The notes under the pieces: model-generated
Seen by the model: the letters and a program-made list of their open reading frames with translations, nothing else
The model's database searches: none
What the model was told of the DNA's origin: nothing
Made by a program: the position numbers and the translations under genes
IMG/VR virus record: IMGVR_UViG_3300046660_000219
Coordinates: 62,001 to 126,000 of that record
Length of the DNA: 64,000 nt
Direction: 5' to 3' (one strand)
Part shown: in pieces, positions 1 to 64,000 of the stretch
How positions within the stretch are numbered: the stretch's first letter is position 1
Layout: each line of letters begins with the position of its first letter

Positions 1-2
1 CC

Positions 3-689
3 AGCCCGGTGACTGACAAGTCGCTCAGTGGTTCCATCGCTAATGGCCTTGGTGCTAGCTTCACGCCTACTCTTATTCTGGGTGTTCCTGTAAACCCATT
101 GGCGCGCTCTGTTGCGATCATTGGCGACAGTATTCCCACGGGTACGGGCGACACGGCTGACGCCAGTACTGGCGCTATCGGTTATATCGAACGCGGCCTG
201 ACCATGGCTGTACCTGCGTCTAAGTTTACTCGCGGTTCCGATCGCTTGAGTTATTGGGCGGTGCGTCGCTATTGCCGCATGTCTTTGATCACGAAGTATT
301 TTACGGACGTGATCATCGAACTCGGTGTTAACGACTACCAATTGACGTTGTCTACCGCTTCGCAAATGCAGACCAACTTTATGGCTCTGCGTGATGAATT
401 GCTTAGCGCCGGTATACGTGTTTGGGCGTGTACCGTTACGCCCGTTACCACGGGTACGGCTGGAGCCCAAACGCCAAGCACTTATGTGGCTGTACAGCAA
501 GCCTATAACACTTGGTTACGCGCTGGTGTGGCTGGTGTAAGCGGGCTTATCGATGCTGCGCTTATAGCTGAAGGCGGTCTCAATACGGGTGTATGGGTGC
601 AAGCTTATTTCGGTGATGGTACTCACCCTAATCAAGCTGGTTCTATTGCTATGTCGGCTGCACTTAACCCGGCTATGTTTGGATACTAA
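3..689 (+). CDS. SGNH/GDSL hydrolase domain protein, 5' truncated by window edge
   Basis: Blocks IIGDSI, ELGVND and DGTHPN; frame is open to position 3. Confidence 0.85.
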   Translation, partial: SPVTDKSLSGSIANGLGASFTPTLILGVPVNPLARSVAIIGDSIPTGTGDTADASTGAIGYIERGLTMAVPASKFTRGSDRLSYWAVRRYCRMSLITKYFTDVIIELGVNDYQLTLSTASQMQTNFMALRDELLSAGIRVWACTVTPVTTGTAGAQTPSTYVAVQQAYNTWLRAGVAGVSGLIDAALIAEGGLNTGVWVQAYFGDGTHPNQAGSIAMSAALNPAMFGY

Positions 690-706
690 ACGCTAACTTT
701 GGATTT

Positions 707-740
707 AAGCCCGTCAGGCCTCGTGCTTGGCGGGCTTTTT
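707..740 (+). terminator. Rho-independent terminator
   Basis: aagcccgtcaggc-ctcgt-gcttggcgggctt followed by ttt. Confidence 0.85.
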
Positions 741-795
741 AGTGCCTATACCGTAAGCTATAACGCAATTATGCCGAAAAGCTAACCGTATAAGT

Positions 796-806
796 CTAAT
801 TCAATA
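796..806 (+). promoter_or_regulatory. Candidate late-promoter motif variant (ctaattcaata)
   Basis: Resembles recurring CTAATTTA motif; lies between a terminator and the head gene block. Confidence 0.4.
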
Positions 807-862
807 TAGCAAAGAACGCTAGCGGTATAGCTAGCCCGGTTAAACTCGCAAGGAGGCGGCTA

Positions 863-2746
863 ATGCCTAAGCCGAATAGCCTGCGTGGGAACGTGAACGC
901 GGCCAATGGTCCCGCAGGCGCGCCGATGATCATTGGCGTCGCTTCGGGGGCTCGACCGCGAACCATTTCCACCGCCACCTATCAAGACGCAGTGGAAAAT
1001 CCTACTATTTCCCTGCGCACCAACCATTTCGGTATCGGCCAAGAGGTCGCTTCTCCGGTGGATGGTACGCCACTAACCCGCGTCGAAGAGCCGCAAGACG
1101 TCTCGGCCGCCGACCTTTTCGCCACTACGGCGAAAGTCGGTAGCTGTGAATTCTGCGCTACCGATCTTTACGCTGACAAACAAGTCGCGTCGCTGATCGA
1201 CGGCCATCAAGGCCACTGTGTGATGTGCGGTCACGGCGTCGCGTTCAAGGCGGAAACCAATCCGGTTACTGCTGAAACCCCTGCCGCCAATGTTGAAGCT
1301 ATCGAAACGGTACCCGGTGTTGCTCTCGCGAGCGATAACACTAACCGTTTCGCTTTCGACGACATGACCTTCGTTAACGAAGAGGGCGGCGAACCTAACC
1401 AAGAGGAAGCTGCCATGACGGATCGCGATAAGGACCGCGACGCTATCGTTTCGGCTCTTCGGCCGACTGTGATCGCATCCGATGCGAAGACCATGGACGG
1501 CGAGCCGGAAGGCGACGAAGACGAAGACGACACCGAAGAAGAGGACGAAGAACCGGAAGGCGAATCGTCTGAAGGTGGCGAAGAGAACACCGATGACGCT
1601 GCTGGCGATGCTTTCGCTGACGACGTTGAGAACGATGAAGAATCGGAAGGTGACGACGAAGGCGAAGACGACGATGACGAGGAAGAAAACGACGAGGAAG
1701 CTAATGCTAACCTCGACGCTCCTCCGGTTGTTGAACCTGTAGAACCTAGCGTTGACACGCCGCCTGCTGAAGTGGCTACCACGGAAGAGGCTCCGGCTCC
1801 TGTCGTGCCTACGGAAGTCATTGCGCAGCCTCCCGAGGCTGTTGCGGAACCTGTTACCGTTGTTGCTAACACGGAAGAACAGACGCCACCGGTTGAAGAG
1901 GCTCCTACGCCTACGCCGGATGCTACTGTTACGGCTGCTGACGTCGCCATCGATGATTATCAAGCCGTTGACATCAATACCGTTGATCTGACGAGCGCGG
2001 TTATTGTTCCCGCTAGCGAAACCGCTGCTTACGTCATGATCGGCGCGGCTCCGGCGCTGTATTTGGACAAGGTGCAAGCCTCTGTTCAGGTTCAAAATCT
2101 CTGGCACAAGACCGACAGTCTGCGTCATGCCCTTACGGCTGCTATGCAGACCAGTACCGATCGTCAAGCGACCCTAGCGTCGTTCGGCGGTGAAGTTGTT
2201 ACCATTTCGACGTCGATGCGTGACTACGCCAAGCAAAAGCTGGACGGTTTTACCGCCAAGGCTGAAGCTGAAGTCGCCTCGATGTCGCAAGACTACGCTA
2301 CCCGCTTTGATCGCGCTATCGCGGTTGCGGCTATGGGTACCGTGAAGCGGTCGTTTGGTGGTGGCGTTGATCCGCTTACTACCAATTTGGTCGCTGTTCT
2401 AGAGAACAACGGCGTTCGTCAGCCGCAAGCCCTGGTGCTTGCTGCCATGCGTGACGCTATGCCCGCTCTCCTTAAGGTTATTACCGACAAGGCTAGCGAG
2501 CTGGTTCTCGCCTCCGACGATGTTCTGTCCAACACCGCAGAAATGGTTGGAAACGCGGCGTTCCCCGTCGAGCTTCCTGAACCTGCTCCTATCGTCGAGC
2601 AACCGACTACCGTTACTCCGGAAGTGGCTAAGCCGCTCGCGGTGAAACCTAACCCGGTTGCTGTCATCGAAACGGCCCGCGTGCGTGAAGTGGCTTCGCC
2701 CGAACGCGTTAAAATGCTGGTCTCCTCTCTCGGTACCCGGCGCTAG
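863..2746 (+). CDS. Putative prohead scaffold/core protein
   Basis: Strong SD aaggagg; CEFC/CVMC pair, long Asp/Glu tract and Pro/Ala/Glu linker; upstream of capsid genes. Confidence 0.55.
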   Translation: MPKPNSLRGNVNAANGPAGAPMIIGVASGARPRTISTATYQDAVENPTISLRTNHFGIGQEVASPVDGTPLTRVEEPQDVSAADLFATTAKVGSCEFCATDLYADKQVASLIDGHQGHCVMCGHGVAFKAETNPVTAETPAANVEAIETVPGVALASDNTNRFAFDDMTFVNEEGGEPNQEEAAMTDRDKDRDAIVSALRPTVIASDAKTMDGEPEGDEDEDDTEEEDEEPEGESSEGGEENTDDAAGDAFADDVENDEESEGDDEGEDDDDEEENDEEANANLDAPPVVEPVEPSVDTPPAEVATTEEAPAPVVPTEVIAQPPEAVAEPVTVVANTEEQTPPVEEAPTPTPDATVTAADVAIDDYQAVDINTVDLTSAVIVPASETAAYVMIGAAPALYLDKVQASVQVQNLWHKTDSLRHALTAAMQTSTDRQATLASFGGEVVTISTSMRDYAKQKLDGFTAKAEAEVASMSQDYATRFDRAIAVAAMGTVKRSFGGGVDPLTTNLVAVLENNGVRQPQALVLAAMRDAMPALLKVITDKASELVLASDDVLSNTAEMVGNAAFPVELPEPAPIVEQPTTVTPEVAKPLAVKPNPVAVIETARVREVASPERVKMLVSSLGTRR

Positions 2747-2749
2747 GAC

Positions 2750-2771
2750 ACGGTAGGAAATAACCTACCGT
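2750..2771 (+). other. Intergenic hairpin
   Basis: acggtagg-aaataa-cctaccgt. Confidence 0.6.
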
Positions 2772-2809
2772 TCCGCCCGTAACCCAACCTCTCGAAGGAA
2801 AACAGTACC

Positions 2810-3535
2810 ATGATCGACTTCGCGAATTCGAAGATCGTCCGTCGTGCGATGGAAAATGTCGCGCTCGCCACCACTGGTCTTGAAGAGGGCGTCGCTCTCC
2901 TGGGTCTGATGGAAGACGGCGAATATGTCGTCAAGCTGTCGGACGGCACTACTAATCTGTCGTTCGCTGGCTTCGCCCAATCGGAACGTCAAACGCCTAC
3001 CCTTCTGCCGGTTTGCCGTCAATACAAGGCGCTTAACCTGACCGGCGGCGGCGTTGGTTTCGTCCTGCCGCGTGCGAACGTCGGCGGCGTCGTGGTTCGC
3101 TACACCGATGGTAATGGTACCAAGCTGACGCTTGGCTCCAGCACCCCGTCGGCTGGCGAATACTACATCAGCGGCACTACTGTTACGGTTAACGTTGCTG
3201 ATCTAAACAAGCTCATCCAAATGACTTGGATGTTCTCGCCGACTCAGGCTGACATCCTGGCTGGCGTTGGTGGTGACAACACCCCGACGACTGTCGGTAC
3301 CCTTGTTGGTCAATATCGCACCACCAACGTGATCAAGGAAGCCGATGACCTGCGCATCAGCAACTTCGATCCGGCCATCGATTGGGACGCCTGGGTTCCG
3401 GCTACCGGTCTGAAGGTTGCTGCTAACGGTATCGTCACCACTGCGGCTGGTACCGGTGTCGCTATCACTGGCGCTCGCGTTGTCCACGCTCCGGACACCG
3501 ACAGCGAATACCTGGGCATTGCGTTCCGCGTCTAA
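2810..3535 (+). CDS. Virion head protein (decoration/minor capsid-like)
   Basis: Strongly biased codons like the MCP, Gly/Thr-rich, immediately upstream of MCP. Confidence 0.55.
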   Translation: MIDFANSKIVRRAMENVALATTGLEEGVALLGLMEDGEYVVKLSDGTTNLSFAGFAQSERQTPTLLPVCRQYKALNLTGGGVGFVLPRANVGGVVVRYTDGNGTKLTLGSSTPSAGEYYISGTTVTVNVADLNKLIQMTWMFSPTQADILAGVGGDNTPTTVGTLVGQYRTTNVIKEADDLRISNFDPAIDWDAWVPATGLKVAANGIVTTAAGTGVAITGARVVHAPDTDSEYLGIAFRV

Positions 3536-3538
3536 GCC

Positions 3539-3623
3539 CACGGCCACATCGACGGGAATGGTAGTAACAGCCTAGGCTAACATATCATTCCCGTCGCTCT
3601 CCGGTTTCTCCACTATGGCCGTG
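3539..3623 (+). promoter_or_regulatory. Nested stem-loop in MCP 5' leader
   Basis: cacggcca 3539-3546 pairs tggccgtg 3616-3623; gacgggaatg 3551-3560 pairs cattcccgtc 3586-3595. Confidence 0.65.
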
Positions 3624-3651
3624 TGGCCGTACGCAAAGAAAGTGTATCGAA

Positions 3652-4731
3652 ATGATCCCCCAACTCCTGAATCCCAAGGCGAAGCACATCGCTGTCGCTA
3701 GCGTCGGTGGTTCGCGTCTGTTCAACGAACAAGGCGAACTGAACGCTACCACTAAGAAGGATGCGCTGATCCGCATTCTGGCCACGCTGGAACAACTCGG
3801 CGAAGGCAATATCACTACCGACGCGCAAGAAGAGTCGGCTACCCTTACGCCTGCTGAAAAGCGTGAAATCCTGACTGCTGCCTACCACGACGCCAGTGGT
3901 GAAGCGTGGCGCGAAATCGGCGCGCAAATCGCCGGCCGCCTGACGGAAACCAACAACCGTGAAGGCTTCGCCCGTCGTTTCATGATCAAGGGCGATCTGC
4001 AACAAGGCAACCGTCCGCGTTTCGAAGTTGACGTGAAAAACGTTACGGCCGTTAAGGCTGTCGGTACTGCGCAAGTGCACCCGATCTTCGTCCGTGACAA
4101 GTACATCGAAGTCGACGAAATCCAATTCGTCGCCAACCCGTACATCACGGAAAACGACCTGAACCAAGGTTCGGCTGACCAACTGGACAAGGCTTACCTT
4201 AACGCGCTGGAGCAAATCCAGCGCCAAGAGGATATCCTTTTCCGTTATCAACTGCTGGCCGCCGCCGGTGCGTTGAACGCTAACCCGCAACTATATATGA
4301 CGGGCGCGTTCTCTTCGGCCTATCTGACCGAAATGCACGAAACGCTAGGCTCGTGGGGTCTGACCGCCGCGTCGCTGCTGATGACGACCGACATCATCGG
4401 CGACATCATCGGCCAATCGGGCTTCACCGATTGGTTCGATCCGGTGTCCAAGTACGAGATGATCCAAACCGGCAAGATCGCTACCGTTCTTGGTATGGAT
4501 CTCGTCTCGGATGGCTATCGTCACAAGAAGATGCGCGTGCTTACGCGCGGTGAAGTCTTCGCGCTGGCGTCGCCGGAACAACTGGGCGGCTATACCGATC
4601 GTGGTCCGGTGCAATCGGCCCCGACCGGCCCGCAGCACACCCAAACCATCGGTAAGGGTTGGATCATGCACGAGTCGTACTCGTCGGTCCTGGCCAACGC
4701 CGCCGCCGTGGTTTCGGCTCGCAAGATCTAA
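3652..4731 (+). CDS. Major capsid protein
   Basis: 359 aa, strongest codon bias in window, position between head genes and neck/sheath, flanked by structured UTRs. Confidence 0.8.
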   Translation: MIPQLLNPKAKHIAVASVGGSRLFNEQGELNATTKKDALIRILATLEQLGEGNITTDAQEESATLTPAEKREILTAAYHDASGEAWREIGAQIAGRLTETNNREGFARRFMIKGDLQQGNRPRFEVDVKNVTAVKAVGTAQVHPIFVRDKYIEVDEIQFVANPYITENDLNQGSADQLDKAYLNALEQIQRQEDILFRYQLLAAAGALNANPQLYMTGAFSSAYLTEMHETLGSWGLTAASLLMTTDIIGDIIGQSGFTDWFDPVSKYEMIQTGKIATVLGMDLVSDGYRHKKMRVLTRGEVFALASPEQLGGYTDRGPVQSAPTGPQHTQTIGKGWIMHESYSSVLANAAAVVSARKI

Positions 4732-4738
4732 CTGCAAC

Positions 4739-4893
4739 GGAGACGGTGGGGAGTTTACTTTTTCACCGTCTCCAACAGCTAGAACATACAGTTTTCTCGC
4801 TACGTATTAGAGACACTTCGGCCCGGTAACGGGGTCTCACTACGAATGCGAAACCGCTTACTACGTGTGTCCTTCTCGGACTTGGTCACACGT
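4739..4893 (+). ncRNA. Candidate structured RNA downstream of MCP
   Basis: Stems ggagacggtg/caccgtctcc, gagac/gtctc enclosing UUCG and GUAA tetraloops, acgtgtg/cacacgt. Confidence 0.45.
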
Positions 4894-4902
4894 TAGCCAA
4901 TG

Positions 4903-4940
4903 AAAGGGTGGGTGATTCGTCTCACCCACCCTTTTTTGTT
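4903..4940 (+). terminator. Rho-independent terminator
   Basis: aaagggtgggtga-ttcgtc-tcacccacccttt followed by T-run. Confidence 0.9.
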
Positions 4941-4956
4941 GTCTAGGAACTCCCGC

Positions 4957-5646
4957 ATGGTTAGTTCGGCTAACATCGATAGTCTGCGCGAAATCTCCAC
5001 TATCGAAGCCGCTCTTGGCTACGGCGCTAACGCGCTTGGGCGTATTCCGCGCTATCGTCGTAATCGTCCGCCAGTAGTGTCGCTGCTACGTCCTACTGAT
5101 ACGTACACAATGGAAGCTGAGCTGCGTAAAATCAATAACGGCAACATTCCTGATACCTTTATTCTATCCACGTATGGCGGTATGTTGCCACCCCCAGCCG
5201 CACGCTCTAATACGCATGCCGCACGACAAGGTCGCCCTGTTGGTTTTGGCGATAAAGGACAGAACTTCAAGGCCCGTGAAACTGACGTACAAATCACACT
5301 GAATAGTACGCTGTTCTCCAACAATCTTGCGACCATCTACAACTACAACGTCATGGTGTTAGAGTACAATGTCGTTGTCGGTGTGATGAACTTGGACGCC
5401 ATGGCTATTCCGGTATCTGTTACTATTTCTGAACAGATGCAAACTATCTTACCGATCCCGGGCATAGCTAGTTCAGTCTTTCTCGATCAACTATTTAGCC
5501 TGTCGTTCACCGCAACGATCGATACGCGAGCTGTAACACTGGAGCGCACGCCGCTGCTGCGCACCGTGGAGTTCGCGACGCAACTCAACGACGTGATCGA
5601 TATCAGCGTCAAAACAATAACCAATGACACCGAGTGGGGGCTATAA
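4957..5646 (+). CDS. Putative head-completion/neck protein
   Basis: ATG 4957 after SD aggaa (ORF-track start 4900 runs through the terminator); synteny between MCP and sheath. Confidence 0.5.
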   Translation: MVSSANIDSLREISTIEAALGYGANALGRIPRYRRNRPPVVSLLRPTDTYTMEAELRKINNGNIPDTFILSTYGGMLPPPAARSNTHAARQGRPVGFGDKGQNFKARETDVQITLNSTLFSNNLATIYNYNVMVLEYNVVVGVMNLDAMAIPVSVTISEQMQTILPIPGIASSVFLDQLFSLSFTATIDTRAVTLERTPLLRTVEFATQLNDVIDISVKTITNDTEWGL

Positions 5647-6116
5647 TGGTAGCACGTGTAACTAGCACCCTTGGTTTTGACGTCCGTTTGTACTCTGCGT
5701 CCTCGTCCATACGTCGCTCTGTTGTCGAAACCCGCGTCGGCTACAACGTCGCGAACGGCTACAATAAATGCGAAAACGTACTGTCGACAGACTCGCAGTT
5801 GATCACGGTCGATGTGTCCAAGCTACTGTATATCCAAGCAAAACAGCCGTTCACTATCACGGTGACGCGCGGTCCTAAGTTGCAGGAATATGTGTACCTG
5901 ACACGTCCTGACGGTACCTTTTTGACGCGCCTGGACGGAACGTATTTCATACGGCTAATCGAGCCTATCGTTACTGATGTGGAAGTGACCTCGTACACTG
6001 AGACGCATTCGTCGTTGTGCTTGATCACGCCATCCGCCGGCGAAGGGGAGACTATAACGGTAGTAGTTTCCCGCGCCTCCAATGTTGATACCCCTATCGT
6101 CGTGGTGTCAGCCTAA
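5646..6116 (+). CDS. Virion structural protein with inserted LTRPDG module
   Basis: TAATG overlap with upstream stop; beta-rich; contains LTRPDGTFLTRLDGTYFIR. Confidence 0.6.
   Translation: MVARVTSTLGFDVRLYSASSSIRRSVVETRVGYNVANGYNKCENVLSTDSQLITVDVSKLLYIQAKQPFTITVTRGPKLQEYVYLTRPDGTFLTRLDGTYFIRLIEPIVTDVEVTSYTETHSSLCLITPSAGEGETITVVVSRASNVDTPIVVVSA
5898..5954 (+). repeat. LTRPDG double peptide motif, copy A
   Basis: LTRPDGTFLTRLDGTYFIR. Confidence 0.9.
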
Positions 6117-6145
6117 CCCGAGCTTTGCTCCTACTGGAGATGTCA

Positions 6146-6481
6146 ATGTCTTCGAACTGCAAGGTTACCAATAAGCTCGCCACCGCGTTGATCCTTAACA
6201 ACGCCGAAGGTGACACCATCCAACTTCCGCCGAGCCGCGACGCGCATAATGTCCCGCGCTCCTACATCCACTTCCAAGCGCCTAGTATCGCTGTCGCTGA
6301 TATCGAAGGTTACGATTACAGCATTGGACGGTTCGCCGATGATGCTAAAGCGGAACCCGTAGTGGTTGAAGCGCAAGACGAAGTTCTGGAACCGGCCGCT
6401 CCGCCTGCCACGACGCAACCTGTGTCTAATGGTAACAGTGGTGGTCAGCGCCCGAACTCCAACAATCCCCGTAACCCGTAA
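6146..6481 (+). CDS. Hypothetical structural-block protein
   Basis: SD ggaga; biased codons; directly upstream of sheath. Confidence 0.6.
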   Translation: MSSNCKVTNKLATALILNNAEGDTIQLPPSRDAHNVPRSYIHFQAPSIAVADIEGYDYSIGRFADDAKAEPVVVEAQDEVLEPAAPPATTQPVSNGNSGGQRPNSNNPRNP

Positions 6482-6496
6482 GGAAAGTAAGCGACC

Positions 6497-8731
6497 ATGG
6501 CCGATAACCTTGGCGTTACGGTTGAGCGCGACGACGAGAGCGGTTTCATCACTGCTGACGGTGCTACCGTTACGGTGGTGGGCTTCTACTCGACGCGCGG
6601 TTCGACCAAGCCCTACTACACTTCCGACCCTGGCGCGTGGACCGCTGAATACGGCAACCCCGACGCTTCTATTTCTTACGCCGGTTACAGTGTGCGCAAG
6701 CCGCTAGAGCAAGGCGACGGTGTCTGGAATCTGCGCATTACGGATAGCGCTACCTATGGCGGTGCGTTCGTTACCGCTGGTACGACGTCCGTGTCTAAGC
6801 TCCCGTTCCTGGCGGCTGGTTGGCCGTACTCGATTGACGATGTTGATACGGCTATCAATCCGACCCGTCCGCTGCTTATCCAGCTCAAGTTCTCAGCGGC
6901 CCTGATTACGGCCAACTCGTTCACGTGTACCCTTGTTGGTGAGAGCGCTCAGGTGTCTACGACGCCGGTAGTATTCGCCACTGACAGCGATACGACGATG
7001 GGCGCTATCGTTGCTGCCATTCAATCGAGCATGGACGCGACGTTCGGTGCTGGCGGTACGGTTTCGGCCGGCGAAACGACGCTTATTCGTACCATTAACG
7101 TGATCCCTCCGGCCGGTAAGACGATCTCGATCACGGGTGCGGCTGTCACGCTTGGTGCTTCGCAAGCTACCGTTACTCAAGGTAGCCCGTTACTGATCTT
7201 CCAACATGCCAACCCTGGTTCGACTTCGGACGAACTCGGCTACTTTTTGTCCAACCCGGACTTGGGGCAGCGCGAAGTCGTTACCTTGACGTTCCCGTCC
7301 GCGCTTAGCACGGGACACGGTACTCTTGTTACCGTTAATGGTGCGGCTACGTCGTCGATCGTCTACGCGACGTCCAGCGATGCTACTATGCAGGCCATCG
7401 CTGACGCTGTCGCAGCGCTAGCCACGGTCAAATCGGCTACGGTTACCAAGGTAGCGTCTGGTGCAAGCAACGACCGCACCATTACCATTATCTTGAAGAC
7501 GGCTACAGCTACGGCTGCTACTGTTAGCACGACGCAAGCTGGTGGCGCTCCGGTTCCGGTGATCAAGTCCACCAAGCCCGGCGTTGATCCGGATGGTAGC
7601 TTTACGCTGGCGATTTTCGACCGCCGTAACCCGGCTGTCACGGTCGATAGCTGGCGCGTCAATCTCACCGAACGCTTGGACGGTGACGGCGTGCAACAGC
7701 ACATCGAAGAAGTGATCAATAAGGGTGATGCTAAATCGCGCCTGTTGCGGGTGATTTCGCTGGCTCCAAAGGATGGTTCGGTTCGTATTCCGTTCGATCC
7801 GGACACTGGCGTGATCATGACGCAGATTGCGTACCTTTCTGCCGGCAATAACGGTGTCATCCCTTCGGCCGCCAAAATGGCTGACGCTATGTTGGTCTTC
7901 CAAGATCCTTACCGTTATCCGGCTGATCTGATGATCAGTGCTGGTTACACGTCCATTGCCTATCAGCAAGCGTTGAAGAACATCGCTAAGCTGCGTGGTG
8001 ACGGTACGTTCGCCATCCTGGACATTCCGAGCACGCAACAGTCGTTCGACAACCTGATTAACTACCGTTTGTCCACGCTAGCTATCGACGATTCGTCGGC
8101 TGGCGCGTACTACCCCGACGTGGAAATGCAAGATCCGGTTACGCAGCGCAAGCTGTTTGTGCCGCCGTCTGGCCATATCGCGGCGGTGTTTGGTGTTAAC
8201 GACCGCGTGCGTGGCTTCGGTAAGGCTCCGGCCGGTCGTAAGGTTGGTGTGGTCGATACCACGGCGCTGCGTTATGAATATACGCAGGCGCAAGTAACGC
8301 TTCTGGCGGAGAACTACCAGCTTAATGGTATTCTCAAGAAGGGCGTTTCGTGGTGTGTGTGGGGTGATTTCACCCTACAAGTCATGAAGTCTGCGTTACA
8401 GTTTACGGGCATCAGCCGTCTGGTTGGTAAGCTTGAATTCGCCATCGCCGACATGCTTGACTTCGACACGTTCGATCCGTTCAATGACGCGCAAGCGTTC
8501 TCGATGCGTGAGAAGATCAACCGCTTCCTGGCGCCGTACATCAAATCGGAAGACCTTCGCGGTTACACGGTCAATACTGGATCTACCGCCGGCAATACGG
8601 CGGCTCTGGAGGACCAAGGCGCACGCATCGTGGAAATGAAACTCAATCCGACGCGATCGACCCGCAAGATCAAACTGCGATCGATCATTACGGCGGCTGG
8701 GGTTGAAACTACCGTTACGGAAGTCGCCTAG
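6497..8731 (+). CDS. Tail sheath protein
   Basis: 744 aa; C-terminal sheath-like motifs (YYPDV, VPPSGHIAAVF, WGDFTL, ISRL); precedes tube genes. Confidence 0.9.
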   Translation: MADNLGVTVERDDESGFITADGATVTVVGFYSTRGSTKPYYTSDPGAWTAEYGNPDASISYAGYSVRKPLEQGDGVWNLRITDSATYGGAFVTAGTTSVSKLPFLAAGWPYSIDDVDTAINPTRPLLIQLKFSAALITANSFTCTLVGESAQVSTTPVVFATDSDTTMGAIVAAIQSSMDATFGAGGTVSAGETTLIRTINVIPPAGKTISITGAAVTLGASQATVTQGSPLLIFQHANPGSTSDELGYFLSNPDLGQREVVTLTFPSALSTGHGTLVTVNGAATSSIVYATSSDATMQAIADAVAALATVKSATVTKVASGASNDRTITIILKTATATAATVSTTQAGGAPVPVIKSTKPGVDPDGSFTLAIFDRRNPAVTVDSWRVNLTERLDGDGVQQHIEEVINKGDAKSRLLRVISLAPKDGSVRIPFDPDTGVIMTQIAYLSAGNNGVIPSAAKMADAMLVFQDPYRYPADLMISAGYTSIAYQQALKNIAKLRGDGTFAILDIPSTQQSFDNLINYRLSTLAIDDSSAGAYYPDVEMQDPVTQRKLFVPPSGHIAAVFGVNDRVRGFGKAPAGRKVGVVDTTALRYEYTQAQVTLLAENYQLNGILKKGVSWCVWGDFTLQVMKSALQFTGISRLVGKLEFAIADMLDFDTFDPFNDAQAFSMREKINRFLAPYIKSEDLRGYTVNTGSTAGNTAALEDQGARIVEMKLNPTRSTRKIKLRSIITAAGVETTVTEVA

Positions 8732-8740
8732 CACCCTTGA

Positions 8741-8775
8741 GGAGCTGTTACCATTTAGGTGGTAACAGCTCCTTT
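8741..8775 (+). terminator. Rho-independent terminator
   Basis: ggagctgttacca-tttagg-tggtaacagctcc followed by ttt. Confidence 0.8.
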
Positions 8776-8805
8776 CTCCAACCTAGTTAGAAGGAGATCG
8801 TCACC

Positions 8806-9348
8806 ATGGGTGTTAAAGCCACCTTTGACGACGTCGATGCACGCCCTGGAGTTATTCAGGCCAACGCATATCGCTACATGTTCGATCGCATTCCCGGTTC
8901 TCCGGAAATCGACATCAACGCCGTGTCCCTAGACTGTCTGGCCTCGACGTGGCCGGGTCGTTCGGTCGGTAAGATCGATCTGAATTTCGCTGGCGGCCAT
9001 ACTATTTCCTACCCTGGAGATCAGGCCTTCACGCGTACTGCTGCTGCCCGGTTCATCGAGCGCAGCGGATTCGAAACCTTTACGTGGCTGCACAAGTGGC
9101 ATGAGCAGATCAAGGGTACGAAGTCCGGCAATGCCGCGACCTACCGTAAACTTGGTCTGGTCGCTGTTAGTCAGCTCGAAATGTATGACGAGACGGGCGC
9201 GGTTGCTAACTCGTGCCGACTGATCAACACGTGGCCGTCCGAGCTGAGCGAAATCAGCCCTGATTCCGACACGCGCGACTCGGCGGTCATCTGGCAAGTT
9301 ACCTTTAGCTTCGACATCGTCGAATACGATAAGTCGCCTGCCCGATAA
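8806..9348 (+). CDS. Tail tube protein (T4 gp19-like)
   Basis: 180 aa after sheath; NTWPSELSEI and WQVTFSFD pattern typical of tube fold. Confidence 0.8.
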   Translation: MGVKATFDDVDARPGVIQANAYRYMFDRIPGSPEIDINAVSLDCLASTWPGRSVGKIDLNFAGGHTISYPGDQAFTRTAAARFIERSGFETFTWLHKWHEQIKGTKSGNAATYRKLGLVAVSQLEMYDETGAVANSCRLINTWPSELSEISPDSDTRDSAVIWQVTFSFDIVEYDKSPAR

Positions 9349-9371
9349 AGGTAATTTATATATCGGAAATG

Positions 9372-9404
9372 AAAGCCATGCGGCCAGTGGTCGTGTGGCT
9401 TTTT
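9372..9404 (+). terminator. Probable terminator after tube gene
   Basis: aaagccatgcggcc-agt-ggtcgtgtggcttt followed by tt (14 bp with G-U pairs). Confidence 0.65.
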
Positions 9405-9433
9405 CCGTATTTCGGCGCGTTCTGGAGACACCT

Positions 9434-10219
9434 ATGTTCAAGCCGACTTTCGACGACGCTGATCAGTTTGATCCGGTGCTGGCGACTAGCTACGCGGTAG
9501 CTTTTCCCGATTTCCCTCTGTTGGGCTATCTAGCTGCTGACGCCGACCTACCCGGTTGGACGGTTGATCGCGTACGCGCTGAACTGTTTGGCCGTTCGCG
9601 AGAGTGGCCGGGGCGTTGTGTTTCGTCACATACGCTAACCATGACCATGCTATACGACGACCGTAGTCGTGCTTTCCGTTCTCTTTACAGTATGCTGCAA
9701 TCGGTCGTTGATAATAGTACTGGTAACCGCAGTGGCCAGCTATTCACGATCATTGTAGAGCAGTACGACAGCATGGGTTTGCTGGTACAACAGCGCTTGT
9801 TCGATGGGTGTTGGGTTGCAGATTTACGCGGTTATCAGGTATCGGCTAGTTCACGCGACACGGCGGTCATGATCCCGGTGGAATTTGGCTATACGCAGCA
9901 GTTCGTAACCTTTGGCGGAAAAGCTATATCCGCGCCACTGATTCCGACCAACGCCACTACTCTTTTGGGTTCTGATCCGCGTGACTTGCTGGAGACCTTC
10001 TCGCAATCGCTCCTCAACGTGCCTGACTCAATCGTCGATATTCTGCGTACAGGCTCTCAAGCTGTCGCTTATGGTAAGGCTATCCTAGGCGCTGCTAATC
10101 AGCTTAGCAGCGTAGCCAAAAACGTCGTGCAGCAAGCCAAGACAAATCCGATAGCCGCTGCAAAAAGTGCGTCGTCGTTGATCAAGCAAACCAAGTCTAC
10201 ACTCAAGTCCTTCTTCTAA
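9434..10219 (+). CDS. Tail tube-like paralog
   Basis: N-terminus KPTFDD resembles KATFDD of 8806 protein; EQYD, FDGCWV, VEFGY pattern. Confidence 0.65.
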   Translation: MFKPTFDDADQFDPVLATSYAVAFPDFPLLGYLAADADLPGWTVDRVRAELFGRSREWPGRCVSSHTLTMTMLYDDRSRAFRSLYSMLQSVVDNSTGNRSGQLFTIIVEQYDSMGLLVQQRLFDGCWVADLRGYQVSASSRDTAVMIPVEFGYTQQFVTFGGKAISAPLIPTNATTLLGSDPRDLLETFSQSLLNVPDSIVDILRTGSQAVAYGKAILGAANQLSSVAKNVVQQAKTNPIAAAKSASSLIKQTKSTLKSFF

Positions 10220-10237
10220 GCAGAAAGGGTATGGGAT

Positions 10238-10792
10238 ATGGCTATCTCGACCTATTTCAATCCCCTTGATCTCTACGCCTTGGCCGATCCTATGCCGTCC
10301 TGGCGGTGGAAGGCGAGGATCATTCCTAACGCATCGGAGGCTGCACAAAAAGTAGACTGGACTCGATTGATCTTCGAAGAAGTCAATCTGCCAAACGGTG
10401 ACAACATCCCCGCCAAGTCTACTTTCGTCAACGGCCACAACGTCTACTTCCCGGATTTTAGCGACGTGCCCTCTGTGAGTGTCACCATTTACGAGGACGA
10501 AAATGGTAGCGCTATTCGAGAATTACAGACGTGGCGCTCACTGGTCAAACGTCGCGTTGGTGCGTACAGTGTTTATGGTCTACCGTTCGAATATAAGCAA
10601 ACTATGCTTATCGATCTCTACGGCTTCGCGGACAACAAGAACCCTGTGCTGTCCAGTCAGGTTGTTGACTTGTGGCCTACCGATCCTGGCACGTGGCGGC
10701 TAGGTTACGACGCGTCTAATCGCCTGTTTCACCAGATTACCATGCAGTGCGATAGCATTATAACCGCTAATCGGGCTGGTGGTCCCGGCTAA
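10238..10792 (+). CDS. Tail tube-like/tube initiator (gp54-like)
   Basis: EEVNLP, SVTIYED, DLWPT pattern of gp19/gp54 fold. Confidence 0.65.
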   Translation: MAISTYFNPLDLYALADPMPSWRWKARIIPNASEAAQKVDWTRLIFEEVNLPNGDNIPAKSTFVNGHNVYFPDFSDVPSVSVTIYEDENGSAIRELQTWRSLVKRRVGAYSVYGLPFEYKQTMLIDLYGFADNKNPVLSSQVVDLWPTDPGTWRLGYDASNRLFHQITMQCDSIITANRAGGPG

Positions 10793-10838
10793 TTTATATG
10801 TAGCGCTGAAGGCGCTACTACTGTTTAAGGGACAAACT

Positions 10839-11942
10839 ATGAGCATCGATCAACCTAATGAGGGCGAAGACATTGTACTGCGTACGCGTACCATTACGCC
10901 ACCGCGCAGGAACCAACACGACGTTACCAGTACGCGTCCGGTAATCGCGGACTTGCCGGAAGATCCTGGCGAGCCGTCACTTGGTGTCGTTATGCCAAAG
11001 GGCGACGACATGGAGTTGGCGCATCCGCAATCGCAACTCGGCCCTGGCTGGCAAGTTATTGGTCTGCCATCAAAAGGTAAGGCTGGTTATCCCGGTGCTC
11101 TGCACATCCGTCGATTTGGTCTGCCTGATCAAGCGCGCTTAACGGCGGCGCGCAACAGCAAGAGCGTTGAGCTTTTGGTGGTTGCTATCGGCGCTACGAT
11201 CGACGTCGATCCTAAGAAACTCACTGTCTCTGATTTCGAACACGTGATGTACTGGCATCGTCAGTTCAGCTTCCCTGCCAACCTGCCGTACAAGATCACG
11301 TGGCGGTCGCGTTATGGTAAGCAAAATGTCACCGACATGTCGAAGACGAAGCTTACCATTACTGACATCGATGAGAATCCTGACTACGACACAGAAACGT
11401 TCAAGGCGCTGTACGACATGGGCTTTGATTTCCCTCGTGTCGGCGCGATGGTCTGGGAAGACAATCACCCAGATCTGACTGAAGAACAACGTGCTATCTT
11501 TGAACAGGCGTCTAACTTCGCGGGCGCGGCCGATCGCTTCAGCATTGAAGCTCGCATGGCCGCCATCAATCCCGAGAAGAGCGAGCCCGATCCTGAGCTG
11601 TTTACCATTTATTACAGCAACATCGGTGAATGGCTAGCCATGTCACGGCATGGAGTACAAGAAACCATTTCGTTGCGCTGCTCACAGTTCGATCCGGCTA
11701 CCGCTCTAGACGATCTGGCGGCCACGCTGCATCGCGCTGGAGCTGATTTGGAGCTTACGGCTTACGACGATGAAACCTCGACCTTCCTGCGTGGTGTCAT
11801 TGAAGAGATGGCGGCTATCCGCACGGCTGTGTCAGAGGAGAAAGAGGTGGTGGCTGTCGAGGAACGTATTACCGTTCCTATCGACATCCACATGTTCTTT
11901 CCCCGTATTGACCGAGTGGCAGCTCCTAAAAATGGTACGTGA
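10839..11942 (+). CDS. Putative tail/baseplate assembly chaperone
   Basis: Position between tube genes and tape-measure-like gene; SD aaggga before ATG 10839. Confidence 0.5.
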   Translation: MSIDQPNEGEDIVLRTRTITPPRRNQHDVTSTRPVIADLPEDPGEPSLGVVMPKGDDMELAHPQSQLGPGWQVIGLPSKGKAGYPGALHIRRFGLPDQARLTAARNSKSVELLVVAIGATIDVDPKKLTVSDFEHVMYWHRQFSFPANLPYKITWRSRYGKQNVTDMSKTKLTITDIDENPDYDTETFKALYDMGFDFPRVGAMVWEDNHPDLTEEQRAIFEQASNFAGAADRFSIEARMAAINPEKSEPDPELFTIYYSNIGEWLAMSRHGVQETISLRCSQFDPATALDDLAATLHRAGADLELTAYDDETSTFLRGVIEEMAAIRTAVSEEKEVVAVEERITVPIDIHMFFPRIDRVAAPKNGT

Positions 11943-12063
11943 GATACCGGTGACGGGCGTGACCATGGACATCAACAGTGTGCCCATGGTCTACATCATC
12001 GATGCGTACCAACAGGAACAGCGTAGGCGTACCCAGTCTGAGCTGGAGTCTGCTGTTCGGTAG
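11932..12063 (+). CDS. Small protein overlapping end of chaperone gene
   Basis: 43 codons filling the gap before 12083. Confidence 0.4.
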   Translation: MVREIPVTGVTMDINSVPMVYIIDAYQQEQRRRTQSELESAVR

Positions 12064-12082
12064 TGTTTCGTGAGGTGAAGTA

Positions 12083-14326
12083 ATGGCCCTGGTAGCTTCA
12101 GGCACGTACGGTCCGCCTAAGCCGCAATATAGATACGCTACGAAGATTTCGGGCTTCCATTCGGAACGGCTTATGGGCGGCCGCTCTCCCGGTAGCGCTA
12201 TGGATCGTCTGGCGCAACGTACCGTTACTAAACCTCTGCCTAGTAAAGATCCACGCGCCGCTAACCCGGTAGATCCTAGGGTGATGTCTGCGATTTCGCA
12301 GATGGCTAAGAATGGTACACGAGCCAACGATAGCGCCAAGGAGGCGGTGACGCAAGATCGTCTGCAATTCCTGACCAGTGAGCGTCGCGCCGATCGCGAA
12401 CGTCTCACTAACACGATGACTAATCGTAAGGTTCTGGAACTCCTTGATCGGATCAACGACAGTATCAAGACCAGTGCTGGTCGCAACAGTGGCGGTCTAC
12501 TGGACTCCGCGCTGGATTTGATCGGTATTGGTGGTCGTGGTCGAGGCAAATATCGCAATCGGGCCGGGCGCTTCATTAAACGTCCCGGTACCTTTTTTGG
12601 TCGTGTTGGCGCTAAGCTAGGTTTACGCGGCGCTGCCACAGAAGCTGAAGCCGTGGCCGGTACTGTCGCTCGCACTGGACGGGCTGGTGGCCTGTTAGGC
12701 AAGCTCTTCGGCGGCGTAGCCGGGCGTGGTGCACTCAAAGTTCTCGGCTTTGGTGGTCGCCTCGCTGGTAAGCTAGCATTACCGGTCGCGGCTGGTTTGG
12801 CTCTAGCTGACGGCGTGAATGGCGTGCGCCACTCGGATGAACTGTTAGGTCGCAAATCTACCAATTTGGACAAGATCGGCGTAGGCGTAACTGAAGCCGT
12901 CAACGGCGCGCTGTTTGGCTTGCCTGATCTGATCAGTAAAAAGGTATTCGGTGTCGGGTTCTCGCGCGGCATCAACGCCTTGCTTTCTGACATTGGCGGC
13001 AACACTCGCAAAGCTATTGCTTTCGGTGCAGCAGGAATGAGTAAACTCTTCAGTTCTGCTTCTCAATCCATCGTGCAATGGTTCAGCAACGTACAGGGCT
13101 CAGTTGACGCCATAATAGACGCGGTAAACCGGCGTGACTGGGGCAAGGTTCCTGGCCTTATCGGTAAGGTTCTGAAATACACCACACCCCTCGGAATAGC
13201 GATCACGGCTGGTAAAGCGGCGGTCAACGAGGTGGAAAAGGTCGCACCGGGAACCAAGGAAGCGGTGCGTACGGTTGCTACCAATGTCGCTACCGCAGCC
13301 GGTAACGCCGCATCGAATGTCGCTGGCTGGTTTGGCCTTGGCAGCACCTCGCGCAAGTACGAGAGCGGACGGGGTGGTGCTGGTACCGTTTCTTCCGGTC
13401 GTGGTGATCCGGGTGGTGCTAGTTACGGCACGTATCAGTTGGCCAGCAAGACCGGAACACTGGCGTCATTCCTTAAGTCTAGTGGCTATGACAAACAGTT
13501 CATGGGTTTAAAAGCTGGCACTAAAGAGTTCAATGATAAATGGAAAGAGATTGCCCGCACCGATCCTAAGTTCGGTGAAGCGCAGCATGACTTCATCAAG
13601 CGCACGCACTACGACCCGGCCGCCCGTTATGCTCAGTCGTTGGGTTTCGACATCAACGATAAAGGTATAGCGGACGCCATTTGGAGTGCTTCGGTACAGC
13701 ACGGCGGCGTCAAAACGATCCTGCGTAAAGCGGCTGCGTCCCCTGGCTGGAACAGCCTCGACAACAAAGGTAAAATCAAGCGTCTATACGAAGTCCGCAC
13801 TGAGTACGCCCGCAACATCTTGGTTAAGAACGGTGCGTCATCAGAGCAAATCTCTAGTGTGCAGAAACGCTATACTAGAGAAGTGAACGACGCTCTTGCC
13901 TTGTCGTCGGACCCTGGCTCTGTGCAACTAGCTGGCGGCAAGCCAGTAGGCCAAGCAATCGCGGTCTCGCAAACCATGGCGCAAGCGAAAGCTACGCCGG
14001 GATCGGTAGCTACTACGCAAGCAACGATTACGGCTGATGCGAACAAGGTTAGTGCGCTAGGTACACAACGTGGTTCGCGTACTGTTTCTACCGAAGCGTT
14101 AATGCCGCCTATGCCGCCACCGAAGAAACCGGAGCCCCCGCCTCCGCCGGTGATCGTGCAACAGGTTGCGCCTGACAAAGGTAGAAACAACGCTGCTAAG
14201 GTGGCTACAAATGCCGCTGCTCCGCAGCCTTCTACGAGCGGGCAATTGCCACCTTTAGCGTCTATCCCGACCGTACCTAGTCTTGAACTACTGGCCATTG
14301 CGTCTCTAGCCTACCATCCTGCGTAA
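12083..14326 (+). CDS. Tape-measure-like tail protein with lysozyme-like domain
   Basis: Gly/Ala-rich helical region then SRKYESG...GDPGGASYGTYQL peptidoglycan hydrolase motif. Confidence 0.7.
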   Translation: MALVASGTYGPPKPQYRYATKISGFHSERLMGGRSPGSAMDRLAQRTVTKPLPSKDPRAANPVDPRVMSAISQMAKNGTRANDSAKEAVTQDRLQFLTSERRADRERLTNTMTNRKVLELLDRINDSIKTSAGRNSGGLLDSALDLIGIGGRGRGKYRNRAGRFIKRPGTFFGRVGAKLGLRGAATEAEAVAGTVARTGRAGGLLGKLFGGVAGRGALKVLGFGGRLAGKLALPVAAGLALADGVNGVRHSDELLGRKSTNLDKIGVGVTEAVNGALFGLPDLISKKVFGVGFSRGINALLSDIGGNTRKAIAFGAAGMSKLFSSASQSIVQWFSNVQGSVDAIIDAVNRRDWGKVPGLIGKVLKYTTPLGIAITAGKAAVNEVEKVAPGTKEAVRTVATNVATAAGNAASNVAGWFGLGSTSRKYESGRGGAGTVSSGRGDPGGASYGTYQLASKTGTLASFLKSSGYDKQFMGLKAGTKEFNDKWKEIARTDPKFGEAQHDFIKRTHYDPAARYAQSLGFDINDKGIADAIWSASVQHGGVKTILRKAAASPGWNSLDNKGKIKRLYEVRTEYARNILVKNGASSEQISSVQKRYTREVNDALALSSDPGSVQLAGGKPVGQAIAVSQTMAQAKATPGSVATTQATITADANKVSALGTQRGSRTVSTEALMPPMPPPKKPEPPPPPVIVQQVAPDKGRNNAAKVATNAAAPQPSTSGQLPPLASIPTVPSLELLAIASLAYHPA

Positions 14327-14337
14327 AAGGTAATCCA

Positions 14338-15093
14338 ATGGTTGATACACCGCAGTCGCCTAGCATTTATCAGTACATGCTCTCCGTGCCTAACAAGGTT
14401 TCGGTGATTGGCAACTTGCCCCAAGAGTGGGCTCTTGGTGTGACGGCCAATTGGGAAGGAAATAGTACCGGCACGACGATAGGCGAGATCGCGCAATCGC
14501 GATTTGGTTCTGTAGGCGCTGCTGTAACAGCGGCGTCCGGTACGTCTTCGGTGGGGTCTGACCTGTTGGCTAATCGCCAATGGGCCGGTACCTCACCGAT
14601 TACCTTTAATCTGTTGGCTGAATTCAACGCTGTAGAAGACGCGGCCAAGGATGTGATGTCGCCTATCTTGCGCCTGATGTCCCTGTGCATGCCGACGCAA
14701 TTGGTAGCGCTAGAGGCTGGCAAGTTCAGTCTCGGCAACATCTACGGCGCGCCATACTTCGACACGGCGGCTAGCGGACAGCTCGGCGGGCGTTCGCAGA
14801 TAGAATTGCACTTGGGTTCGCTATTTGTGTTCGAAGACGTGGTGGTGGAAAACGTCACGCCTACCTATACGACGCGAAACACAGAGACCGGTTTACCTAT
14901 CCACGCGCAAGTGGAAATTCAAGTTGGTACGCGCCACCTGTTCACTTTTGAAGACCTTCTAGCATCCATCGTAAATCCCGCGATCATCGATGCTGATCCG
15001 TACCTTTCTTCCGCAAAATCTGCTGGCTCTGGTTCAAGGGCGGGGTTCGGTATCTCAGGGGCGAAAGAGACCAAGCCTGTCAGTAACGGTTAG
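14338..15093 (+). CDS. Baseplate/tube-cap-like protein (gp48-like)
   Basis: Synteny; tube-like beta pattern (FEDVVVENVTPTY). Confidence 0.5.
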   Translation: MVDTPQSPSIYQYMLSVPNKVSVIGNLPQEWALGVTANWEGNSTGTTIGEIAQSRFGSVGAAVTAASGTSSVGSDLLANRQWAGTSPITFNLLAEFNAVEDAAKDVMSPILRLMSLCMPTQLVALEAGKFSLGNIYGAPYFDTAASGQLGGRSQIELHLGSLFVFEDVVVENVTPTYTTRNTETGLPIHAQVEIQVGTRHLFTFEDLLASIVNPAIIDADPYLSSAKSAGSGSRAGFGISGAKETKPVSNG

Positions 15094-15110
15094 TGTTTAA
15101 GGAGTATGGC

Positions 15111-15482
15111 ATGGCTGTTCTAACGCAACAGGACATTGCGTCCACGACGACTACGCAAGCTAACGCCTGCCGGGTCGCGGTCTTCCCAGAAATTGTATAT
15201 GAAGACGGTGAGCTGGTGCTGGATTTCATGGACAGTACTACTATTAGACTGATCCACGATTTACCAGTACTAACCGCCATTGAGTGGCGCAAGGGTCTAT
15301 CGCTACCGGCCGTCTCCCTCGACTTCTACAACACCATTTCGTGGGCATGGATTCTGCTGCTATACAACGGTTTCACGCATCCGTCCAACATCCCAGCCGG
15401 GGCTACCGTAAACCTGCCTGACGTGACGTCGCTGCGTAAGCGTGCCCGTCGAGATAAGAACGGTAGTGTCGTGACGATCTAG
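15111..15482 (+). CDS. Baseplate wedge protein (gp53/LysM-like)
   Basis: YNTISWAWILLLYNG...IPAGATVNLP. Confidence 0.7.
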   Translation: MAVLTQQDIASTTTTQANACRVAVFPEIVYEDGELVLDFMDSTTIRLIHDLPVLTAIEWRKGLSLPAVSLDFYNTISWAWILLLYNGFTHPSNIPAGATVNLPDVTSLRKRARRDKNGSVVTI

Positions 15483-15492
15483 GAGGCCGTCT

Positions 15493-16662
15493 ATGGCCAA
15501 CATTGAAGGCAAGGCTCACGTCTACATCAGCTTTGATGGTCGCGACCCTAACGTCACGTCGCCGCAAGGGGTTGAATACCTCTGGGCCATCGAAAATAGT
15601 ATGTTGATCGCCCCGGTCTTGATGCTATCGCTCTACGACGATGGTGTGATCACTAACCCGTCACCCGGTGATGGTTCGCTGATTGAAGTGCAGCTCGGTA
15701 AGCAAGCAGACCGACTCAACAGTTATCGTTTCCGCATGATTGGCGCGCCGTACGCTGCGCTCGCCGCTAACGGTAAAACAGTAATCCGCTACAACGCGGT
15801 TTTCGACTCCCCTCGCTTGTTTCACGAGACGGCTAACTTCGCACTCAAGGCTTCTAGTAGTGACGTCGTCAGCGCCGTTGCTAGCGAGTTAGGCCTGACT
15901 GCGGACGTTGACTCGTCGATTAGCGATAAAATGATATGGCATAGCGGCATTGGTCGCTGGAGCGCTTTCCTTGAGCGTGTAGCTTCGCGTGGCTGGTTTG
16001 GGGATGACAGCGCCGCTACCAATGCCGCTATTGGCCTAGACGGTGTGCTGCGCTACTACAGTCTTGCCCGTCTAGCTAAGGCTCCTGTAGCACATACCTT
16101 TTATCATATGACGCCGCTGCCCGAAGCCGGCTCTACGGAAGCGGAAAACGCGCATCTGGTCTACGCTCTGGATCGCGACGATAGTGTTGCGTTGACCACG
16201 GCGCAAACTGGATACACCGCCACTACCCGTTACTTCGATCGCAGCGGCGCTATCGTGACACACGACAGCGTCAACGTTACTCGCCAAACCAATCAACTGA
16301 ACATGAGTGCGGAACTGCGCGACGCTATCGATATTGGTACGCAGCGCATCCGTCCGTCAGCGTCGCCGAACACTCATGAGAACTGGGATCGTGCGTTGTA
16401 TCAAAACACGCGCTATCGCTCCACATACAACGCTGCAATCAACGTGCTACTGCTAGATACCACGCAGGATCTTACCCTTTATACACCTTGTGCGCTGCGC
16501 TCGACGTTCTTCGCTACCGGTGCGCAAGACGACGCGTTACGCGCCGTACGTGGCCTAGTCAAAGCGCGCTCGGTTGGTATCTGGAACATGAACTACATGG
16601 AAAAGGTATCGATTGGGGTGCAAGGCCTCGATGCTAACGATCCGACCAGTGCACAGATGTAA
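15493..16662 (+). CDS. Baseplate hub protein (gp27-like)
   Basis: 389 aa, between gp53-like and spike genes. Confidence 0.6.
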   Translation: MANIEGKAHVYISFDGRDPNVTSPQGVEYLWAIENSMLIAPVLMLSLYDDGVITNPSPGDGSLIEVQLGKQADRLNSYRFRMIGAPYAALAANGKTVIRYNAVFDSPRLFHETANFALKASSSDVVSAVASELGLTADVDSSISDKMIWHSGIGRWSAFLERVASRGWFGDDSAATNAAIGLDGVLRYYSLARLAKAPVAHTFYHMTPLPEAGSTEAENAHLVYALDRDDSVALTTAQTGYTATTRYFDRSGAIVTHDSVNVTRQTNQLNMSAELRDAIDIGTQRIRPSASPNTHENWDRALYQNTRYRSTYNAAINVLLLDTTQDLTLYTPCALRSTFFATGAQDDALRAVRGLVKARSVGIWNMNYMEKVSIGVQGLDANDPTSAQM

Positions 16663-16674
16663 GGATAACCACCC

Positions 16675-17307
16675 ATGCAGGACTTCGAAGGGCAACGTTC
16701 TGCGCTGCGTACACCACCGATCAACTTCGTTGAAGGCGTAGTTGTTCAGGGTGATGAAGACTTGAGCCCGATCTACGCTAAGGTGCGTTTGCCTGGTTAC
16801 CACACCAAGGTAGACGACGCTGATTTGCCTGTATACCGTTTGTTGTTACCCGTCTTCGGAACAGGTCACAATGTAACAAATGGCTCGCAAATCTTCGCCA
16901 AATTAGCGCCCGGCACTCGTGTTGAGGTGCTGTTGCGAGATGAGACCGGTTACGTTGGCTCGATCTTTGGTGTTTACCCCAACGAGTCTAACGCCGCGCG
17001 CCCTGATGGGCTTGTGCACGGTTGGCGTGATAGTATTGGTAACGCGGTAGAGTTCTACGCTGACGGGCGCACAGTGTTTCAGGACAAAGCTGGAGTGAAG
17101 GTCGAGACGGACGGCGCTGGCAAGATTACTATTAACGCTACAGCGTTCGAGTTGAACACTCAGACCACGACGATCAACACCGTAAACTATGTGCTCAACT
17201 CGGAGACCATGGTGTGCGATGACACTAGCGCACCAGAAGCTCCTGAATTGACTCCGCGTGAAGTCGAACCTCCGCCGGAAACTTCCGATCTGAAGGATAA
17301 ATGGTAG
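16675..17307 (+). CDS. Baseplate central spike (gp5/gpV-like)
   Basis: OB-fold start (GVVVQGDED, AKVRLPG) and beta-helix-like repeats. Confidence 0.7.
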   Translation: MQDFEGQRSALRTPPINFVEGVVVQGDEDLSPIYAKVRLPGYHTKVDDADLPVYRLLLPVFGTGHNVTNGSQIFAKLAPGTRVEVLLRDETGYVGSIFGVYPNESNAARPDGLVHGWRDSIGNAVEFYADGRTVFQDKAGVKVETDGAGKITINATAFELNTQTTTINTVNYVLNSETMVCDDTSAPEAPELTPREVEPPPETSDLKDKW

Positions 17308-17760
17308 ATGGCCGACATTCCCTTCGTCATCGCGCCGCGCTCTGACAGCATGCCGTCCGATGCGCAACTAGGTCGCGTGTACACGCTTACCTATGTTGAT
17401 GTTAATGCGTCGTTGTCGTCTACCAATCCCGCCAAGTTGCTGTTAACGGATGTTGACGCAATCGAAGAGCAAATGCTCAACGTCGTACTGACGCCACTAA
17501 GTTCTGATGAGTTTGAGCCTCTATATGGTACGCAAGTGCCGTTGCTGCTGTTTGATCCGGTAACCAACACCACGGCGCGCGCTCTTCGTTCTACTATTAT
17601 CAATGGCCTCAAGCGCTGGATGGGCAATCGAATCAGTGACCTGTCTGTGTTTGTCGTGGCTAATGACGATCTACAAAGCTACACCGCGACTTTCACCTAC
17701 TTCGTTCCAGGTCTTAGTCGTTCACGTGTTGGCTTCCGTGCTCTGCTTATTAAAAGGTAA
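17308..17760 (+). CDS. Baseplate wedge gp25-like
   Basis: NVVLTPLSSDEFEPLYGTQVPLLLFDP. Confidence 0.8.
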   Translation: MADIPFVIAPRSDSMPSDAQLGRVYTLTYVDVNASLSSTNPAKLLLTDVDAIEEQMLNVVLTPLSSDEFEPLYGTQVPLLLFDPVTNTTARALRSTIINGLKRWMGNRISDLSVFVVANDDLQSYTATFTYFVPGLSRSRVGFRALLIKR

Positions 17761-17766
17761 CAGTCC

Positions 17767-19377
17767 ATGACCACTGCTTCTGAGAAGCTTAGCACGTTGG
17801 TTGATGCGTTGATCGCCACAGCCACCAACGCGGGCGTCACCTTTACCGACACGCAACGTACTGCGCTGTATGACTCGGCGGCGTCCTGGTTGGACGGTCA
17901 AGATACTGTTTCTATCCAGTTGGCCGCCAACAAGCCGGAGTTTCAGCAACTCCTCATGCAAATGCAGTACGCACTGGAGACCAGCGATTCTTGGCGCGAC
18001 GCCAATACTGCGTCCACCGGACGTACCTTTTTGCGTTTTATGGCCGCTTCCATCAAGTGGGCTGGGTTTGCAGCGGAGCGTACGGCGCAAGAGCGCTTCC
18101 CGTACACCGCTCGTATGCCTAGCGCCATCCTGGCAAGCACTATGTCGCTTGGCGTGCGCATCACGCGCCGTGTTCCGGCTAACGTCACTGGCACGATCAT
18201 CCGCAACGGTACGGGCTTCCTACAGATCCCAAAATACACCGCCTTCGTGATCAATGATCAGCGGTTCTTCAATCGCGACATTATCATTTTTCCTGATGGT
18301 GATGCATCAGCGGTTTCTATTACTCTTTATCAAGGTACGATCTTCAAGGACAACTACACGGCTTCCGGCGCTACGTTCTCGCGTTATGAGCTGGGCTCTG
18401 GTGACTGGTCACTGTCTGAGGATGATGTAGCATTGACGGTTGACGGCGTTGAGTGGAAGCGCACTACAAACGGTATGTACACTGTCGCACCAACAGACCG
18501 TACCTTCGCTGAGCGTACGCTGCCTAATGGTAACATTGAGACGCAGACGGGTTCCGGTACGTATGGTGTGCTTCCCAGCACTGGTGCGGTTCTGGAATTC
18601 ACCTATGTCTCTACGCTGGGAGCGCAAGCCTCCAACAACGCTACCGATTTGCCAATCAATTGCGCGGACATTGGCGGTGTCACCGGTGTGACCACTAGTG
18701 TGATCACGGGCGGTATCGATCCGGAGACGCCTACCTTTTACAAGAACAACGGCCCGGCTATCGCCGCTCGCCGCGAGCGTGCAGTGCGGCGCTCTGACTA
18801 TGAGGCTACGGCCTTGGAGTACAAGGGCGGCGTAAAGATACTAGATGCGCGGTTCCTTGGTCAGCAAGAAGTCGATCCTACCCGCAAGGCGCTCACCAAT
18901 ATTGTACAGGTAGCGCTACTGACGCCAAACTCGCTAACAGGTCCACCGGTTAGCGCGTCGCAGTGGGCCAACTTCCAACGCTACATCGTGCAAAATGGTA
19001 TCGATCGCGTCACTTTGGTGCGGGTTGATCCTACAGCCGTAGACATCAGCTTCGACCTAGACGTCGGCGTGATCCCTGAGAGCAATCTAGAGACGATCGA
19101 GAGCGCCTTGATAACTCTTTACCGTTCTTTTTACGGCCCTCGCTATGGCGCTCTAGGTCGCGCGTTCTACAGTCAAGACTTGATGTCGTTGATCCGTGAC
19201 AAAGACTTCTTTGACCAGACCATTGCTGCCCAAATCAACTACGTCAAACCCATTGGTGCAACACCTGACGCCGTGGAAATCGATCGTCTTGAATGGCTGC
19301 GTCTGCAAAGCCTCAACCTGAATGTCTTCTACACTAACCGCGACTACTCCAGCCGCGAAACCGGGCTGTCTGGGTAG
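17767..19377 (+). CDS. Baseplate wedge gp6/J-like
   Basis: RRERAVRRSDYE motif, size and synteny. Confidence 0.8.
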   Translation: MTTASEKLSTLVDALIATATNAGVTFTDTQRTALYDSAASWLDGQDTVSIQLAANKPEFQQLLMQMQYALETSDSWRDANTASTGRTFLRFMAASIKWAGFAAERTAQERFPYTARMPSAILASTMSLGVRITRRVPANVTGTIIRNGTGFLQIPKYTAFVINDQRFFNRDIIIFPDGDASAVSITLYQGTIFKDNYTASGATFSRYELGSGDWSLSEDDVALTVDGVEWKRTTNGMYTVAPTDRTFAERTLPNGNIETQTGSGTYGVLPSTGAVLEFTYVSTLGAQASNNATDLPINCADIGGVTGVTTSVITGGIDPETPTFYKNNGPAIAARRERAVRRSDYEATALEYKGGVKILDARFLGQQEVDPTRKALTNIVQVALLTPNSLTGPPVSASQWANFQRYIVQNGIDRVTLVRVDPTAVDISFDLDVGVIPESNLETIESALITLYRSFYGPRYGALGRAFYSQDLMSLIRDKDFFDQTIAAQINYVKPIGATPDAVEIDRLEWLRLQSLNLNVFYTNRDYSSRETGLSG

Positions 19378-19395
19378 CAAGAAAGGTAACGCCAC

Positions 19396-20535
19396 ATGTT
19401 TGACGTGGTTTCAACGCTCAATGAGCGTTTGGCGGAATCTGATTTTTGGCTACACGCAGCGCAAGTGTTCGAGGATACTCTTAACCGGCAGGTGGCCGAT
19501 CCGTTGGCTGAAGCGGCTCGCGCCAACCTGTCTCAGCGCTACCTGCGCGGCGACATAGTTGATCCGCGCACCTTCCCGTTGCTACAACCTGTCGATCCGA
19601 CTGAAGGTAAAACTATAGATCAGTTGATCGCCGAGCGTGTGCGAGAGGCTACCGTTTATGTGGTGTTCTCTCTACCCGCCGGCCACGCGGATCTTACGCC
19701 AACTACAAATGCTATCCTGTACCTGACCATCGACGGGATCATGTATTGGACGCCGATCGATCGCTACACATCGCGCCCTCTGCTGATTCAAGAAGCACGC
19801 TATCAAGGTCTTGATTACTTCTCTGATACTATTTCTACGGCTGATTACGGACGGTTGGTTGACACCATCGGCCAATACATGGCTGAGTCAGGTAGCAACA
19901 AAGCGTTCAGCAAATATCTGGGATTCCTAAAAGATATTCGTCTGCTGGTAGATCAGTTGTGGACGCCGGAAGACGACAACGAGTTCTTCACAGAATTGCG
20001 ATCACTAGACTACAGCATGGATACCATTCTAACCGGTGGTACGTGGTATCCAACATCGCACGTGGACTTGCTGTACGACGTGCTGCGCGACACGAACCTC
20101 AACGATTTGAAGAGCCTGTTCTTCCTGCTAGCGCCGATCAACTTGGTGCTGCACCGTCTTGTTCCTACTATTTTTGCCGACATCCAGATAGCCTTCATTG
20201 GCGGTAGTATGCTCACGATCTTTGATCGGGGCGATTTGGATATTGATACCATTATCAGCGAAGGGGAGTCCTCATTCGTGTACCTTACGCGCCCTGACGG
20301 TACATTCTTGACCAGACCTGACGGTACCTTCTTGATAAGGCTTGTTGGTACTCCGCCTGGAGAAGACGAAGGTGACATTTTCCTTACTCGTCCGGACGGC
20401 TACCTGCTGACGCGTCCTGATGGTACGTATCTCATTCGTGACGTGGAAGGCACTACCACGGAAACGCTGTTGACGCGTCCCGATGGTGCTTTCCTGCTTC
20501 TGCCTAACGGTAGCTACATCATCCGAGATGAATAG
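19396..20535 (+). CDS. Baseplate wedge gp7/I-like with C-terminal LTRPDG repeats
   Basis: Follows gp6-like gene; WYPTSHVDL; three double motifs at C-terminus. Confidence 0.6.
   Translation: MFDVVSTLNERLAESDFWLHAAQVFEDTLNRQVADPLAEAARANLSQRYLRGDIVDPRTFPLLQPVDPTEGKTIDQLIAERVREATVYVVFSLPAGHADLTPTTNAILYLTIDGIMYWTPIDRYTSRPLLIQEARYQGLDYFSDTISTADYGRLVDTIGQYMAESGSNKAFSKYLGFLKDIRLLVDQLWTPEDDNEFFTELRSLDYSMDTILTGGTWYPTSHVDLLYDVLRDTNLNDLKSLFFLLAPINLVLHRLVPTIFADIQIAFIGGSMLTIFDRGDLDIDTIISEGESSFVYLTRPDGTFLTRPDGTFLIRLVGTPPGEDEGDIFLTRPDGYLLTRPDGTYLIRDVEGTTTETLLTRPDGAFLLLPNGSYIIRDE
20284..20532 (+). repeat. LTRPDG double peptide motif, copies B-D
   Basis: LTRPDGTFLTRPDGTFLIR; LTRPDGYLLTRPDGTYLIR; LTRPDGAFLLLPNGSYIIR separated by short acidic or Thr-rich linkers. 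Confidence 0.9.
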
Positions 20536-20579
20536 CGATCGCTTATTTTTTAATCAACCTGTTTGTCTAGGAGGCTACC

Positions 20580-21254
20580 TTGGCTGATCCTTCCATTCCT
20601 ACCGTTTTTGATCTAAGCGCTGAAGTTGGCCAGACGCAGCTCGCCATCATTGAGCTTCAGATCACCGGCAAACTCGCTTACGGTGAAACCCTAACCGCCA
20701 ATGTCGGTGCGTGGTCTAACACCCCTGTGACCATGTCGTATCAATGGTACCGCAACGCCGTCGCCATCTCCGGTGCAACGCGTTCGACTCACCTTGTCCG
20801 CCACACCGATGTCAATACGACCATCTCGTGCATTGCGACCGTGGTTAATGCCACGCAAACGCAGTCGGCCACGTCAAACCTGCTCACCACGTCTATTGGC
20901 AGCGCGCAGGCTCCCGCCAATACGGTCCAACCTGTGCTAACCGGTACGGCGGTCTCTGGTAATACTCTTTCTGTCACTGATGGTACGTGGCTCTACAATC
21001 CCACGAACTACTATTACCGTTGGTATCGCAATAACGTGTTGATCGCTGGCGCGTCGGCTAACACCTATGTCGTTACTGACTCAGAAGTGGCTACGCTAAT
21101 CACCTGTATAGTTATGGCGAAGAACGCTGTCGGCTATACGGAAATCACTAGTAACGCTGTTGGCCCAGTGGAAGAAGCCGGGACCTTCTTGACGCGACCG
21201 GATGGTGTGTTCCTGACGCGTCTCGACGGCACGTTCTTGTTGCGCGCGGCATAA
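20580..21254 (+). CDS. Tandem Ig-like domain virion protein with C-terminal LTRPDG module
   Basis: Two repeats of G.TL...G.W...Y.WYRN...I.GA...T..V. Confidence 0.75.
   Translation: MADPSIPTVFDLSAEVGQTQLAIIELQITGKLAYGETLTANVGAWSNTPVTMSYQWYRNAVAISGATRSTHLVRHTDVNTTISCIATVVNATQTQSATSNLLTTSIGSAQAPANTVQPVLTGTAVSGNTLSVTDGTWLYNPTNYYYRWYRNNVLIAGASANTYVVTDSEVATLITCIVMAKNAVGYTEITSNAVGPVEEAGTFLTRPDGVFLTRLDGTFLLRAA
21189..21251 (+). repeat. LTRPDG double peptide motif, copy E
   Basis: LTRPDGVFLTRLDGTFLLRAA. Confidence 0.9.
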
Positions 21255-21280
21255 CTACAAAGTCGTAAGGAAATAGTAAC

Positions 21281-22516
21281 ATGGTAACTGCGGTCCTTGC
21301 TTCTACGGACATTGCTACGGCTGGTGGTGCGCTAGCTACAGACGTTGCCGCGACCGGACGTGTTATTTCGCAAAGTGGGCGCACTGGGTGGCTGTATGGT
21401 CACGCTAGCGCGTTTGATATCGTGTATCGGGATGTGCTCCCGGCTAACGCCATCTACCCTGGTTCGACGCTAACCTTAGCAGGACTGATCTCTAAGTACT
21501 CTCCATACAATGGTGGTCACGGTATTAGGATAAGCTTAGCGCAAGGCGCTAACAAAATTACCATTGGTCAAAATGATATCGCAGCTACACTGGGCTCGTA
21601 CTCTTTTGAACATACGATCCATTTCAGCTATGATCGCAAATGGGCGTGGTCCGACGTTCTTACCATTAATATCTTCAACATCGCGTCTATCAGCGGTGCT
21701 TCAACTACTGATCAGACCGTGGCTGGTCGCATTCTGACTCCGCAACAAGCCATTGCTAATGGTTCTCCAGCCAGCAAGTCACCGCGCCAAAAATCTAACT
21801 CAAGTGCGTTTGCTTCGTATAGTGCACCACCCACGGTCGAGACGATTCTAATCGATTTCGCGCAACCTGTTATACTTACAGTTGAACTGAAAGGTGTAGC
21901 TAACGATAGCTTTGAACTTCTCAACTTCCGTGCAGTAAACTTCGCCCCGTCTGCTACCGGTGCGTCGAAGGCGTATAAAGCTACTCTTTGTGCGGGCGAT
22001 AGTCTCACGGAAGGTACTGGGTCCACCACGGGCAACGATTGGGTTAACGCTCTCGCAAAAATGACCTCTCGGCAAGGTCGTACCTTTCTAGGTGATGGTC
22101 TTGGTGGGCAGTTGATAACCTCAATTGCCGATCGTGTTATAGCCGATCAGGTGGCAGGCAAATACTGGGATCTACTGTTGTGGGCCGGCATCAATGATGT
22201 TCAGACGGACCAAGCGGCGTGGTGGAGCGTTGTTACTACGCAAATAGATCGGATCAAGGCCTTTCGTGCACCCGGTACGAAGATGTTGATCATGAACTAT
22301 CACAACAGTACGGCATGGACGGGTGGGCAGCAATCTGCTGCTGCCTACGTCAACGCGCAACTGTTGTCCAAGTATGGTGCGGACGTGGTGGATTTGGCGA
22401 CGCTGATCAATGGTAATGCTGGTTACTATTCCGACGCTATTCACTTGAACGACTCCGGTTACGCTGTGGTCGCTACCGCCGTCGATGCTAAAATGACGGC
22501 ACGTAGCTTCACCTAA
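21281..22516 (+). CDS. Virion-associated SGNH hydrolase
   Basis: CAGDSLTEG, WAGIND and DAIHLN in C-terminal half. Confidence 0.85.
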   Translation: MVTAVLASTDIATAGGALATDVAATGRVISQSGRTGWLYGHASAFDIVYRDVLPANAIYPGSTLTLAGLISKYSPYNGGHGIRISLAQGANKITIGQNDIAATLGSYSFEHTIHFSYDRKWAWSDVLTINIFNIASISGASTTDQTVAGRILTPQQAIANGSPASKSPRQKSNSSAFASYSAPPTVETILIDFAQPVILTVELKGVANDSFELLNFRAVNFAPSATGASKAYKATLCAGDSLTEGTGSTTGNDWVNALAKMTSRQGRTFLGDGLGGQLITSIADRVIADQVAGKYWDLLLWAGINDVQTDQAAWWSVVTTQIDRIKAFRAPGTKMLIMNYHNSTAWTGGQQSAAAYVNAQLLSKYGADVVDLATLINGNAGYYSDAIHLNDSGYAVVATAVDAKMTARSFT

Positions 22517-22537
22517 ACCAAACTACTATTTATACAT

Positions 22538-22588
22538 CAGTGATCGTGTCCGCTAATTTACTGTGTGACCAAACGGGCACGATCACTG
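22538..22588 (+). promoter_or_regulatory. 15-bp hairpin with CTAATTTA motif in loop
   Basis: cagtgatcgtgtccg / cgggcacgatcactg; loop starts ctaatttac. Confidence 0.65.
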
Positions 22589-22610
22589 TAGAAACAAATA
22601 GTACCGTAGG

Positions 22611-23306
22611 GTGGTAAAGGGACGTCAAATCATGCTTGTGTACATGCCCACGGTCGGTAAGGATAAGCTGGCCGCGTCACTAGACGACCCCGTCGCTCCT
22701 AAGATTATCCTGAACAGCTTTCAGGTCGGCGAAGACATCGGTTTCACGCCTAACCTGTCTATGGGCGCACCTGAGCCGCTTGCCATCTACACGGGAGGCG
22801 CGGACAAAATGGCCGCGTGGTACGTGTCGCCGTACTTCCTGGCTATCCGTATCTTTTTGCCACACGCCGTCGGACCTTTTGACGTCGGCAATATCATGAT
22901 CTTCGACGACACCGGAACACCGATCGTTGGAGGCATTGCGCGTACCGTTTACAAGAAGTACATCACGATAAGTGATATGCGCGCGGGCAACCACCTTGTG
23001 TTGACCTTGGGTCTGCGTAGTGCTTCGCAGCGCGATCTGTCGAGTTCTATACTGCTAGATAATGTTGGCGACGCGCTCGCAACCATTTCGTCTGTAGAGA
23101 CGGAACTACTGCTGAAGCCCGCCCCGTCGTCGCGTATTGGTATCGCCAACATCGACGCGCACACCAATGACGGCAAACCCGTCGCTGCTTACAAGATTCC
23201 GAGCGCAACCGGCCCCGATATTTGGATGGGTATGGCTCTGTATGACATTGCCGAAGTCGCTAGCAATACTGTTAGTGGTGGGACAATGGGTGATGGCTAT
23301 GCTTAA
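22611..23306 (+). CDS. Tail-fibre adaptor (P2 gpH N-terminus-like); start may be ATG 22632
   Basis: VGPFDVGNIMIFDD; paralog of next gene. Confidence 0.6.
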   Translation: MVKGRQIMLVYMPTVGKDKLAASLDDPVAPKIILNSFQVGEDIGFTPNLSMGAPEPLAIYTGGADKMAAWYVSPYFLAIRIFLPHAVGPFDVGNIMIFDDTGTPIVGGIARTVYKKYITISDMRAGNHLVLTLGLRSASQRDLSSSILLDNVGDALATISSVETELLLKPAPSSRIGIANIDAHTNDGKPVAAYKIPSATGPDIWMGMALYDIAEVASNTVSGGTMGDGYA

Positions 23307-23320
23307 CGAGGCGAATAGAT

Positions 23321-24142
23321 ATGAGTAACATTACCCAAATCGAGACGCGCCTCAACGAGGAAGCTGGTCTTAACTTTCTACGCGCCGCGATAGTCAATGA
23401 GACGCCGATTTCGGTGTCAACGTTTCACATTGGTACGGCGGTAGATTTTTACCCTGATCCAACGGCTTCCGAAGTTTCCGGCACGCTGGTCTACACGGGC
23501 AACGCCAATCAAATTTCTACGTCGCAGGACGCGGACAACAATCTGATTTATACCATTACCTTGAACGAAAACATCGGATCGTTCTCGGTTGGAAACATCA
23601 TGGTCTTCGCTAACGTTGCCGGTGATGGCGGGGCGGGTTTTCCGCTATGGCAAACGGTACTACCATACGCAACTCAAAAACTTGCTACGGTTGGTGAAGA
23701 TCTGGGTAACGTGTTGGTCATTCGCACGACGATCAATATCGTTGATGGTTCGGCGTTAACTACCATTACTATCAACCCAGTCAACGAATTGTACGGGATT
23801 ATCCCGTCCGTGGCGACTGAGGTAGATCTACCTGCACCTAGCCCTTCTGCCAATCCTCAGTACATTATCCAAAACGTTACTGGCTCTGGCGTTCCTGCCA
23901 TCGCAACCCTACGTGCATCGGATAATCTGTGGTATGCCAACGGTTTCCTGCAACGCCTAGATGATCACCGTCTAGGTTGGATTAGTGGCGGCTGGTACGG
24001 TGATGGCTACTACGTGATCCGCAACGTCTCTACAGTTTTTGGTGGATTTTTCGAAACCGCTAATGGTAGTTTCACCGGTTCATATAACGGCGGCGACAAC
24101 TGGGCTGTGGCTACGAACACGCTCGACGGAGGTATTTGGTAA
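23321..24142 (+). CDS. Tail-fibre adaptor paralog
   Basis: IGSFSVGNIMVFAN; ends TLDGGIW. Confidence 0.6.
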   Translation: MSNITQIETRLNEEAGLNFLRAAIVNETPISVSTFHIGTAVDFYPDPTASEVSGTLVYTGNANQISTSQDADNNLIYTITLNENIGSFSVGNIMVFANVAGDGGAGFPLWQTVLPYATQKLATVGEDLGNVLVIRTTINIVDGSALTTITINPVNELYGIIPSVATEVDLPAPSPSANPQYIIQNVTGSGVPAIATLRASDNLWYANGFLQRLDDHRLGWISGGWYGDGYYVIRNVSTVFGGFFETANGSFTGSYNGGDNWAVATNTLDGGIW

Positions 24143-24816
24143 TGCGCACCACTTTCCGTATTGGTACGGGCTCCGCGCCTAGCACAGAGCACCTAGAGCC
24201 AGGTGAAGGTGTGTTCGATCCAAACCTTCGGCGTTTTGGTATCGGCATTGGTGGACAAACACCGGCTTGGTATCCAGCCATTGACATCAATGGCCATCTG
24301 TCCTTGCTCTCTGGTCAGCGCATAACGGCGCAAGACAATGACAGTAGCATCGCGCTAGGATCGTCAGGTCCCGTGGTCGCGTACAAAGGCTACAACATCA
24401 CCACCTTTGTTGGTGTTGACGCTTCGGTGAACGGCGTTAGCATTGCTAACGCGATCACTTCTGAAGCTCCTACAATTTCGGCTGTTGGTAGTGACACCAA
24501 CATCGAGCTGCGCCTAGCATCACAAGGTAGCTCTGGCGTTGCCCTGGCGACAGCTACCAACAAGGTTCAAGCCAAAGCCGTCCACAATGCGGCGGCTGTC
24601 AATTATGTTACCTTTAAAGGTAGCGCCGCCAATACCGCTGTCACGCTCAGTGCCGACGGCGCTAGCAGCACGATCGATCTAAAGCTTGAGCCCAAAGGTC
24701 CTGGCTACGTGCAGCTTGCTTCAGCGTTCAGCGCGTCGGCTGACGCTGCTGTTACAGGTTACATCCGCATCAAAGACGCAAGCGGCACTATCCGCAAATT
24801 GGCCATCATCTCGTAA
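24142..24816 (+). CDS. Short tail fibre protein
   Basis: N-terminal LEPGEGVFD head-binding-like motif; internal repeats of IELRLASQG/IDLKLEPKG type. Confidence 0.6.
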   Translation: MRTTFRIGTGSAPSTEHLEPGEGVFDPNLRRFGIGIGGQTPAWYPAIDINGHLSLLSGQRITAQDNDSSIALGSSGPVVAYKGYNITTFVGVDASVNGVSIANAITSEAPTISAVGSDTNIELRLASQGSSGVALATATNKVQAKAVHNAAAVNYVTFKGSAANTAVTLSADGASSTIDLKLEPKGPGYVQLASAFSASADAAVTGYIRIKDASGTIRKLAIIS

Positions 24817-24840
24817 CGCCCGCTAAGGGAGCATAATAGT

Positions 24841-27800
24841 ATGACCGACAAAATCCTTATCCGTCGCGGTGCGTCTACGGCCATGCCTACGCTTGATCTC
24901 GGCGAGATCGCGTACCAATCCGACACCAAGGCGGGCGTTATTGGGGATAACACCCCCGAAGGCGCTAAGTTCGTCACTGAGAAATCTACCGGTACCTTTG
25001 ATTTCACGCTATCGCAGCGTTGGAAGTTGCCGCGAGTTCACGCACTGGCTGGTGCTGTGGCCACACCGACCATTACCTTTCCTAACGGCACTAATGTCTA
25101 CGACACGGGCTTCTATGGTCCCGCCGCTGGGCAGATTGGTGTGTCGCTAAGTGGGGTGTCTGTTGCTACCTTTGCTAGCGACAAATTCACGTTTGCTAAG
25201 CGTCTCGTGTTCACCAACACGGACGGTCTGAAGCTACCGGCCGGTACGAATATACAACGCACCGGTACGCCGGGGATTGGTGAAATCCGCCTCAACACGT
25301 CGGTCGGTACCGGCGTGGTGGAATTCTACAATTCGGCTGGCGCCTGGGTTACCCTTTCTATCGCCAGTGGCGTTTACTTCAACAACTACGGCCTCTCTAC
25401 GGGTAGTTCGACGGCGATTAGTGTTACGACCGACGATGGCGCGACCACCTTGACTGATGGGATGCACGCCTACGTCAAGATGCACACGTCGTTGAACGCT
25501 GGGGCTACGCTAAACAAAAACGGTACGGGTGACATCGCGATTCAGCATAACAGTGGTGATGCTATCGCTAACGGCGACGTTGAGCAAGGTATCGTCGCGC
25601 ACTTCGTCTACGACTTGGCGTTGAATGTTTGGCGTTTTCTCAATCCTGCTACTGTTAGTGGCGGGGGCGGTGGTAACGATACATCGTCGGGTGGTGTCGT
25701 TACGGCGTTTTCGACTATGGTTGCGGGTGAAAATCTGGCGGCCAAAGACGTCGTTACGATGTGGCCGGATGGTAAGCTGCGCTACGCTATTTCTAGGACA
25801 AATGACACCTACAACGACTATCGTTTGCGCCCCGTGCTTCTGAACAGCACGGCGTACAATAGTTTCGGTACTATTAGTGAAACCGGTGCCAGCTATACCA
25901 CGCGCATTGACAGTTCGCTTGAAGTTGCGCAGCGCGGTGATCGCTTCGCTACAGCTATCGGTGCGTATGTCGTGACTGCCGTAATCACATCCAACCTACG
26001 AGTTGGTTATGTTGTTACGCAATCCAATGGCGCGCCTGTATCTAGTGCGGAAATCACTACACAAGCGTTCTCCGCCGCATCGACCACCAAGCGCTCCGCA
26101 CCACAAGTGGTACGTCTTGGCACGAACCGTTTCTGTATCGTTTGGTGGGGGCCTAGCGGTTCAGCGGACACCGGAACTAATACCGTTCACTTTGCTGTCT
26201 ATTCGGTCAGCTCTACCGGCGTCGTTGCTCAGATTACTGCACCGACTTTGATCACTACTGTTGCTACCGGTATGCACGATTACGACATCGTGCGTCTGTC
26301 GGACGGCTCAGTGGCGGTGGCTTGGGTCGTCGGTGAAGACGGCGGTGGACCTACTGTTTATGCTTTGGGTTCCGCCGTCATAGGTCTCGCTGGAACTATC
26401 AGTTTTGCGGCGGCTACGCATACACGTACAGGAACTAACGCAGCCAAAGACGAAGCTTTAGTACAGCCGTGGCAGTTCCAAAAATCTATACAACTCTGCG
26501 CGTTTGGTGATGGTTCATTCGTTGTTGGGTTGGCCTCCTCGCTATATACGCTGGGTACTTCAGTCTCCTTCCAATTACACCGTATTAGTAGCGGCAACTC
26601 ATATCTGGGTCGTCAATCTTACAATGACGTCACTGATGGGACCGATACCTTTACAAATTCGGCCAACTTCCACCTGCATTCGCTTCCTAACGGTGATGTT
26701 GGCTTTGTCCACTGTATCACTCAAACCACCACTGGCAGTGGTGGTCCGGCTGGGCAGCGTGTTGGTGTAATGGCGGCGGACGGTACGCTACGGTTTACGC
26801 TGCTTCAGGACGTAAGTACGGTGTTTTATATCACTGGCGGCGGTACCACGTTTGGTCACGAAGGTGGCTGTGTTCGTATCTATCCGCTCGCTGACAACAG
26901 CGTTGTACTGATCAAATATCGACGCATGAATAGCGTTGGTGGTATTCCTGGTTCTACGCTGGAAATCAATTCGTATCTAATCCCATTAGTTAGCGGGACT
27001 TATGGTGCGGGGGTTAACAGACCCTACATTATGCCAGCTTACAGTTACACTACCTTAAATGCGGATAGTTTGCGCTTCAGCCTGGAGATTCCTTCGACGG
27101 CTGATGGCCTATTCACAGTTGTCAGCGGTGTTGACACGTTGGCCAGCCCGTCTACACCTGCGCGTCAGGATGTGTTGCTGCGTTTCGATCCAAATAACGC
27201 TACACTAACGCGATATACGATTCTGACTGAGAATGGTAGTCGCTATACTAACACTATGCTACTTGATGCGACGCATCCCGAGTATAGTGACGCTGGTATT
27301 CACATGTCTATCGCATATCAGATGGATGTCACTGCAGGTGCGCAGGCCGCTCGCGCAGCGACACGACTTAAGGTAGCTTCGTTAGCCTCGCAAATCACTC
27401 GACGCGTGCCTATTGGTGTTACGTCGTCATCGGCGCTAGCTAACAATAACGTTGTGACTCAGATCAGCGGTTATGTAGAGACTCGTCTCACGTTTGCGCC
27501 GGGCTTAGCAGCGGATGGTCGTCTAGGTGTAAATGGTATGCCTGGGCAGAAAATCTCAGTGCTCGGTAACAAGGCGCTGTTGATTGGTTACACAGATGCG
27601 ACCAGCTCTACACCGATCCTCAACAATGTCTTGCTATCGGTTACCTCCGGTATATCCGCTTCGTATACCGTGCCTCTCGGTTTTTACTTTAAATTCCAAC
27701 CACGTGGTTTTGGTAGCAGCAGTAGCAGCACGCCGGTTTTCGTATATATAAATGGTTCACCGTTATCGATAGCCACCACCCCCGGCGGTGTCGATGAAAC

Positions 27801-27906
27801 CGACGACAACACGACATACGCCGCCGCTGGAGATGTGATTACCGTTAGCACGAACTATGGTGGTATTGCTCTCATTACCCTCATGGGTTTCCTAATAGCT
27901 GCTTAA
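24841..27906 (+). CDS. Long tail fibre/receptor-binding protein
   Basis: 1021 aa; N-terminal ILIRRG...LDLGEIAY; Thr/Ser/Gly beta-rich. Confidence 0.8.
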   Translation: MTDKILIRRGASTAMPTLDLGEIAYQSDTKAGVIGDNTPEGAKFVTEKSTGTFDFTLSQRWKLPRVHALAGAVATPTITFPNGTNVYDTGFYGPAAGQIGVSLSGVSVATFASDKFTFAKRLVFTNTDGLKLPAGTNIQRTGTPGIGEIRLNTSVGTGVVEFYNSAGAWVTLSIASGVYFNNYGLSTGSSTAISVTTDDGATTLTDGMHAYVKMHTSLNAGATLNKNGTGDIAIQHNSGDAIANGDVEQGIVAHFVYDLALNVWRFLNPATVSGGGGGNDTSSGGVVTAFSTMVAGENLAAKDVVTMWPDGKLRYAISRTNDTYNDYRLRPVLLNSTAYNSFGTISETGASYTTRIDSSLEVAQRGDRFATAIGAYVVTAVITSNLRVGYVVTQSNGAPVSSAEITTQAFSAASTTKRSAPQVVRLGTNRFCIVWWGPSGSADTGTNTVHFAVYSVSSTGVVAQITAPTLITTVATGMHDYDIVRLSDGSVAVAWVVGEDGGGPTVYALGSAVIGLAGTISFAAATHTRTGTNAAKDEALVQPWQFQKSIQLCAFGDGSFVVGLASSLYTLGTSVSFQLHRISSGNSYLGRQSYNDVTDGTDTFTNSANFHLHSLPNGDVGFVHCITQTTTGSGGPAGQRVGVMAADGTLRFTLLQDVSTVFYITGGGTTFGHEGGCVRIYPLADNSVVLIKYRRMNSVGGIPGSTLEINSYLIPLVSGTYGAGVNRPYIMPAYSYTTLNADSLRFSLEIPSTADGLFTVVSGVDTLASPSTPARQDVLLRFDPNNATLTRYTILTENGSRYTNTMLLDATHPEYSDAGIHMSIAYQMDVTAGAQAARAATRLKVASLASQITRRVPIGVTSSSALANNNVVTQISGYVETRLTFAPGLAADGRLGVNGMPGQKISVLGNKALLIGYTDATSSTPILNNVLLSVTSGISASYTVPLGFYFKFQPRGFGSSSSSTPVFVYINGSPLSIATTPGGVDETDDNTTYAAAGDVITVSTNYGGIALITLMGFLIAA

Positions 27907-27945
27907 GCGTCATTAACACTTCTCAGTCTATAAGGAATCACAGTT

Positions 27946-28464
27946 ATGACGGTACGTTACATTTCAGTGTTCAACGACATCGTGATTGGTGTTATCACAC
28001 TAGAGCAATATGATGAAGTTGACGAAAGTGTAAAATTCAAGTGGACACCAACTGATCGCACTGACATTCGCTTTGGTTGGTTGCGTAAAGGTAATGATTT
28101 TGTCGCACCGGTTATCGACGAGACAACGGGTGAAGCCGCTAGTGACGACTACTTCACTAAGGTAGACAAGAACATTTTCTACATGCTGTTCACGCCGCAA
28201 GAAGAGGCAGCTATCCGCACGATCGCCAAGACTAATCCCTTGATTGACGTGTTGGTCAACCGTCTCGACAAAGCGGAAAACGTTAACTTGACACTACCGA
28301 CCGTGCAGCAAAGTCTACAATTATTGCAGACCACGCCCGGCACGTTACTGACAGCGCAGCGCGTTGCTCATATAAAGGAACGGAAGTTCCCGACCAACGA
28401 TGAGCTTATGGCCTCTGAGGTAGCACGTCTGCAATGGTTGGAAGATCATCCGCCGGAAGAATAA
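27946..28464 (+). CDS. Tail fibre assembly chaperone-like
   Basis: Directly after fibre; GWLRKGNDFVAP and LFTPQEEAAI patterns. Confidence 0.6.
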   Translation: MTVRYISVFNDIVIGVITLEQYDEVDESVKFKWTPTDRTDIRFGWLRKGNDFVAPVIDETTGEAASDDYFTKVDKNIFYMLFTPQEEAAIRTIAKTNPLIDVLVNRLDKAENVNLTLPTVQQSLQLLQTTPGTLLTAQRVAHIKERKFPTNDELMASEVARLQWLEDHPPEE

Positions 28465-28520
28465 ATAGCAGGAGAGGTCGTGGATACGCTGCGACCTCTC
28501 CTGCCAACGAAAGCGCATCA

Positions 28521-28772
28521 ATGGAAAAGGTAAGTGTAGGAATTACTGTTCGCCAAGCCTTGAATGACGGTTATGCGCGCAAGAGTGACGGCGGTATTGA
28601 AGTTTCTTCTGTTCCTGCCATGCAGTTCTACCTACAAGAACAACAAAGGGTAATTCAAGAACAAGCTGATCAAATACTGTTGCTTCGCGCTCAACTAGCG
28701 CACGCATTGTCGGTTGCGGATTCTGTCATGGTGACAGTTACTAAGGCGACCATTATTCACGAAGAAGAGTAG
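28521..28772 (+). CDS. Small coiled-coil protein
   Basis: Heptad-like QQRVIQEQADQILLLRAQL; fills gap before endolysin. Confidence 0.5.
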   Translation: MEKVSVGITVRQALNDGYARKSDGGIEVSSVPAMQFYLQEQQRVIQEQADQILLLRAQLAHALSVADSVMVTVTKATIIHEEE

Positions 28773-28784
28773 GGGGCTATCGCC

Positions 28785-29729
28785 ATGTTCACTGAACAGC
28801 AACGCACGACTATCCAGTCGATCATTCAGATTTTTGAGACTGGCGGCTTATCTAAAAAAGGGTATGGCATCATCACCAACCTGCGTGATGATCGCGGCGG
28901 TCTTACCTATGGTAAGCATCAAGCCTCGCTCAATTCCGGTTCGCTCTTTGGGATGCTGAAAGGGTATAGCGAGAACCCGCAAGCCCAGTACGGGCGCGCT
29001 TTCCTGCCTTATCTGCAACGACTAGCCAACGCTGACGCTTCGCTGTCTACCGACCAAGCATTCATGCAACTGTTACGCAACGCCGGTATCGATCCTATCA
29101 TGGCGTACGAGCAAGATAAGTTCTTTGCACAACGGTATTTTCAACCGGCCGAAGCTTGGTTGGCGTCGCGTGGCTACGTGCACGCGCTGACGTTGGCTAT
29201 CGTTTACGACAGCTTCATTCACGGGTCGTTCAAGCGGATCAACGCGAATATTCCGCTAGGTTCCGAGAACATGTGGGCTTACAATTACGTCAACGCTCGA
29301 CGTAATTGGCTAGCCAATTCGCGCAACCCCTTGCTGCGAAACTGCGTCTATCGACCCGATACCTTTAGCTCGATGATCAAAGCCAATCGCTGGGATCTTG
29401 AGCTGCCGCTGACGATCCGTGGCGTTACGATCCGTGCTGGGCTAGATACGGTAGCACCAGTACCTAACCCGTCTGTTCTTTTCAACAACGTTTCAGCGCA
29501 ACCGCTGTTGCGGCAAGGCATGCGCGATCCCGCGCCCGGCGGCGACGTCAGCTATCTACAAGACTTGCTGAACAAGAACGGTTATCCGATCCATATCGAT
29601 GGTGACTACGGTCAACGTACCTTTATGGCGGTCACCGCTTTCCAAGGCTCGCATGGTCTCACGGCTGATGGTATTGTTGGGCCGCGCACTTGGGATGTCC
29701 TTGACGACATCCTCCCGCGACATGCATAA
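28785..29729 (+). CDS. Endolysin, GH46 chitosanase-like catalytic domain plus C-terminal peptidoglycan-binding domain
   Basis: IFETG...DDRGGLTYG; C-terminal LRQG...VSYLQDLL...DGDYG...FQ...GLTADGIVGPRTW. Confidence 0.85.
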   Translation: MFTEQQRTTIQSIIQIFETGGLSKKGYGIITNLRDDRGGLTYGKHQASLNSGSLFGMLKGYSENPQAQYGRAFLPYLQRLANADASLSTDQAFMQLLRNAGIDPIMAYEQDKFFAQRYFQPAEAWLASRGYVHALTLAIVYDSFIHGSFKRINANIPLGSENMWAYNYVNARRNWLANSRNPLLRNCVYRPDTFSSMIKANRWDLELPLTIRGVTIRAGLDTVAPVPNPSVLFNNVSAQPLLRQGMRDPAPGGDVSYLQDLLNKNGYPIHIDGDYGQRTFMAVTAFQGSHGLTADGIVGPRTWDVLDDILPRHA

Positions 29730-29794
29730 CAGTAGAGATAACAACTTTTGCCCCGTTGGGCACCCTAAGCACAGGTCAGAAGTTACAGGCTCGC

Positions 29795-29828
29795 TAGACG
29801 TACGCAAACACTCATTTGCGTACGTCTA
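29795..29828. other. Perfect 14-bp hairpin between endolysin and holin-like gene
   Basis: tagacgtacgcaaa-cactca-tttgcgtacgtcta. Confidence 0.75.
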
Positions 29829-29870
29829 CGGCTAAAACAACTCACATATTTTCGAAGTAGGGGTGGGCCT

Positions 29871-30503
29871 ATGGCCGAAGCTGCAATCCGTGAAGTGCTA
29901 GATCGTGATAGCAATGGCGACGGTGTGCCGGATATTTTCGACAAGCTTTTGAGTACGGACGCGTTTGGTCAGGGAAAAGATAACTGGCGCAACCGCCGCA
30001 TCCTATTCGTGGTCTTCATCATCGTCATGATGCTTATTGTTTTTTCGATCGGCATGGCCTGGGTTATTTGTGCGTTAGCTGGTATCAAGTTGGACAACAA
30101 CACGGCTGATCTTGGCGCAGCCATTTTCTGGGGTGCTAGCATTAATGCTACGGGCGCACTTGGCACTTACGCCGGGGTGGCGACCTGGGATCATGCGTCG
30201 CAGCGCCGAGCCATGACCACGGCGGCCGACAAGCTAAGCACCAGGGCCTCTCAACCAGCGCCCGGCGCTGGGTACCCGCCGCCAAACAATCCTACCCCGT
30301 ACGGGCCGGAAAATGGCCCGTACGTAGATCCTTATCCCGGTGGTGCACCCTACCAGTTCAACACGGCGGCTCCCGTGAGCCCGACGTACCCGCCGCCGTC
30401 CACGTCGGCCGCTCCGCGCGATGTCATACAGCCACCGTTGCCTGGACTACCTGTGCCTCCTACAGTTACAGGTGTTGCCGGTGATCCGCCCGGCGGGTTC
30501 TAG
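29871..30503 (+). CDS. Holin-like two-TM membrane protein
   Basis: Two hydrophobic segments, Pro-rich C-terminus, follows endolysin. Confidence 0.55.
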   Translation: MAEAAIREVLDRDSNGDGVPDIFDKLLSTDAFGQGKDNWRNRRILFVVFIIVMMLIVFSIGMAWVICALAGIKLDNNTADLGAAIFWGASINATGALGTYAGVATWDHASQRRAMTTAADKLSTRASQPAPGAGYPPPNNPTPYGPENGPYVDPYPGGAPYQFNTAAPVSPTYPPPSTSAAPRDVIQPPLPGLPVPPTVTGVAGDPPGGF

Positions 30504-30534
30504 TTACTATTATTTGTCAATGTACCGACCAAAG

Positions 30535-30570
30535 AAAAAAGGCCCCAGCGGGAAATCGCTGGGGCCTTTT
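30535..30570. terminator. Bidirectional terminator at convergence of the two gene blocks
   Basis: aaaaaaggccccagcg-ggaaat-cgctggggcctttt. Confidence 0.9.
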
Positions 30571-30590
30571 GTCGTTTCGACGTCTGTATG

Positions 30591-31262
30591 TTAGACGCGC
30601 GGATTCAGACTCTTGCAGTGAGAAATACTAGTGTCTGTGAGCGCAGCGAACTCGCGGATCATTTCGTGAGTGTCACCAGTTGTCGTTTCCATCTCCACGA
30701 TCAGGTAGCTACCTGCACCGTGAAGCTCCGACCGCAGCGAGACGTTCTTGTACGTGTACGGCATGTTTATACCTTTACCGTAACCAACGGACACGTCTGT
30801 ATCCGGTTCTTTCATTTTAGCCTTATTGTCGTACATCCATTGCTCAAAACGATGCGCAACATGCAGCACGGCCATAGCGTGTGTTTTATTTCGCAGACAA
30901 TCACGGTAGCCCAAAATGCCCGTCACGGTATGGTTGTCGCGTGCACGGAAAAGGAAGATCGGCTCGTCTAGTGGGATTACATCACCGCTAGCACGATTGA
31001 CAACACGACCCCTCTCGAAACGGTATTTGGTATCTTGTTGCGCTACCGCAGCTTCACGCTCTTCCGCGTCTCTTCGGTTATTGGCCGTGTCGTACCCAGC
31101 CATGATCGCGTTGGCGAACCAACCTTGTACTGTTTCGCGATCATTCCAGCCACCGTTACCCAAGATTTGATAGAAGGCATCGGTCCATTTCACGGCGTCG
31201 ATACCGACAGCTTGGGCAAAGTCGCCGGCTGTCATCGAGCGGTAGTCAGTTTGGTTCTTCAT
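30591..31262 (-). CDS. Hypothetical protein (modular)
   Basis: SD aaaggta; GWFANAIMAG and DEPIFLFRARD segments recur in phage small proteins. Confidence 0.7.
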   Translation of the reverse strand: MKNQTDYRSMTAGDFAQAVGIDAVKWTDAFYQILGNGGWNDRETVQGWFANAIMAGYDTANNRRDAEEREAAVAQQDTKYRFERGRVVNRASGDVIPLDEPIFLFRARDNHTVTGILGYRDCLRNKTHAMAVLHVAHRFEQWMYDNKAKMKEPDTDVSVGYGKGINMPYTYKNVSLRSELHGAGSYLIVEMETTTGDTHEMIREFAALTDTSISHCKSLNPRV

Positions 31263-31268
31263 GTTCTC

Positions 31269-31712
31269 TTACCTTTGTGTTAGCGTCGCCTTCATGGCGC
31301 GATCGTACAGAACGACGTTGACCGTCGCGGCTAGGTTCATACAGCCGTTGGTAGGGATAAACACCCGATGCACACAGCGATCCATGTGGCGCTTACCTAG
31401 CGTCCCGTCCTCTGGACCGAAAATGTAGAACGCGTGCTCCGGATGCGCGAACGCAAACAACGACGTTGCATCAGCCACCAAATCTACTGCAACAGGAATA
31501 GTACCGACAGGATGAGCGGTGAACAAATCATCGACCATAACTGTAGGCACGCGTCTGTACGCGTGCTCAGTGTCCGTGGCATTGTTAGCGACCTCGCCGT
31601 GTGCTCGCGATTTCTCGATGGCCACTATATCGGCGTCGTAACATCCGGCAGCGCGCAACACACTACCAATATTCTCACGAGACTTTGGACGCACTAGGCC
31701 GATTGCAATCAT
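31269..31712 (-). CDS. SpoU/TrmH-family RNA 2'-O-methyltransferase
   Basis: PKSRENIGSVLRAA, FGPEDG, CMNLAATVNVVLYDR; ATGA overlap start 31712. Confidence 0.9.
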   Translation of the reverse strand: MIAIGLVRPKSRENIGSVLRAAGCYDADIVAIEKSRAHGEVANNATDTEHAYRRVPTVMVDDLFTAHPVGTIPVAVDLVADATSLFAFAHPEHAFYIFGPEDGTLGKRHMDRCVHRVFIPTNGCMNLAATVNVVLYDRAMKATLTQR

Positions 31713-31969
31713 GGTGCTCTCGTCTCCGCATGATCCGTCAAATCTACTTCGCGTAGGTGCTCCAGACGGTTCCAATCCCGCCGCAATTTCACCAATTGCT
31801 TGTGGATGCGTGCGTACTGTTTCTTGGCTTTAAGTGTACTGGCATGTGGCAAGGTCGCGTGCAAAGCTTCCGCCGCTCTCCGCATGGACACTTGCGCCTG
31901 TTTGTACTCCTCTAAGAAGATGTTGCTGGGCAGCTCTCCGGCCTCTTTGACGTTGCAGACGATGCACAT
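31709..31969 (-). CDS. Hypothetical protein
   Basis: SD aaaggta directly before MCIVC; helical. Confidence 0.65.
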   Translation of the reverse strand: MCIVCNVKEAGELPSNIFLEEYKQAQVSMRRAAEALHATLPHASTLKAKKQYARIHKQLVKLRRDWNRLEHLREVDLTDHAETRAP

Positions 31970-31974
31970 TACCT

Positions 31975-32664
31975 TTATCTTTTCTTTCCGTTGAAGATGC
32001 GCTGAAGCGCAGTTGCTATGTTGGGATAGACCTTGTCCCACCACGTCGTGCGTTTTGCGCTGTAGCGAAGCGCCAACCAACGCCGTATTGCTTCATGATG
32101 CTGATGTCTGCGCCAGCGTCCCCATGGTCCGAAATAGGTATAACTTTGGTTCAAGCCGGGCTCATACATATAAGGTGTGCCATAACGCATAGCAAAGGTG
32201 CCGTGACGTTGCAAAGCGCGGACGTGCTCGGTAGTTAAAACGCCTGACGGCATTGCTGGCTCTCCAAAATACTTACGGTATAATTCGTTCTCCATTTCGA
32301 TCATACGTTTGCCTAAAATCTTGGTCACGAAGTCAGCCATTTCATCAGAGATGGCGTCGCCGTAGATGTTAGGCGCTGACCAATAGTAACGTATGTCTTC
32401 TATGGGTGTTATGGTTTCTCTTACTTCTCGATACAGTGTATCAATTCGATTTGAAAGTCCTGCTGGTGCTGAAATAGTAAAAAGCTTGTTCTTTTGCTGT
32501 TCGGTAAGCAGACGACGAAATGCACCCTGTCTTTGTACCTTTTCCCAAACAGTTGGGTGATGCTGTAGACTCAACTGAGAGAAGCCTTCTAGGCTTTTGA
32601 CGTAGGCTTCCTGCGCTAGATGCTCATCTACAGAGCGCGTCGGCGGCTTCGTGTCGTCGGTCAT
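31975..32664 (-). CDS. Hypothetical protein
   Basis: Operon-like spacing, SD gagga. Confidence 0.7.
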   Translation of the reverse strand: MTDDTKPPTRSVDEHLAQEAYVKSLEGFSQLSLQHHPTVWEKVQRQGAFRRLLTEQQKNKLFTISAPAGLSNRIDTLYREVRETITPIEDIRYYWSAPNIYGDAISDEMADFVTKILGKRMIEMENELYRKYFGEPAMPSGVLTTEHVRALQRHGTFAMRYGTPYMYEPGLNQSYTYFGPWGRWRRHQHHEAIRRWLALRYSAKRTTWWDKVYPNIATALQRIFNGKKR

Positions 32665-32694
32665 GCGATCCTCGTAATGGTAATAGAGATCTAC

Positions 32695-33078
32695 TCAGCT
32701 TGGCCAGTAGCGTGGCTCAAGCGTGATCACTAGCAAACAACTCTTGAACGGTGACCACCCTCTTTCAGCAATTATCTTGTTGCTGTCGGCCGACGAATAG
32801 CCCGCACTTTTGTCTAGAGACCATGTGACATGAAAAACACTACCATCAGGTCGTTTCGTCGTGCCACCTATCCGGAGGATTAGCGCCTCCACACCCTTGT
32901 CGTCTGAAGCATAACCGCAAATGGTACCAGATAGCTCCGCTGGTAGCGGATGTTCTGGTCCTACTCCGAAGGTATGTGTGACGTGGTGTCCACGCACGTC
33001 CGGAAATTTCGGGATGTGCATGTGCCGACGTAGTGCAGACATCTCAACTTCGTTGAGTGCCCAGCCTGTGTAACCCAT
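32695..33078 (-). CDS. 2H phosphoesterase-superfamily protein
   Basis: Two HxT motifs (GHHVTH, FHVTWS) about 50 aa apart in 127 aa. Confidence 0.65.
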   Translation of the reverse strand: MGYTGWALNEVEMSALRRHMHIPKFPDVRGHHVTHTFGVGPEHPLPAELSGTICGYASDDKGVEALILRIGGTTKRPDGSVFHVTWSLDKSAGYSSADSNKIIAERGWSPFKSCLLVITLEPRYWPS

Positions 33079-33138
33079 GTGATCACCCCCGTAAAATAGT
33101 AAACGGGGTGCCCCGCTAAGGACACCCCGTCGAATTGT

Positions 33139-34002
33139 TTAGCTGAAGTAGCCGTGCTGGGCCAGATAGACGATGACGCAAACGACAGCCGCCACAGCAA
33201 ACAGTACTGCACCGACACGCGCCGCGCTGTTCGTTTGCTTCTTAAGAACACTAGATTCGTCTCGAACCAGCAGTCTATAGTCTTCGGACGGTACCTTTTC
33301 TTTCAGTGCGGCATACGACGTGCCGTGTACGGTCGATCCAGCTTCTTGCGTGGTGTTAATAGTAGATGCCTCACAGAGGGGCGTCGGCTCTACGGGTGGA
33401 TGGTACAGGTTTGTGAAGAAATCCAACAAAGTAGTGAATTCCATCTCTAGAGTAAGCTGGAAAGCGGCTTTGAACTTGTGGAAATCCCAATCTCCCGGCC
33501 GATCCGCTTGTGTCAATCGTACCATTGCCGCGAACGCGTCGTACAGTTCTTCTGTTTGTTCCGCTAGGTATGAGCGTTGGTTTTTCAACCACAATAGAGC
33601 ATCGACCAATGAAATATTAGCAGCATGGTAACCAGTGGACTGAAGAATAGAGTCGATCAACAGATAGTTACGATCGTTACTCTTACGCTCGCCAACCATG
33701 CGCAGCGTCGTGGTGGCGGATTGCTTGTCGAGTTTTTCGAGCAGCGTAGTATTGCCAGCCAGCGTGAGATATTCTCTCGCCAGACTGAGCGTTTGCATGT
33801 CAGCGTTGTTTTCTTGCTTACGCACCAAACTGCGCCGCGCCCACGCGAAGGTGATGATGAGAATCACCCGCTCCAGTGAAGAGAACTGCACCTTGCGGCG
33901 CGTCTCGTTTTCCGTGTACGTACCTACATTGATTAGCAGGCTATTGAAAAGATCCGGGTTAGCCATGTTAGTGTTTCCTGTTTTTGCGTGGTTTCCTGCC
34001 AC
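33139..34002 (-). CDS. Hypothetical protein with C-terminal TM anchor
   Basis: VGAVLFAVAAVVCVIVYL at C-terminus. Confidence 0.7.
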   Translation of the reverse strand: MAGNHAKTGNTNMANPDLFNSLLINVGTYTENETRRKVQFSSLERVILIITFAWARRSLVRKQENNADMQTLSLAREYLTLAGNTTLLEKLDKQSATTTLRMVGERKSNDRNYLLIDSILQSTGYHAANISLVDALLWLKNQRSYLAEQTEELYDAFAAMVRLTQADRPGDWDFHKFKAAFQLTLEMEFTTLLDFFTNLYHPPVEPTPLCEASTINTTQEAGSTVHGTSYAALKEKVPSEDYRLLVRDESSVLKKQTNSAARVGAVLFAVAAVVCVIVYLAQHGYFS

Positions 34003-34029
34003 GACGTTGATGCGTTGTAAGCTTACTGT

Positions 34030-34737
34030 TTATACGATGACTTCGATTATCTCGATCGGTCCGCCACCAGCGTCGCGATCAAAGACGCCAATGCACAGGC
34101 GATCATACAGATACGCGCCTACGTCGAGGCCTGTAGAGTGCTTGCGCAGGTTCGGCTCTTCGTGAATGGTATGGCCGTAGACGATGTGCTTACCGAAGTC
34201 ATGATCGACCTCAAGGAATTCGTCGCGGATCCACATCAGATCCCAGGCACTCTGACCAGACACACCCGGCCGACTGCGATTAGGATTCATGCCTGCGTGT
34301 ACAAAGGTATGGTGTTCGAAGTCGGCGGCTTCCGGTAGATTGTAAATCCACTCTTGGTGTGAAGCAGGGACCGCCCTACGTACCTTTTCATTGAAGAACG
34401 CACTGTTCGCAGGCAACAGATCCTCTTCTGTGAGGCCGTACGAAATTAGCGTCTCCTTGCCGCCCCAAGTCAGCCAATGCTCTGTACGCAGCTTCTCGAT
34501 ACCACGGAACGCTGCCATCAAGCACCACTCGTGGTTCCCCATGATGGCGTGGGCGCGCTCGTTACCTTTAGTGAAGTTGACCAACCGTTCGATCACTTCC
34601 TTGGAGTGCGGACCACGGTCAATGTAGTCACCCAGGAAAACGATCTCCCCATCCATGTGCTCAACGCGCTCTAGCGCGGCGTTCAGGATGTCAAGCCTGC
34701 CGTGGATATCCGGGATGGCGATGATGCGGTTAGTCAT
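34030..34737 (-). CDS. Metallophosphoesterase (NinI-like Ser/Thr phosphatase)
   Basis: DIHG, GDYIDRG, GNHE, FVHAG motifs. Confidence 0.92.
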   Translation of the reverse strand: MTNRIIAIPDIHGRLDILNAALERVEHMDGEIVFLGDYIDRGPHSKEVIERLVNFTKGNERAHAIMGNHEWCLMAAFRGIEKLRTEHWLTWGGKETLISYGLTEEDLLPANSAFFNEKVRRAVPASHQEWIYNLPEAADFEHHTFVHAGMNPNRSRPGVSGQSAWDLMWIRDEFLEVDHDFGKHIVYGHTIHEEPNLRKHSTGLDVGAYLYDRLCIGVFDRDAGGGPIEIIEVIV

Positions 34738-34753
34738 TGTACTATTTCCTGTG

Positions 34754-34894
34754 TCAGTGTGGTAGCAAGCTCCCGGCCACTATGGGGTCGCTGAAGAAAA
34801 CGTAGATGAGATAGACAAAGGCGGCTGCGTCCAGCACTAGAAACAGCTTGAATGGCAACGGCCAATCGTTTGCTTTCTTGCGTCTTGTCTTCAT
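34754..34894 (-). CDS. Small membrane peptide (46 aa, below ORF-track cutoff)
   Basis: ATGA overlap; MKTRRKK followed by LFLVLDAAAFVYLIYVFF. Confidence 0.6.
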   Translation of the reverse strand: MKTRRKKANDWPLPFKLFLVLDAAAFVYLIYVFFSDPIVAGSLLPH

Positions 34895-35274
34895 GGCGCG
34901 ACGTCCTGTTGTGTGTGCGGCTTTTCGCAATCTTGCACACCAAGCTGCATGACCAAATTGATGATCAATTCAGCGGCTGCATTGTGATTCGACTGCGCAG
35001 CACGCAGAATGGTTTTGATTTGGAACATGAATTCCAGGCGAGCGGCTGGCGTGAAGGCAGCAATTGGACGCGGCGTGTAATCGGTTGTAACAGGGAAACT
35101 GGTTCGCTTCGCGTATAATTGTACTATTTCGATGAGGCGATCAATGCGCTCATTAAGCTCGTATCGCCCCTTGCGGTCAAATGATCCCTCCCCACATGAA
35201 CCACTACTATTATCTTTCAAGCTACGCAGCCAGCGCATGTCTTCTTGCGGAGTCGCCGTGGTAAGAGCAACCAT
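34891..35274 (-). CDS. Hypothetical protein
   Basis: Tiled in operon. Confidence 0.6.
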   Translation of the reverse strand: MVALTTATPQEDMRWLRSLKDNSSGSCGEGSFDRKGRYELNERIDRLIEIVQLYAKRTSFPVTTDYTPRPIAAFTPAARLEFMFQIKTILRAAQSNHNAAAELIINLVMQLGVQDCEKPHTQQDVAP

Positions 35275-35286
35275 GGTGGTTCTTCC

Positions 35287-35928
35287 CTAAGTCAGCTTGA
35301 CGTTATAGTCGTTGAACACGTCCATGAGATCGCGAGCAAATCTGGCTTGGCTCTCCACGTCGAGATTGTCGCGCAGCAAGACTACGCCGCTTGCGTTATG
35401 TGCGTCTCCAATCTCGATCGCTTCTCGGCACAGCGCGGTGAAATCGAAGGCGTCCAAAAAGAAGCCCTCATCAGCGGCTCTGTCAGCACCTACCTTTTCT
35501 AACTGGCGCACCAAGCGTACGAAATGCGAGTACGGGACGGCTTCACCGTCTACCGCTAGCTGGACACTAATGGTACGTTCAGCCGGGCGTCGCCGCGCCT
35601 CGACATGATAATCGCGCACGACCACATCAATTCGTCCTGGTTTAACCGTGGGCGTATTGGTCGCGCTAATCAGGCGCTCCGCAGCTTGCTTGGCTAGTAC
35701 GTCGCTCACGTATTCAGAGAACCGTCCAGCTTTGATTCGCAAGTTAGTTGGGACGCTTTTGACGAAGCTGTCGTAGTAGCCCTGCATGGCCAGACGGGTA
35801 TCAATACCATTGCCTGGGTGTAGTGCGTCAAACAACTGCCATAGTGCAGATGAAAGGGTAACGTGCACTACCTGATCGTTGATCGTGAAGCGACGAAATG
35901 CAGGACTTGAAATCACACCAACGCCCAT
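35287..35928 (-). CDS. Hypothetical protein, weak ribbon-helix-helix-like N-terminus
   Basis: RRFTIND...VTLSSALWQLF resembles RHH_4 pattern (weak). Confidence 0.55.
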   Translation of the reverse strand: MGVGVISSPAFRRFTINDQVVHVTLSSALWQLFDALHPGNGIDTRLAMQGYYDSFVKSVPTNLRIKAGRFSEYVSDVLAKQAAERLISATNTPTVKPGRIDVVVRDYHVEARRRPAERTISVQLAVDGEAVPYSHFVRLVRQLEKVGADRAADEGFFLDAFDFTALCREAIEIGDAHNASGVVLLRDNLDVESQARFARDLMDVFNDYNVKLT

Positions 35929-35945
35929 GGCTCTTTCCCCTTGAG

Positions 35946-36236
35946 TTATTCCGCGATGCGCCGTACGGCGAACAGGCGGTATTCGTGAAAGTCGATTTGG
36001 TATTGCGCCTCGCCGACCGTAACCAGAAGGCGTCGCAAGTTAGTGATAGTCAAATCGTTCGTGTACTTGCGATCCTTAAGACGACGCTGAATCTGTCGAG
36101 TTACTTCACGACGATGCGGCGTACCTTTATCCAGTGACGGATGATTGTTGGTGGCCTTACGTAGGCGATGCATAGCGTCACTGACCGCGTCGTCGATGGT
36201 GTTGGTAGCGATACGGTCGTCAAGCATGTGTTCCAT
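35946..36236 (-). CDS. Hypothetical protein
   Basis: SD aaaggta. Confidence 0.65.
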   Translation of the reverse strand: MEHMLDDRIATNTIDDAVSDAMHRLRKATNNHPSLDKGTPHRREVTRQIQRRLKDRKYTNDLTITNLRRLLVTVGEAQYQIDFHEYRLFAVRRIAE

Positions 36237-36255
36237 AGTCTCGTCTTTACCTTTC

Positions 36256-36612
36256 TTAGCTGCGCTCGTCTTGTAGCAGCTTGATCAAGTTCTTGATGTC
36301 GGCCTTGAGTTCTTCTTGCTCTTGATGCGTGAACTCGTTTGCATCCTTGATGCCGCGAGAACAGATCTGCCCGATGATCAATGGCAGGATTAATAGTAGT
36401 GTGACGTGCATCAACACCACGCCAATAATTCTGCCTGGCAGTGTCACCGGGTACATGTCACCATAGCCAACAATGGTGGCTGTTACGCAGGCCCACCACA
36501 GGCTGTCGAGAAAAGGTTTTCCCTCGAAGTGCGCGAACATGGCTGCGCTAACGATCAGAAGCACGAGGTAGTAGAATAGTAACTCTTTGATGGTGTCGAA
36601 GTACTTGTGCAT
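36256..36612 (-). CDS. Minimal two-TM potassium channel
   Basis: [26 protein letters not shown] between two TM helices; C-terminal coiled coil. Confidence 0.92.
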
Positions 36613-36624
36613 TGGTTGTGCTCT

Positions 36625-37038
36625 CTACTTCAGGAACCACTCGAACCAACGGGTGCGTGGCCTGCTGATCTGCTTAGCCACTTCTGAAGCTTTGAGCGTC
36701 TTACCAATACCGTAGGGCGCGATACACGCGTCACCAATGGCCTTGGCTAGCGCTGTGGCTGGGTGGCCTGCGCACATGGTATGGCTCGATAGAATAGATG
36801 CGACATGATCGCCCGAGCACACGATAACGATACGTGCTGCCGCGTTAGTTGGTTCCCAACGATCGACGACCTTGTGTTGTTTAACCAAGGCACGCACGTC
36901 CACTACCATTTCACCGAACTCATCACCCTCCGGAGCTTGTAGCGTCATATAGTCGCCTGTGCTCTCGATGACAGTCCAGCCTAGAGCAATCCGCTCTAGT
37001 ATTTCGGTGGCGTGATATTCAGCATACTCGGCGTTCAT
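36625..37038 (-). CDS. Hypothetical protein
   Basis: Tiled in operon. Confidence 0.65.
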   Translation of the reverse strand: MNAEYAEYHATEILERIALGWTVIESTGDYMTLQAPEGDEFGEMVVDVRALVKQHKVVDRWEPTNAAARIVIVCSGDHVASILSSHTMCAGHPATALAKAIGDACIAPYGIGKTLKASEVAKQISRPRTRWFEWFLK

Positions 37039-37041
37039 GCT

Positions 37042-37377
37042 TTAATCCTCCGCCTTGGGTGCGCTGCCCCAAATCACCGACATCTTCATACCGTTTTGCA
37101 GCACGTGCACGGAGGGCCGACCTGGATTTGCACGTGCTTTCGCTATCATTTGAGCGACGTCGTTTTGCTCTGCACGCTTGTTGAAGTACGTCAGAACGCC
37201 GCTAGTAAAGAAGCCGCTAAGCATCAACCCGATTGCTACCCAGCTTTTCCACGTGCGCCCGCCATCAGCTCCTACAATGTAGGAGGCTAACACCCACGTG
37301 TATACGTCTAAACGTGTAGAGTACGACTGTACCAACCACCGGGAAATCTTTCCGCAGATGCTAGTTACTTTTTTCAT
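37042..37377 (-). CDS. Hypothetical membrane protein
   Basis: Hydrophobic WVAIGLMLSGFFTSGVL. Confidence 0.6.
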   Translation of the reverse strand: MKKVTSICGKISRWLVQSYSTRLDVYTWVLASYIVGADGGRTWKSWVAIGLMLSGFFTSGVLTYFNKRAEQNDVAQMIAKARANPGRPSVHVLQNGMKMSVIWGSAPKAED

Positions 37378-37652
37378 GGTGTAGTACCCCTCATAGTATT
37401 TGTTTCGTGTGATGGTAGCGCCAAGTTCTTTTGAATGGCCTCGGCGATATGCTCGACAGTGTAGCCACGACGCATAGCGTTGGCGATAGCCGTACCCAGC
37501 TCTCTACCTTTGTTGTCGATGCGCGCCTTTTTGTCTCTCCCTTCGTAGCCCGCTCGTATGGCTACGCCCATGACACGGCCACGGCGCACGCGAACCGTGA
37601 TCACGTCATCTTCGTTCATCACGTTGTTCAGTATCACGGTTCCTGGCGTCAT
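37374..37652 (-). CDS. Hypothetical protein
   Basis: Overlapping start/stop with neighbours. Confidence 0.65.
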   Translation of the reverse strand: MTPGTVILNNVMNEDDVITVRVRRGRVMGVAIRAGYEGRDKKARIDNKGRELGTAIANAMRRGYTVEHIAEAIQKNLALPSHETNTMRGTTP

Positions 37653-37664
37653 CTACCTATTCTC

Positions 37665-38069
37665 CTAGAACAGCCCGAAACGCTTCTTCGGTTTCGGCTG
37701 CGGTTTGGTGTCCGAAACAGTAGGCTGCGTGGTAGGGGTGGGGGCGTTGACTTTATCGAGACAGTCATTCGTGACCTTGGCTCGATTTTGCCACTTGTCC
37801 TCACGACGTTTGAACGTCGAATGGTTGGCCAGGATAGCACGAAGGTCTTCCGCCGTCACCCCCGCCACAATATCCCCGACCTTGCCCGCTAGATCGGTCG
37901 GCAGGGCCTTGAACGTCCATAAGGACAGGGGTTCGACAGGCGGAGCCTCGACATGCTGACACATGGCCACGTTGAGAACCAACGGCGGCGCAGTGGGCGG
38001 GCGATTCGTCCCACACGCGGCGAGTGACGCCGATACGAAACATAGGCCTACTAAATTAGGGATGCGCAT
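37665..38069 (-). CDS. o-spanin-like lipoprotein (Rz1-like)
   Basis: Lipobox SLAAC after hydrophobic stretch; Pro-rich; SD aaaggta before ATG 38069. Confidence 0.7.
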   Translation of the reverse strand: MRIPNLVGLCFVSASLAACGTNRPPTAPPLVLNVAMCQHVEAPPVEPLSLWTFKALPTDLAGKVGDIVAGVTAEDLRAILANHSTFKRREDKWQNRAKVTNDCLDKVNAPTPTTQPTVSDTKPQPKPKKRFGLF

Positions 38070-38080
38070 GACGTATACCT

Positions 38081-38227
38081 TTATGGGTGAGGATATTCTG
38101 TGCAGAGTGAATAGGTATGACCGCACTTGTCGCACATACGATGTTCCATGTAGTACGAGGGCCAGCTAATCACTCGGTGATACTTGCTGTGAAACAGGCG
38201 ACACCATATGCGCGCCCAGATATTCAT
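38081..38227 (-). CDS. Small Cys/His protein (48 aa) between spanin genes
   Basis: ATGA overlap; WCRLFH...MCDKCGH. Confidence 0.6.
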   Translation of the reverse strand: MNIWARIWCRLFHSKYHRVISWPSYYMEHRMCDKCGHTYSLCTEYPHP

Positions 38228-38655
38228 CGTGGTGCCACAGCGGGTTGCGGAATGGTAGGCGTAGCAGCGTTGGCGTCGTAGAACGACGTGTTGATAGAGT
38301 CGATCAACCAGTTGGCCGTCGTCAGATCGCGCTCACGCACTACCTTTTCAATGATCTTACCACGATCGATGTAGCGAATATCCGTCTTGCTGTCGGCCGA
38401 TGCTAGGTTAGCGTTTTGGTCCAAGAGAGACTTATTGGCCTTCTCTAGTGTTTTGGCTCCGGCCTCCGCGCCGTCTGCCCGCTTCTTCTCGTCGTTGGCG
38501 CGATGCTGCTCTTCGTCGCGCTGTTTCTTCAGGTTCGAAACCTCTTTGACGTGGTTGAGTTGCGTGATCGAGAAACCTGCCGCACCTAAGCTGCCGCCGA
38601 CCAGAAGTAGAGCCGACAAGCCGATGATGATGTATTCTTTGATACCTAATACCAT
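38224..38655 (-). CDS. i-spanin-like protein (Rz-like)
   Basis: N-terminal TM then coiled coil; upstream of lipoprotein gene. Confidence 0.7.
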   Translation of the reverse strand: MVLGIKEYIIIGLSALLLVGGSLGAAGFSITQLNHVKEVSNLKKQRDEEQHRANDEKKRADGAEAGAKTLEKANKSLLDQNANLASADSKTDIRYIDRGKIIEKVVRERDLTTANWLIDSINTSFYDANAATPTIPQPAVAPR

Positions 38656-38665
38656 TTCACTCTCC

Positions 38666-38893
38666 CTAGGCTTGGTGGTTGGCGCGCTGGAGGACCGTGC
38701 GGTGATCAGTGTTGACGCGAGCGTTCGAATCCGCGATCCGTTCCTCGCCACCGATTTCATTCAGAACAATGGTACCATCGGGTTCATACATGCGGAACAC
38801 GTCACCGGCTTCTATCTGCCCGAATTGAGCATCAACGAAGCTACCATTTTTATCTTTTATCTGCACTCGGCGCAGGTTTTCGGGAGTTACCAT
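38666..38893 (-). CDS. Hypothetical protein
   Basis: SD aagga before ATG 38893. Confidence 0.65.
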   Translation of the reverse strand: MVTPENLRRVQIKDKNGSFVDAQFGQIEAGDVFRMYEPDGTIVLNEIGGEERIADSNARVNTDHRTVLQRANHQA

Positions 38894-38942
38894 GGTGTCT
38901 AATCCTTGCATCTGAGACAACCTCGCGATTGTCAGGTTCAGA

Positions 38943-38982
38943 TACAAATTAAGGGCGTGGAACAATCAAGTTCCACGCCCTT
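38943..38982 (-). terminator. Terminator overlapping TAATTT motif
   Basis: 13-bp stem aagggcgtggaac/gttccacgccctt then ttaatttgta on minus strand. Confidence 0.75.
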
Positions 38983-39027
38983 CGTAGTACGGTCTCAGTA
39001 TAGGGCTGCCCCGGTACCCTGGTCATG

Positions 39028-39291
39028 TCATCCCCCAACCGCCCTAAGTAGTGGCCGGGTAACAACGATCCCCTCACGATAAAGGGTAAGGCCTAGAGCT
39101 AGTTTGGCCGCCTCATTACGTGAGGGTTGACCAATGCCCGTTACTAGGACGATGACCTTTGGATTGAGGGTCGTATAGACGTCCATGATCGTACCGGGCG
39201 GCACGACTTCGGCGAGTGTCCTTCGCCTTCGATCAATAAAGGTATCAACCTCCTGATCACCAATGTGATAAGCGGAGAACCGCATGTTCAC
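39028..39291 (-). CDS. Hypothetical protein
   Basis: Overlap with upstream stop; SD gaagga. Confidence 0.65.
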   Translation of the reverse strand: MNMRFSAYHIGDQEVDTFIDRRRRTLAEVVPPGTIMDVYTTLNPKVIVLVTGIGQPSRNEAAKLALGLTLYREGIVVTRPLLRAVGG

Positions 39292-39632
39292 TCCTTCCAG
39301 TTATCAGCTTGTTCGTTGACCCAGTACAAGCGCCTACGCGGGTTGTCGGGCGTTGGTTCTGGTGTCTCCCACTCGCTAATGACCTTTCCGTCTTTTTCCA
39401 GACGCATAAGGGTAGGGTAGAGAATACTTGCACCCATAGCGCAGCTCTGGGATAGCTCTGTGCCTGACTGCCTAGGGTTATCCATGAGCGATGCCAGCAC
39501 ACGGTCATCGTGCCGACTACGACGCTCCAGCAAAGTTGTGACCGCGTTTTTTGATCGCGTGTTCTTTAGTACCATTATAAGAATGGCCGCAAGTAACAAC
39601 AGACCAAGCCCATCCAGAATAAGTATTGTCAT
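39288..39632 (-). CDS. PadR-like winged HTH with N-terminal TM segment
   Basis: GASILYPTLMRLEKDGKVISEWE...PRRRLY; ILILDGLGLLLLAAILIMVL. Confidence 0.75.
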   Translation of the reverse strand: MTILILDGLGLLLLAAILIMVLKNTRSKNAVTTLLERRSRHDDRVLASLMDNPRQSGTELSQSCAMGASILYPTLMRLEKDGKVISEWETPEPTPDNPRRRLYWVNEQADNWKE

Positions 39633-40063
39633 TTTGCGCCCTCTGGTTCTTCCGTGTCACGTAGTTCTAGCATCGCTAGAATTGAATCCTCCCACCACAG
39701 GTCTTCAGAGAACAGACGATGCGGCAATCGCGTGCAGGAGATTTGCCCGCTTGCCAACGCGATAGTACGCCCCTCTTCTCTATCGACGAAGCGTCCGTGA
39801 CTGGTCACAAAACCTTGCTCGCCACCACCCGTTTCAACGTTACCCGTGATGCGGCCAGCAGCCGAGATGATGTTGCCATGACGGTTTGGTCTATCTACCA
39901 TTAATGTAACAGGTGCAAGACCTTCCCACAACGTGACTTGAATGGCCGCCGCAACAATGCACTCGACATGCTGTTCAATCACAGCCTTACACTTATAATG
40001 CTCTGCCGCCGAAAGAATGTGCGGATAGGGTGGCTGAGATGTCGTAACGTTCTGTGTAGTCAT
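39629..40063 (-). CDS. Hypothetical phage protein
   Basis: SD gaggaag before MTTQ; QGFVTSHGRFVDREEG...LFSEDLW. Confidence 0.7.
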   Translation of the reverse strand: MTTQNVTTSQPPYPHILSAAEHYKCKAVIEQHVECIVAAAIQVTLWEGLAPVTLMVDRPNRHGNIISAAGRITGNVETGGGEQGFVTSHGRFVDREEGRTIALASGQISCTRLPHRLFSEDLWWEDSILAMLELRDTEEPEGAK

Positions 40064-40262
40064 GGTCTTCCTCGTCCAGTGCGGCGTAGTAGCGCCGCAC
40101 GGTCTTGCTGATCTGCCGCTTGATCCACCGGCGCGCCTTATGGCCGCAATAGCCTTCGTAGGCATAGCCGTACGACGCCGCCTTGTGGATTGGGTAGACG
40201 TTCTGCGACCGGCCCTTAGACTGGTAGCGCCGGCCGTTGCGCTTGTAGTTGACTTCGGTCAT
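39993..40262 (-). CDS. Small basic hypothetical protein
   Basis: SD ggaga; GC3-rich codons. Confidence 0.55.
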   Translation of the reverse strand: MTEVNYKRNGRRYQSKGRSQNVYPIHKAASYGYAYEGYCGHKARRWIKRQISKTVRRYYAALDEEDHDYTERYDISATLSAHSFGGRAL

Positions 40263-40332
40263 GTGTGTCTCCACGGCTAGCGGAAATGCTAGCTGAGAGG
40301 CTGTGCATGACATGTTGCGGTTTGCGTACCAT

Positions 40333-41079
40333 TTATTCCATCCGTAACCACGACAGGAACGAGTCCCACGTCTTGTGCCAGAAGCCCTTGGGTTTAGGCT
40401 GCGCTGGCAGCGTCCATTCGACCGTCAACAATTGCGAAGGTAGCGCAGCAGCCCCGTTGTAGGTGACGTACGCACGTGTGCCGAATAGATCCACAGTGTT
40501 TACTATATCCGATCGACGGGCTGCCATACTGGCTAGCGACGTGACGTGCATCGCATGTGGTATCCACAACGTGATTGGCTCATCAGGCTTGTCAACGTCA
40601 ACAACGAATAACCGCAATGGGAATTGCTCGCTACCGTTTTCATTGTCTTCCGCGCGCACTACTTCAAGCACGCAATTATCTCGTGCGCTATCTCGAATAT
40701 GTTTTATCAACAAAAGCGGACGTTCGCCTTCTTTGTAACCTAGATCGCGATGATACTGTTGCATCACAGCCATCGAGTCTTGCCTGACACGACTGTAGCG
40801 ACTGATCTGTACAAGCAACTTGTCACGTCCGCCACGTTCAGGACCACCCGGCACTGTGCGCAGTTGTATTCTACCTTTTTGTGATAAACGCTGTACCGCG
40901 ATGTGCAGCAAGCCGACACTAGGTTCTTTACCGTCCTTCGCGGCTAACGCATGGCGCAAATCGGTAGTGGCGATCCATATGCCCGGCGTGCGTAGCAGAA
41001 CTGACATTAGCCGCTCATCGAAGGTCTGTTTCGCTACCGGAGATTTCACCGGAATGTCAAAGGCGTCGCTTTCGTGCAT
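40333..41079 (-). CDS. Hypothetical protein with N-terminal wHTH-like region
   Basis: ATTDLRHAL...VQRLSQKGRI. Confidence 0.65.
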   Translation of the reverse strand: MHESDAFDIPVKSPVAKQTFDERLMSVLLRTPGIWIATTDLRHALAAKDGKEPSVGLLHIAVQRLSQKGRIQLRTVPGGPERGGRDKLLVQISRYSRVRQDSMAVMQQYHRDLGYKEGERPLLLIKHIRDSARDNCVLEVVRAEDNENGSEQFPLRLFVVDVDKPDEPITLWIPHAMHVTSLASMAARRSDIVNTVDLFGTRAYVTYNGAAALPSQLLTVEWTLPAQPKPKGFWHKTWDSFLSWLRME

Positions 41080-41164
41080 ACTATTTTCCTCTCAGCACTG
41101 TCCGTAGATGCATCGTTCAGTCAACAGTGTACCACAAACGGCAATAGCCGCCAAATGGCGGCCA

Positions 41165-41596
41165 CTACACGTCGTTTTCCGGTGCTTTAGCGGCCTTGTG
41201 TAGGCTCCAATCCTTGCGGATACGTAAGGAACCTTCACGGGCCTTCCACATCTGTTTTTGCATACGGTCAATCTTATTGCGCGCCAGCGCGATCTGACGC
41301 TCGTAGTCACGCGCCTGCGCCTGCATGGCTCTAGAAATAGTAGCGTGCCATGGCTGACGGGTTTTGCCGTACGTAGAGAACTCCACGCGCTCCCCGAAGA
41401 ACTCTGCGACGTATACGCTGTGGCCAGTTAACCGGCTGCGCCCATCATCGTAGTATTTCGGTACCGGAGTGCTCTCATTTTTCAGATAGCGTACTGTGCC
41501 TTGGGCGTCCAAGTACACACGCTTGGCCATGACCACGCGACCCTCTTGTATGAAGTTCTCGTGGTAGCGGTAGACCAGTTGTCCTACATGGAACAT
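41165..41596 (-). CDS. Hypothetical protein
   Basis: Likely start MFHVGQ. Confidence 0.6.
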   Translation of the reverse strand: MFHVGQLVYRYHENFIQEGRVVMAKRVYLDAQGTVRYLKNESTPVPKYYDDGRSRLTGHSVYVAEFFGERVEFSTYGKTRQPWHATISRAMQAQARDYERQIALARNKIDRMQKQMWKAREGSLRIRKDWSLHKAAKAPENDV

Positions 41597-41658
41597 CGAC
41601 GTTGTACGTGGTTGAGTAGGTATAGGCAAACCGTACCTCACAAACAGGTAGCGTACCT

Positions 41659-42000
41659 TTATATCACTAGCACATGCTGTTGCAGTTGCATGCGCGATAG
41701 GTCCAACATGGATCGTATCCACATACGGCGATCTAATGCGCGTCTGCGCATTTCCGCGCGCCGCAACATTGGATTGGTAGGCAGTGCTGGCTTGTACGTA
41801 AAAGTCACCGTCAAGATATCGCCTTTATTCAGTGGCGGATCTACTATTACAGAACCTGTGCTGCCGTACAATACCTTAAATGGTGTAGTACCATTCCATT
41901 TTTCATTACGAACAACCCCAGGATGGTACAAACGCTCGGCGTAACGCTCAGCATGCGCACGCTCGTAAATGGAACGCACTACGTCGCTAATTCGGCGCAT
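41659..42000 (-). CDS. Hypothetical protein
   Basis: SD aaaggta before ATG 42000. Confidence 0.55.
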   Translation of the reverse strand: MRRISDVVRSIYERAHAERYAERLYHPGVVRNEKWNGTTPFKVLYGSTGSVIVDPPLNKGDILTVTFTYKPALPTNPMLRRAEMRRRALDRRMWIRSMLDLSRMQLQQHVLVI

Positions 42001-42232
42001 CTGTGATACCTTTTTCGTCAACCATCGGCGGAATCATGGGGCCGATAACATAATCAGCCGCGTCCTCGTACGTACTAAGGTCGCTCTCCACGACAGGTAC
42101 GTCGAAACCGACGAAGTACCACACCGGCTCCGCGTGCGTGTGACCGTTCATTTCCACGCCGTAGTACGCCACGAACCATTCCGGTCTTTGCCAAGCCGGT
42201 ACCTTTATCCAATAGTAACCATACGGTCTCAT
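41987..42232 (-). CDS. Hypothetical protein
   Basis: GYYWIK...WFVAYY pattern; overlap with neighbours. Confidence 0.65.
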   Translation of the reverse strand: MRPYGYYWIKVPAWQRPEWFVAYYGVEMNGHTHAEPVWYFVGFDVPVVESDLSTYEDAADYVIGPMIPPMVDEKGITDAPN

Positions 42233-42465
42233 TTTGCTATACCCAACGCTGTTTGAATGATCAGTTGTTGCTCACGACGTCCGCGCTCGTAAGCTTCTTG
42301 CATTAATTGCGCGATGCGCTCTGCGGAGAGCGGCACGTTCGGGTGCATTGACTGCTGTTGATCGACTGGATTAACCCAGCCCTGATCATTATGCAGGCGG
42401 CGGTATAGGACACCGTCCTTTTCGTAGTATTTCGTGTGACCTGGGCCGCGTGGTACGTCAGACAT
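42229..42465 (-). CDS. Hypothetical protein
   Basis: Tiled in operon. Confidence 0.65.
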   Translation of the reverse strand: MSDVPRGPGHTKYYEKDGVLYRRLHNDQGWVNPVDQQQSMHPNVPLSAERIAQLMQEAYERGRREQQLIIQTALGIAK

Positions 42466-42904
42466 TGGTAAGCGTGCTCCTCTTTTTGGTCCTCACTGTT
42501 ACCGCACAATAAATCGATGCGATGACGATCGTCAGGCATTCCAACGTGTAATTCACGTCAACGATCACAAAATACAGCAAGTGTGAAAACAGCTCTAGGG
42601 CTCGTGCCAAACTCACCAGCATTTCTAACAAAAACAAATAGTACAGTACGCTGAGCCACATCGCGCGATGGTCGATGTTCAGCAGATACACCGCCACGTA
42701 GCAGATACCCGGCACCATAAGGTACTGTTCTAAATCATTCAGCTCATGGTAATTGGCTATGATCACGTTGGACACTAGACAGTTAGTAAGCATAAGTACA
42801 CCAGCTAACTGTAATCGCTTGTCTTTGGTGAGCAGGTAAGCACTGGCGATGGCAAACAGAGCCATCGCCAGGAAGCCCGCTATTATGAGGACTTCGCTAG
42901 TCAC
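42458..42904 (-). CDS. Multi-pass membrane protein
   Basis: About five hydrophobic helices in 148 aa. Confidence 0.75.
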   Translation of the reverse strand: MTSEVLIIAGFLAMALFAIASAYLLTKDKRLQLAGVLMLTNCLVSNVIIANYHELNDLEQYLMVPGICYVAVYLLNIDHRAMWLSVLYYLFLLEMLVSLARALELFSHLLYFVIVDVNYTLECLTIVIASIYCAVTVRTKKRSTLTNV

Positions 42905-42907
42905 CGA

Positions 42908-43147
42908 CTAGCCTTTCGTGTCGCCGTCGTCTGGCGTAGGAGTGCCGCCAAACGTAGTCACGTCACCCGACTGACCAGCTTCGGTCGCCAGATGGTGCTT
43001 AAGGGTACGCGCCGAGGCGTGCGTACGCCTGTAGAGTGACAGACCTTCCTGATCACCCGTAGCGATCAAGTGCGCCTTTAACAAAGCGGCGTCAGCGCTG
43101 ACGCGACCAACTAGTGCGCGTTGTTCGTCAACCGTTAGAATAGTCAT
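42908..43147 (-). CDS. Small protein with flexible GG-containing C-terminus
   Basis: SD gggac; ends DVTTFGGTPTPDDGDTKG. Confidence 0.7.
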   Translation of the reverse strand: MTILTVDEQRALVGRVSADAALLKAHLIATGDQEGLSLYRRTHASARTLKHHLATEAGQSGDVTTFGGTPTPDDGDTKG

Positions 43148-43251
43148 TATAGGTAGTCCCTCTTAAACGTGCCACAGAGTGGAGCACTGCACTCCGAAAG
43201 ACCCACGCCGTAGCATGGGCTAGTCGTAAAGCAGTACGTACCTTTATTATG

Positions 43252-43590
43252 TTATAGCAGATTGGCCTTTACTAGATCAGCCATACTTAGAAGGCGGTTG
43301 CGTAGGTGTTCAGGTGGTACGTGCTCCGGCGGAATCTCCACACCGTTTACCTCACCGCCAGGATTAATCCCCCGCTGATTACAGTCGCTTAGTGCGCCGA
43401 GAAATGATCCGGCTTGAACGATCGCAACGCCCAAGAACTGCGTACCTTTTGGAAGGTCTGGATCGGCAAACGACAGCCAATGCCATGGGCTGTCCTGTCC
43501 CGAGGGTCGCATAGCCATCATATCTTCGAGCGAGTCGAATTTAATTGTATCGCCGTCAATGACGGTAGTCGAAGGTTTATTATCGGCCAT
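43252..43590 (-). CDS. Hypothetical protein
   Basis: SD aaaggta; WHWLSFAD...FLGVAIV...GINPGGEV. Confidence 0.7.
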   Translation of the reverse strand: MADNKPSTTVIDGDTIKFDSLEDMMAMRPSGQDSPWHWLSFADPDLPKGTQFLGVAIVQAGSFLGALSDCNQRGINPGGEVNGVEIPPEHVPPEHLRNRLLSMADLVKANLL

Positions 43591-43600
43591 GCTATTACCT

Positions 43601-44020
43601 TTACGGCAAATACGGGTTGCGAATACCCCGAATGTTGTGATCGAACCAGTGACGCGCACGTGTCCCCACGCGCACAAAAGCGTAGCCGATAGTCGGTAGG
43701 ATTTGCTTCCATTTGATACGGAGCTTACGGCGCATCGTAGTGACATCCGTAACCATGCGCACTGGCCCGCCGTCGATCGACGCGGCGGTGACTGGGTAGG
43801 CGTAGTGGTTAGCAGACCACATGAACGCTAGAAACGCCTTGGCGCGCTCATCCGGCGAAAGGGTAGAGGCTTTATCACCCCACGTTCCGCCCGACATGTT
43901 GACCATGCCTTGTTCGATCCGCGTGCGTATCCAAACACGAAGCTCTTCGACATGCGGTCCTTCTGAGTCTACGGGAACGCCAAGACGCTCCATGTACGTG
44001 TTGACACGTTGTTCGGTCAT
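43601..44020 (-). CDS. Hypothetical protein
   Basis: SD aaaggta. Confidence 0.65.
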   Translation of the reverse strand: MTEQRVNTYMERLGVPVDSEGPHVEELRVWIRTRIEQGMVNMSGGTWGDKASTLSPDERAKAFLAFMWSANHYAYPVTAASIDGGPVRMVTDVTTMRRKLRIKWKQILPTIGYAFVRVGTRARHWFDHNIRGIRNPYLP

Positions 44021-44025
44021 TGTCG

Positions 44026-44484
44026 TTACCTTTGCTTAGCAGCTCTCTTGATGTGGTAAAGACCGCGCAGCTCCATCAAGAGCAAGCCTAGCACGTTATG
44101 ACCTTCACCAACAGGACATTGCCCCCAGAACTTGTCGCCCCAAGAATTGCCTTCGACGAGATAGGCGTCACCGGTCGCCATTAACTGTACATATAGCTTC
44201 GGGTGCGTGTCGAATTTACGACGCAGGATGCGCCGCATCATCTCTACCTTTACGTCCTCCCAATCTTCGCGTAACGTGACACGACGCCCCATGTGCTTAG
44301 CCGCACTGGGCGTATTAGCGTTCGCGATGGCTTCCCGTTCTTTCTGGCTACGCGTCTTCATCGCCTGAAAACTGTGTTCGGTAGTCGGGTACTCGATACC
44401 CGCGAACATATGTGGCGCGTCGTAGAAGTTACTTAGGAAATAGTAGTTTCCTTCGAAGAACTCGATGCGGGTAGGTGTTGGCAT
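44026..44484 (-). CDS. NADAR (YbiA-like) family protein
   Basis: FLSNFY, TEHSFQAMK, RRKF, LVEGNSWGDKFWG, GHNVLGLLLMELR. Confidence 0.92.
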   Translation of the reverse strand: MPTPTRIEFFEGNYYFLSNFYDAPHMFAGIEYPTTEHSFQAMKTRSQKEREAIANANTPSAAKHMGRRVTLREDWEDVKVEMMRRILRRKFDTHPKLYVQLMATGDAYLVEGNSWGDKFWGQCPVGEGHNVLGLLLMELRGLYHIKRAAKQR

Positions 44485-44511
44485 TGTTTAAGACTTTCTG
44501 AAGGGATCGGC

Positions 44512-44554
44512 TTCTACGAAGCCCGTACATTTTACATACGGGCTTGCTAGAAAA
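44512..44554. terminator. Probable terminator hairpin
   Basis: aagcccgta/tacgggctt stem with flanking extension. Confidence 0.6.
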
Positions 44555-44559
44555 CGATA

Positions 44560-44838
44560 TTAGCTAGGCTTAATTGGGTGCGTATCTCGCAAACCCTGCC
44601 AGTATTCTCGGACTTGCTTCTTGTACTCTTTAATAGTGTTGCTCTTCGCCTCATTAGTTTTTGCCTCGTTCAGTTTGCGTTTTCGTTCTTCTTCGCGATC
44701 TTGCCAAGCATAAGTATGACATCGCCCCTTATGTTTGGCCGTCTTACGCAGAAATGATTGTTTAGCCAGACGTTCACGACCATCTGTATCACGATGTCGG
44801 CGTAAGGGTAGTGGTTGTAATGATTTCCAATCGATCAT
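44560..44838 (-). CDS. Small basic hypothetical protein
   Basis: TAATG overlap. Confidence 0.6.
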   Translation of the reverse strand: MIDWKSLQPLPLRRHRDTDGRERLAKQSFLRKTAKHKGRCHTYAWQDREEERKRKLNEAKTNEAKSNTIKEYKKQVREYWQGLRDTHPIKPS

Positions 44839-45047
44839 TATTTACCTTTCTTATGACGATTACGGAACGCCACGCGGAAAGCCTTCCGCAGATAGGCAGC
44901 CTCACCCTCCCAGTCTACGCCGTCTTTGCGCAGACGTTTTACAGCACGATGCACGCGCTCGGTGGGTAAGTCGAAATGCACAGCAACCGCACTGATCAGG
45001 CGGCGGGGTTCTGCGATCCTGTGCGGTAGCAGTTGATAGGTGATCAT
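44838..45047 (-). CDS. Small basic protein, HTH-like
   Basis: Start MITYQ (ORF-track start 45188 runs through tRNA-Leu). Confidence 0.5.
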   Translation of the reverse strand: MITYQLLPHRIAEPRRLISAVAVHFDLPTERVHRAVKRLRKDGVDWEGEAAYLRKAFRVAFRNRHKKGK

Positions 45048-45081
45048 ACCTTTATCCCAATTTGGTGTGTGCTTAACGCAC

Positions 45082-45113
45082 GAGAGCCGAAGATCGTGGG
45101 ATCTTCGGCTCTC
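45082..45113. other. Perfect 14-bp hairpin just 3' of tRNA-Leu(TAG)
   Basis: gagagccgaagatc-gtgg-gatcttcggctctc; no U-tract. Confidence 0.7.
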
Positions 45114-45118
45114 TAGTG

Positions 45119-45202
45119 TGGTGCGGATGAGAGGACTCGAACCTCCACGTCTCTCAACATTGGTACCTAAAACCAACGCGTCTACCATTTCGCCACATCC
45201 GC
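45119..45202 (-). tRNA. trnL: tRNA-Leu(TAG)
   Basis: Cloverleaf gcggatg...catccgc-a-cca, anticodon arm ttggt-tttaggt-accaa, long variable arm. Confidence 0.92.
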
Positions 45203-45205
45203 TAG

Positions 45206-45274
45206 GATAGATACAGCCGGAAACTGAATAGCCCCACTCACCAGACGCTAGGCGACTAGCTAGCTGTACCTATC
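45206..45274 (-). ncRNA. Candidate small structured RNA between tRNAs
   Basis: 12-bp closing stem gataggtacagc/gctgtatctatc; internal gctag-tcgc-ctagc hairpin. Confidence 0.45.
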
Positions 45275-45282
45275 TTAGAGGA

Positions 45283-45315
45283 TGGTAGACCCTACTGGAC
45301 TCGAACCAGTAACCG
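45283..45315 (-). pseudogene. 3' fragment of disrupted tRNA(CAT)
   Basis: cggtt-actgg-ttcgagt-ccagt-agggtct-a-cca: variable region, T arm, acceptor 3' strand and CCA only. Confidence 0.85.
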
Positions 45316-45330
45316 GTGCAAGTCCCTCTC

Positions 45331-45894
45331 TCATCGTAATGCTTTTGGATCGAGACCATAATTACGTGCCCATTTGCGAACAGCGTTGTCACTAACTTTG
45401 TATTTACGTCCCAGTGCTGACCACGACGTAGTTCGTAGCAATCTAACCAATTCGCGCTTACTAGGACGACTAGCGCGGCGGGTGGCAAACTTGCAGCAAG
45501 CAGTAGAACAATAGTAGTCTTGCGTGATAAACAACGGGAAGTCACAGATCGCGCAGCGACGAATAGTAATCAACTTGGTTGATGAACGCTGATTACATTC
45601 AGAATTTATCAGCCGCTTGCCGCGCAAAGGTGCACCGCGATCCAACCACGCATGAATTTGCTTATGTGTAGATACACTGCACACCAGTAGGTTTTCAGGT
45701 GCGTTGTTAGCGCGTCTAAGGTCCAAATGATGCACTTCTTCTGAACGTCGCAGAGGACGTTCAATTTTACGTTCAGCTACTAACAAGTGCTCATAGACCC
45801 AACCTTTATAACCACCTTGTAGCGCGCGTGGATGGTCAGGCATAAAAACAAGTATGTAGCCCAGTTCTATTTGCTTGCGCTTAAGTTTCTTCAT
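45331..45894 (-). CDS. HNH homing endonuclease with Zn-finger and C-terminal HTH
   Basis: YEHLLVAE...EVHHLD...NNAPENL...H; CAIC...CSTAC; LGRKYKVSDNAVRKW. Confidence 0.92.
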   Translation of the reverse strand: MKKLKRKQIELGYILVFMPDHPRALQGGYKGWVYEHLLVAERKIERPLRRSEEVHHLDLRRANNAPENLLVCSVSTHKQIHAWLDRGAPLRGKRLINSECNQRSSTKLITIRRCAICDFPLFITQDYYCSTACCKFATRRASRPSKRELVRLLRTTSWSALGRKYKVSDNAVRKWARNYGLDPKALR

Positions 45895-45936
45895 AACTCG
45901 AACCTCCGTTGCTAAATAAATTAGCAGGTTCGAGTT
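45895..45936 (-). promoter_or_regulatory. RBS-sequestering hairpin containing CTAATTTAT
   Basis: aactcgaacct / aggttcgagtt stem ends at ATG and covers SD ggaggt; motif lies within the loop. Confidence 0.8.
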
Positions 45937-45939
45937 TGC

Positions 45940-46018
45940 TGGTACACCGGGTGGGATTCGAACCCACGAAATAAGTCCGTTATGAGCGGACGGCCTTAAA
46001 CCACTTGGCGACCGGTGC
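45940..46018 (-). tRNA. tRNA with CAT anticodon (probably Ile2; Met not excluded)
   Basis: gcaccgg/ccggtgt-a-cca; gtccg-ctcataa-cggac; gtggg-ttcgaat-cccac. Confidence 0.9.
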
Positions 46019-46034
46019 CTTTAGCAAGAGCTTA

Positions 46035-46075
46035 GTTATAGGAGCGATCGGCTCTAACCATTGAGCTAAGGGTCC
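46035..46075 (-). pseudogene. 5' fragment of disrupted tRNA(CAT)
   Basis: ggaccct-ta-gctc-aatggtta-gagc-c-gatcg-ctc[ct]ataac; ggaccct pairs with agggtct of the 3' fragment. Confidence 0.85.
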
Positions 46076-46099
46076 GCCTAGAGTTTGGATTTAGTTAGT

Positions 46100-46190
46100 T
46101 GGTACCGGGGAAGGGACTCGAACCCTCAAGGCCATTACTAGCCCAACGGTTTTTAAGACCGTCGCGTATCACCATTTCCGCCACCCCGGC
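46100..46190 (-). tRNA. trnL: tRNA-Leu(TAA)
   Basis: gccgggg/ccccggt-a-cca; acggt-cttaaaa-accgt; long variable arm. Confidence 0.92.
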
Positions 46191-46204
46191 ACATTACTAA
46201 CACA

Positions 46205-46406
46205 CCCCAAAGCTTCCGAAAGATACACAAAACGTCCAGCCGGTGCAGCGACTCTCGCCCTTTTAATCGGGCTCTCAGAATCATCTACACCTTAAGATCA
46301 TTCCATCTAAAACTGTACGCACACCTTTCAACTCACTTATTTAGCGCGAGTGTTAATAGGTGTCAGGCCGCGTATCCTGTTTGTGTACCTGTCGCAAACT
46401 TTGGCC
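46205..46406 (-). ncRNA. Candidate ~200-nt structured ncRNA
   Basis: 5'/3' end pairing ccaaagttt/aagctttgg and aggtacacaaa/tttgtgtatct, plus internal stems. Confidence 0.55.
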
Positions 46407-46422
46407 TTTAAAGTAGGTGGCG

Positions 46423-46496
46423 CGAACCCTGTTGGATTTGAACCAACAACCCCGCACTTAGAAGGCGCGTGCTCTATCCTGGTGAGCTAAGGGTTC
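46423..46496 (-). tRNA. trnR: tRNA-Arg(TCT)
   Basis: gaaccct/agggttc; cgcgc-cttctaa-gtgcg; followed by cgcca rather than cca. Confidence 0.9.
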
Positions 46497-46503
46497 TCAC
46501 CTT

Positions 46504-46680
46504 GTATGTGCGAGCCGCCGAACACTCTGGGCGGTGGGGTGCTTTGAGTGTTCGGCTAGCTCTAACCGCCTTACATAAACACAGGCAGGCGGCTTTTCGG
46601 AGGCAATGCCTCTCATCAAAACGGCGTTTAGGCGGGTGCTCATACCGTTTCGAAGATCACCCGGTATTCGCCGTGAGCTT
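46504..46680. ncRNA. Candidate pseudoknotted RNA(s) between terminase and tRNA cluster
   Basis: 11-bp stem gccgaacactc/gagtgttcggc with loop ggcggt complementary to accgcc; further stems acggcg/cgccgt and ataccg/cggtat. Confidence 0.5.
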
Positions 46681-46753
46681 GCAACACGACTACTGAGCGG
46701 GTGAGCCCGTAGAATAAGCACCATAGACAAACAAGTCAAGATCCCTGTCTAGA

Positions 46754-49174
46754 CTAGGCCGCCGCACGACGAACCATGCCTAGAGACCCGCCGCCCTGGC
46801 TGGACGAGGAAGAGCCACCAGTGCCGTATGAGCGCTTCGCACCCATGGCATTACTGACTACGCCAGTGCTACCTTCGCGCCCTCTAGCGACTACACCTAG
46901 GATAGCTCTACGTGTTCCTTGTGAGTACGTCGCGAAGTGTTCGGCAAGTTCCGGGTCCGTAGTGATGTGCCAACCAAGAACGATAGCGCGGAACAAATCA
47001 TCAGTTGCGCCTTCTGGCTTGCTTACCGTTACGCCGGGCAAGTCCTGCACACCGACAAGCTGATAAAGCAAGTGCGCAATCGGCTTGCCAGCAAAAGGTA
47101 TAGGATAGCCCGGTTGTCGCGCCAGTCGCATCGCTTCTTTGGGCTTCACCTCAAGCGCGGGTAGGCGCATGAAGTTGTCGTAGATCGCTGACTGTCGAAA
47201 TTGTTCAAACTCCGGATATTTCAACGAATGGGTAAGAGGTGTGATACCTTCCTCTTCTTCCATTTGTTGTAATAGTTGGATCGATTGCCAACGGTCGGCG
47301 CACAACACAGAGGCGCTGTAGTGTTGGATTAGTGGCTGTACGACGTTGCGGATAATCGACGGGAAGTGGGCCGGAGCATCTTTCGACAAGATCAACTCGG
47401 CGGCGAACCGCACACGCGCTTTGTTACCTTTTTCACCACACTTCTCGACGACAGCCACCGCGAAGCTGTTGTTCACAGAGCCCGCGTCGATGAACACACC
47501 ACAGGGTCCACCGTTGTACTCGCGATGGAACTTTACCTTTCCGGTGGTTTGTAACCCGCCCGATTTGTTTTTGAACACGCGGGTTTCTAGTGTCGCGTCG
47601 TTACCGGTTTTGCCATGGAAAGTGTTCTTGAGCGCTGACAGCATCAGGAATGGCGAACCAGACACCGGCGGAATGGCTGCGTAGTCGCGTGCAGCGGTAA
47701 CTGGGTTCTTGCGGTAGGCTTCGACGATGATCGGGCTGTCTCGCGAAATAGTAGGATTGATCTCCCACGTAGCCGCACGGTAACCGTACATGGTCTTGGA
47801 GCCACGCGATTGCTCGTGCAGCTTCATGATCATATCTTTTTGCGACGCCGGGCTCGAAATATTGTAGAAGTAGCCCATTGGGATGTTATTGTTCCCGGCG
47901 ATCAAGGCCTTGTACGCCGCGTCACGTACCGTGGTTAGTGAGCGCTCTAGCGAGATGTACACTTCTTCCGCATCCATGCGGTCGTAAGCCTTACCGCCTT
48001 TGGTTAGGCCCATGTTCATGTGGCCGATTTCGTCCACCGCCGCCGAGACACGCGTACGACCACGTGACGTCTTCTTGTTAGGTCCGCTAGGTGTGTACAG
48101 AAGGTTGCGGTGACGGTACCGCAAATAGGTATCTTTGAGATTGTACAGCTCGACGCCAATTCGTCTACCGGTCTGGTCCAACATCGCGTGGTACTGTTGA
48201 AACCACGGGAAGTCATTCAGCATATTGGTAAGCGGGTCCCAGAGGTTTTCTTTGGCCTGGGCGAACGTTAGAGCGACAAAGGTAGCTTGTAGTTGTTGTG
48301 ACCCGGCGATGTTAAACATCGCTTGCGGGTTCTGCGACTTGAGCAGGCGGTGCAAGTCGTATGTGACTTGCAGCATGACTTGGAAGGTCTTCGACGCCCG
48401 CTGGCCCGCCAGACCAGCCAGTTCATTGTATGGATTGAACGTCTCTTCCGCGACTAGTTCTGACTTCGTCGTGTGACAACGCGGGCAGACGCCAAACTCC
48501 AAAAAGGTAACGCGATCTTGAAAGTCTTCAATGCTTGCGTCAACCGGAACATTGGCCCACCATTTGCGATCGGTGCACTTTGGGTTAGGGCACCATTCGT
48601 TGAACAGTCGCGTCGGGTGTTCGATCTGCTTAGCCCACGGCGTGAATGACGGCGTGCGCGCGAACGCCGTATCAGTCACCCACGTGAAATAGTTAGGCGC
48701 AGTAGGAATGTCGCGATCGTCAATGCGCGAGTCTTGCGCAACGACACCTGACGATTGCAGCACTTGCTCGATCATTCGCTCAAGCGCACGCTCCTTGGAG
48801 CGTGCCTGTCCCGGTGTCCACTCCATACCCTTTCGCATGAGCATATCAGTGGCGACAGGTTTAGTGCGGGGCGGTACGTCGTGCCCGAAGCTTTCAACCT
48901 CCGTAACAGTAAGCAATCGCTTGGAGTAACTGGTGCACAGATAGTTGTAGTTCTTGGCCGGATCTAGACACTGCGAGAACTTACTACAGCCCATGCACGA
49001 GTTGTGTTTACTGGCAACCAGTCTTTGGCCTAGCTTACCTTTTTCTACCTTAGATTGTACCTCGGGCTCGTGTTTCGGCGCGGGGCGCACAGGCCGCACA
49101 GGCTTAGTCATTTTTGGCGCAGGCTTACTAGACTTGAGCGTCGGGCGTTTCTTTACAGAGAACAGCGAAGCCAT
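46754..49174 (-). CDS. terL: Terminase large subunit
   Basis: AGQRASKT Walker A, AAVDEIGH Walker B, ISSP, nuclease FIDAG...ADRWQ...TDDL. Confidence 0.9.
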   Translation of the reverse strand: MASLFSVKKRPTLKSSKPAPKMTKPVRPVRPAPKHEPEVQSKVEKGKLGQRLVASKHNSCMGCSKFSQCLDPAKNYNYLCTSYSKRLLTVTEVESFGHDVPPRTKPVATDMLMRKGMEWTPGQARSKERALERMIEQVLQSSGVVAQDSRIDDRDIPTAPNYFTWVTDTAFARTPSFTPWAKQIEHPTRLFNEWCPNPKCTDRKWWANVPVDASIEDFQDRVTFLEFGVCPRCHTTKSELVAEETFNPYNELAGLAGQRASKTFQVMLQVTYDLHRLLKSQNPQAMFNIAGSQQLQATFVALTFAQAKENLWDPLTNMLNDFPWFQQYHAMLDQTGRRIGVELYNLKDTYLRYRHRNLLYTPSGPNKKTSRGRTRVSAAVDEIGHMNMGLTKGGKAYDRMDAEEVYISLERSLTTVRDAAYKALIAGNNNIPMGYFYNISSPASQKDMIMKLHEQSRGSKTMYGYRAATWEINPTISRDSPIIVEAYRKNPVTAARDYAAIPPVSGSPFLMLSALKNTFHGKTGNDATLETRVFKNKSGGLQTTGKVKFHREYNGGPCGVFIDAGSVNNSFAVAVVEKCGEKGNKARVRFAAELILSKDAPAHFPSIIRNVVQPLIQHYSASVLCADRWQSIQLLQQMEEEEGITPLTHSLKYPEFEQFRQSAIYDNFMRLPALEVKPKEAMRLARQPGYPIPFAGKPIAHLLYQLVGVQDLPGVTVSKPEGATDDLFRAIVLGWHITTDPELAEHFATYSQGTRRAILGVVARGREGSTGVVSNAMGAKRSYGTGGSSSSSQGGGSLGMVRRAAA

Positions 49175-49195
49175 GGAAAGCTTACCTTGAAATGG

Positions 49196-49846
49196 TTACG
49201 ACTTGGTCAGGTAGTTAAGTGTATTCATCAACTGGGTACGTTCGTCATCTTCCGGCGTACGCTTATTGCGCTTGTTTGGATCTACGTCGCCACCAAACTT
49301 TCGCGCCAAGAACGCATCGACGATTTTTGCCCGCAACGCAGAGTCGTCAATCATCTCGCGCACGTTACTCACAAACAGCGCGATATCCATCAGCATCGTT
49401 ACACTTTTTGTGACCGATTGATGCGCCCGATTATCGAGTTGAATGCTCGGCAGCGCAGCGTCTTCAAACTGTGCATTGGCTTCTTCGATGGCTTCAACCA
49501 AAGCAAGTGCACGCAAGGTCAGATCGACGTAACGATCGGCATACTTTTTCGTGACACCTTGCTTGCGCAAAATGTATGGCATGCCGGGATCAGCATAGAG
49601 GCGCTGTTCCATTTGAATTCGACGGTGACGCGCCAAGATTGCCTCCGGACCGTTAGGCTCGGAGGCAATCTTCCGGCTAGCGTGCAAAGAGCGTAGCGCT
49701 GCCTTGTAGTCTACCTTTTCACTGATAGACTTGACGGGCTTCGCGTTGCTCTGGAACGGTTCTGTAAGCTTCGACACGTTCACAGTGACGCCGCGTGCTT
49801 TCGGCGACGGCTTCGCGACTGATACGTCGCGCCTGCGCTTGCTCAT
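49196..49846 (-). CDS. Hypothetical protein upstream of terL (small terminase candidate)
   Basis: Basic N-terminus, helical; adjacent to terL. Confidence 0.5.
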   Translation of the reverse strand: MSKRRRDVSVAKPSPKARGVTVNVSKLTEPFQSNAKPVKSISEKVDYKAALRSLHASRKIASEPNGPEAILARHRRIQMEQRLYADPGMPYILRKQGVTKKYADRYVDLTLRALALVEAIEEANAQFEDAALPSIQLDNRAHQSVTKSVTMLMDIALFVSNVREMIDDSALRAKIVDAFLARKFGGDVDPNKRNKRTPEDDERTQLMNTLNYLTKS

Positions 49847-52616
49847 TCTTATCAACCTTTTCACGCGATCCGATATTGTACTTGGTCTTCAAGGCTTCGA
49901 ATTGCTCGTGCGACAAACGCACAGCTCCGTTGCCTTTAGACTTACGCGCCGGGCTGACCAAAGCCAACCAAACAGATAGGTCTCTCTTGTAACGATGATC
50001 ACTTACTGTTTCGGCTACAGGCACGCCGCGCCAGCGGTTAGTCAGGGTGACCATGTGCTCTAGTTGCGCGTCACTCAAATAGGTAAGCTTGTTTTCAGCC
50101 GGCCATTCCATGCGAACCAGTCGGCCGTGATCGCCCTTAGCGAAGCGTAATACGCGACGATTACCGTCTTCTAGACGACGCTGATCTAGCTTCCATCGCC
50201 GATTTACCGGCTTGGCGAAGTTAGGCAGGTTGACGCCCTGACGATCTTCGAATAGCACCGCATTGGTTTCCCACGAATTGGTAGCCGCTGACGGATCAAC
50301 GACGTCCGAGATTTGCTGAGTGCCGTCGTGTTCTTCCGAGTAGCGTTTGACCAACGATAGATCTTGGATACGTAGCTTCTCGCGCTTGCCTTTGGCTTCC
50401 ATTACTTTTTTGATGGCAGCTTGTACGAAGGCAATACGTTTTTGATGCGCAGCACGCTCGCTAGGCGTAGCGCGTCGCTTGAACGATTTGTCACGCTCGT
50501 TGTTAAGCACGCTCGCCAGTTCCGGAGCCTTTTGCGAATCCACGGTGCTACGCAGCCCAGCCAACGAGCTTTGCATTTTGATGATGTCTTCGGCAAGCAC
50601 GTCAAAACCGTAAGTAGTCTCTGCCTTGATCGTATCATACAGTTTCAACACAGCCTTGGCTTGCTCCGCCATTTGCTCGCGGTTCAGCCCAGCAACCTTA
50701 TTTTCCACCAGGGCGTCGAGCGCTTGGCGGCGCGCGAACGCCCCCTTACCGTATTTAGTGCGCTGTTCATTGACAGCGGCTTGAGCCAAGGCCAATTCCG
50801 ATACAGAGTTGGCGACCACATCTTGTGTTCTCTTGGCTTTGGTGTGGTCGGTATCCCACGGCGCATCGTCTGACGCGGAGACATCGACCGAATGAACTCC
50901 TCCCGCGAATCCGCCTCCAGTAACCGCGACGCTCGTCCCCTTCGGCCGATCAGGGTCTTCCATTGATCGTCTACCATTAGGGCCATTTACGTTGACCTCT
51001 TTGTAACGAGCTTGCGGATCTTTGTAGGCTTCCATATCAGCGATTGCGTTGTTGACCATCTCTTCGATAGTCTTATCGCGCAAGTCCACATCGATGATCT
51101 TGGAGAACTTTGGAACGACCTCCATCACGAACTTGAAGCGACGGCCACCGCGCGCCTTGTCCACGTGGATACATAGGTAGGTGCGACCATCATAAACAAG
51201 GGTAGACCACGCCCAAACCAAGTCAGCATGATCCTTCATCGCCGTAGCGTACTTGAGTTCCGGCCGACCTTCGGTGAAGCGCATTTGCGCCGCCAGAACG
51301 ACAGTGCGACCCGAGACATTGGCATACACTTTCGCATCACGCGTAAGACCGTCCAGGGCTTGCCATTGCGCGGTATTACCCTCGCCACGCGCGCCAGCCA
51401 ACAGGCCGATATAGTCAACGTAGAGAACTTCCGCGTCGATCGACTCGGCGTGCGCGACAATCCAATCCCACGTCACACTTTGCGCCGGGGAAATCAGGGT
51501 CCAGTTGGCCCAGATCTCCTTTACGGTTTCGACGATGCGTGCGACGTTCTTCTCTAGGTTAGCCGCTCGCGTGTTCTCTACAATTTCTCGTAGGACGTCG
51601 ATGCTAGCGAGATTGGCAAAGAAGCGCTGATAGCACTGGTCTTCGTCCATCTCCAAAGAGTAGAACGCTACGCGCTTACCTTCAGCCGCTTGATTAATGG
51701 CGTGCTGAAGCATCATCACGGATTTATAGTTACTGGTGTCCGCACCGAACATGATCAGTGACTTGGGCTTAGACCCGCCGTTCACTCGATCGTAGGCTTT
51801 CATGCCCGTGGCATTGAGAACTTCTTGTCGCGACATCACCCGCATGGCGACGCTGAACAGATCTGTGTTTTCTGGGCCGGAGTCCGACGCGCCGCCGCTA
51901 ACAGAAATAGTACTAGAGTCGAAGCCCTGCGACAGGTTGGCGGCTTCACGTTGGAAGGTAGACAACGCCGTGTCTACATCCATACCGTCTTGACGCACCA
52001 TGTCACCGACGCGGTTCAACGCTTCGTACAGTTTCCGCTTCTTGGCGTAGTCATCCATGGTGCGGAACAGCGCGCGATACTGCTGATCCTTGCGGCACGG
52101 CTTGATGTGGTGCGCAACAATAGTAGCACTGATACGCTCACGCGACGCAACGCTGATAGACGGCTCGTTGAGCAACGTCTGGAAATCAGGAATAGTACCT
52201 GTGCGTTGATGTAGGAACTTGACGCGCTTAAAAGCGATTTTCACTTCCTGCGTGTGGAAGTGCTGTTCAGTCAAGTTACCCAGCATGGCAACGCTGGACG
52301 TCGTACTTTGACAGATCGACATCAGCGCCTTGATTTCAAGGGCGACGTTCTCACCCTTGGTGTCACGCGACGTGATGACTACTGTTTCTTCTTCGGGGAT
52401 AGCCGCACCCGCGCCGTCTTCTTCGAGAATGGTATCGCGAGCGATCTTACGCTTAGGACGGGCGACGTCGCGTTGCAGCGTACGCCGGCGCTTATCCCTA
52501 CGGTTTTCGTCCACTTCTCGGCGCAAACGGCTCTTACCCGCGCGCGGCTGCGTCGTATCGCGCCGCTTGATAGGCTTTTCGTCGTTGCTGTTTAGTTGGG
52601 CGTTAGCTAGCTTCAT
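49719..52616 (-). CDS. dnaB: DnaB-like replicative helicase with long extensions
   Basis: VAFYSLEM, LYVDYIGLL, VVLAAQ, DHADLVW, HVDKARGG. Confidence 0.85.
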   Translation of the reverse strand: MKLANAQLNSNDEKPIKRRDTTQPRAGKSRLRREVDENRRDKRRRTLQRDVARPKRKIARDTILEEDGAGAAIPEEETVVITSRDTKGENVALEIKALMSICQSTTSSVAMLGNLTEQHFHTQEVKIAFKRVKFLHQRTGTIPDFQTLLNEPSISVASRERISATIVAHHIKPCRKDQQYRALFRTMDDYAKKRKLYEALNRVGDMVRQDGMDVDTALSTFQREAANLSQGFDSSTISVSGGASDSGPENTDLFSVAMRVMSRQEVLNATGMKAYDRVNGGSKPKSLIMFGADTSNYKSVMMLQHAINQAAEGKRVAFYSLEMDEDQCYQRFFANLASIDVLREIVENTRAANLEKNVARIVETVKEIWANWTLISPAQSVTWDWIVAHAESIDAEVLYVDYIGLLAGARGEGNTAQWQALDGLTRDAKVYANVSGRTVVLAAQMRFTEGRPELKYATAMKDHADLVWAWSTLVYDGRTYLCIHVDKARGGRRFKFVMEVVPKFSKIIDVDLRDKTIEEMVNNAIADMEAYKDPQARYKEVNVNGPNGRRSMEDPDRPKGTSVAVTGGGFAGGVHSVDVSASDDAPWDTDHTKAKRTQDVVANSVSELALAQAAVNEQRTKYGKGAFARRQALDALVENKVAGLNREQMAEQAKAVLKLYDTIKAETTYGFDVLAEDIIKMQSSLAGLRSTVDSQKAPELASVLNNERDKSFKRRATPSERAAHQKRIAFVQAAIKKVMEAKGKREKLRIQDLSLVKRYSEEHDGTQQISDVVDPSAATNSWETNAVLFEDRQGVNLPNFAKPVNRRWKLDQRRLEDGNRRVLRFAKGDHGRLVRMEWPAENKLTYLSDAQLEHMVTLTNRWRGVPVAETVSDHRYKRDLSVWLALVSPARKSKGNGAVRLSHEQFEALKTKYNIGSREKVDKNEQAQARRISREAVAESTRRHCERVEAYRTVPEQREARQVYQ

Positions 52617-52635
52617 ACGCGGTTACCCCTGTAGA

Positions 52636-52686
52636 GATAAATTAGACCGCAAAAGGCCCCGTGCCGGGTTAGCAGCGACGGGGCCT
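52636..52686 (-). terminator. Terminator followed by CTAATTTAT motif
   Basis: aggccccgt...acggggcctttt then gcggtctaatttatc upstream of dnaB SD. Confidence 0.75.
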
Positions 52687-52778
52687 CGTGGTTAGCGGCT
52701 ATAGGCGGTATTTCGTCTAAGACGGTACAAAGTACAGGTCGGAAGTTGAGGACTAAATGGAATATGTCTAGAGCCTAT

Positions 52779-53171
52779 TTAATCGCTTCTAGCTTGGTTT
52801 TTACGCACCATTTTTACTGTGTAATCTAGCTTCAACTTGGCGTCCAGCAGATCCATAAACCTACAACCACTAGATAAAAGGTATACTAAGATAGACATGC
52901 TAGAGAATAATGGATTACGCGTCCGCACATAATCACTAACTGGTGAGGTCGTAAGTGAATTAGCAACGACCTCCCGCGCACACCGTGTTAGATGATCGAA
53001 TAATTCGATACGCTCCCAGGTATCTCGCGACAGATTCGGAAGCTCCTTATCGCGGATCTCGTAGTACGTAGAGCGCGACATGCCGCCCAGAAGCTTTAGT
53101 CGCTCTGGTACTGACAGTTTCCATTCATTCGCAGCGCGAACGAAGGTTGAAAAGGTTACCGCAGGGCTCAT
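52779..53171 (-). CDS. Xre/MbcA-like antitoxin homolog (orphan)
   Basis: FVRAANEWKLSVPERLKLLGGMSRSTY...LSRDTWERIE...RNPLF pattern; visibly AT-rich. Confidence 0.65.
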   Translation of the reverse strand: MSPAVTFSTFVRAANEWKLSVPERLKLLGGMSRSTYYEIRDKELPNLSRDTWERIELFDHLTRCAREVVANSLTTSPVSDYVRTRNPLFSSMSILVYLLSSGCRFMDLLDAKLKLDYTVKMVRKNQARSD

Positions 53172-53177
53172 CTACCA

Positions 53178-53546
53178 TTACTCACGACGTACGCGGGGCT
53201 CGACAGGATCAGACACGAAAACAAAGGTGGAGTACAGGAAACAGTCACCCGTGTAAGGTTCATCGTGAATGGTACACACGCGCAAGTGTGGACCTAGCTT
53301 CGGAAAGTCGTTGTTCACGTCACCGGTGAATTTGACAATGGTATCAACTCGTGGCCCTTGCAGCGGATCATGTGCAACCCGCTTGTCTTCCGCCCACGGT
53401 CCTTCGATGTAAAAGCGAAGCAAAGTACCCGGCGCTAGATGCTGTACAGCGTCCGAGGTCAAGCGAACACCGAAACGTTTAGCGGGTGGAATGTGATGCC
53501 ACGCCGATACGTGGTTGTGCGGAATTATCGGATATACGTCTTGCAT
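53178..53546 (-). CDS. Hypothetical protein
   Basis: SD aaaggta before MQDVY. Confidence 0.65.
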   Translation of the reverse strand: MQDVYPIIPHNHVSAWHHIPPAKRFGVRLTSDAVQHLAPGTLLRFYIEGPWAEDKRVAHDPLQGPRVDTIVKFTGDVNNDFPKLGPHLRVCTIHDEPYTGDCFLYSTFVFVSDPVEPRVRRE

Positions 53547-53556
53547 GTCGTTACCT

Positions 53557-55164
53557 TTATTTACCGTCACGGGCCTCACGTTTCAGCTTAGAGCCAAACG
53601 CGCCAAGGTAATCGTGACATGAGGGATCGATTTTGTAGACGCAATTCTTGGGACCAAGCTTGACGTCGGAGCGCGGCATGATCTCGCTTCGTAGCAGACC
53701 CTCAACCATGTTGGTATTGAACGGTAGATCATCCGCCATGATGATCACTTCCGGCTGTCGCTTACCATTTACTGGTGTAGATGCACGATAGGATAGTTGC
53801 GAGAACAACGGCCCGCCGTTCTCGCCACGAGCTGACATCGGGATCGGACAAAGCACCGCGCTAGGCCGTGCAACGTCGATCCCTTGCTTGATGATCGAAC
53901 GCATGCAAACCAACACTTGGATCGGTGAGTCGTCCTTATCAAACTCTTTTAGAACCTCGTCACGCTTCTTGGTCTTACCGTAGAACGGGATGGCAATGAT
54001 CTCCGATCCCGTACCATTCTTGAGCATGCGATTGCGCGCAACCAAGTTAATGCGGGCTACGACGTCGTCGATGTGTGCAACCTGATCTAACGGTACGATT
54101 ATCGCCGAGTGACCAGCGTCGAGCAGCGTGTAGACGAGCCGGGTAATTTGGCGATTACGATCAGCGTCGTTAGCCATCAACTTGCTAATCGCGTGCCACG
54201 CCTTGACCCGCATATTACCATAAAGGCCAGTCTTGTGAATCTTGATCAGTGGCTTGAGTCCGACGTTCTTGGTCTTAACCACCACTGGACCAAGGATGGT
54301 ATCAGCTAAACGGTAGCGGCCATCCTTGCGGCGCGGCGTAGCGCTCAAACCTAGACGGTACGGCATGTCTAACCGAGACAGAAAACGACTGTACGCGTCC
54401 GCCCCGGCCATATGGCATTCGTCTACGATGAGTAGACCGTATTTACCTTTTACGAAACGAACGACGTTGTCCGCGCCATCTTCACGGATCATCTTCTGGT
54501 ACGCCAACAGCGCGACATCGTGTGGCTTCAGGAAGTCGCTCATCTTGTCGATGATGATGATGCGCTCCGGTTTGGCGTCGGTCATGCGTACGCGCCGCTC
54601 GCCGCCAATGTACGTCTCACGAAACTGTTTGAGTAGATCGATACGATCGGTAACGATCAACGTGCGTAAACCAACGTGGCAACTGATCGCTGCGGCCATT
54701 ACCGTTTTGCCGCTACGCGCGCTGGCCCATATCACCCCCATGAGATGATCTAACCATTTGTCCACCACGGCGATCTGATCGACACGGGTTGTACCATCTG
54801 GCGCGGGGCTGCCGTCGTACAGATCGCGGATCAATTTGAGTGGTCGTTTAAGGGTACGACCAGCGAAATCTCGATCATCGCGTAAACGCAAATCAACGTC
54901 CAGACGACGTTCTATTTCTGCCTTGGCTCCCAAGGGGAACGACAGGTGTGTGATACGGCCACGCTTGTCCTTTATTTTTTTAGCCAAGAAGGCACGACCG
55001 TTGTAGTTCTCACAAGTCTCGCAGTCTACGACCGGCCGCTTCTTGACCAGCGGGCACTTCATACAGTTATAGTCGTTGAAACTATCTACCGAAAAGCCAT
55101 CCACGATGTCTTTAGGATCAAAACCGTCGAATTCCGTAACCGGAATGACAATTTTGTCTCGCAT
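53557..55164 (-). CDS. Superfamily II DExH helicase (UvsW-like)
   Basis: ARSGKT, IVDECH, LSATP, QGID; N-terminal CxxC pairs. Confidence 0.9.
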   Translation of the reverse strand: MRDKIVIPVTEFDGFDPKDIVDGFSVDSFNDYNCMKCPLVKKRPVVDCETCENYNGRAFLAKKIKDKRGRITHLSFPLGAKAEIERRLDVDLRLRDDRDFAGRTLKRPLKLIRDLYDGSPAPDGTTRVDQIAVVDKWLDHLMGVIWASARSGKTVMAAAISCHVGLRTLIVTDRIDLLKQFRETYIGGERRVRMTDAKPERIIIIDKMSDFLKPHDVALLAYQKMIREDGADNVVRFVKGKYGLLIVDECHMAGADAYSRFLSRLDMPYRLGLSATPRRKDGRYRLADTILGPVVVKTKNVGLKPLIKIHKTGLYGNMRVKAWHAISKLMANDADRNRQITRLVYTLLDAGHSAIIVPLDQVAHIDDVVARINLVARNRMLKNGTGSEIIAIPFYGKTKKRDEVLKEFDKDDSPIQVLVCMRSIIKQGIDVARPSAVLCPIPMSARGENGGPLFSQLSYRASTPVNGKRQPEVIIMADDLPFNTNMVEGLLRSEIMPRSDVKLGPKNCVYKIDPSCHDYLGAFGSKLKREARDGK

Positions 55165-55192
55165 AACGCCGCGCACACGCATCAGGCACTAC

Positions 55193-55396
55193 TCATTTGA
55201 ACAAGAAAAGATGGGAAGTCGTTAGGACCTTGGCGGCGCGCTCTTCGTTAGCTCGAATTTCAGCACGAGCTTCTTCAGAAACACGGCCCGTCCATGCCGG
55301 GCACAACTCCTTTAAATTATAACTTCTGGTGTTAGGTGATACACCGCCAATATTTAGCACTCGCCACCCGTCTTCTACCTTTTTCTCGTCCGACAT
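55193..55396 (-). CDS. Hypothetical protein
   Basis: Tiled in operon. Confidence 0.6.
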   Translation of the reverse strand: MSDEKKVEDGWRVLNIGGVSPNTRSYNLKELCPAWTGRVSEEARAEIRANEERAAKVLTTSHLFLFK

Positions 55397-55408
55397 GTGA
55401 TGCTCCGG

Positions 55409-56092
55409 TTAGACTTGTCGGGCGCGAGGTCCCAGCACGAGGTTGGCAGTCTTGATCAGGCGATCGTAAGTGAAAGCGCCCTGGTCGATGTCTTTGATGA
55501 CGTCGTTGGCGATGTCGATGAACCGTTCGGCGGCCTTGGTGGCTTCGACTGCTTTGTCAAAGTGCGATTCGATCGCCGCATCGACGTTAGTCAGAGCACC
55601 GTACAGTTTCTTGAACTCCGCCGCGTGCTGTGACTTGAGGTGACGACGCAACAGAGACAGACCATCAGTCAGTGCTGCTGAACCTTCCTTCACCTTCATT
55701 ACCATTTCCGTGATGTTGGAGCGCTCACGGAAATCCCGGATTTGCGATTCAGTGACCGGGCGCATCTGGCCGTCGTTCAGGTTCTCGTATGATAGTTTAC
55801 TGTTTCGGATGATGCGCTTGCGTTGGATGTCGAACACTCGCTGCATCTGCTCCTGATACCCTTCTCCAACCAAGCGCTCAACTTGACGCGAGAAATCCAG
55901 GCAGCGTGGGTCACGCATCCAAGCATGTATAGGCTCGGGTAGGTTCTCGACTAACGACTTACGGGAGGTTAAATCCAGAGCGCGCCGCTCATCATCGCGC
56001 TTGTTCGGTCGCACGGGCCGTTGTTTGCGCTCTACAGGTAGAGCCCTGCCGTTACTCTTACTAAGAACAGGTTTAATGGATACTTTAGCCAT
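55409..56092 (-). CDS. Coiled-coil protein (possible recombination mediator)
   Basis: Long amphipathic helices; location in replication/recombination module. Confidence 0.55.
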   Translation of the reverse strand: MAKVSIKPVLSKSNGRALPVERKQRPVRPNKRDDERRALDLTSRKSLVENLPEPIHAWMRDPRCLDFSRQVERLVGEGYQEQMQRVFDIQRKRIIRNSKLSYENLNDGQMRPVTESQIRDFRERSNITEMVMKVKEGSAALTDGLSLLRRHLKSQHAAEFKKLYGALTNVDAAIESHFDKAVEATKAAERFIDIANDVIKDIDQGAFTYDRLIKTANLVLGPRARQV

Positions 56093-56502
56093 TAACGGTT
56101 ACTCCGTTTGTCAACCCGGATCGCCACCAAGGCGTTGCGGGAGTCGAACTCGTAAAGGATAAGATCGGGAAGGGCACGCATGAGCGGGCGTGCTAATCCT
56201 ACGTCCAGACCTTTGCGCGCACTTTCTGTAGAAATAGTAGCAGTTGTAGCGGTGATTTCGCACGTCATACCAAGCGGGTAGTAGACCACCAGACCAACTT
56301 GTGTCGAACCGGACATGACAGCTGTTAAAGTAAAAGGTACTGCCTTGGAGACGTACGCTGTTTCCGTCAGTGACATCTTGGCGCGGAACGGCTGGCGCGT
56401 GCGGAACAGTAACGCGCGCTCCTTTATCCGATGTTGCTGTAGATCGAAGAACGAGGCTGGCGCGATTTGCTCCAGTAGGACGAAATGCTCTGGTGCTAGC
56501 AT
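56092..56502 (-). CDS. Hypothetical protein
   Basis: TAATG overlap; SD ggagt. Confidence 0.65.
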   Translation of the reverse strand: MLAPEHFVLLEQIAPASFFDLQQHRIKERALLFRTRQPFRAKMSLTETAYVSKAVPFTLTAVMSGSTQVGLVVYYPLGMTCEITATTATISTESARKGLDVGLARPLMRALPDLILYEFDSRNALVAIRVDKRSNR

Positions 56503-56507
56503 CGCGC

Positions 56508-57605
56508 CTACTCCCGAACCGAGTCGCCAGCAACCATGACGACCGTGGCAAGCTTCTCGTAGGTTTTGTCTTTACCTTTACCTACTTCATCCGTGATATC
56601 GATGCGCAGATTGTCGGCGTTGTGCGTGATCTTGGCTACGGCGTGTTTGCTCAGCGAAATACCTTTTAACGCCGTCGCGAACATCTTGGTGTGTAGCAGA
56701 ACGTCTCCGTCGTGTTCGGTCGTGGCTTGGATCGTCTCACTGAACACACCGTTGACGTTGCTAACAGTAACCGACAGTGCGCTGTTGTTGGGGGCTTGTG
56801 GGTTCTTCTTGTAGCGCAAGCGCAGCGACGTGGTCTCTTCCGGCATGAGTTTTGTTACAGCCGTAACGACGTCACGCAAATCGGTAGCCTGCACTGAGAA
56901 TGAGTTGCCGGTAATGGCGCGAGTGTTGTCAAGCAACTCACTCAGCACTGGGAAGTCTACCGGCGGCATAGCCATGCTAACGGTCACGGGAATCTTGGTA
57001 ACCGCCGTCGCCTGGAACTCACCAGTAATACTAAACATATCGTCATTTGAACGCAGGCGGATGTTCATCAAACCCTTTGTCGCCGGGAGCATCTTGGCCG
57101 GGAACGTACCACGCTCACTGACCTCTTGTCCGTAGATAAAGGTATTGACGTAATCACTGATTAGACCAACCACCCCACCAGACTTGCGACGGCTGAACGC
57201 CACCCACACATCCGCACCAAACGCATCGGTAGTGTTGACGTTCAGGAAATCCGGCGGTACCAGCCCGTCACCCGGCAACGCCTTCACACCAGCCGCCAAC
57301 TCACTGTCTAATACATCGCACGGCAGTTGTACTTTCCACCGTGGCCCGTAAACACTAAACAGTGACCCGTCCACAGCCATCATCGCATCGTCACGTAGAG
57401 CGTTCTTCAGTGGTTGTGTTTGAACGGAAACGGTACCACGATGAGGCCACAGAGTGTCTAGGTTTTCCATAGTCATTAGCGCCTTGACGTGAGTCACACC
57501 GTCCGTGCAACTCACTTCAAGTTTATCACCGCCGCGCCGGATGAACGTGACGATCTCCGGCTTGGTTAAGTCTGTCATGTACTTGAACAGCTTCGTCAGT
57601 TTCAT
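56508..57605 (-). CDS. Putative sliding clamp (DnaN-like)
   Basis: 365 aa alternating beta/alpha, CTDG motif, adjacent to polymerase. Confidence 0.6.
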   Translation of the reverse strand: MKLTKLFKYMTDLTKPEIVTFIRRGGDKLEVSCTDGVTHVKALMTMENLDTLWPHRGTVSVQTQPLKNALRDDAMMAVDGSLFSVYGPRWKVQLPCDVLDSELAAGVKALPGDGLVPPDFLNVNTTDAFGADVWVAFSRRKSGGVVGLISDYVNTFIYGQEVSERGTFPAKMLPATKGLMNIRLRSNDDMFSITGEFQATAVTKIPVTVSMAMPPVDFPVLSELLDNTRAITGNSFSVQATDLRDVVTAVTKLMPEETTSLRLRYKKNPQAPNNSALSVTVSNVNGVFSETIQATTEHDGDVLLHTKMFATALKGISLSKHAVAKITHNADNLRIDITDEVGKGKDKTYEKLATVVMVAGDSVRE

Positions 57606-57623
57606 ACTATTTGTCCCTTGTGG

Positions 57624-60600
57624 TTAGGCGGCCCGACGAACATGGCGACGACGATTGCTAGGGCGTTTGGTGCGGCGTGCGTCACGTTGTGCCGTGTCAC
57701 GATTAGGCCGCTCGACTTGCTGTTCAGTACGATTTCCAGTCGAACGGTTAGTGGCGTTGGTTTCTAGATCACGCCAATCCGGCATACGTAGTTGTGCAAT
57801 ATCAGACGCGCGCAGCAGCATCCTAGTAGAGGGTTTCGGCAGTTCCCCCTTGTCTCTGGCTACCTTTCTGTCGTCCAAATCGCGTTGCAGTTCAGTCTTA
57901 CGCAGACGCCACATGATGTCGATGTTGTGTAGCAAGTCCTTGCGATCTTTTGGGGTGTCGCACAATGGTAGAAGATGCTCACGCCACGACTGTACCGAAC
58001 CATCAAGCGTCGTCATCTCTGCCATGTTCTTACCGACCTCTTGTTCGATCTCAAAATCGACGTTGAGGTCTAGCCCGTAGTTGTTGAAGTAACGCGCAAT
58101 GGCTGAAGTCGCTGCGTGCTCGGCGAGATACGACGTCAGCGGAGCAAGAATGGTAGGTGTCTCTTGCTCTTGGCTGTCGTGCACCGCATTCATCGTACCG
58201 ATGTGCTGGCACAGAGGCGCAATGATTCGGTGATCCTTGGCTAGCTCACGTTCGAAGTTAAACAACATGCGCTCGAAACGGTTGATGGCGATGTAACCGA
58301 CTTGCGACAGCGGGCCTTGGATTAGGCTGTTTGGACCGCGCCGATCCATGGCCTTGTGTACCCTTTTGGCCGCATGCCGATAACCATCAAGGTGACGCCG
58401 CCCGCCAAAGATATTGACCGCGTAGAAGTTATCCATACCGTCTTTGTGGACTTTAGCGATCCACGCAGCCCCGGTGGGGAATTTCTTGAAGAACAGTTGT
58501 TGCAGGGCTTCGGCTTCTTCGACCGTGATCCCCAATTCCTGTGCTAGCGACGGTCCCGCGCGTCCATAAATAGTACCGAAGATGACACCCTTGATCTGGT
58601 GACGTAGTGGGTCGCTTTTATCTACCTTTTTTTGGAAAAACAGCTCGACGTTCTGAATGTGAATATCTGCTTCGGCTTTCCATTTTGCCATCGCAGCTTC
58701 ACGCATGTTAGCGCCAGCAACGCGGAACTCCTTGTGCAGTTGGATGGAGTTATGGAAGCGCTCGGCTAGCACCATATCGTTAGGGATGATCGCGTAGCCG
58801 CGAACTTCGTTGGCGTTGAAATCCTGTTTGATGATAATCTTACCATATTCGGCCGAGAACTGACGCTTGACCAACTTGGCGAGCTTACCACGTTGTGGAA
58901 TGTTCTGAAGGTTCGGTTCTGACGAAGACGATCGACCCGTCAGAACGTTAATGAACCCGTAGCTAGAACGAATACGCTTGGTCGCAATAGCATCCGGATT
59001 ACGCGTCATAATCTTGGCGAACGCGTCAACGAAGCCGGTCTTTACCTTTTTGGCTTCGTTGTAGGCCATGAAGTCAGCGACTTCTTGCACCATCGAGTTG
59101 GCCTTAAGGAAGGCCTTGCCGACAGAGGGCTTGCCACTCTTGGTAATGACGCTGGCCTGAAGGCCAAGAACGTCGAAAAACAGTATGGATTGAGCATCCT
59201 GTTTGTCGATGTCGAAGACTTGCGCCGTACCTGTAGACCACAGCGTTTTGGTAGGTGCGCCGCGTTTGCGCAGCAGGATTTGGTTGGCGCGTTGTGCTGC
59301 TTCTGACGCTTGCAGCTTTTGCTTGTTCTCGCGTAGCGCCGTACGCAGAGGTCCGTCACCTAGACGTAGTGATAAAAGGTACGGAATATCAACAGGGATA
59401 CCGCGCTTTTCCATCGATGCGAATACGTGCGGCATTTCGCCCGCGTGGATCACGTATCGTTCGAAATCAGTATACCCCGTGTCGCGCGCCCGTTGCAACT
59501 GCAACTCGTGGATCCACCACGGCGTGAACACGTCGAGCACACCGTACGGAGCGATGCGCTCTAGCGGCTGCGACGCCATCGTTGAACGCTGGTCCTTGGC
59601 CAGCATGTCTTCGGGGCGCGTATAACCGTGGTCGCGTTCGAGGCGTTCAAGCGCCCAGGCCGACAGACCGGTTGCGCTGTAGAACTTACGGTTTTCGTTG
59701 TGCGCCCACGCACCAACCGCAACGTCGTACATCCTAAATGGTAGATGGCGACAACCGATGACGCTACGTAGAATGATGCACTCGTACTTCAGGTGCGCGC
59801 CGATAACCTTGCCTTTGAAGTTCTCAAAGAAGTCCTTGAGCATAGCGCGAATTTCGTCGCGCTCCTTCTCTAGCCACGGAGACTCAAAGTGCACAAAGGG
59901 TAGAAAGTACGCCTTGCTGCGCGAGACAGCAATCTGCACCGAGATCAGGTTGTTGACGATGCGGTTCAGGTTGTCGCCTTCGGTGTCGAGTGCGATGGTT
60001 TTGACCTTGGCAAGGGCCGCGAACATCTCGCGTACCTTGGGCATGGTATCTACCATTACAAATGATGTTTCCGGCGGTACGATGGTGTATCGGTTCTTGC
60101 CGCGTCGCAGCGTACGCGCGTGCTCGACGACCTCACCTAGCAGCGACGACGTAGTTTCGTCATTAACGGTAAAGTGCGTGGCGCACGTCGTCCAAATAGA
60201 CTTGATACCTTTGAACTCAAACATGCGGCCGATCATCGGCTTATCGCGATGTAGAGCTTGCGCACCCAAGAACAGGATGCGCTCAGGTTTAATGGAATCA
60301 ATCCACTTCTCAAGGCGACGATCAAACGCGGCTAGCGCTACCGCGCGCTGCGTCGGCGTAAGGCTCTTGACCCGGTGGATTGGATAACCAATAGCTACTG
60401 TTTCCCAATCGTCATAGCCGGCCAGATCAAGCATGCGATCGACAGTTTGCGATGGCGTGTTGATTGGTTGGCCCCAATCGTTGAGATCAGCCTTGTATGT
60501 GTGTAGTTCGTTCTTGCTGATGTCGTGATTGGTTACAAAACCATAGACGATTAACAGACGCTTGTGTTCGCCTCTCGCGAAGGTGCGCAACTCGACCGGT

Positions 60601-60722
60601 GGGAAATTGTAGATTTCTCCGGCACCAGTCGGCGGAAAATAATCTCGGCCAAATAACCGGACACGGCGGGAGTTGGTGACGTTGTTATCGTCCTGATCGT
60701 TGCTCAAGATCGCCGTTTGCAT
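57624..60722 (-). CDS. polA: Family A DNA polymerase with 3'-5' exonuclease and N-terminal UDG-like domain
   Basis: LDTEG exo I; QDFNANEVR motif A; RHQIKGVIFGTIYG motif B; VHDS motif C. Confidence 0.95.
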   Translation of the reverse strand: MQTAILSNDQDDNNVTNSRRVRLFGRDYFPPTGAGEIYNFPPVELRTFARGEHKRLLIVYGFVTNHDISKNELHTYKADLNDWGQPINTPSQTVDRMLDLAGYDDWETVAIGYPIHRVKSLTPTQRAVALAAFDRRLEKWIDSIKPERILFLGAQALHRDKPMIGRMFEFKGIKSIWTTCATHFTVNDETTSSLLGEVVEHARTLRRGKNRYTIVPPETSFVMVDTMPKVREMFAALAKVKTIALDTEGDNLNRIVNNLISVQIAVSRSKAYFLPFVHFESPWLEKERDEIRAMLKDFFENFKGKVIGAHLKYECIILRSVIGCRHLPFRMYDVAVGAWAHNENRKFYSATGLSAWALERLERDHGYTRPEDMLAKDQRSTMASQPLERIAPYGVLDVFTPWWIHELQLQRARDTGYTDFERYVIHAGEMPHVFASMEKRGIPVDIPYLLSLRLGDGPLRTALRENKQKLQASEAAQRANQILLRKRGAPTKTLWSTGTAQVFDIDKQDAQSILFFDVLGLQASVITKSGKPSVGKAFLKANSMVQEVADFMAYNEAKKVKTGFVDAFAKIMTRNPDAIATKRIRSSYGFINVLTGRSSSSEPNLQNIPQRGKLAKLVKRQFSAEYGKIIIKQDFNANEVRGYAIIPNDMVLAERFHNSIQLHKEFRVAGANMREAAMAKWKAEADIHIQNVELFFQKKVDKSDPLRHQIKGVIFGTIYGRAGPSLAQELGITVEEAEALQQLFFKKFPTGAAWIAKVHKDGMDNFYAVNIFGGRRHLDGYRHAAKRVHKAMDRRGPNSLIQGPLSQVGYIAINRFERMLFNFERELAKDHRIIAPLCQHIGTMNAVHDSQEQETPTILAPLTSYLAEHAATSAIARYFNNYGLDLNVDFEIEQEVGKNMAEMTTLDGSVQSWREHLLPLCDTPKDRKDLLHNIDIMWRLRKTELQRDLDDRKVARDKGELPKPSTRMLLRASDIAQLRMPDWRDLETNATNRSTGNRTEQQVERPNRDTAQRDARRTKRPSNRRRHVRRAA

Positions 60723-60778
60723 AGGACAGCACGCCCCGAAACTGTAGTGGTTATGTGGGTCCGTTGTGGACCAGACGC

Positions 60779-60816
60779 AAAGAAGGCCCCGCTACATTTT
60801 CAGCAACGGGGCCTTC
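60779..60816 (-). terminator. Rho-independent terminator
   Basis: gaaggccccg...cggggccttc followed by ttt on minus strand. Confidence 0.75.
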
Positions 60817-60843
60817 GTAGTTACTCGCGAGTGCTAGAAAAGA

Positions 60844-61314
60844 CTAGCGACGACCACGCTTGGCCGGAGCCTTAGCAGCAGGCTTCGCGGCCGGCTTCTT
60901 AGCAGCCGGCTTTTTAGCGGGTTTAGCCGGAGCTGCACGACCGCGACCACGCGCCGGAGGAGCCTCATCCTCGTCTTCGTCGTCAGCATCGTAGTCTTCT
61001 TCATCGTCTTCCACGTCATCATCGTCGTCGTAGTCTTCTTCATCGCGCGGAGCAGCGCGACGACCACGACCACGCGCGGGCGGCTCGTCTTCTTCCTCTT
61101 CCTCTTCGTCGTCATACTCGCTGTCTTCCGCATCGTCAGCGTCGTCTTCATACCCTTCTTCATCGGCATCGTCGAGGCTGTCAGGACCTTCTTCATTGAA
61201 GCGATCGACAACCTGAGAAACGATAGTCAGATCATTCTCGGAAAGGGTTTCTAGACCAGCAATGATCGAAGCGATCAGGGCTTCGGTCGGCGACAGTTTC
61301 TTAGCTTTAGCCAT
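60844..61314 (-). CDS. Acidic/basic low-complexity protein with H1-like tail
   Basis: D/E tracts, two PPARGRGR repeats, KKPAAK repeats. Confidence 0.8.
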   Translation of the reverse strand: MAKAKKLSPTEALIASIIAGLETLSENDLTIVSQVVDRFNEEGPDSLDDADEEGYEDDADDAEDSEYDDEEEEEEDEPPARGRGRRAAPRDEEDYDDDDDVEDDEEDYDADDEDEDEAPPARGRGRAAPAKPAKKPAAKKPAAKPAAKAPAKRGRR

Positions 61315-61416
61315 TAGTATAGTCCCTTGTTGACTACTTGTTGTAGTCTGTTGCGAAGAGGGTTGATCACAGTACCCGAAGGTCAAAATCAAGTCAAGAC
61401 CCTGGGGTACCGAGAT

Positions 61417-62967
61417 TTATTCGTCGGATAGATCGTCTGAAGTCTGCCCAACCTTCTTTTGGCGAGCAGCAGCCATCAGTTCTATCGTTTCTCGACGTTG
61501 TAGTTGCGAGAAGGCTTCCGCGCGCATACGAGGAATACGATCGAAACCATTTTCCTTGAGCGCTTTGGCGTACTTACCGCCAAATTTCTCAGCCAGCACG
61601 AAGGTTTTGAACTGCATCCACGTCATCAGTTCAAGGTGCTTGTGTTTAGGCAGCGTTACCTTAAATTTGAGGTGTCGCTTACCTTCAACTTGACCCGTAA
61701 CAACGAGGTAGCGCCACAGATCGAAGACTGGATCAATGCCACGGCCAAGACCGTCAGGATCGCCCGTCCAGATACGGCACCAATCTTTCAGAAACGGCTG
61801 ACCCGCCTTGTTCTTGACGTTGGTCAGGCCTTTGAAAGAATAGTAGTCATTACCACCGAGCGGATTAGGCTCGATGTTCAACGCACTACTTACCTTATCT
61901 TTCGCGAAGCTACCGGGAGCCCCGTCAACAGCACGTGTCCTAATCCATGTACGCTGCACAGATGATAGCTTGAGGACGTTGCCGCACGCTTCATATTCCG
62001 TGGGGCCGTGGGTGACACCCGGCTTGTCACGCAATGAATTAGCACTCACCAGCACCACGCCTTTACGACGGAAGCGACCGGCCACTAACGGTAGCATTTC
62101 TGCTAGCTTACGCGCCTTCTCCGACATACCTCCGCTGGAACCCAACTCACGCTCGTCAGCAGCGTCAGTGATCAACGCTGGCCACGAGTCCAAAGCCAAG
62201 CACAACTGCGGTTTGGTGTCTTCCGTCAAAAAGATAGCGTAGTCACGGTTAGACAACTTGGCGTCGGGCTTCACGCCACCTTTGCTCATGCCTTCAATTA
62301 GAGCTAGATGGTTCTTGTTACTCTTATCAAACCGGAGAACGAACGATTGAGCTACATCGTCCCAGATTTTGTCAGGCAACACCCGCATGGTGGCGCGCAG
62401 GAAGTTGAAATAGTTCTCCAGGATATTTTGGTCGTGGTAACGCAGACGCGACATGAGGGCGGCGTCGAAATCCTTCCCCATGGATTGCATCATTAGTTCG
62501 TGAGCAAGACTGTTCTCCGCGTCGTTGATACCGCTGCGGATGTTCTGCATGAGGGCTTCACCCAACGTGTGAGTGATAGTGGTCGTCTTGCCCGAACCTT
62601 CTGGCCCTACCATTTGGCAGATACCCAAAGGAACCCAACCGCCGCCGTGCAGGATGTCGATCATCAACGAGCCTGACGAGATACGGTCGAGAGTATGGAC
62701 GCCACCAACCATTTCGTACTTCTTGGCGGCGGTGTCGAATTCGAGATCCAACAAGTAGGCTAGATCATACTCGTTAGCGATGACAATAGAACTACCCTTG
62801 CCTGCCTTGGCGCTCACGTCATGCGCAACGACAGCGGGTAGATTACTACCCTTGTTAGCACGTCCGCGTGCGGTCTTGACCGGCGCAGCACGAGCCTTTG
62901 TAGGAGCCGGCTTGACCGGCTTAGCGGGTGCGGCCTTTTGGACCGCTTTGGTGGCTCTGCTAACCAT
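61417..62967 (-). CDS. recA: RecA/UvsX-like recombinase
   Basis: SSGSLMIDIL, GPEGSGKTT, ALDSW, ANSLRDKPG, CGNVLKL. Confidence 0.92.
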   Translation of the reverse strand: MVSRATKAVQKAAPAKPVKPAPTKARAAPVKTARGRANKGSNLPAVVAHDVSAKAGKGSSIVIANEYDLAYLLDLEFDTAAKKYEMVGGVHTLDRISSGSLMIDILHGGGWVPLGICQMVGPEGSGKTTTITHTLGEALMQNIRSGINDAENSLAHELMMQSMGKDFDAALMSRLRYHDQNILENYFNFLRATMRVLPDKIWDDVAQSFVLRFDKSNKNHLALIEGMSKGGVKPDAKLSNRDYAIFLTEDTKPQLCLALDSWPALITDAADERELGSSGGMSEKARKLAEMLPLVAGRFRRKGVVLVSANSLRDKPGVTHGPTEYEACGNVLKLSSVQRTWIRTRAVDGAPGSFAKDKVSSALNIEPNPLGGNDYYSFKGLTNVKNKAGQPFLKDWCRIWTGDPDGLGRGIDPVFDLWRYLVVTGQVEGKRHLKFKVTLPKHKHLELMTWMQFKTFVLAEKFGGKYAKALKENGFDRIPRMRAEAFSQLQRRETIELMAAARQKKVGQTSDDLSDE

Positions 62968-62998
62968 GCACTATGATCCCCGAAAACAGTAAGAAGTA

Positions 62999-63023
62999 CC
63001 CGGAGGGCGTTGCGCCCTCCGGG
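62999..63023 (-). terminator. Probable terminator hairpin
   Basis: ccggagggcg-ttg-cgccctccgg; weak U-tract. Confidence 0.55.
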
Positions 63024-63040
63024 CGGCGTCACTCACTCAA

Positions 63041-64000
63041 TTAGCGAGGGCGGCGCTTCTTCTGTTCCTCGCGACCAGCCGGACGCGTGATCGGTCGGCG
63101 CTCTTCACGCTCTTCGCGTTCAGGGCGGCGCGCGGGCGGGCGGCGTTCCACACGAGCCGCTACTTTTTCCGGAGGACGCTTGATCGGACGGCGAGCCTCC
63201 TCGCGCACAGGGCGCGTACGACGCGGAATAGTGTCCTCGTCAGTATCGGTATCATTATCGTCATCATCACGACGGCGACGTGCCGTACGCGAAGGGATGG
63301 CGTCGTCATCCGCGTCCGTGTCTTCGTCGTCTTCCGCATCGCGACCACGAATGGAGAACGATTCCTTCTTGGCGCGCTTCGGACGATCGTCGTCTTCGTC
63401 ACTACCTTTACCGAACTTGGCAACGTACGCCTTGTTCTTGGCCAGGGAGTCAGCGTATTCCGACAGGTCCAGATCGTCGAATTCTTTTGCGTTCGGATCG
63501 ATGATCGCGATCAGTTCACGAGCCCGCTTAGCCGCTGCTTTTTCCGAAGGAATAAGGGTAGTCAGCTTCCCTAGATCGTAAGTCAGGAATTGATCTTCAC
63601 CACCCTTGATGCTGAGCTTGCGCCAGAGCTTTTCAGCACGTTGGATAGTCCACATACCAGCAGGAGTACTGGCCTTCGGGTTCTTAGCGACGTCAACTGC
63701 ACGACCAAATACCGGATCGTACAGTTCCTTGATTTCGCCACGTTCGTTCTTGTTACCCTTTGTTAGAGTAGCCAGTGTCTCAGCCGCCATTGGCGGGAAA
63801 GCCCAAACGCGGCACGGCGTCCACGAAGCAGAGGCCATGTCTTTGAAACCGGTGCGTTGTTCTGCACGCGTCATCGGCGGCAGGCGACGCGGTTGCGAGT
63901 TCATCAACTGTTCATCGATGACGTTGCAGTAGAACGTGGCGCGGGCCGTATGGTTGATGTCGCAGAACGGGCAACGAGCCCCCTGGATAAGGGTATTCTC
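63041..64000 (-). CDS. gp32-like single-stranded DNA-binding protein, 5' truncated
   Basis: Frame open to window end: RCPFC...FYCNVIDE; LYDPVFGRAVDV; charged low-complexity tail. Confidence 0.7.
   Translation of the reverse strand, partial: ENTLIQGARCPFCDINHTARATFYCNVIDEQLMNSQPRRLPPMTRAEQRTGFKDMASASWTPCRVWAFPPMAAETLATLTKGNKNERGEIKELYDPVFGRAVDVAKNPKASTPAGMWTIQRAEKLWRKLSIKGGEDQFLTYDLGKLTTLIPSEKAAAKRARELIAIIDPNAKEFDDLDLSEYADSLAKNKAYVAKFGKGSDEDDDRPKRAKKESFSIRGRDAEDDEDTDADDDAIPSRTARRRRDDDDNDTDTDEDTIPRRTRPVREEARRPIKRPPEKVAARVERRPPARRPEREEREERRPITRPAGREEQKKRRPR

What the first reader, a model, noticed from the sequence alone, without database searches (positions are those of the whole stretch)
46754..64000. 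Basic disordered tails on nearly all DNA-metabolism proteins
Arg/Lys/Pro-rich low-complexity termini occur on TerL (KKRPTLKSSKPAPK), the 49196 protein (SKRRRD...KPSPK), DnaB (RRDKRRR...RPKRK), the 55409 protein (RKQRPVRPNKR), PolA (RRTKRPSNRRRHVRR), the 60844 protein (RGRGR, KKPAAK), RecA (KAAPAKPVKP...RGR) and SSB (RRPPARRP...KKRRPR), often next to D/E tracts. Typical cellular homologs lack these. Inference: a shared addressing or condensation code that concentrates the replisome, recombination and packaging machinery in a phage factory without a protein shell.
Basis: partly seen in the sequence, partly recalled or inferred. Interest (0 to 1): 0.6.

Follow-up and report, generated by a model that had tools for sequence, protein, structure and literature searches.

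The report
Basic tails on phage DNA enzymes
In this 206-kb jumbo phage most enzymes that handle DNA carry a positively charged, proline-rich end piece that is poor in hydrophobic residues, while its single-strand-binding protein and a small neighbouring protein carry long acidic blocks; this suggests, but does not prove, an electrostatic way of gathering the replication, recombination and packaging machinery on phage DNA.

Summary
The window lies in a complete 205,908-bp phage genome with terminal repeats. No chimallin or RNA polymerase beta homolog was detected.

- **Where the tails are.** Of 13 annotated DNA-acting proteins, 8 have a terminal net charge of +6 or more, and about 10 have basic tails by inspection (median +7). 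The 50 late-block proteins have a median of +1, five nucleotide or cofactor enzymes have +2, and 13 T4 counterparts have +1.
- **Are they translated?** Start codons of the N-terminal tails are supported by SD-like sites and by homologs.
- **A shared word.** The tails share the motif [KR]P[VI][KR], often followed by P. It occurs 29 times against 5.7 expected. 27 of the 29 lie within 50 residues of a terminus. The copies use different codons.
- **Acidic partners.** SSB and a 156-aa protein between PolA and RecA carry blocky poly-D/E and basic tails.
- **Conservation.** The RecA N-tail, the SSB polyampholyte tail and the acidic protein recur across a clade that includes cultured Rhizobium, Achromobacter, Pseudomonas and Dickeya phages. 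Composition is kept and sequence is not. The motif itself was found enriched only in this genome.

The likeliest mechanism is polycationic arms, resembling the C-terminal domain (CTD) of histone H1 or AT-hooks, that tether the enzymes to DNA and to the acidic SSB hub. A condensate or address code is plausible but untested.

The parts
46754..49174 (-). Large terminase (806 aa). Its N-terminal ~50 aa (49025-49174) form a K/R/P-rich tail holding KPVRPVRP, followed by two Cys4 clusters.
   Evidence: phrog_17415, E 1e-160. Homologs cover the N-terminus. The 12 closest homologs all have a net charge of +7 to +14 over residues 2-41.
49196..49846 (-). 216-aa protein directly upstream of TerL. It has a basic N-tail (49697-49846) and overlaps the DnaB 3' end by 128 nt. 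It is a positional candidate for the small terminase.
   Evidence: An SD-like site supports codon 7 as the start. Homologs in L015, L016, L002 and L036 keep basic N-termini. It has no family hit.
49719..52616 (-). DnaB-like helicase (965 aa) with a 62-aa Arg-rich N-tail (52431-52616).
   Evidence: PF03796 and phrog_19. The tail is partly sequence-conserved in L036 and present in L016, and absent in L015 and L020.
55409..56092 (-). 227-aa replication-module protein of unknown function with a basic N-tail (55958-56092) that holds RPVRP.
   Evidence: phrog_17451. Homologs in L015 and L016 keep K-rich N-tails.
57624..60722 (-). Family A DNA polymerase (1032 aa) with a 54-aa Arg-rich C-tail (57624-57788).
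   Evidence: PF00476 ends near residue 899. The tail is absent from the L016 and L019 orthologs.
60844..61314 (-). 156-aa acidic/basic protein. It has a ~45-aa N-terminal segment, then poly-D/E blocks interrupted by PPARGRGR, then a histone H1/AlgP-like AKKP repeat tail.
   Evidence: Start at codon 27. 54 D/E and 23 K/R. Charge-blockiness index kappa is 0.61 against 0.18 when shuffled. Orthologs lie in L029, L035 and RHph_N46, where the gene is named 'CDC45-like'. The Atlas model has pLDDT 0.49 and there is no known family.
61417..62967 (-). RecA/UvsX-like recombinase (516 aa). It has a 50-aa basic/Pro N-tail (62818-62967) and an acidic C-terminal tip (61417-61455).
   Evidence: PF00154 and phrog_97. 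All 9 close homologs and 4 cultured-phage homologs have a basic N-tail and an acidic tip.
63041..64000 (-). SSB (phrog_15004). The gene continues to window position 64210. Its C-terminal 133 aa (63041-63442) alternate acidic and Arg/Pro-rich blocks and end in KKRRPR.
   Evidence: Fraction of charged residues 0.55, net charge about 0, kappa 0.30 against 0.14 when shuffled. The architecture is conserved in L029, L035, RHph_N46, Motura, Voja-6 and JA33.

Best explanation
The tails are polycationic, proline-spaced arms that resemble the histone H1 CTD or AT-hooks. They are appended to the catalytic domains of the phage's DNA-acting enzymes.

The likeliest function is a non-specific tether to polyanions.
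- The arms would hold each enzyme on phage DNA, raising its local concentration and residence time.
- They would also dock onto the poly-D/E blocks of the phage SSB tail and of the conserved 156-aa acidic/basic protein encoded between PolA and RecA.
- SSB and that protein would then act as electrostatic hubs. This would be an expanded, charge-based version of the SSB-tip hub of bacteria and of the acidic tails of T4 gp32 and T7 gp2.5.

Shown here:
- The tails exist, are most likely translated, and lie outside the catalytic domains.
- They are enriched on DNA-contacting proteins and absent from virion and nucleotide-metabolism proteins.
- Their composition is conserved across a phage clade while their sequence, and the identity of the tailed proteins, turn over.
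- The acidic partner tails are conserved.

Inferred: DNA binding, binding to the acidic blocks, and any collective effect such as co-localisation or coacervation.
For: - **Class enrichment.** Median terminal net charge is +7 in DNA-acting proteins, +1 in the late block, +2 in metabolic enzymes and +1 in T4.
- **Position.** The tails lie outside the Pfam domains.
- **Translation.** Starts are supported.
- **Conservation in composition.** RecA N-tails are conserved in composition in 9 metagenomic and 4 cultured-phage homologs. The TerL tails of the 12 closest homologs carry +7 to +14.
- **Turnover.** The DnaB and PolA tails are lineage-specific.
- **Known DNA-binding motifs.** RGR and GRP minor-groove-type motifs occur in RecA, in the acidic protein and in the 254-aa topo-like protein. 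AKKP repeats typical of H1-like DNA binders occur in the acidic protein.
- **Conserved acidic partners.** The blocky acidic/basic SSB tail and the acidic protein are conserved in synteny from this phage to RHph_N46.
- **Link to the SSB hub.** One relative's SSB (Motura) still ends in DDDIPF, which ties the family to the classical SSB hub.
- **Precedent.** E. coli SSB acts as a hub (PMC10164576).
Against: - There is no binding data of any kind.
- The strong enrichment of an ordered word, [KR]P[VI][KR](P), beyond composition is not required by a purely electrostatic tether.
- 27 of 92 early-region proteins, mostly of unknown function, also have basic termini, so the link to DNA work cannot be checked for them.
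- The SF2 helicase and the sigma-like protein manage without tails.
- The AlphaFold model was too poor to confirm disorder.
Confidence: 0.5

Rival explanations
1. The tails, together with the SSB tail and the acidic protein, form a multivalent charge code. It would drive complex coacervation into a membraneless phage factory and partition client enzymes into it.
For: - The SSB tail has a fraction of charged residues of 0.55, near-zero net charge and kappa 0.30 against 0.14 when shuffled. The acidic protein has kappa 0.61 against 0.18. Blocky polyampholytes of this kind are classic drivers of phase separation (liquid-liquid phase separation, LLPS).
- E. coli SSB phase-separates and enriches its partners (PMC7584906; PMC12143593).
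- LLPS has been reported in phage SPO1 infection (PMC13401047).
- No chimallin shell gene was detected.
- Many clients carry tails.
Against: - No experiment supports it, and sequence alone cannot show condensation.
- Nucleotide-synthesis enzymes, which a factory might also gather, lack tails.
- The set of tailed proteins differs between close relatives. That is easier to reconcile with independent benefits acting on each enzyme than with a required common code.
Confidence: 0.2
2. The terminal word [KR]P[VI][KR](P) is a genuine short linear motif read by one dedicated receptor. The receptor could be a phage hub protein, such as an SSB OB fold (the oligonucleotide-binding core) acting like an SH3 domain on a PxxP ligand, or a host factor. 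On this view it is a specific address tag, not generic charge.
For: - P[VI][KR]P occurs 20 times against 2.4±1.4 expected. 18 copies lie in terminal 40-aa windows against 1.6±1.2 when each terminus is shuffled internally, and 0 of 500 shuffles reach the observed count.
- [KR]P[VI][KR] occurs 29 times against 5.7±2.3 expected, with 27 copies near termini.
- It occurs on the clamp loader, TerL, DnaB, RecA, SSB, both TopoII subunits, a PD-(D/E)XK nuclease and several unknowns.
- This set recalls the SSB interactome of E. coli (established knowledge; PMC10164576 discusses the PxxP hypothesis).
- The copies use different synonymous codons, so selection acts on the peptide.
Against: - The motif is not kept in the orthologous tails of the nearest relatives: RecA at 71% identity, TerL at 63%.
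- It is not enriched in any related locus.
- It often occurs in tandem with period 3, as in DNA-binding polyproline-II repeats.
- No receptor domain was identified.
Confidence: 0.15
3. The tails are non-adaptive by-products: mis-called starts, read-through extensions, or low-complexity drift in a moderately GC-rich genome.
For: - The PolA C-tail and the DnaB N-tail are recent and absent in some relatives.
- Tail sequences evolve fast.
Against: - SD-like sites lie at the tail-including starts, with no alternative starts.
- Composition is conserved over large distances, including in cultured phages with 44-55% GC.
- There is strong enrichment by functional class.
- The late-block proteins of the same genome show no such tails.
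Confidence: 0.08
4. The tails are import or targeting signals, similar to nuclear localisation signals (NLS), for a closed phage compartment.
For: The K/R clusters resemble classical NLS patterns by eye and sit on the proteins that would need import.
Against: - No homolog of the phiKZ nuclear shell protein was found, and PF00562 gave no RNA polymerase beta hit in the complete genome.
- A sigma-like factor suggests use of the host RNA polymerase.
- TerL relatives are PaBG- or RHph-type phages.
Confidence: 0.04

Closest known systems
Bacterial SSB hub and SSB condensates (E. coli SSB: OB fold, disordered linker, acidic tip DDDIPF)
   Same: An SSB with a long disordered C-terminal region that could gather many genome-maintenance enzymes. 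One clade member (Motura) still ends in DDDIPF. The client list overlaps: clamp loader, topoisomerase, exonuclease, recombinase.
   Different: The linker here is 130 aa or more of alternating poly-D/E and basic blocks, and the tip is basic (KKRRPR). The proposed contact is client tail to SSB acidic block, not SSB tip to a pocket on the client. The SSB family (phrog_15004) gave no Pfam hit.
Acidic C-terminal tails of T4 gp32 and T7 gp2.5, which couple SSB to polymerase, helicase and recombinase
   Same: Electrostatic coupling of a phage SSB tail to replisome partners (established knowledge).
   Different: In T4 and T7 the partners use folded basic patches. T4 partners have no basic tails. Here the partners carry long disordered polycationic arms.
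Histone H1 C-terminal domain, bacterial H1-like proteins (AlgP, Hc1, PhaF) and AT-hooks
   Same: K/A/P repeats (AKKP, KPxK) and R-G-R(-P) cores. These are low-complexity polycations known to bind DNA non-specifically or in the minor groove (established knowledge).
   Different: Here they are appended to enzymes, not to architectural proteins. The dominant word is [KR]P[VI][KR](P). Only one tail has a canonical RGRP core.
Chimalliviridae phage nucleus
   Same: A jumbo phage that must organise replication and packaging in space.
   Different: No chimallin or multisubunit RNA polymerase was detected. TerL belongs to the PaBG/RHph-type lineage.
Charge-patterned scaffolds of bacterial condensates (for example the RNase E C-terminal domain in BR-bodies) and the prothymosin-alpha/H1 fuzzy complex
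   Same: Blocky alternation of acidic and basic segments. A very acidic disordered protein is paired with polycationic tails.
   Different: The resemblance is by composition only. No homology and no functional data exist.

Membership tests
AT-hook (PF02178-type) | Core R-G-R-P flanked by basic residues | tested here: not met
   Tested by inspection. Only the 254-aa topo-like protein has KRGRPRR. RecA and the acidic protein have RGR without P. Most tails use [KR]P[VI][KR] instead. No Pfam AT-hook hit was found.
Histone H1-like / AlgP-type basic repeat tails | Tandem K/A/P repeats (KPAA, AKKP) forming a low-complexity polycationic domain | tested here: met
   The acidic protein's C-terminus holds about five AKKP/AAKP-type repeats. 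Its orthologs in L029 and RHph_N46 do too. This is a compositional class, not a homologous family.
Canonical bacterial SSB | Acidic-hydrophobic C-terminal tip (DDDIPF-like) | tested here: not met
   This phage's SSB ends in KKRRPR. The tips in L029, L035, RHph_N46, Voja-6 and JA33 are also basic. Only Motura ends in DDDIPF.
Canonical bacterial SSB | OB-fold ssDNA-binding core recognised by family profiles | tested here: inconclusive
   phrog_15004 'single strand DNA binding protein' hits at E 5e-26, but there is no Pfam hit. The fold was not modelled.
Chimalliviridae (nucleus-forming jumbo phages) | Chimallin shell protein | tested here: not met
   phiKZ gp54 searched against the complete genome gave no match at E<=1. 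Divergent chimallins could be missed.
Chimalliviridae (nucleus-forming jumbo phages) | Phage multisubunit RNA polymerase | tested here: not met
   PF00562 gave no match, while the controls matched in 14 of 14 genomes. A sigma-like factor is present.
PxxP ligand of SH3-like or OB-fold domains | P-x-x-P core with a flanking basic residue, plus a cognate binding domain | tested here: inconclusive
   P[VI][KR]P fits PxxP and is highly enriched. No receptor was identified and no complex prediction was run.
LLPS scaffold/client system | Demonstrated concentration-dependent demixing and client partitioning | not testable with these tools
   Only sequence proxies are available: fraction of charged residues and kappa.
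RecA/UvsX recombinases | RecA ATPase core | tested here: met
   PF00154 at E 1e-14 and phrog_97 at E 2e-30. The domain starts near residue 65-91, so the first ~50 residues are an added tail.

The most novel reading that the evidence does not exclude
A chimallin-less jumbo-phage clade organises replication, recombination and packaging through an electrostatic scaffold-client system. The SSB tail and a dedicated acidic/basic protein would be the scaffolds. In this lineage the clients would be marked by a rapidly evolving terminal tag, [KR]P[VI][KR](P), read by a single receptor. That would amount to a genome-wide addressing code for a membraneless phage factory.
Probability: 0.15. Interest if true: 0.8.

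Novelty: new variant of a known kind. Interest (0 to 1): 0.6.

Why it matters
How phages without a protein nucleus concentrate their DNA machinery is poorly understood. This clade offers a concrete, sequence-defined handle on the question.
- It has tails on a defined set of enzymes.
- It has a conserved SSB with a blocky polyampholyte tail.
- It has a conserved small acidic/basic protein.

Cultured members infect Pseudomonas putida, Rhizobium, Achromobacter and Dickeya, so the hypothesis is directly testable. If the tails act as tethers or client tags, they would be a compact, transferable module for directing proteins to DNA or to condensates in bacteria. The lineage-specific motif would be a rare example of a short linear motif (SLiM) shared across a phage proteome.

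Tried and rejected
- **Single-protein locus search.** The search for related loci with TerL alone found nothing. The alignment-based scan found only relatives at 47% identity or less, and the best of these (G001) lacks the replication module.
- **AlphaFold2 of RecA.** The run used a 10-sequence alignment and gave mean pLDDT 44 with the core also poor. It neither supports nor contradicts disorder of the tail.
- **Recent DNA duplication or a 5' nucleotide signal behind the motif.** Rejected. The copies use varied synonymous codons, and some copies are C-terminal.
- **Conservation of the motif in relatives.** Not found.
- **Mis-called starts as the source of the N-tails.** Rejected for most genes. 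Two ORFs were shortened.
- **Phage nucleus.** There was no chimallin or RNA polymerase beta hit. This is weak negative evidence.
- **Protein Atlas look-ups.** The acidic protein and the 298-aa Pro/basic protein gave no named family.
- **My first tail-length heuristic.** It missed TerL, the clamp loader and the nuclease, because a few hydrophobic residues or a wrong start broke the window. I replaced it with terminal net charge.

Full report
**Context.** The window is positions 62001-126000 of a 205,908-bp virus record with direct terminal repeats, rated complete. GC content is about 54%. The plus-strand block holds virion and lysis genes: major head, sheath, baseplate and endolysin. The minus-strand block from about window position 30,600 onward holds early and middle genes. 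In the region of the finding, Pfam and PHROGs identify these genes:
- TerL at 46754-49174
- a DnaB-like helicase at 49719-52616
- an SF2 helicase at 53557-55182
- a family A polymerase at 57624-60722
- a RecA/UvsX recombinase at 61417-62967
- an SSB of phrog_15004 at 63041 to beyond the window end

TerL is 30-36% identical to those of Rhizobium phage RHph_N46, Pseudomonas phage PaBG, P. putida vB_PpuM phages, Vibrio GR7B and other jumbo phages. A search of the whole genome with the phiKZ nuclear shell protein found nothing, and so did a search with the RNA polymerase beta domain, whose controls all rang. A sigma-like factor is present.

**Checking the observation.** I cut the tails out by coordinates and counted residues; the coordinates and full counts are tabulated in the observation check.
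- Each tail is poor in hydrophobic residues.
- Each lies outside the profile-matched domain. The RecA domain starts near residue 65-91 and the PolA domain ends near 899-937.
- Each N-terminal tail is preceded by an SD-like AAGG, GGAG or GGGG site 8-12 nt upstream, with no alternative in-frame start before the folded part.
- The same check moved the start of the 60844 ORF to codon 27 (156 aa) and of the 49196 ORF to codon 7 (216 aa).
- The 49196 gene then overlaps the DnaB 3' end by 128 nt. The nearest relative keeps an open and similar upstream frame, so the overlap is probably real.

**Extent and statistics.** I called 278 ORFs on the whole genome and scanned their termini. Tails of the same kind occur outside the window on these proteins:
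- the clamp loader
- the neighbouring 368-aa protein
- an SbcD-like nuclease
- both TopoII subunits
- a 254-aa topo-like protein, whose C-terminus holds KRGRPRR
- a PD-(D/E)XK nuclease
- several proteins of unknown function

I used the larger net charge of the first or last 35 residues as a simple measure:

| Protein set | n | Median max terminal net charge | Number at +6 or more |
|---|---|---|---|
| DNA-acting proteins | 13 | +7 | 8 |
| Late-block proteins of 150 aa or more | 50 | +1 | 1 |
| Nucleotide/cofactor enzymes (dCMP deaminase, NAMPT, PRPP synthase, RNR small subunit, ThyX-like) | 5 | +2 | 0 |
| T4 counterparts | 13 | +1 (maximum +5) | 0 |

- The DNA-acting and late-block sets differ with Mann-Whitney p=6e-8 and Fisher p=3e-6.
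- The SF2 helicase, the sigma-like protein and the 365-aa protein after PolA lack tails, so 'nearly all' should read 'most'.
- 27 of 92 other early-region proteins, mostly of unknown function, also have strongly basic termini.

**A shared word.** The tails are not just basic. P[VI][KR]P occurs 20 times in 13 proteins against 2.4±1.4 in whole-protein shuffles. 18 of the 20 lie within 40 residues of a terminus, against 1.6±1.2 when each terminus is shuffled internally, and 0 of 500 shuffles reach the observed count.
- The broader [KR]P[VI][KR] occurs 29 times against 5.7±2.3, with 27 copies near termini.
- Carriers include the clamp loader, TerL, DnaB, RecA, SSB, TopoII-A, TopoII-B, the PD-(D/E)XK nuclease, the 216-, 227-, 298- and 507-aa proteins and others.
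- The word often runs in period-3 series, such as KPVRPVRP or PPVKPVRPVRPLKPVKP, as expected for a polyproline-II arm with all charges on one face.
- The copies use varied synonymous codons, and some are C-terminal. Selection is therefore on the peptide, not on a repeated DNA element or a 5' signal.

**Acidic partners.**
- The SSB tail has a fraction of charged residues of 0.55, net charge near zero and clear charge blocks. The charge-blockiness index kappa is 0.30 against 0.14±0.04 for shuffles.
- The 156-aa protein between PolA and RecA has 54 D/E, interspersed PPARGRGR, and an AKKP-repeat tail. Its kappa is 0.61 against 0.18±0.04.
- That protein has no named family, and its Atlas model is low-confidence.

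**Relatives.** Close homologs exist only in metagenomes. I walked along one 205.6-kb NCBI metagenome contig (loci L015, L019, L029) and fetched shorter contigs (L016, L020, L035, L036).
- The module order is conserved.
- The RecA N-tail and acidic C-tip are present in all nine close homologs. They are also present in RHph_N46, Motura, Voja-6 and Dickeya JA33. Sequences differ while composition is kept.
- The SSB tail of alternating acidic and basic blocks is present in all of these. In RHph_N46 it earned the automatic name 'Nop14-like'. In Motura it still ends in DDDIPF.
- The acidic/basic small protein is conserved downstream of RecA in L029, L035 and RHph_N46, where it is named 'CDC45-like'.
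- The TerL N-tails of the 12 closest homologs carry +7 to +14. More distant TerLs often start directly at the first Cys cluster.
- The DnaB tail is shared, with partial sequence similarity, with L036 and L016, but is absent in L015 and L020. The PolA tail is absent in L016 and L019. The 365-aa protein's counterpart in L029 has a basic N-tail that this phage lacks.
- The motif is not enriched in any relative. It is not kept even in the RecA tail at 71% identity or the TerL tail at 63% identity.

**Interpretation.** Five facts point to a function that depends on charge and chain character, not on a fixed sequence:
- the tails are restricted to DNA-contacting proteins
- their composition is conserved over long distances
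- their sequence and their carriers turn over freely
- they contain RGR, GRP and AKKP elements known from DNA-binding tails
- they are paired with conserved poly-acidic tails on SSB and a dedicated small protein

I therefore favour polycationic tethers to DNA and to the acidic SSB hub (confidence 0.5). This follows established principles: the E. coli SSB hub (PMC10164576), the acidic tails of T4 gp32 and T7 gp2.5, and the H1-like tails. It differs from all of them in putting long disordered basic arms on the clients.

Nothing here tests it (confidence 0.2).

The ordered motif is the part that generic electrostatics does not explain. It may be a lineage-specific tag for one receptor (confidence 0.15), or a local 'dialect' of polyproline-II DNA-binding repeats. 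A non-adaptive origin (0.08) and an import signal (0.04) are unlikely for the reasons given in the rival explanations.

**Novelty.** My literature searches found no description of these tails in this phage clade. The automatic names in the GenBank records suggest the low-complexity regions were noticed only by annotation pipelines. The components (basic DNA-binding tails, an SSB hub, charge-patterned disordered regions) are known kinds. The combination is a new variant: the tails are spread across a phage's DNA machinery, they are conserved at clade level, and this genome adds its own terminal word. Cultured relatives make it testable.

**Limits.**
- Gene calls outside the annotated set are my own simple ORF calls.
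- Functional classes rest on profile hits.
- Disorder is inferred from composition and non-conservation, because the AlphaFold run was uninformative.
- The host is unknown.
- Absence of chimallin rests on one query.

Noticed in passing
window 49719-49846 (- strand): The DnaB 3' end and the start of the next gene (216 aa, the candidate small terminase upstream of TerL) overlap by 128 nt in different frames. The nearest relative, L036, keeps an open and similar upstream frame (MSKK...GVTKNVS).
   Followed up: partly
window 48400-49174 (- strand), TerL residues 1-260: The collection's own gene call (P0001, 690 aa) drops 116 N-terminal residues that homologs cover. This region holds two invariant Cys4 clusters (C60/63/69/80 and C195/200/230/233), probably zinc ribbons, ahead of the PF27249 domain.
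   Followed up: partly
window 56508-57605 (- strand): The 365-aa protein just downstream of PolA has no Pfam or PHROG hit. It is the size of a bacterial beta clamp, and a clamp loader is encoded at genome 1922-3091. It is a candidate sliding clamp. Its counterpart in L029 has a basic N-tail.
   Followed up: no
loci L016, L020, L019/L029; proteins P0008, P0010, P0034: Relatives carry inteins in TerL, DnaB and the SF2 helicase. One relative has PolA split into 778-aa and 298-aa genes separated by several small ORFs. This phage has none of these.
   Followed up: no
window 61417-61455 (- strand) and homologs in A2: The RecA/UvsX proteins of the whole clade end in a short acidic tip (for example SDDLSDE or DEEE) in addition to the basic N-tail. 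This recalls the autoregulatory acidic C-tail of E. coli RecA.
   Followed up: partly
L032 (Achromobacter phage Motura) 4959-6473: Motura's SSB homolog ends in the canonical bacterial SSB tip DDDIPF after a very long poly-D/E and K/S block tail. All the other clade members examined end in basic residues, so the tip appears to have been lost or replaced.
   Followed up: partly
genome 189906-192427 and 181830-182888 (outside the window; loci L026, L027): The phage encodes NAMPT and PRPP synthase (NAD salvage) and a ribonucleotide reductase small subunit. A 79-aa KGG-repeat (PF10685) stress-type protein lies at genome 192864-193103.
   Followed up: no
genome 127994-128890 (outside the window; L024:3994-4890, - strand): A 298-aa protein of unknown function has the most extreme Pro/Arg N-terminus in the genome: 14 P in the first 35 residues and four motif copies. 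Its ortholog in L029 starts MAKPPIRP, the only motif copy conserved in a relative.
   Followed up: partly
genome 19608-20477 (+ strand, outside the window): A 289-aa protein has long K/A/P/T-rich tails at both ends, next to the SbcD-like nuclease gene. It may be a histone H1-like architectural protein.
   Followed up: no
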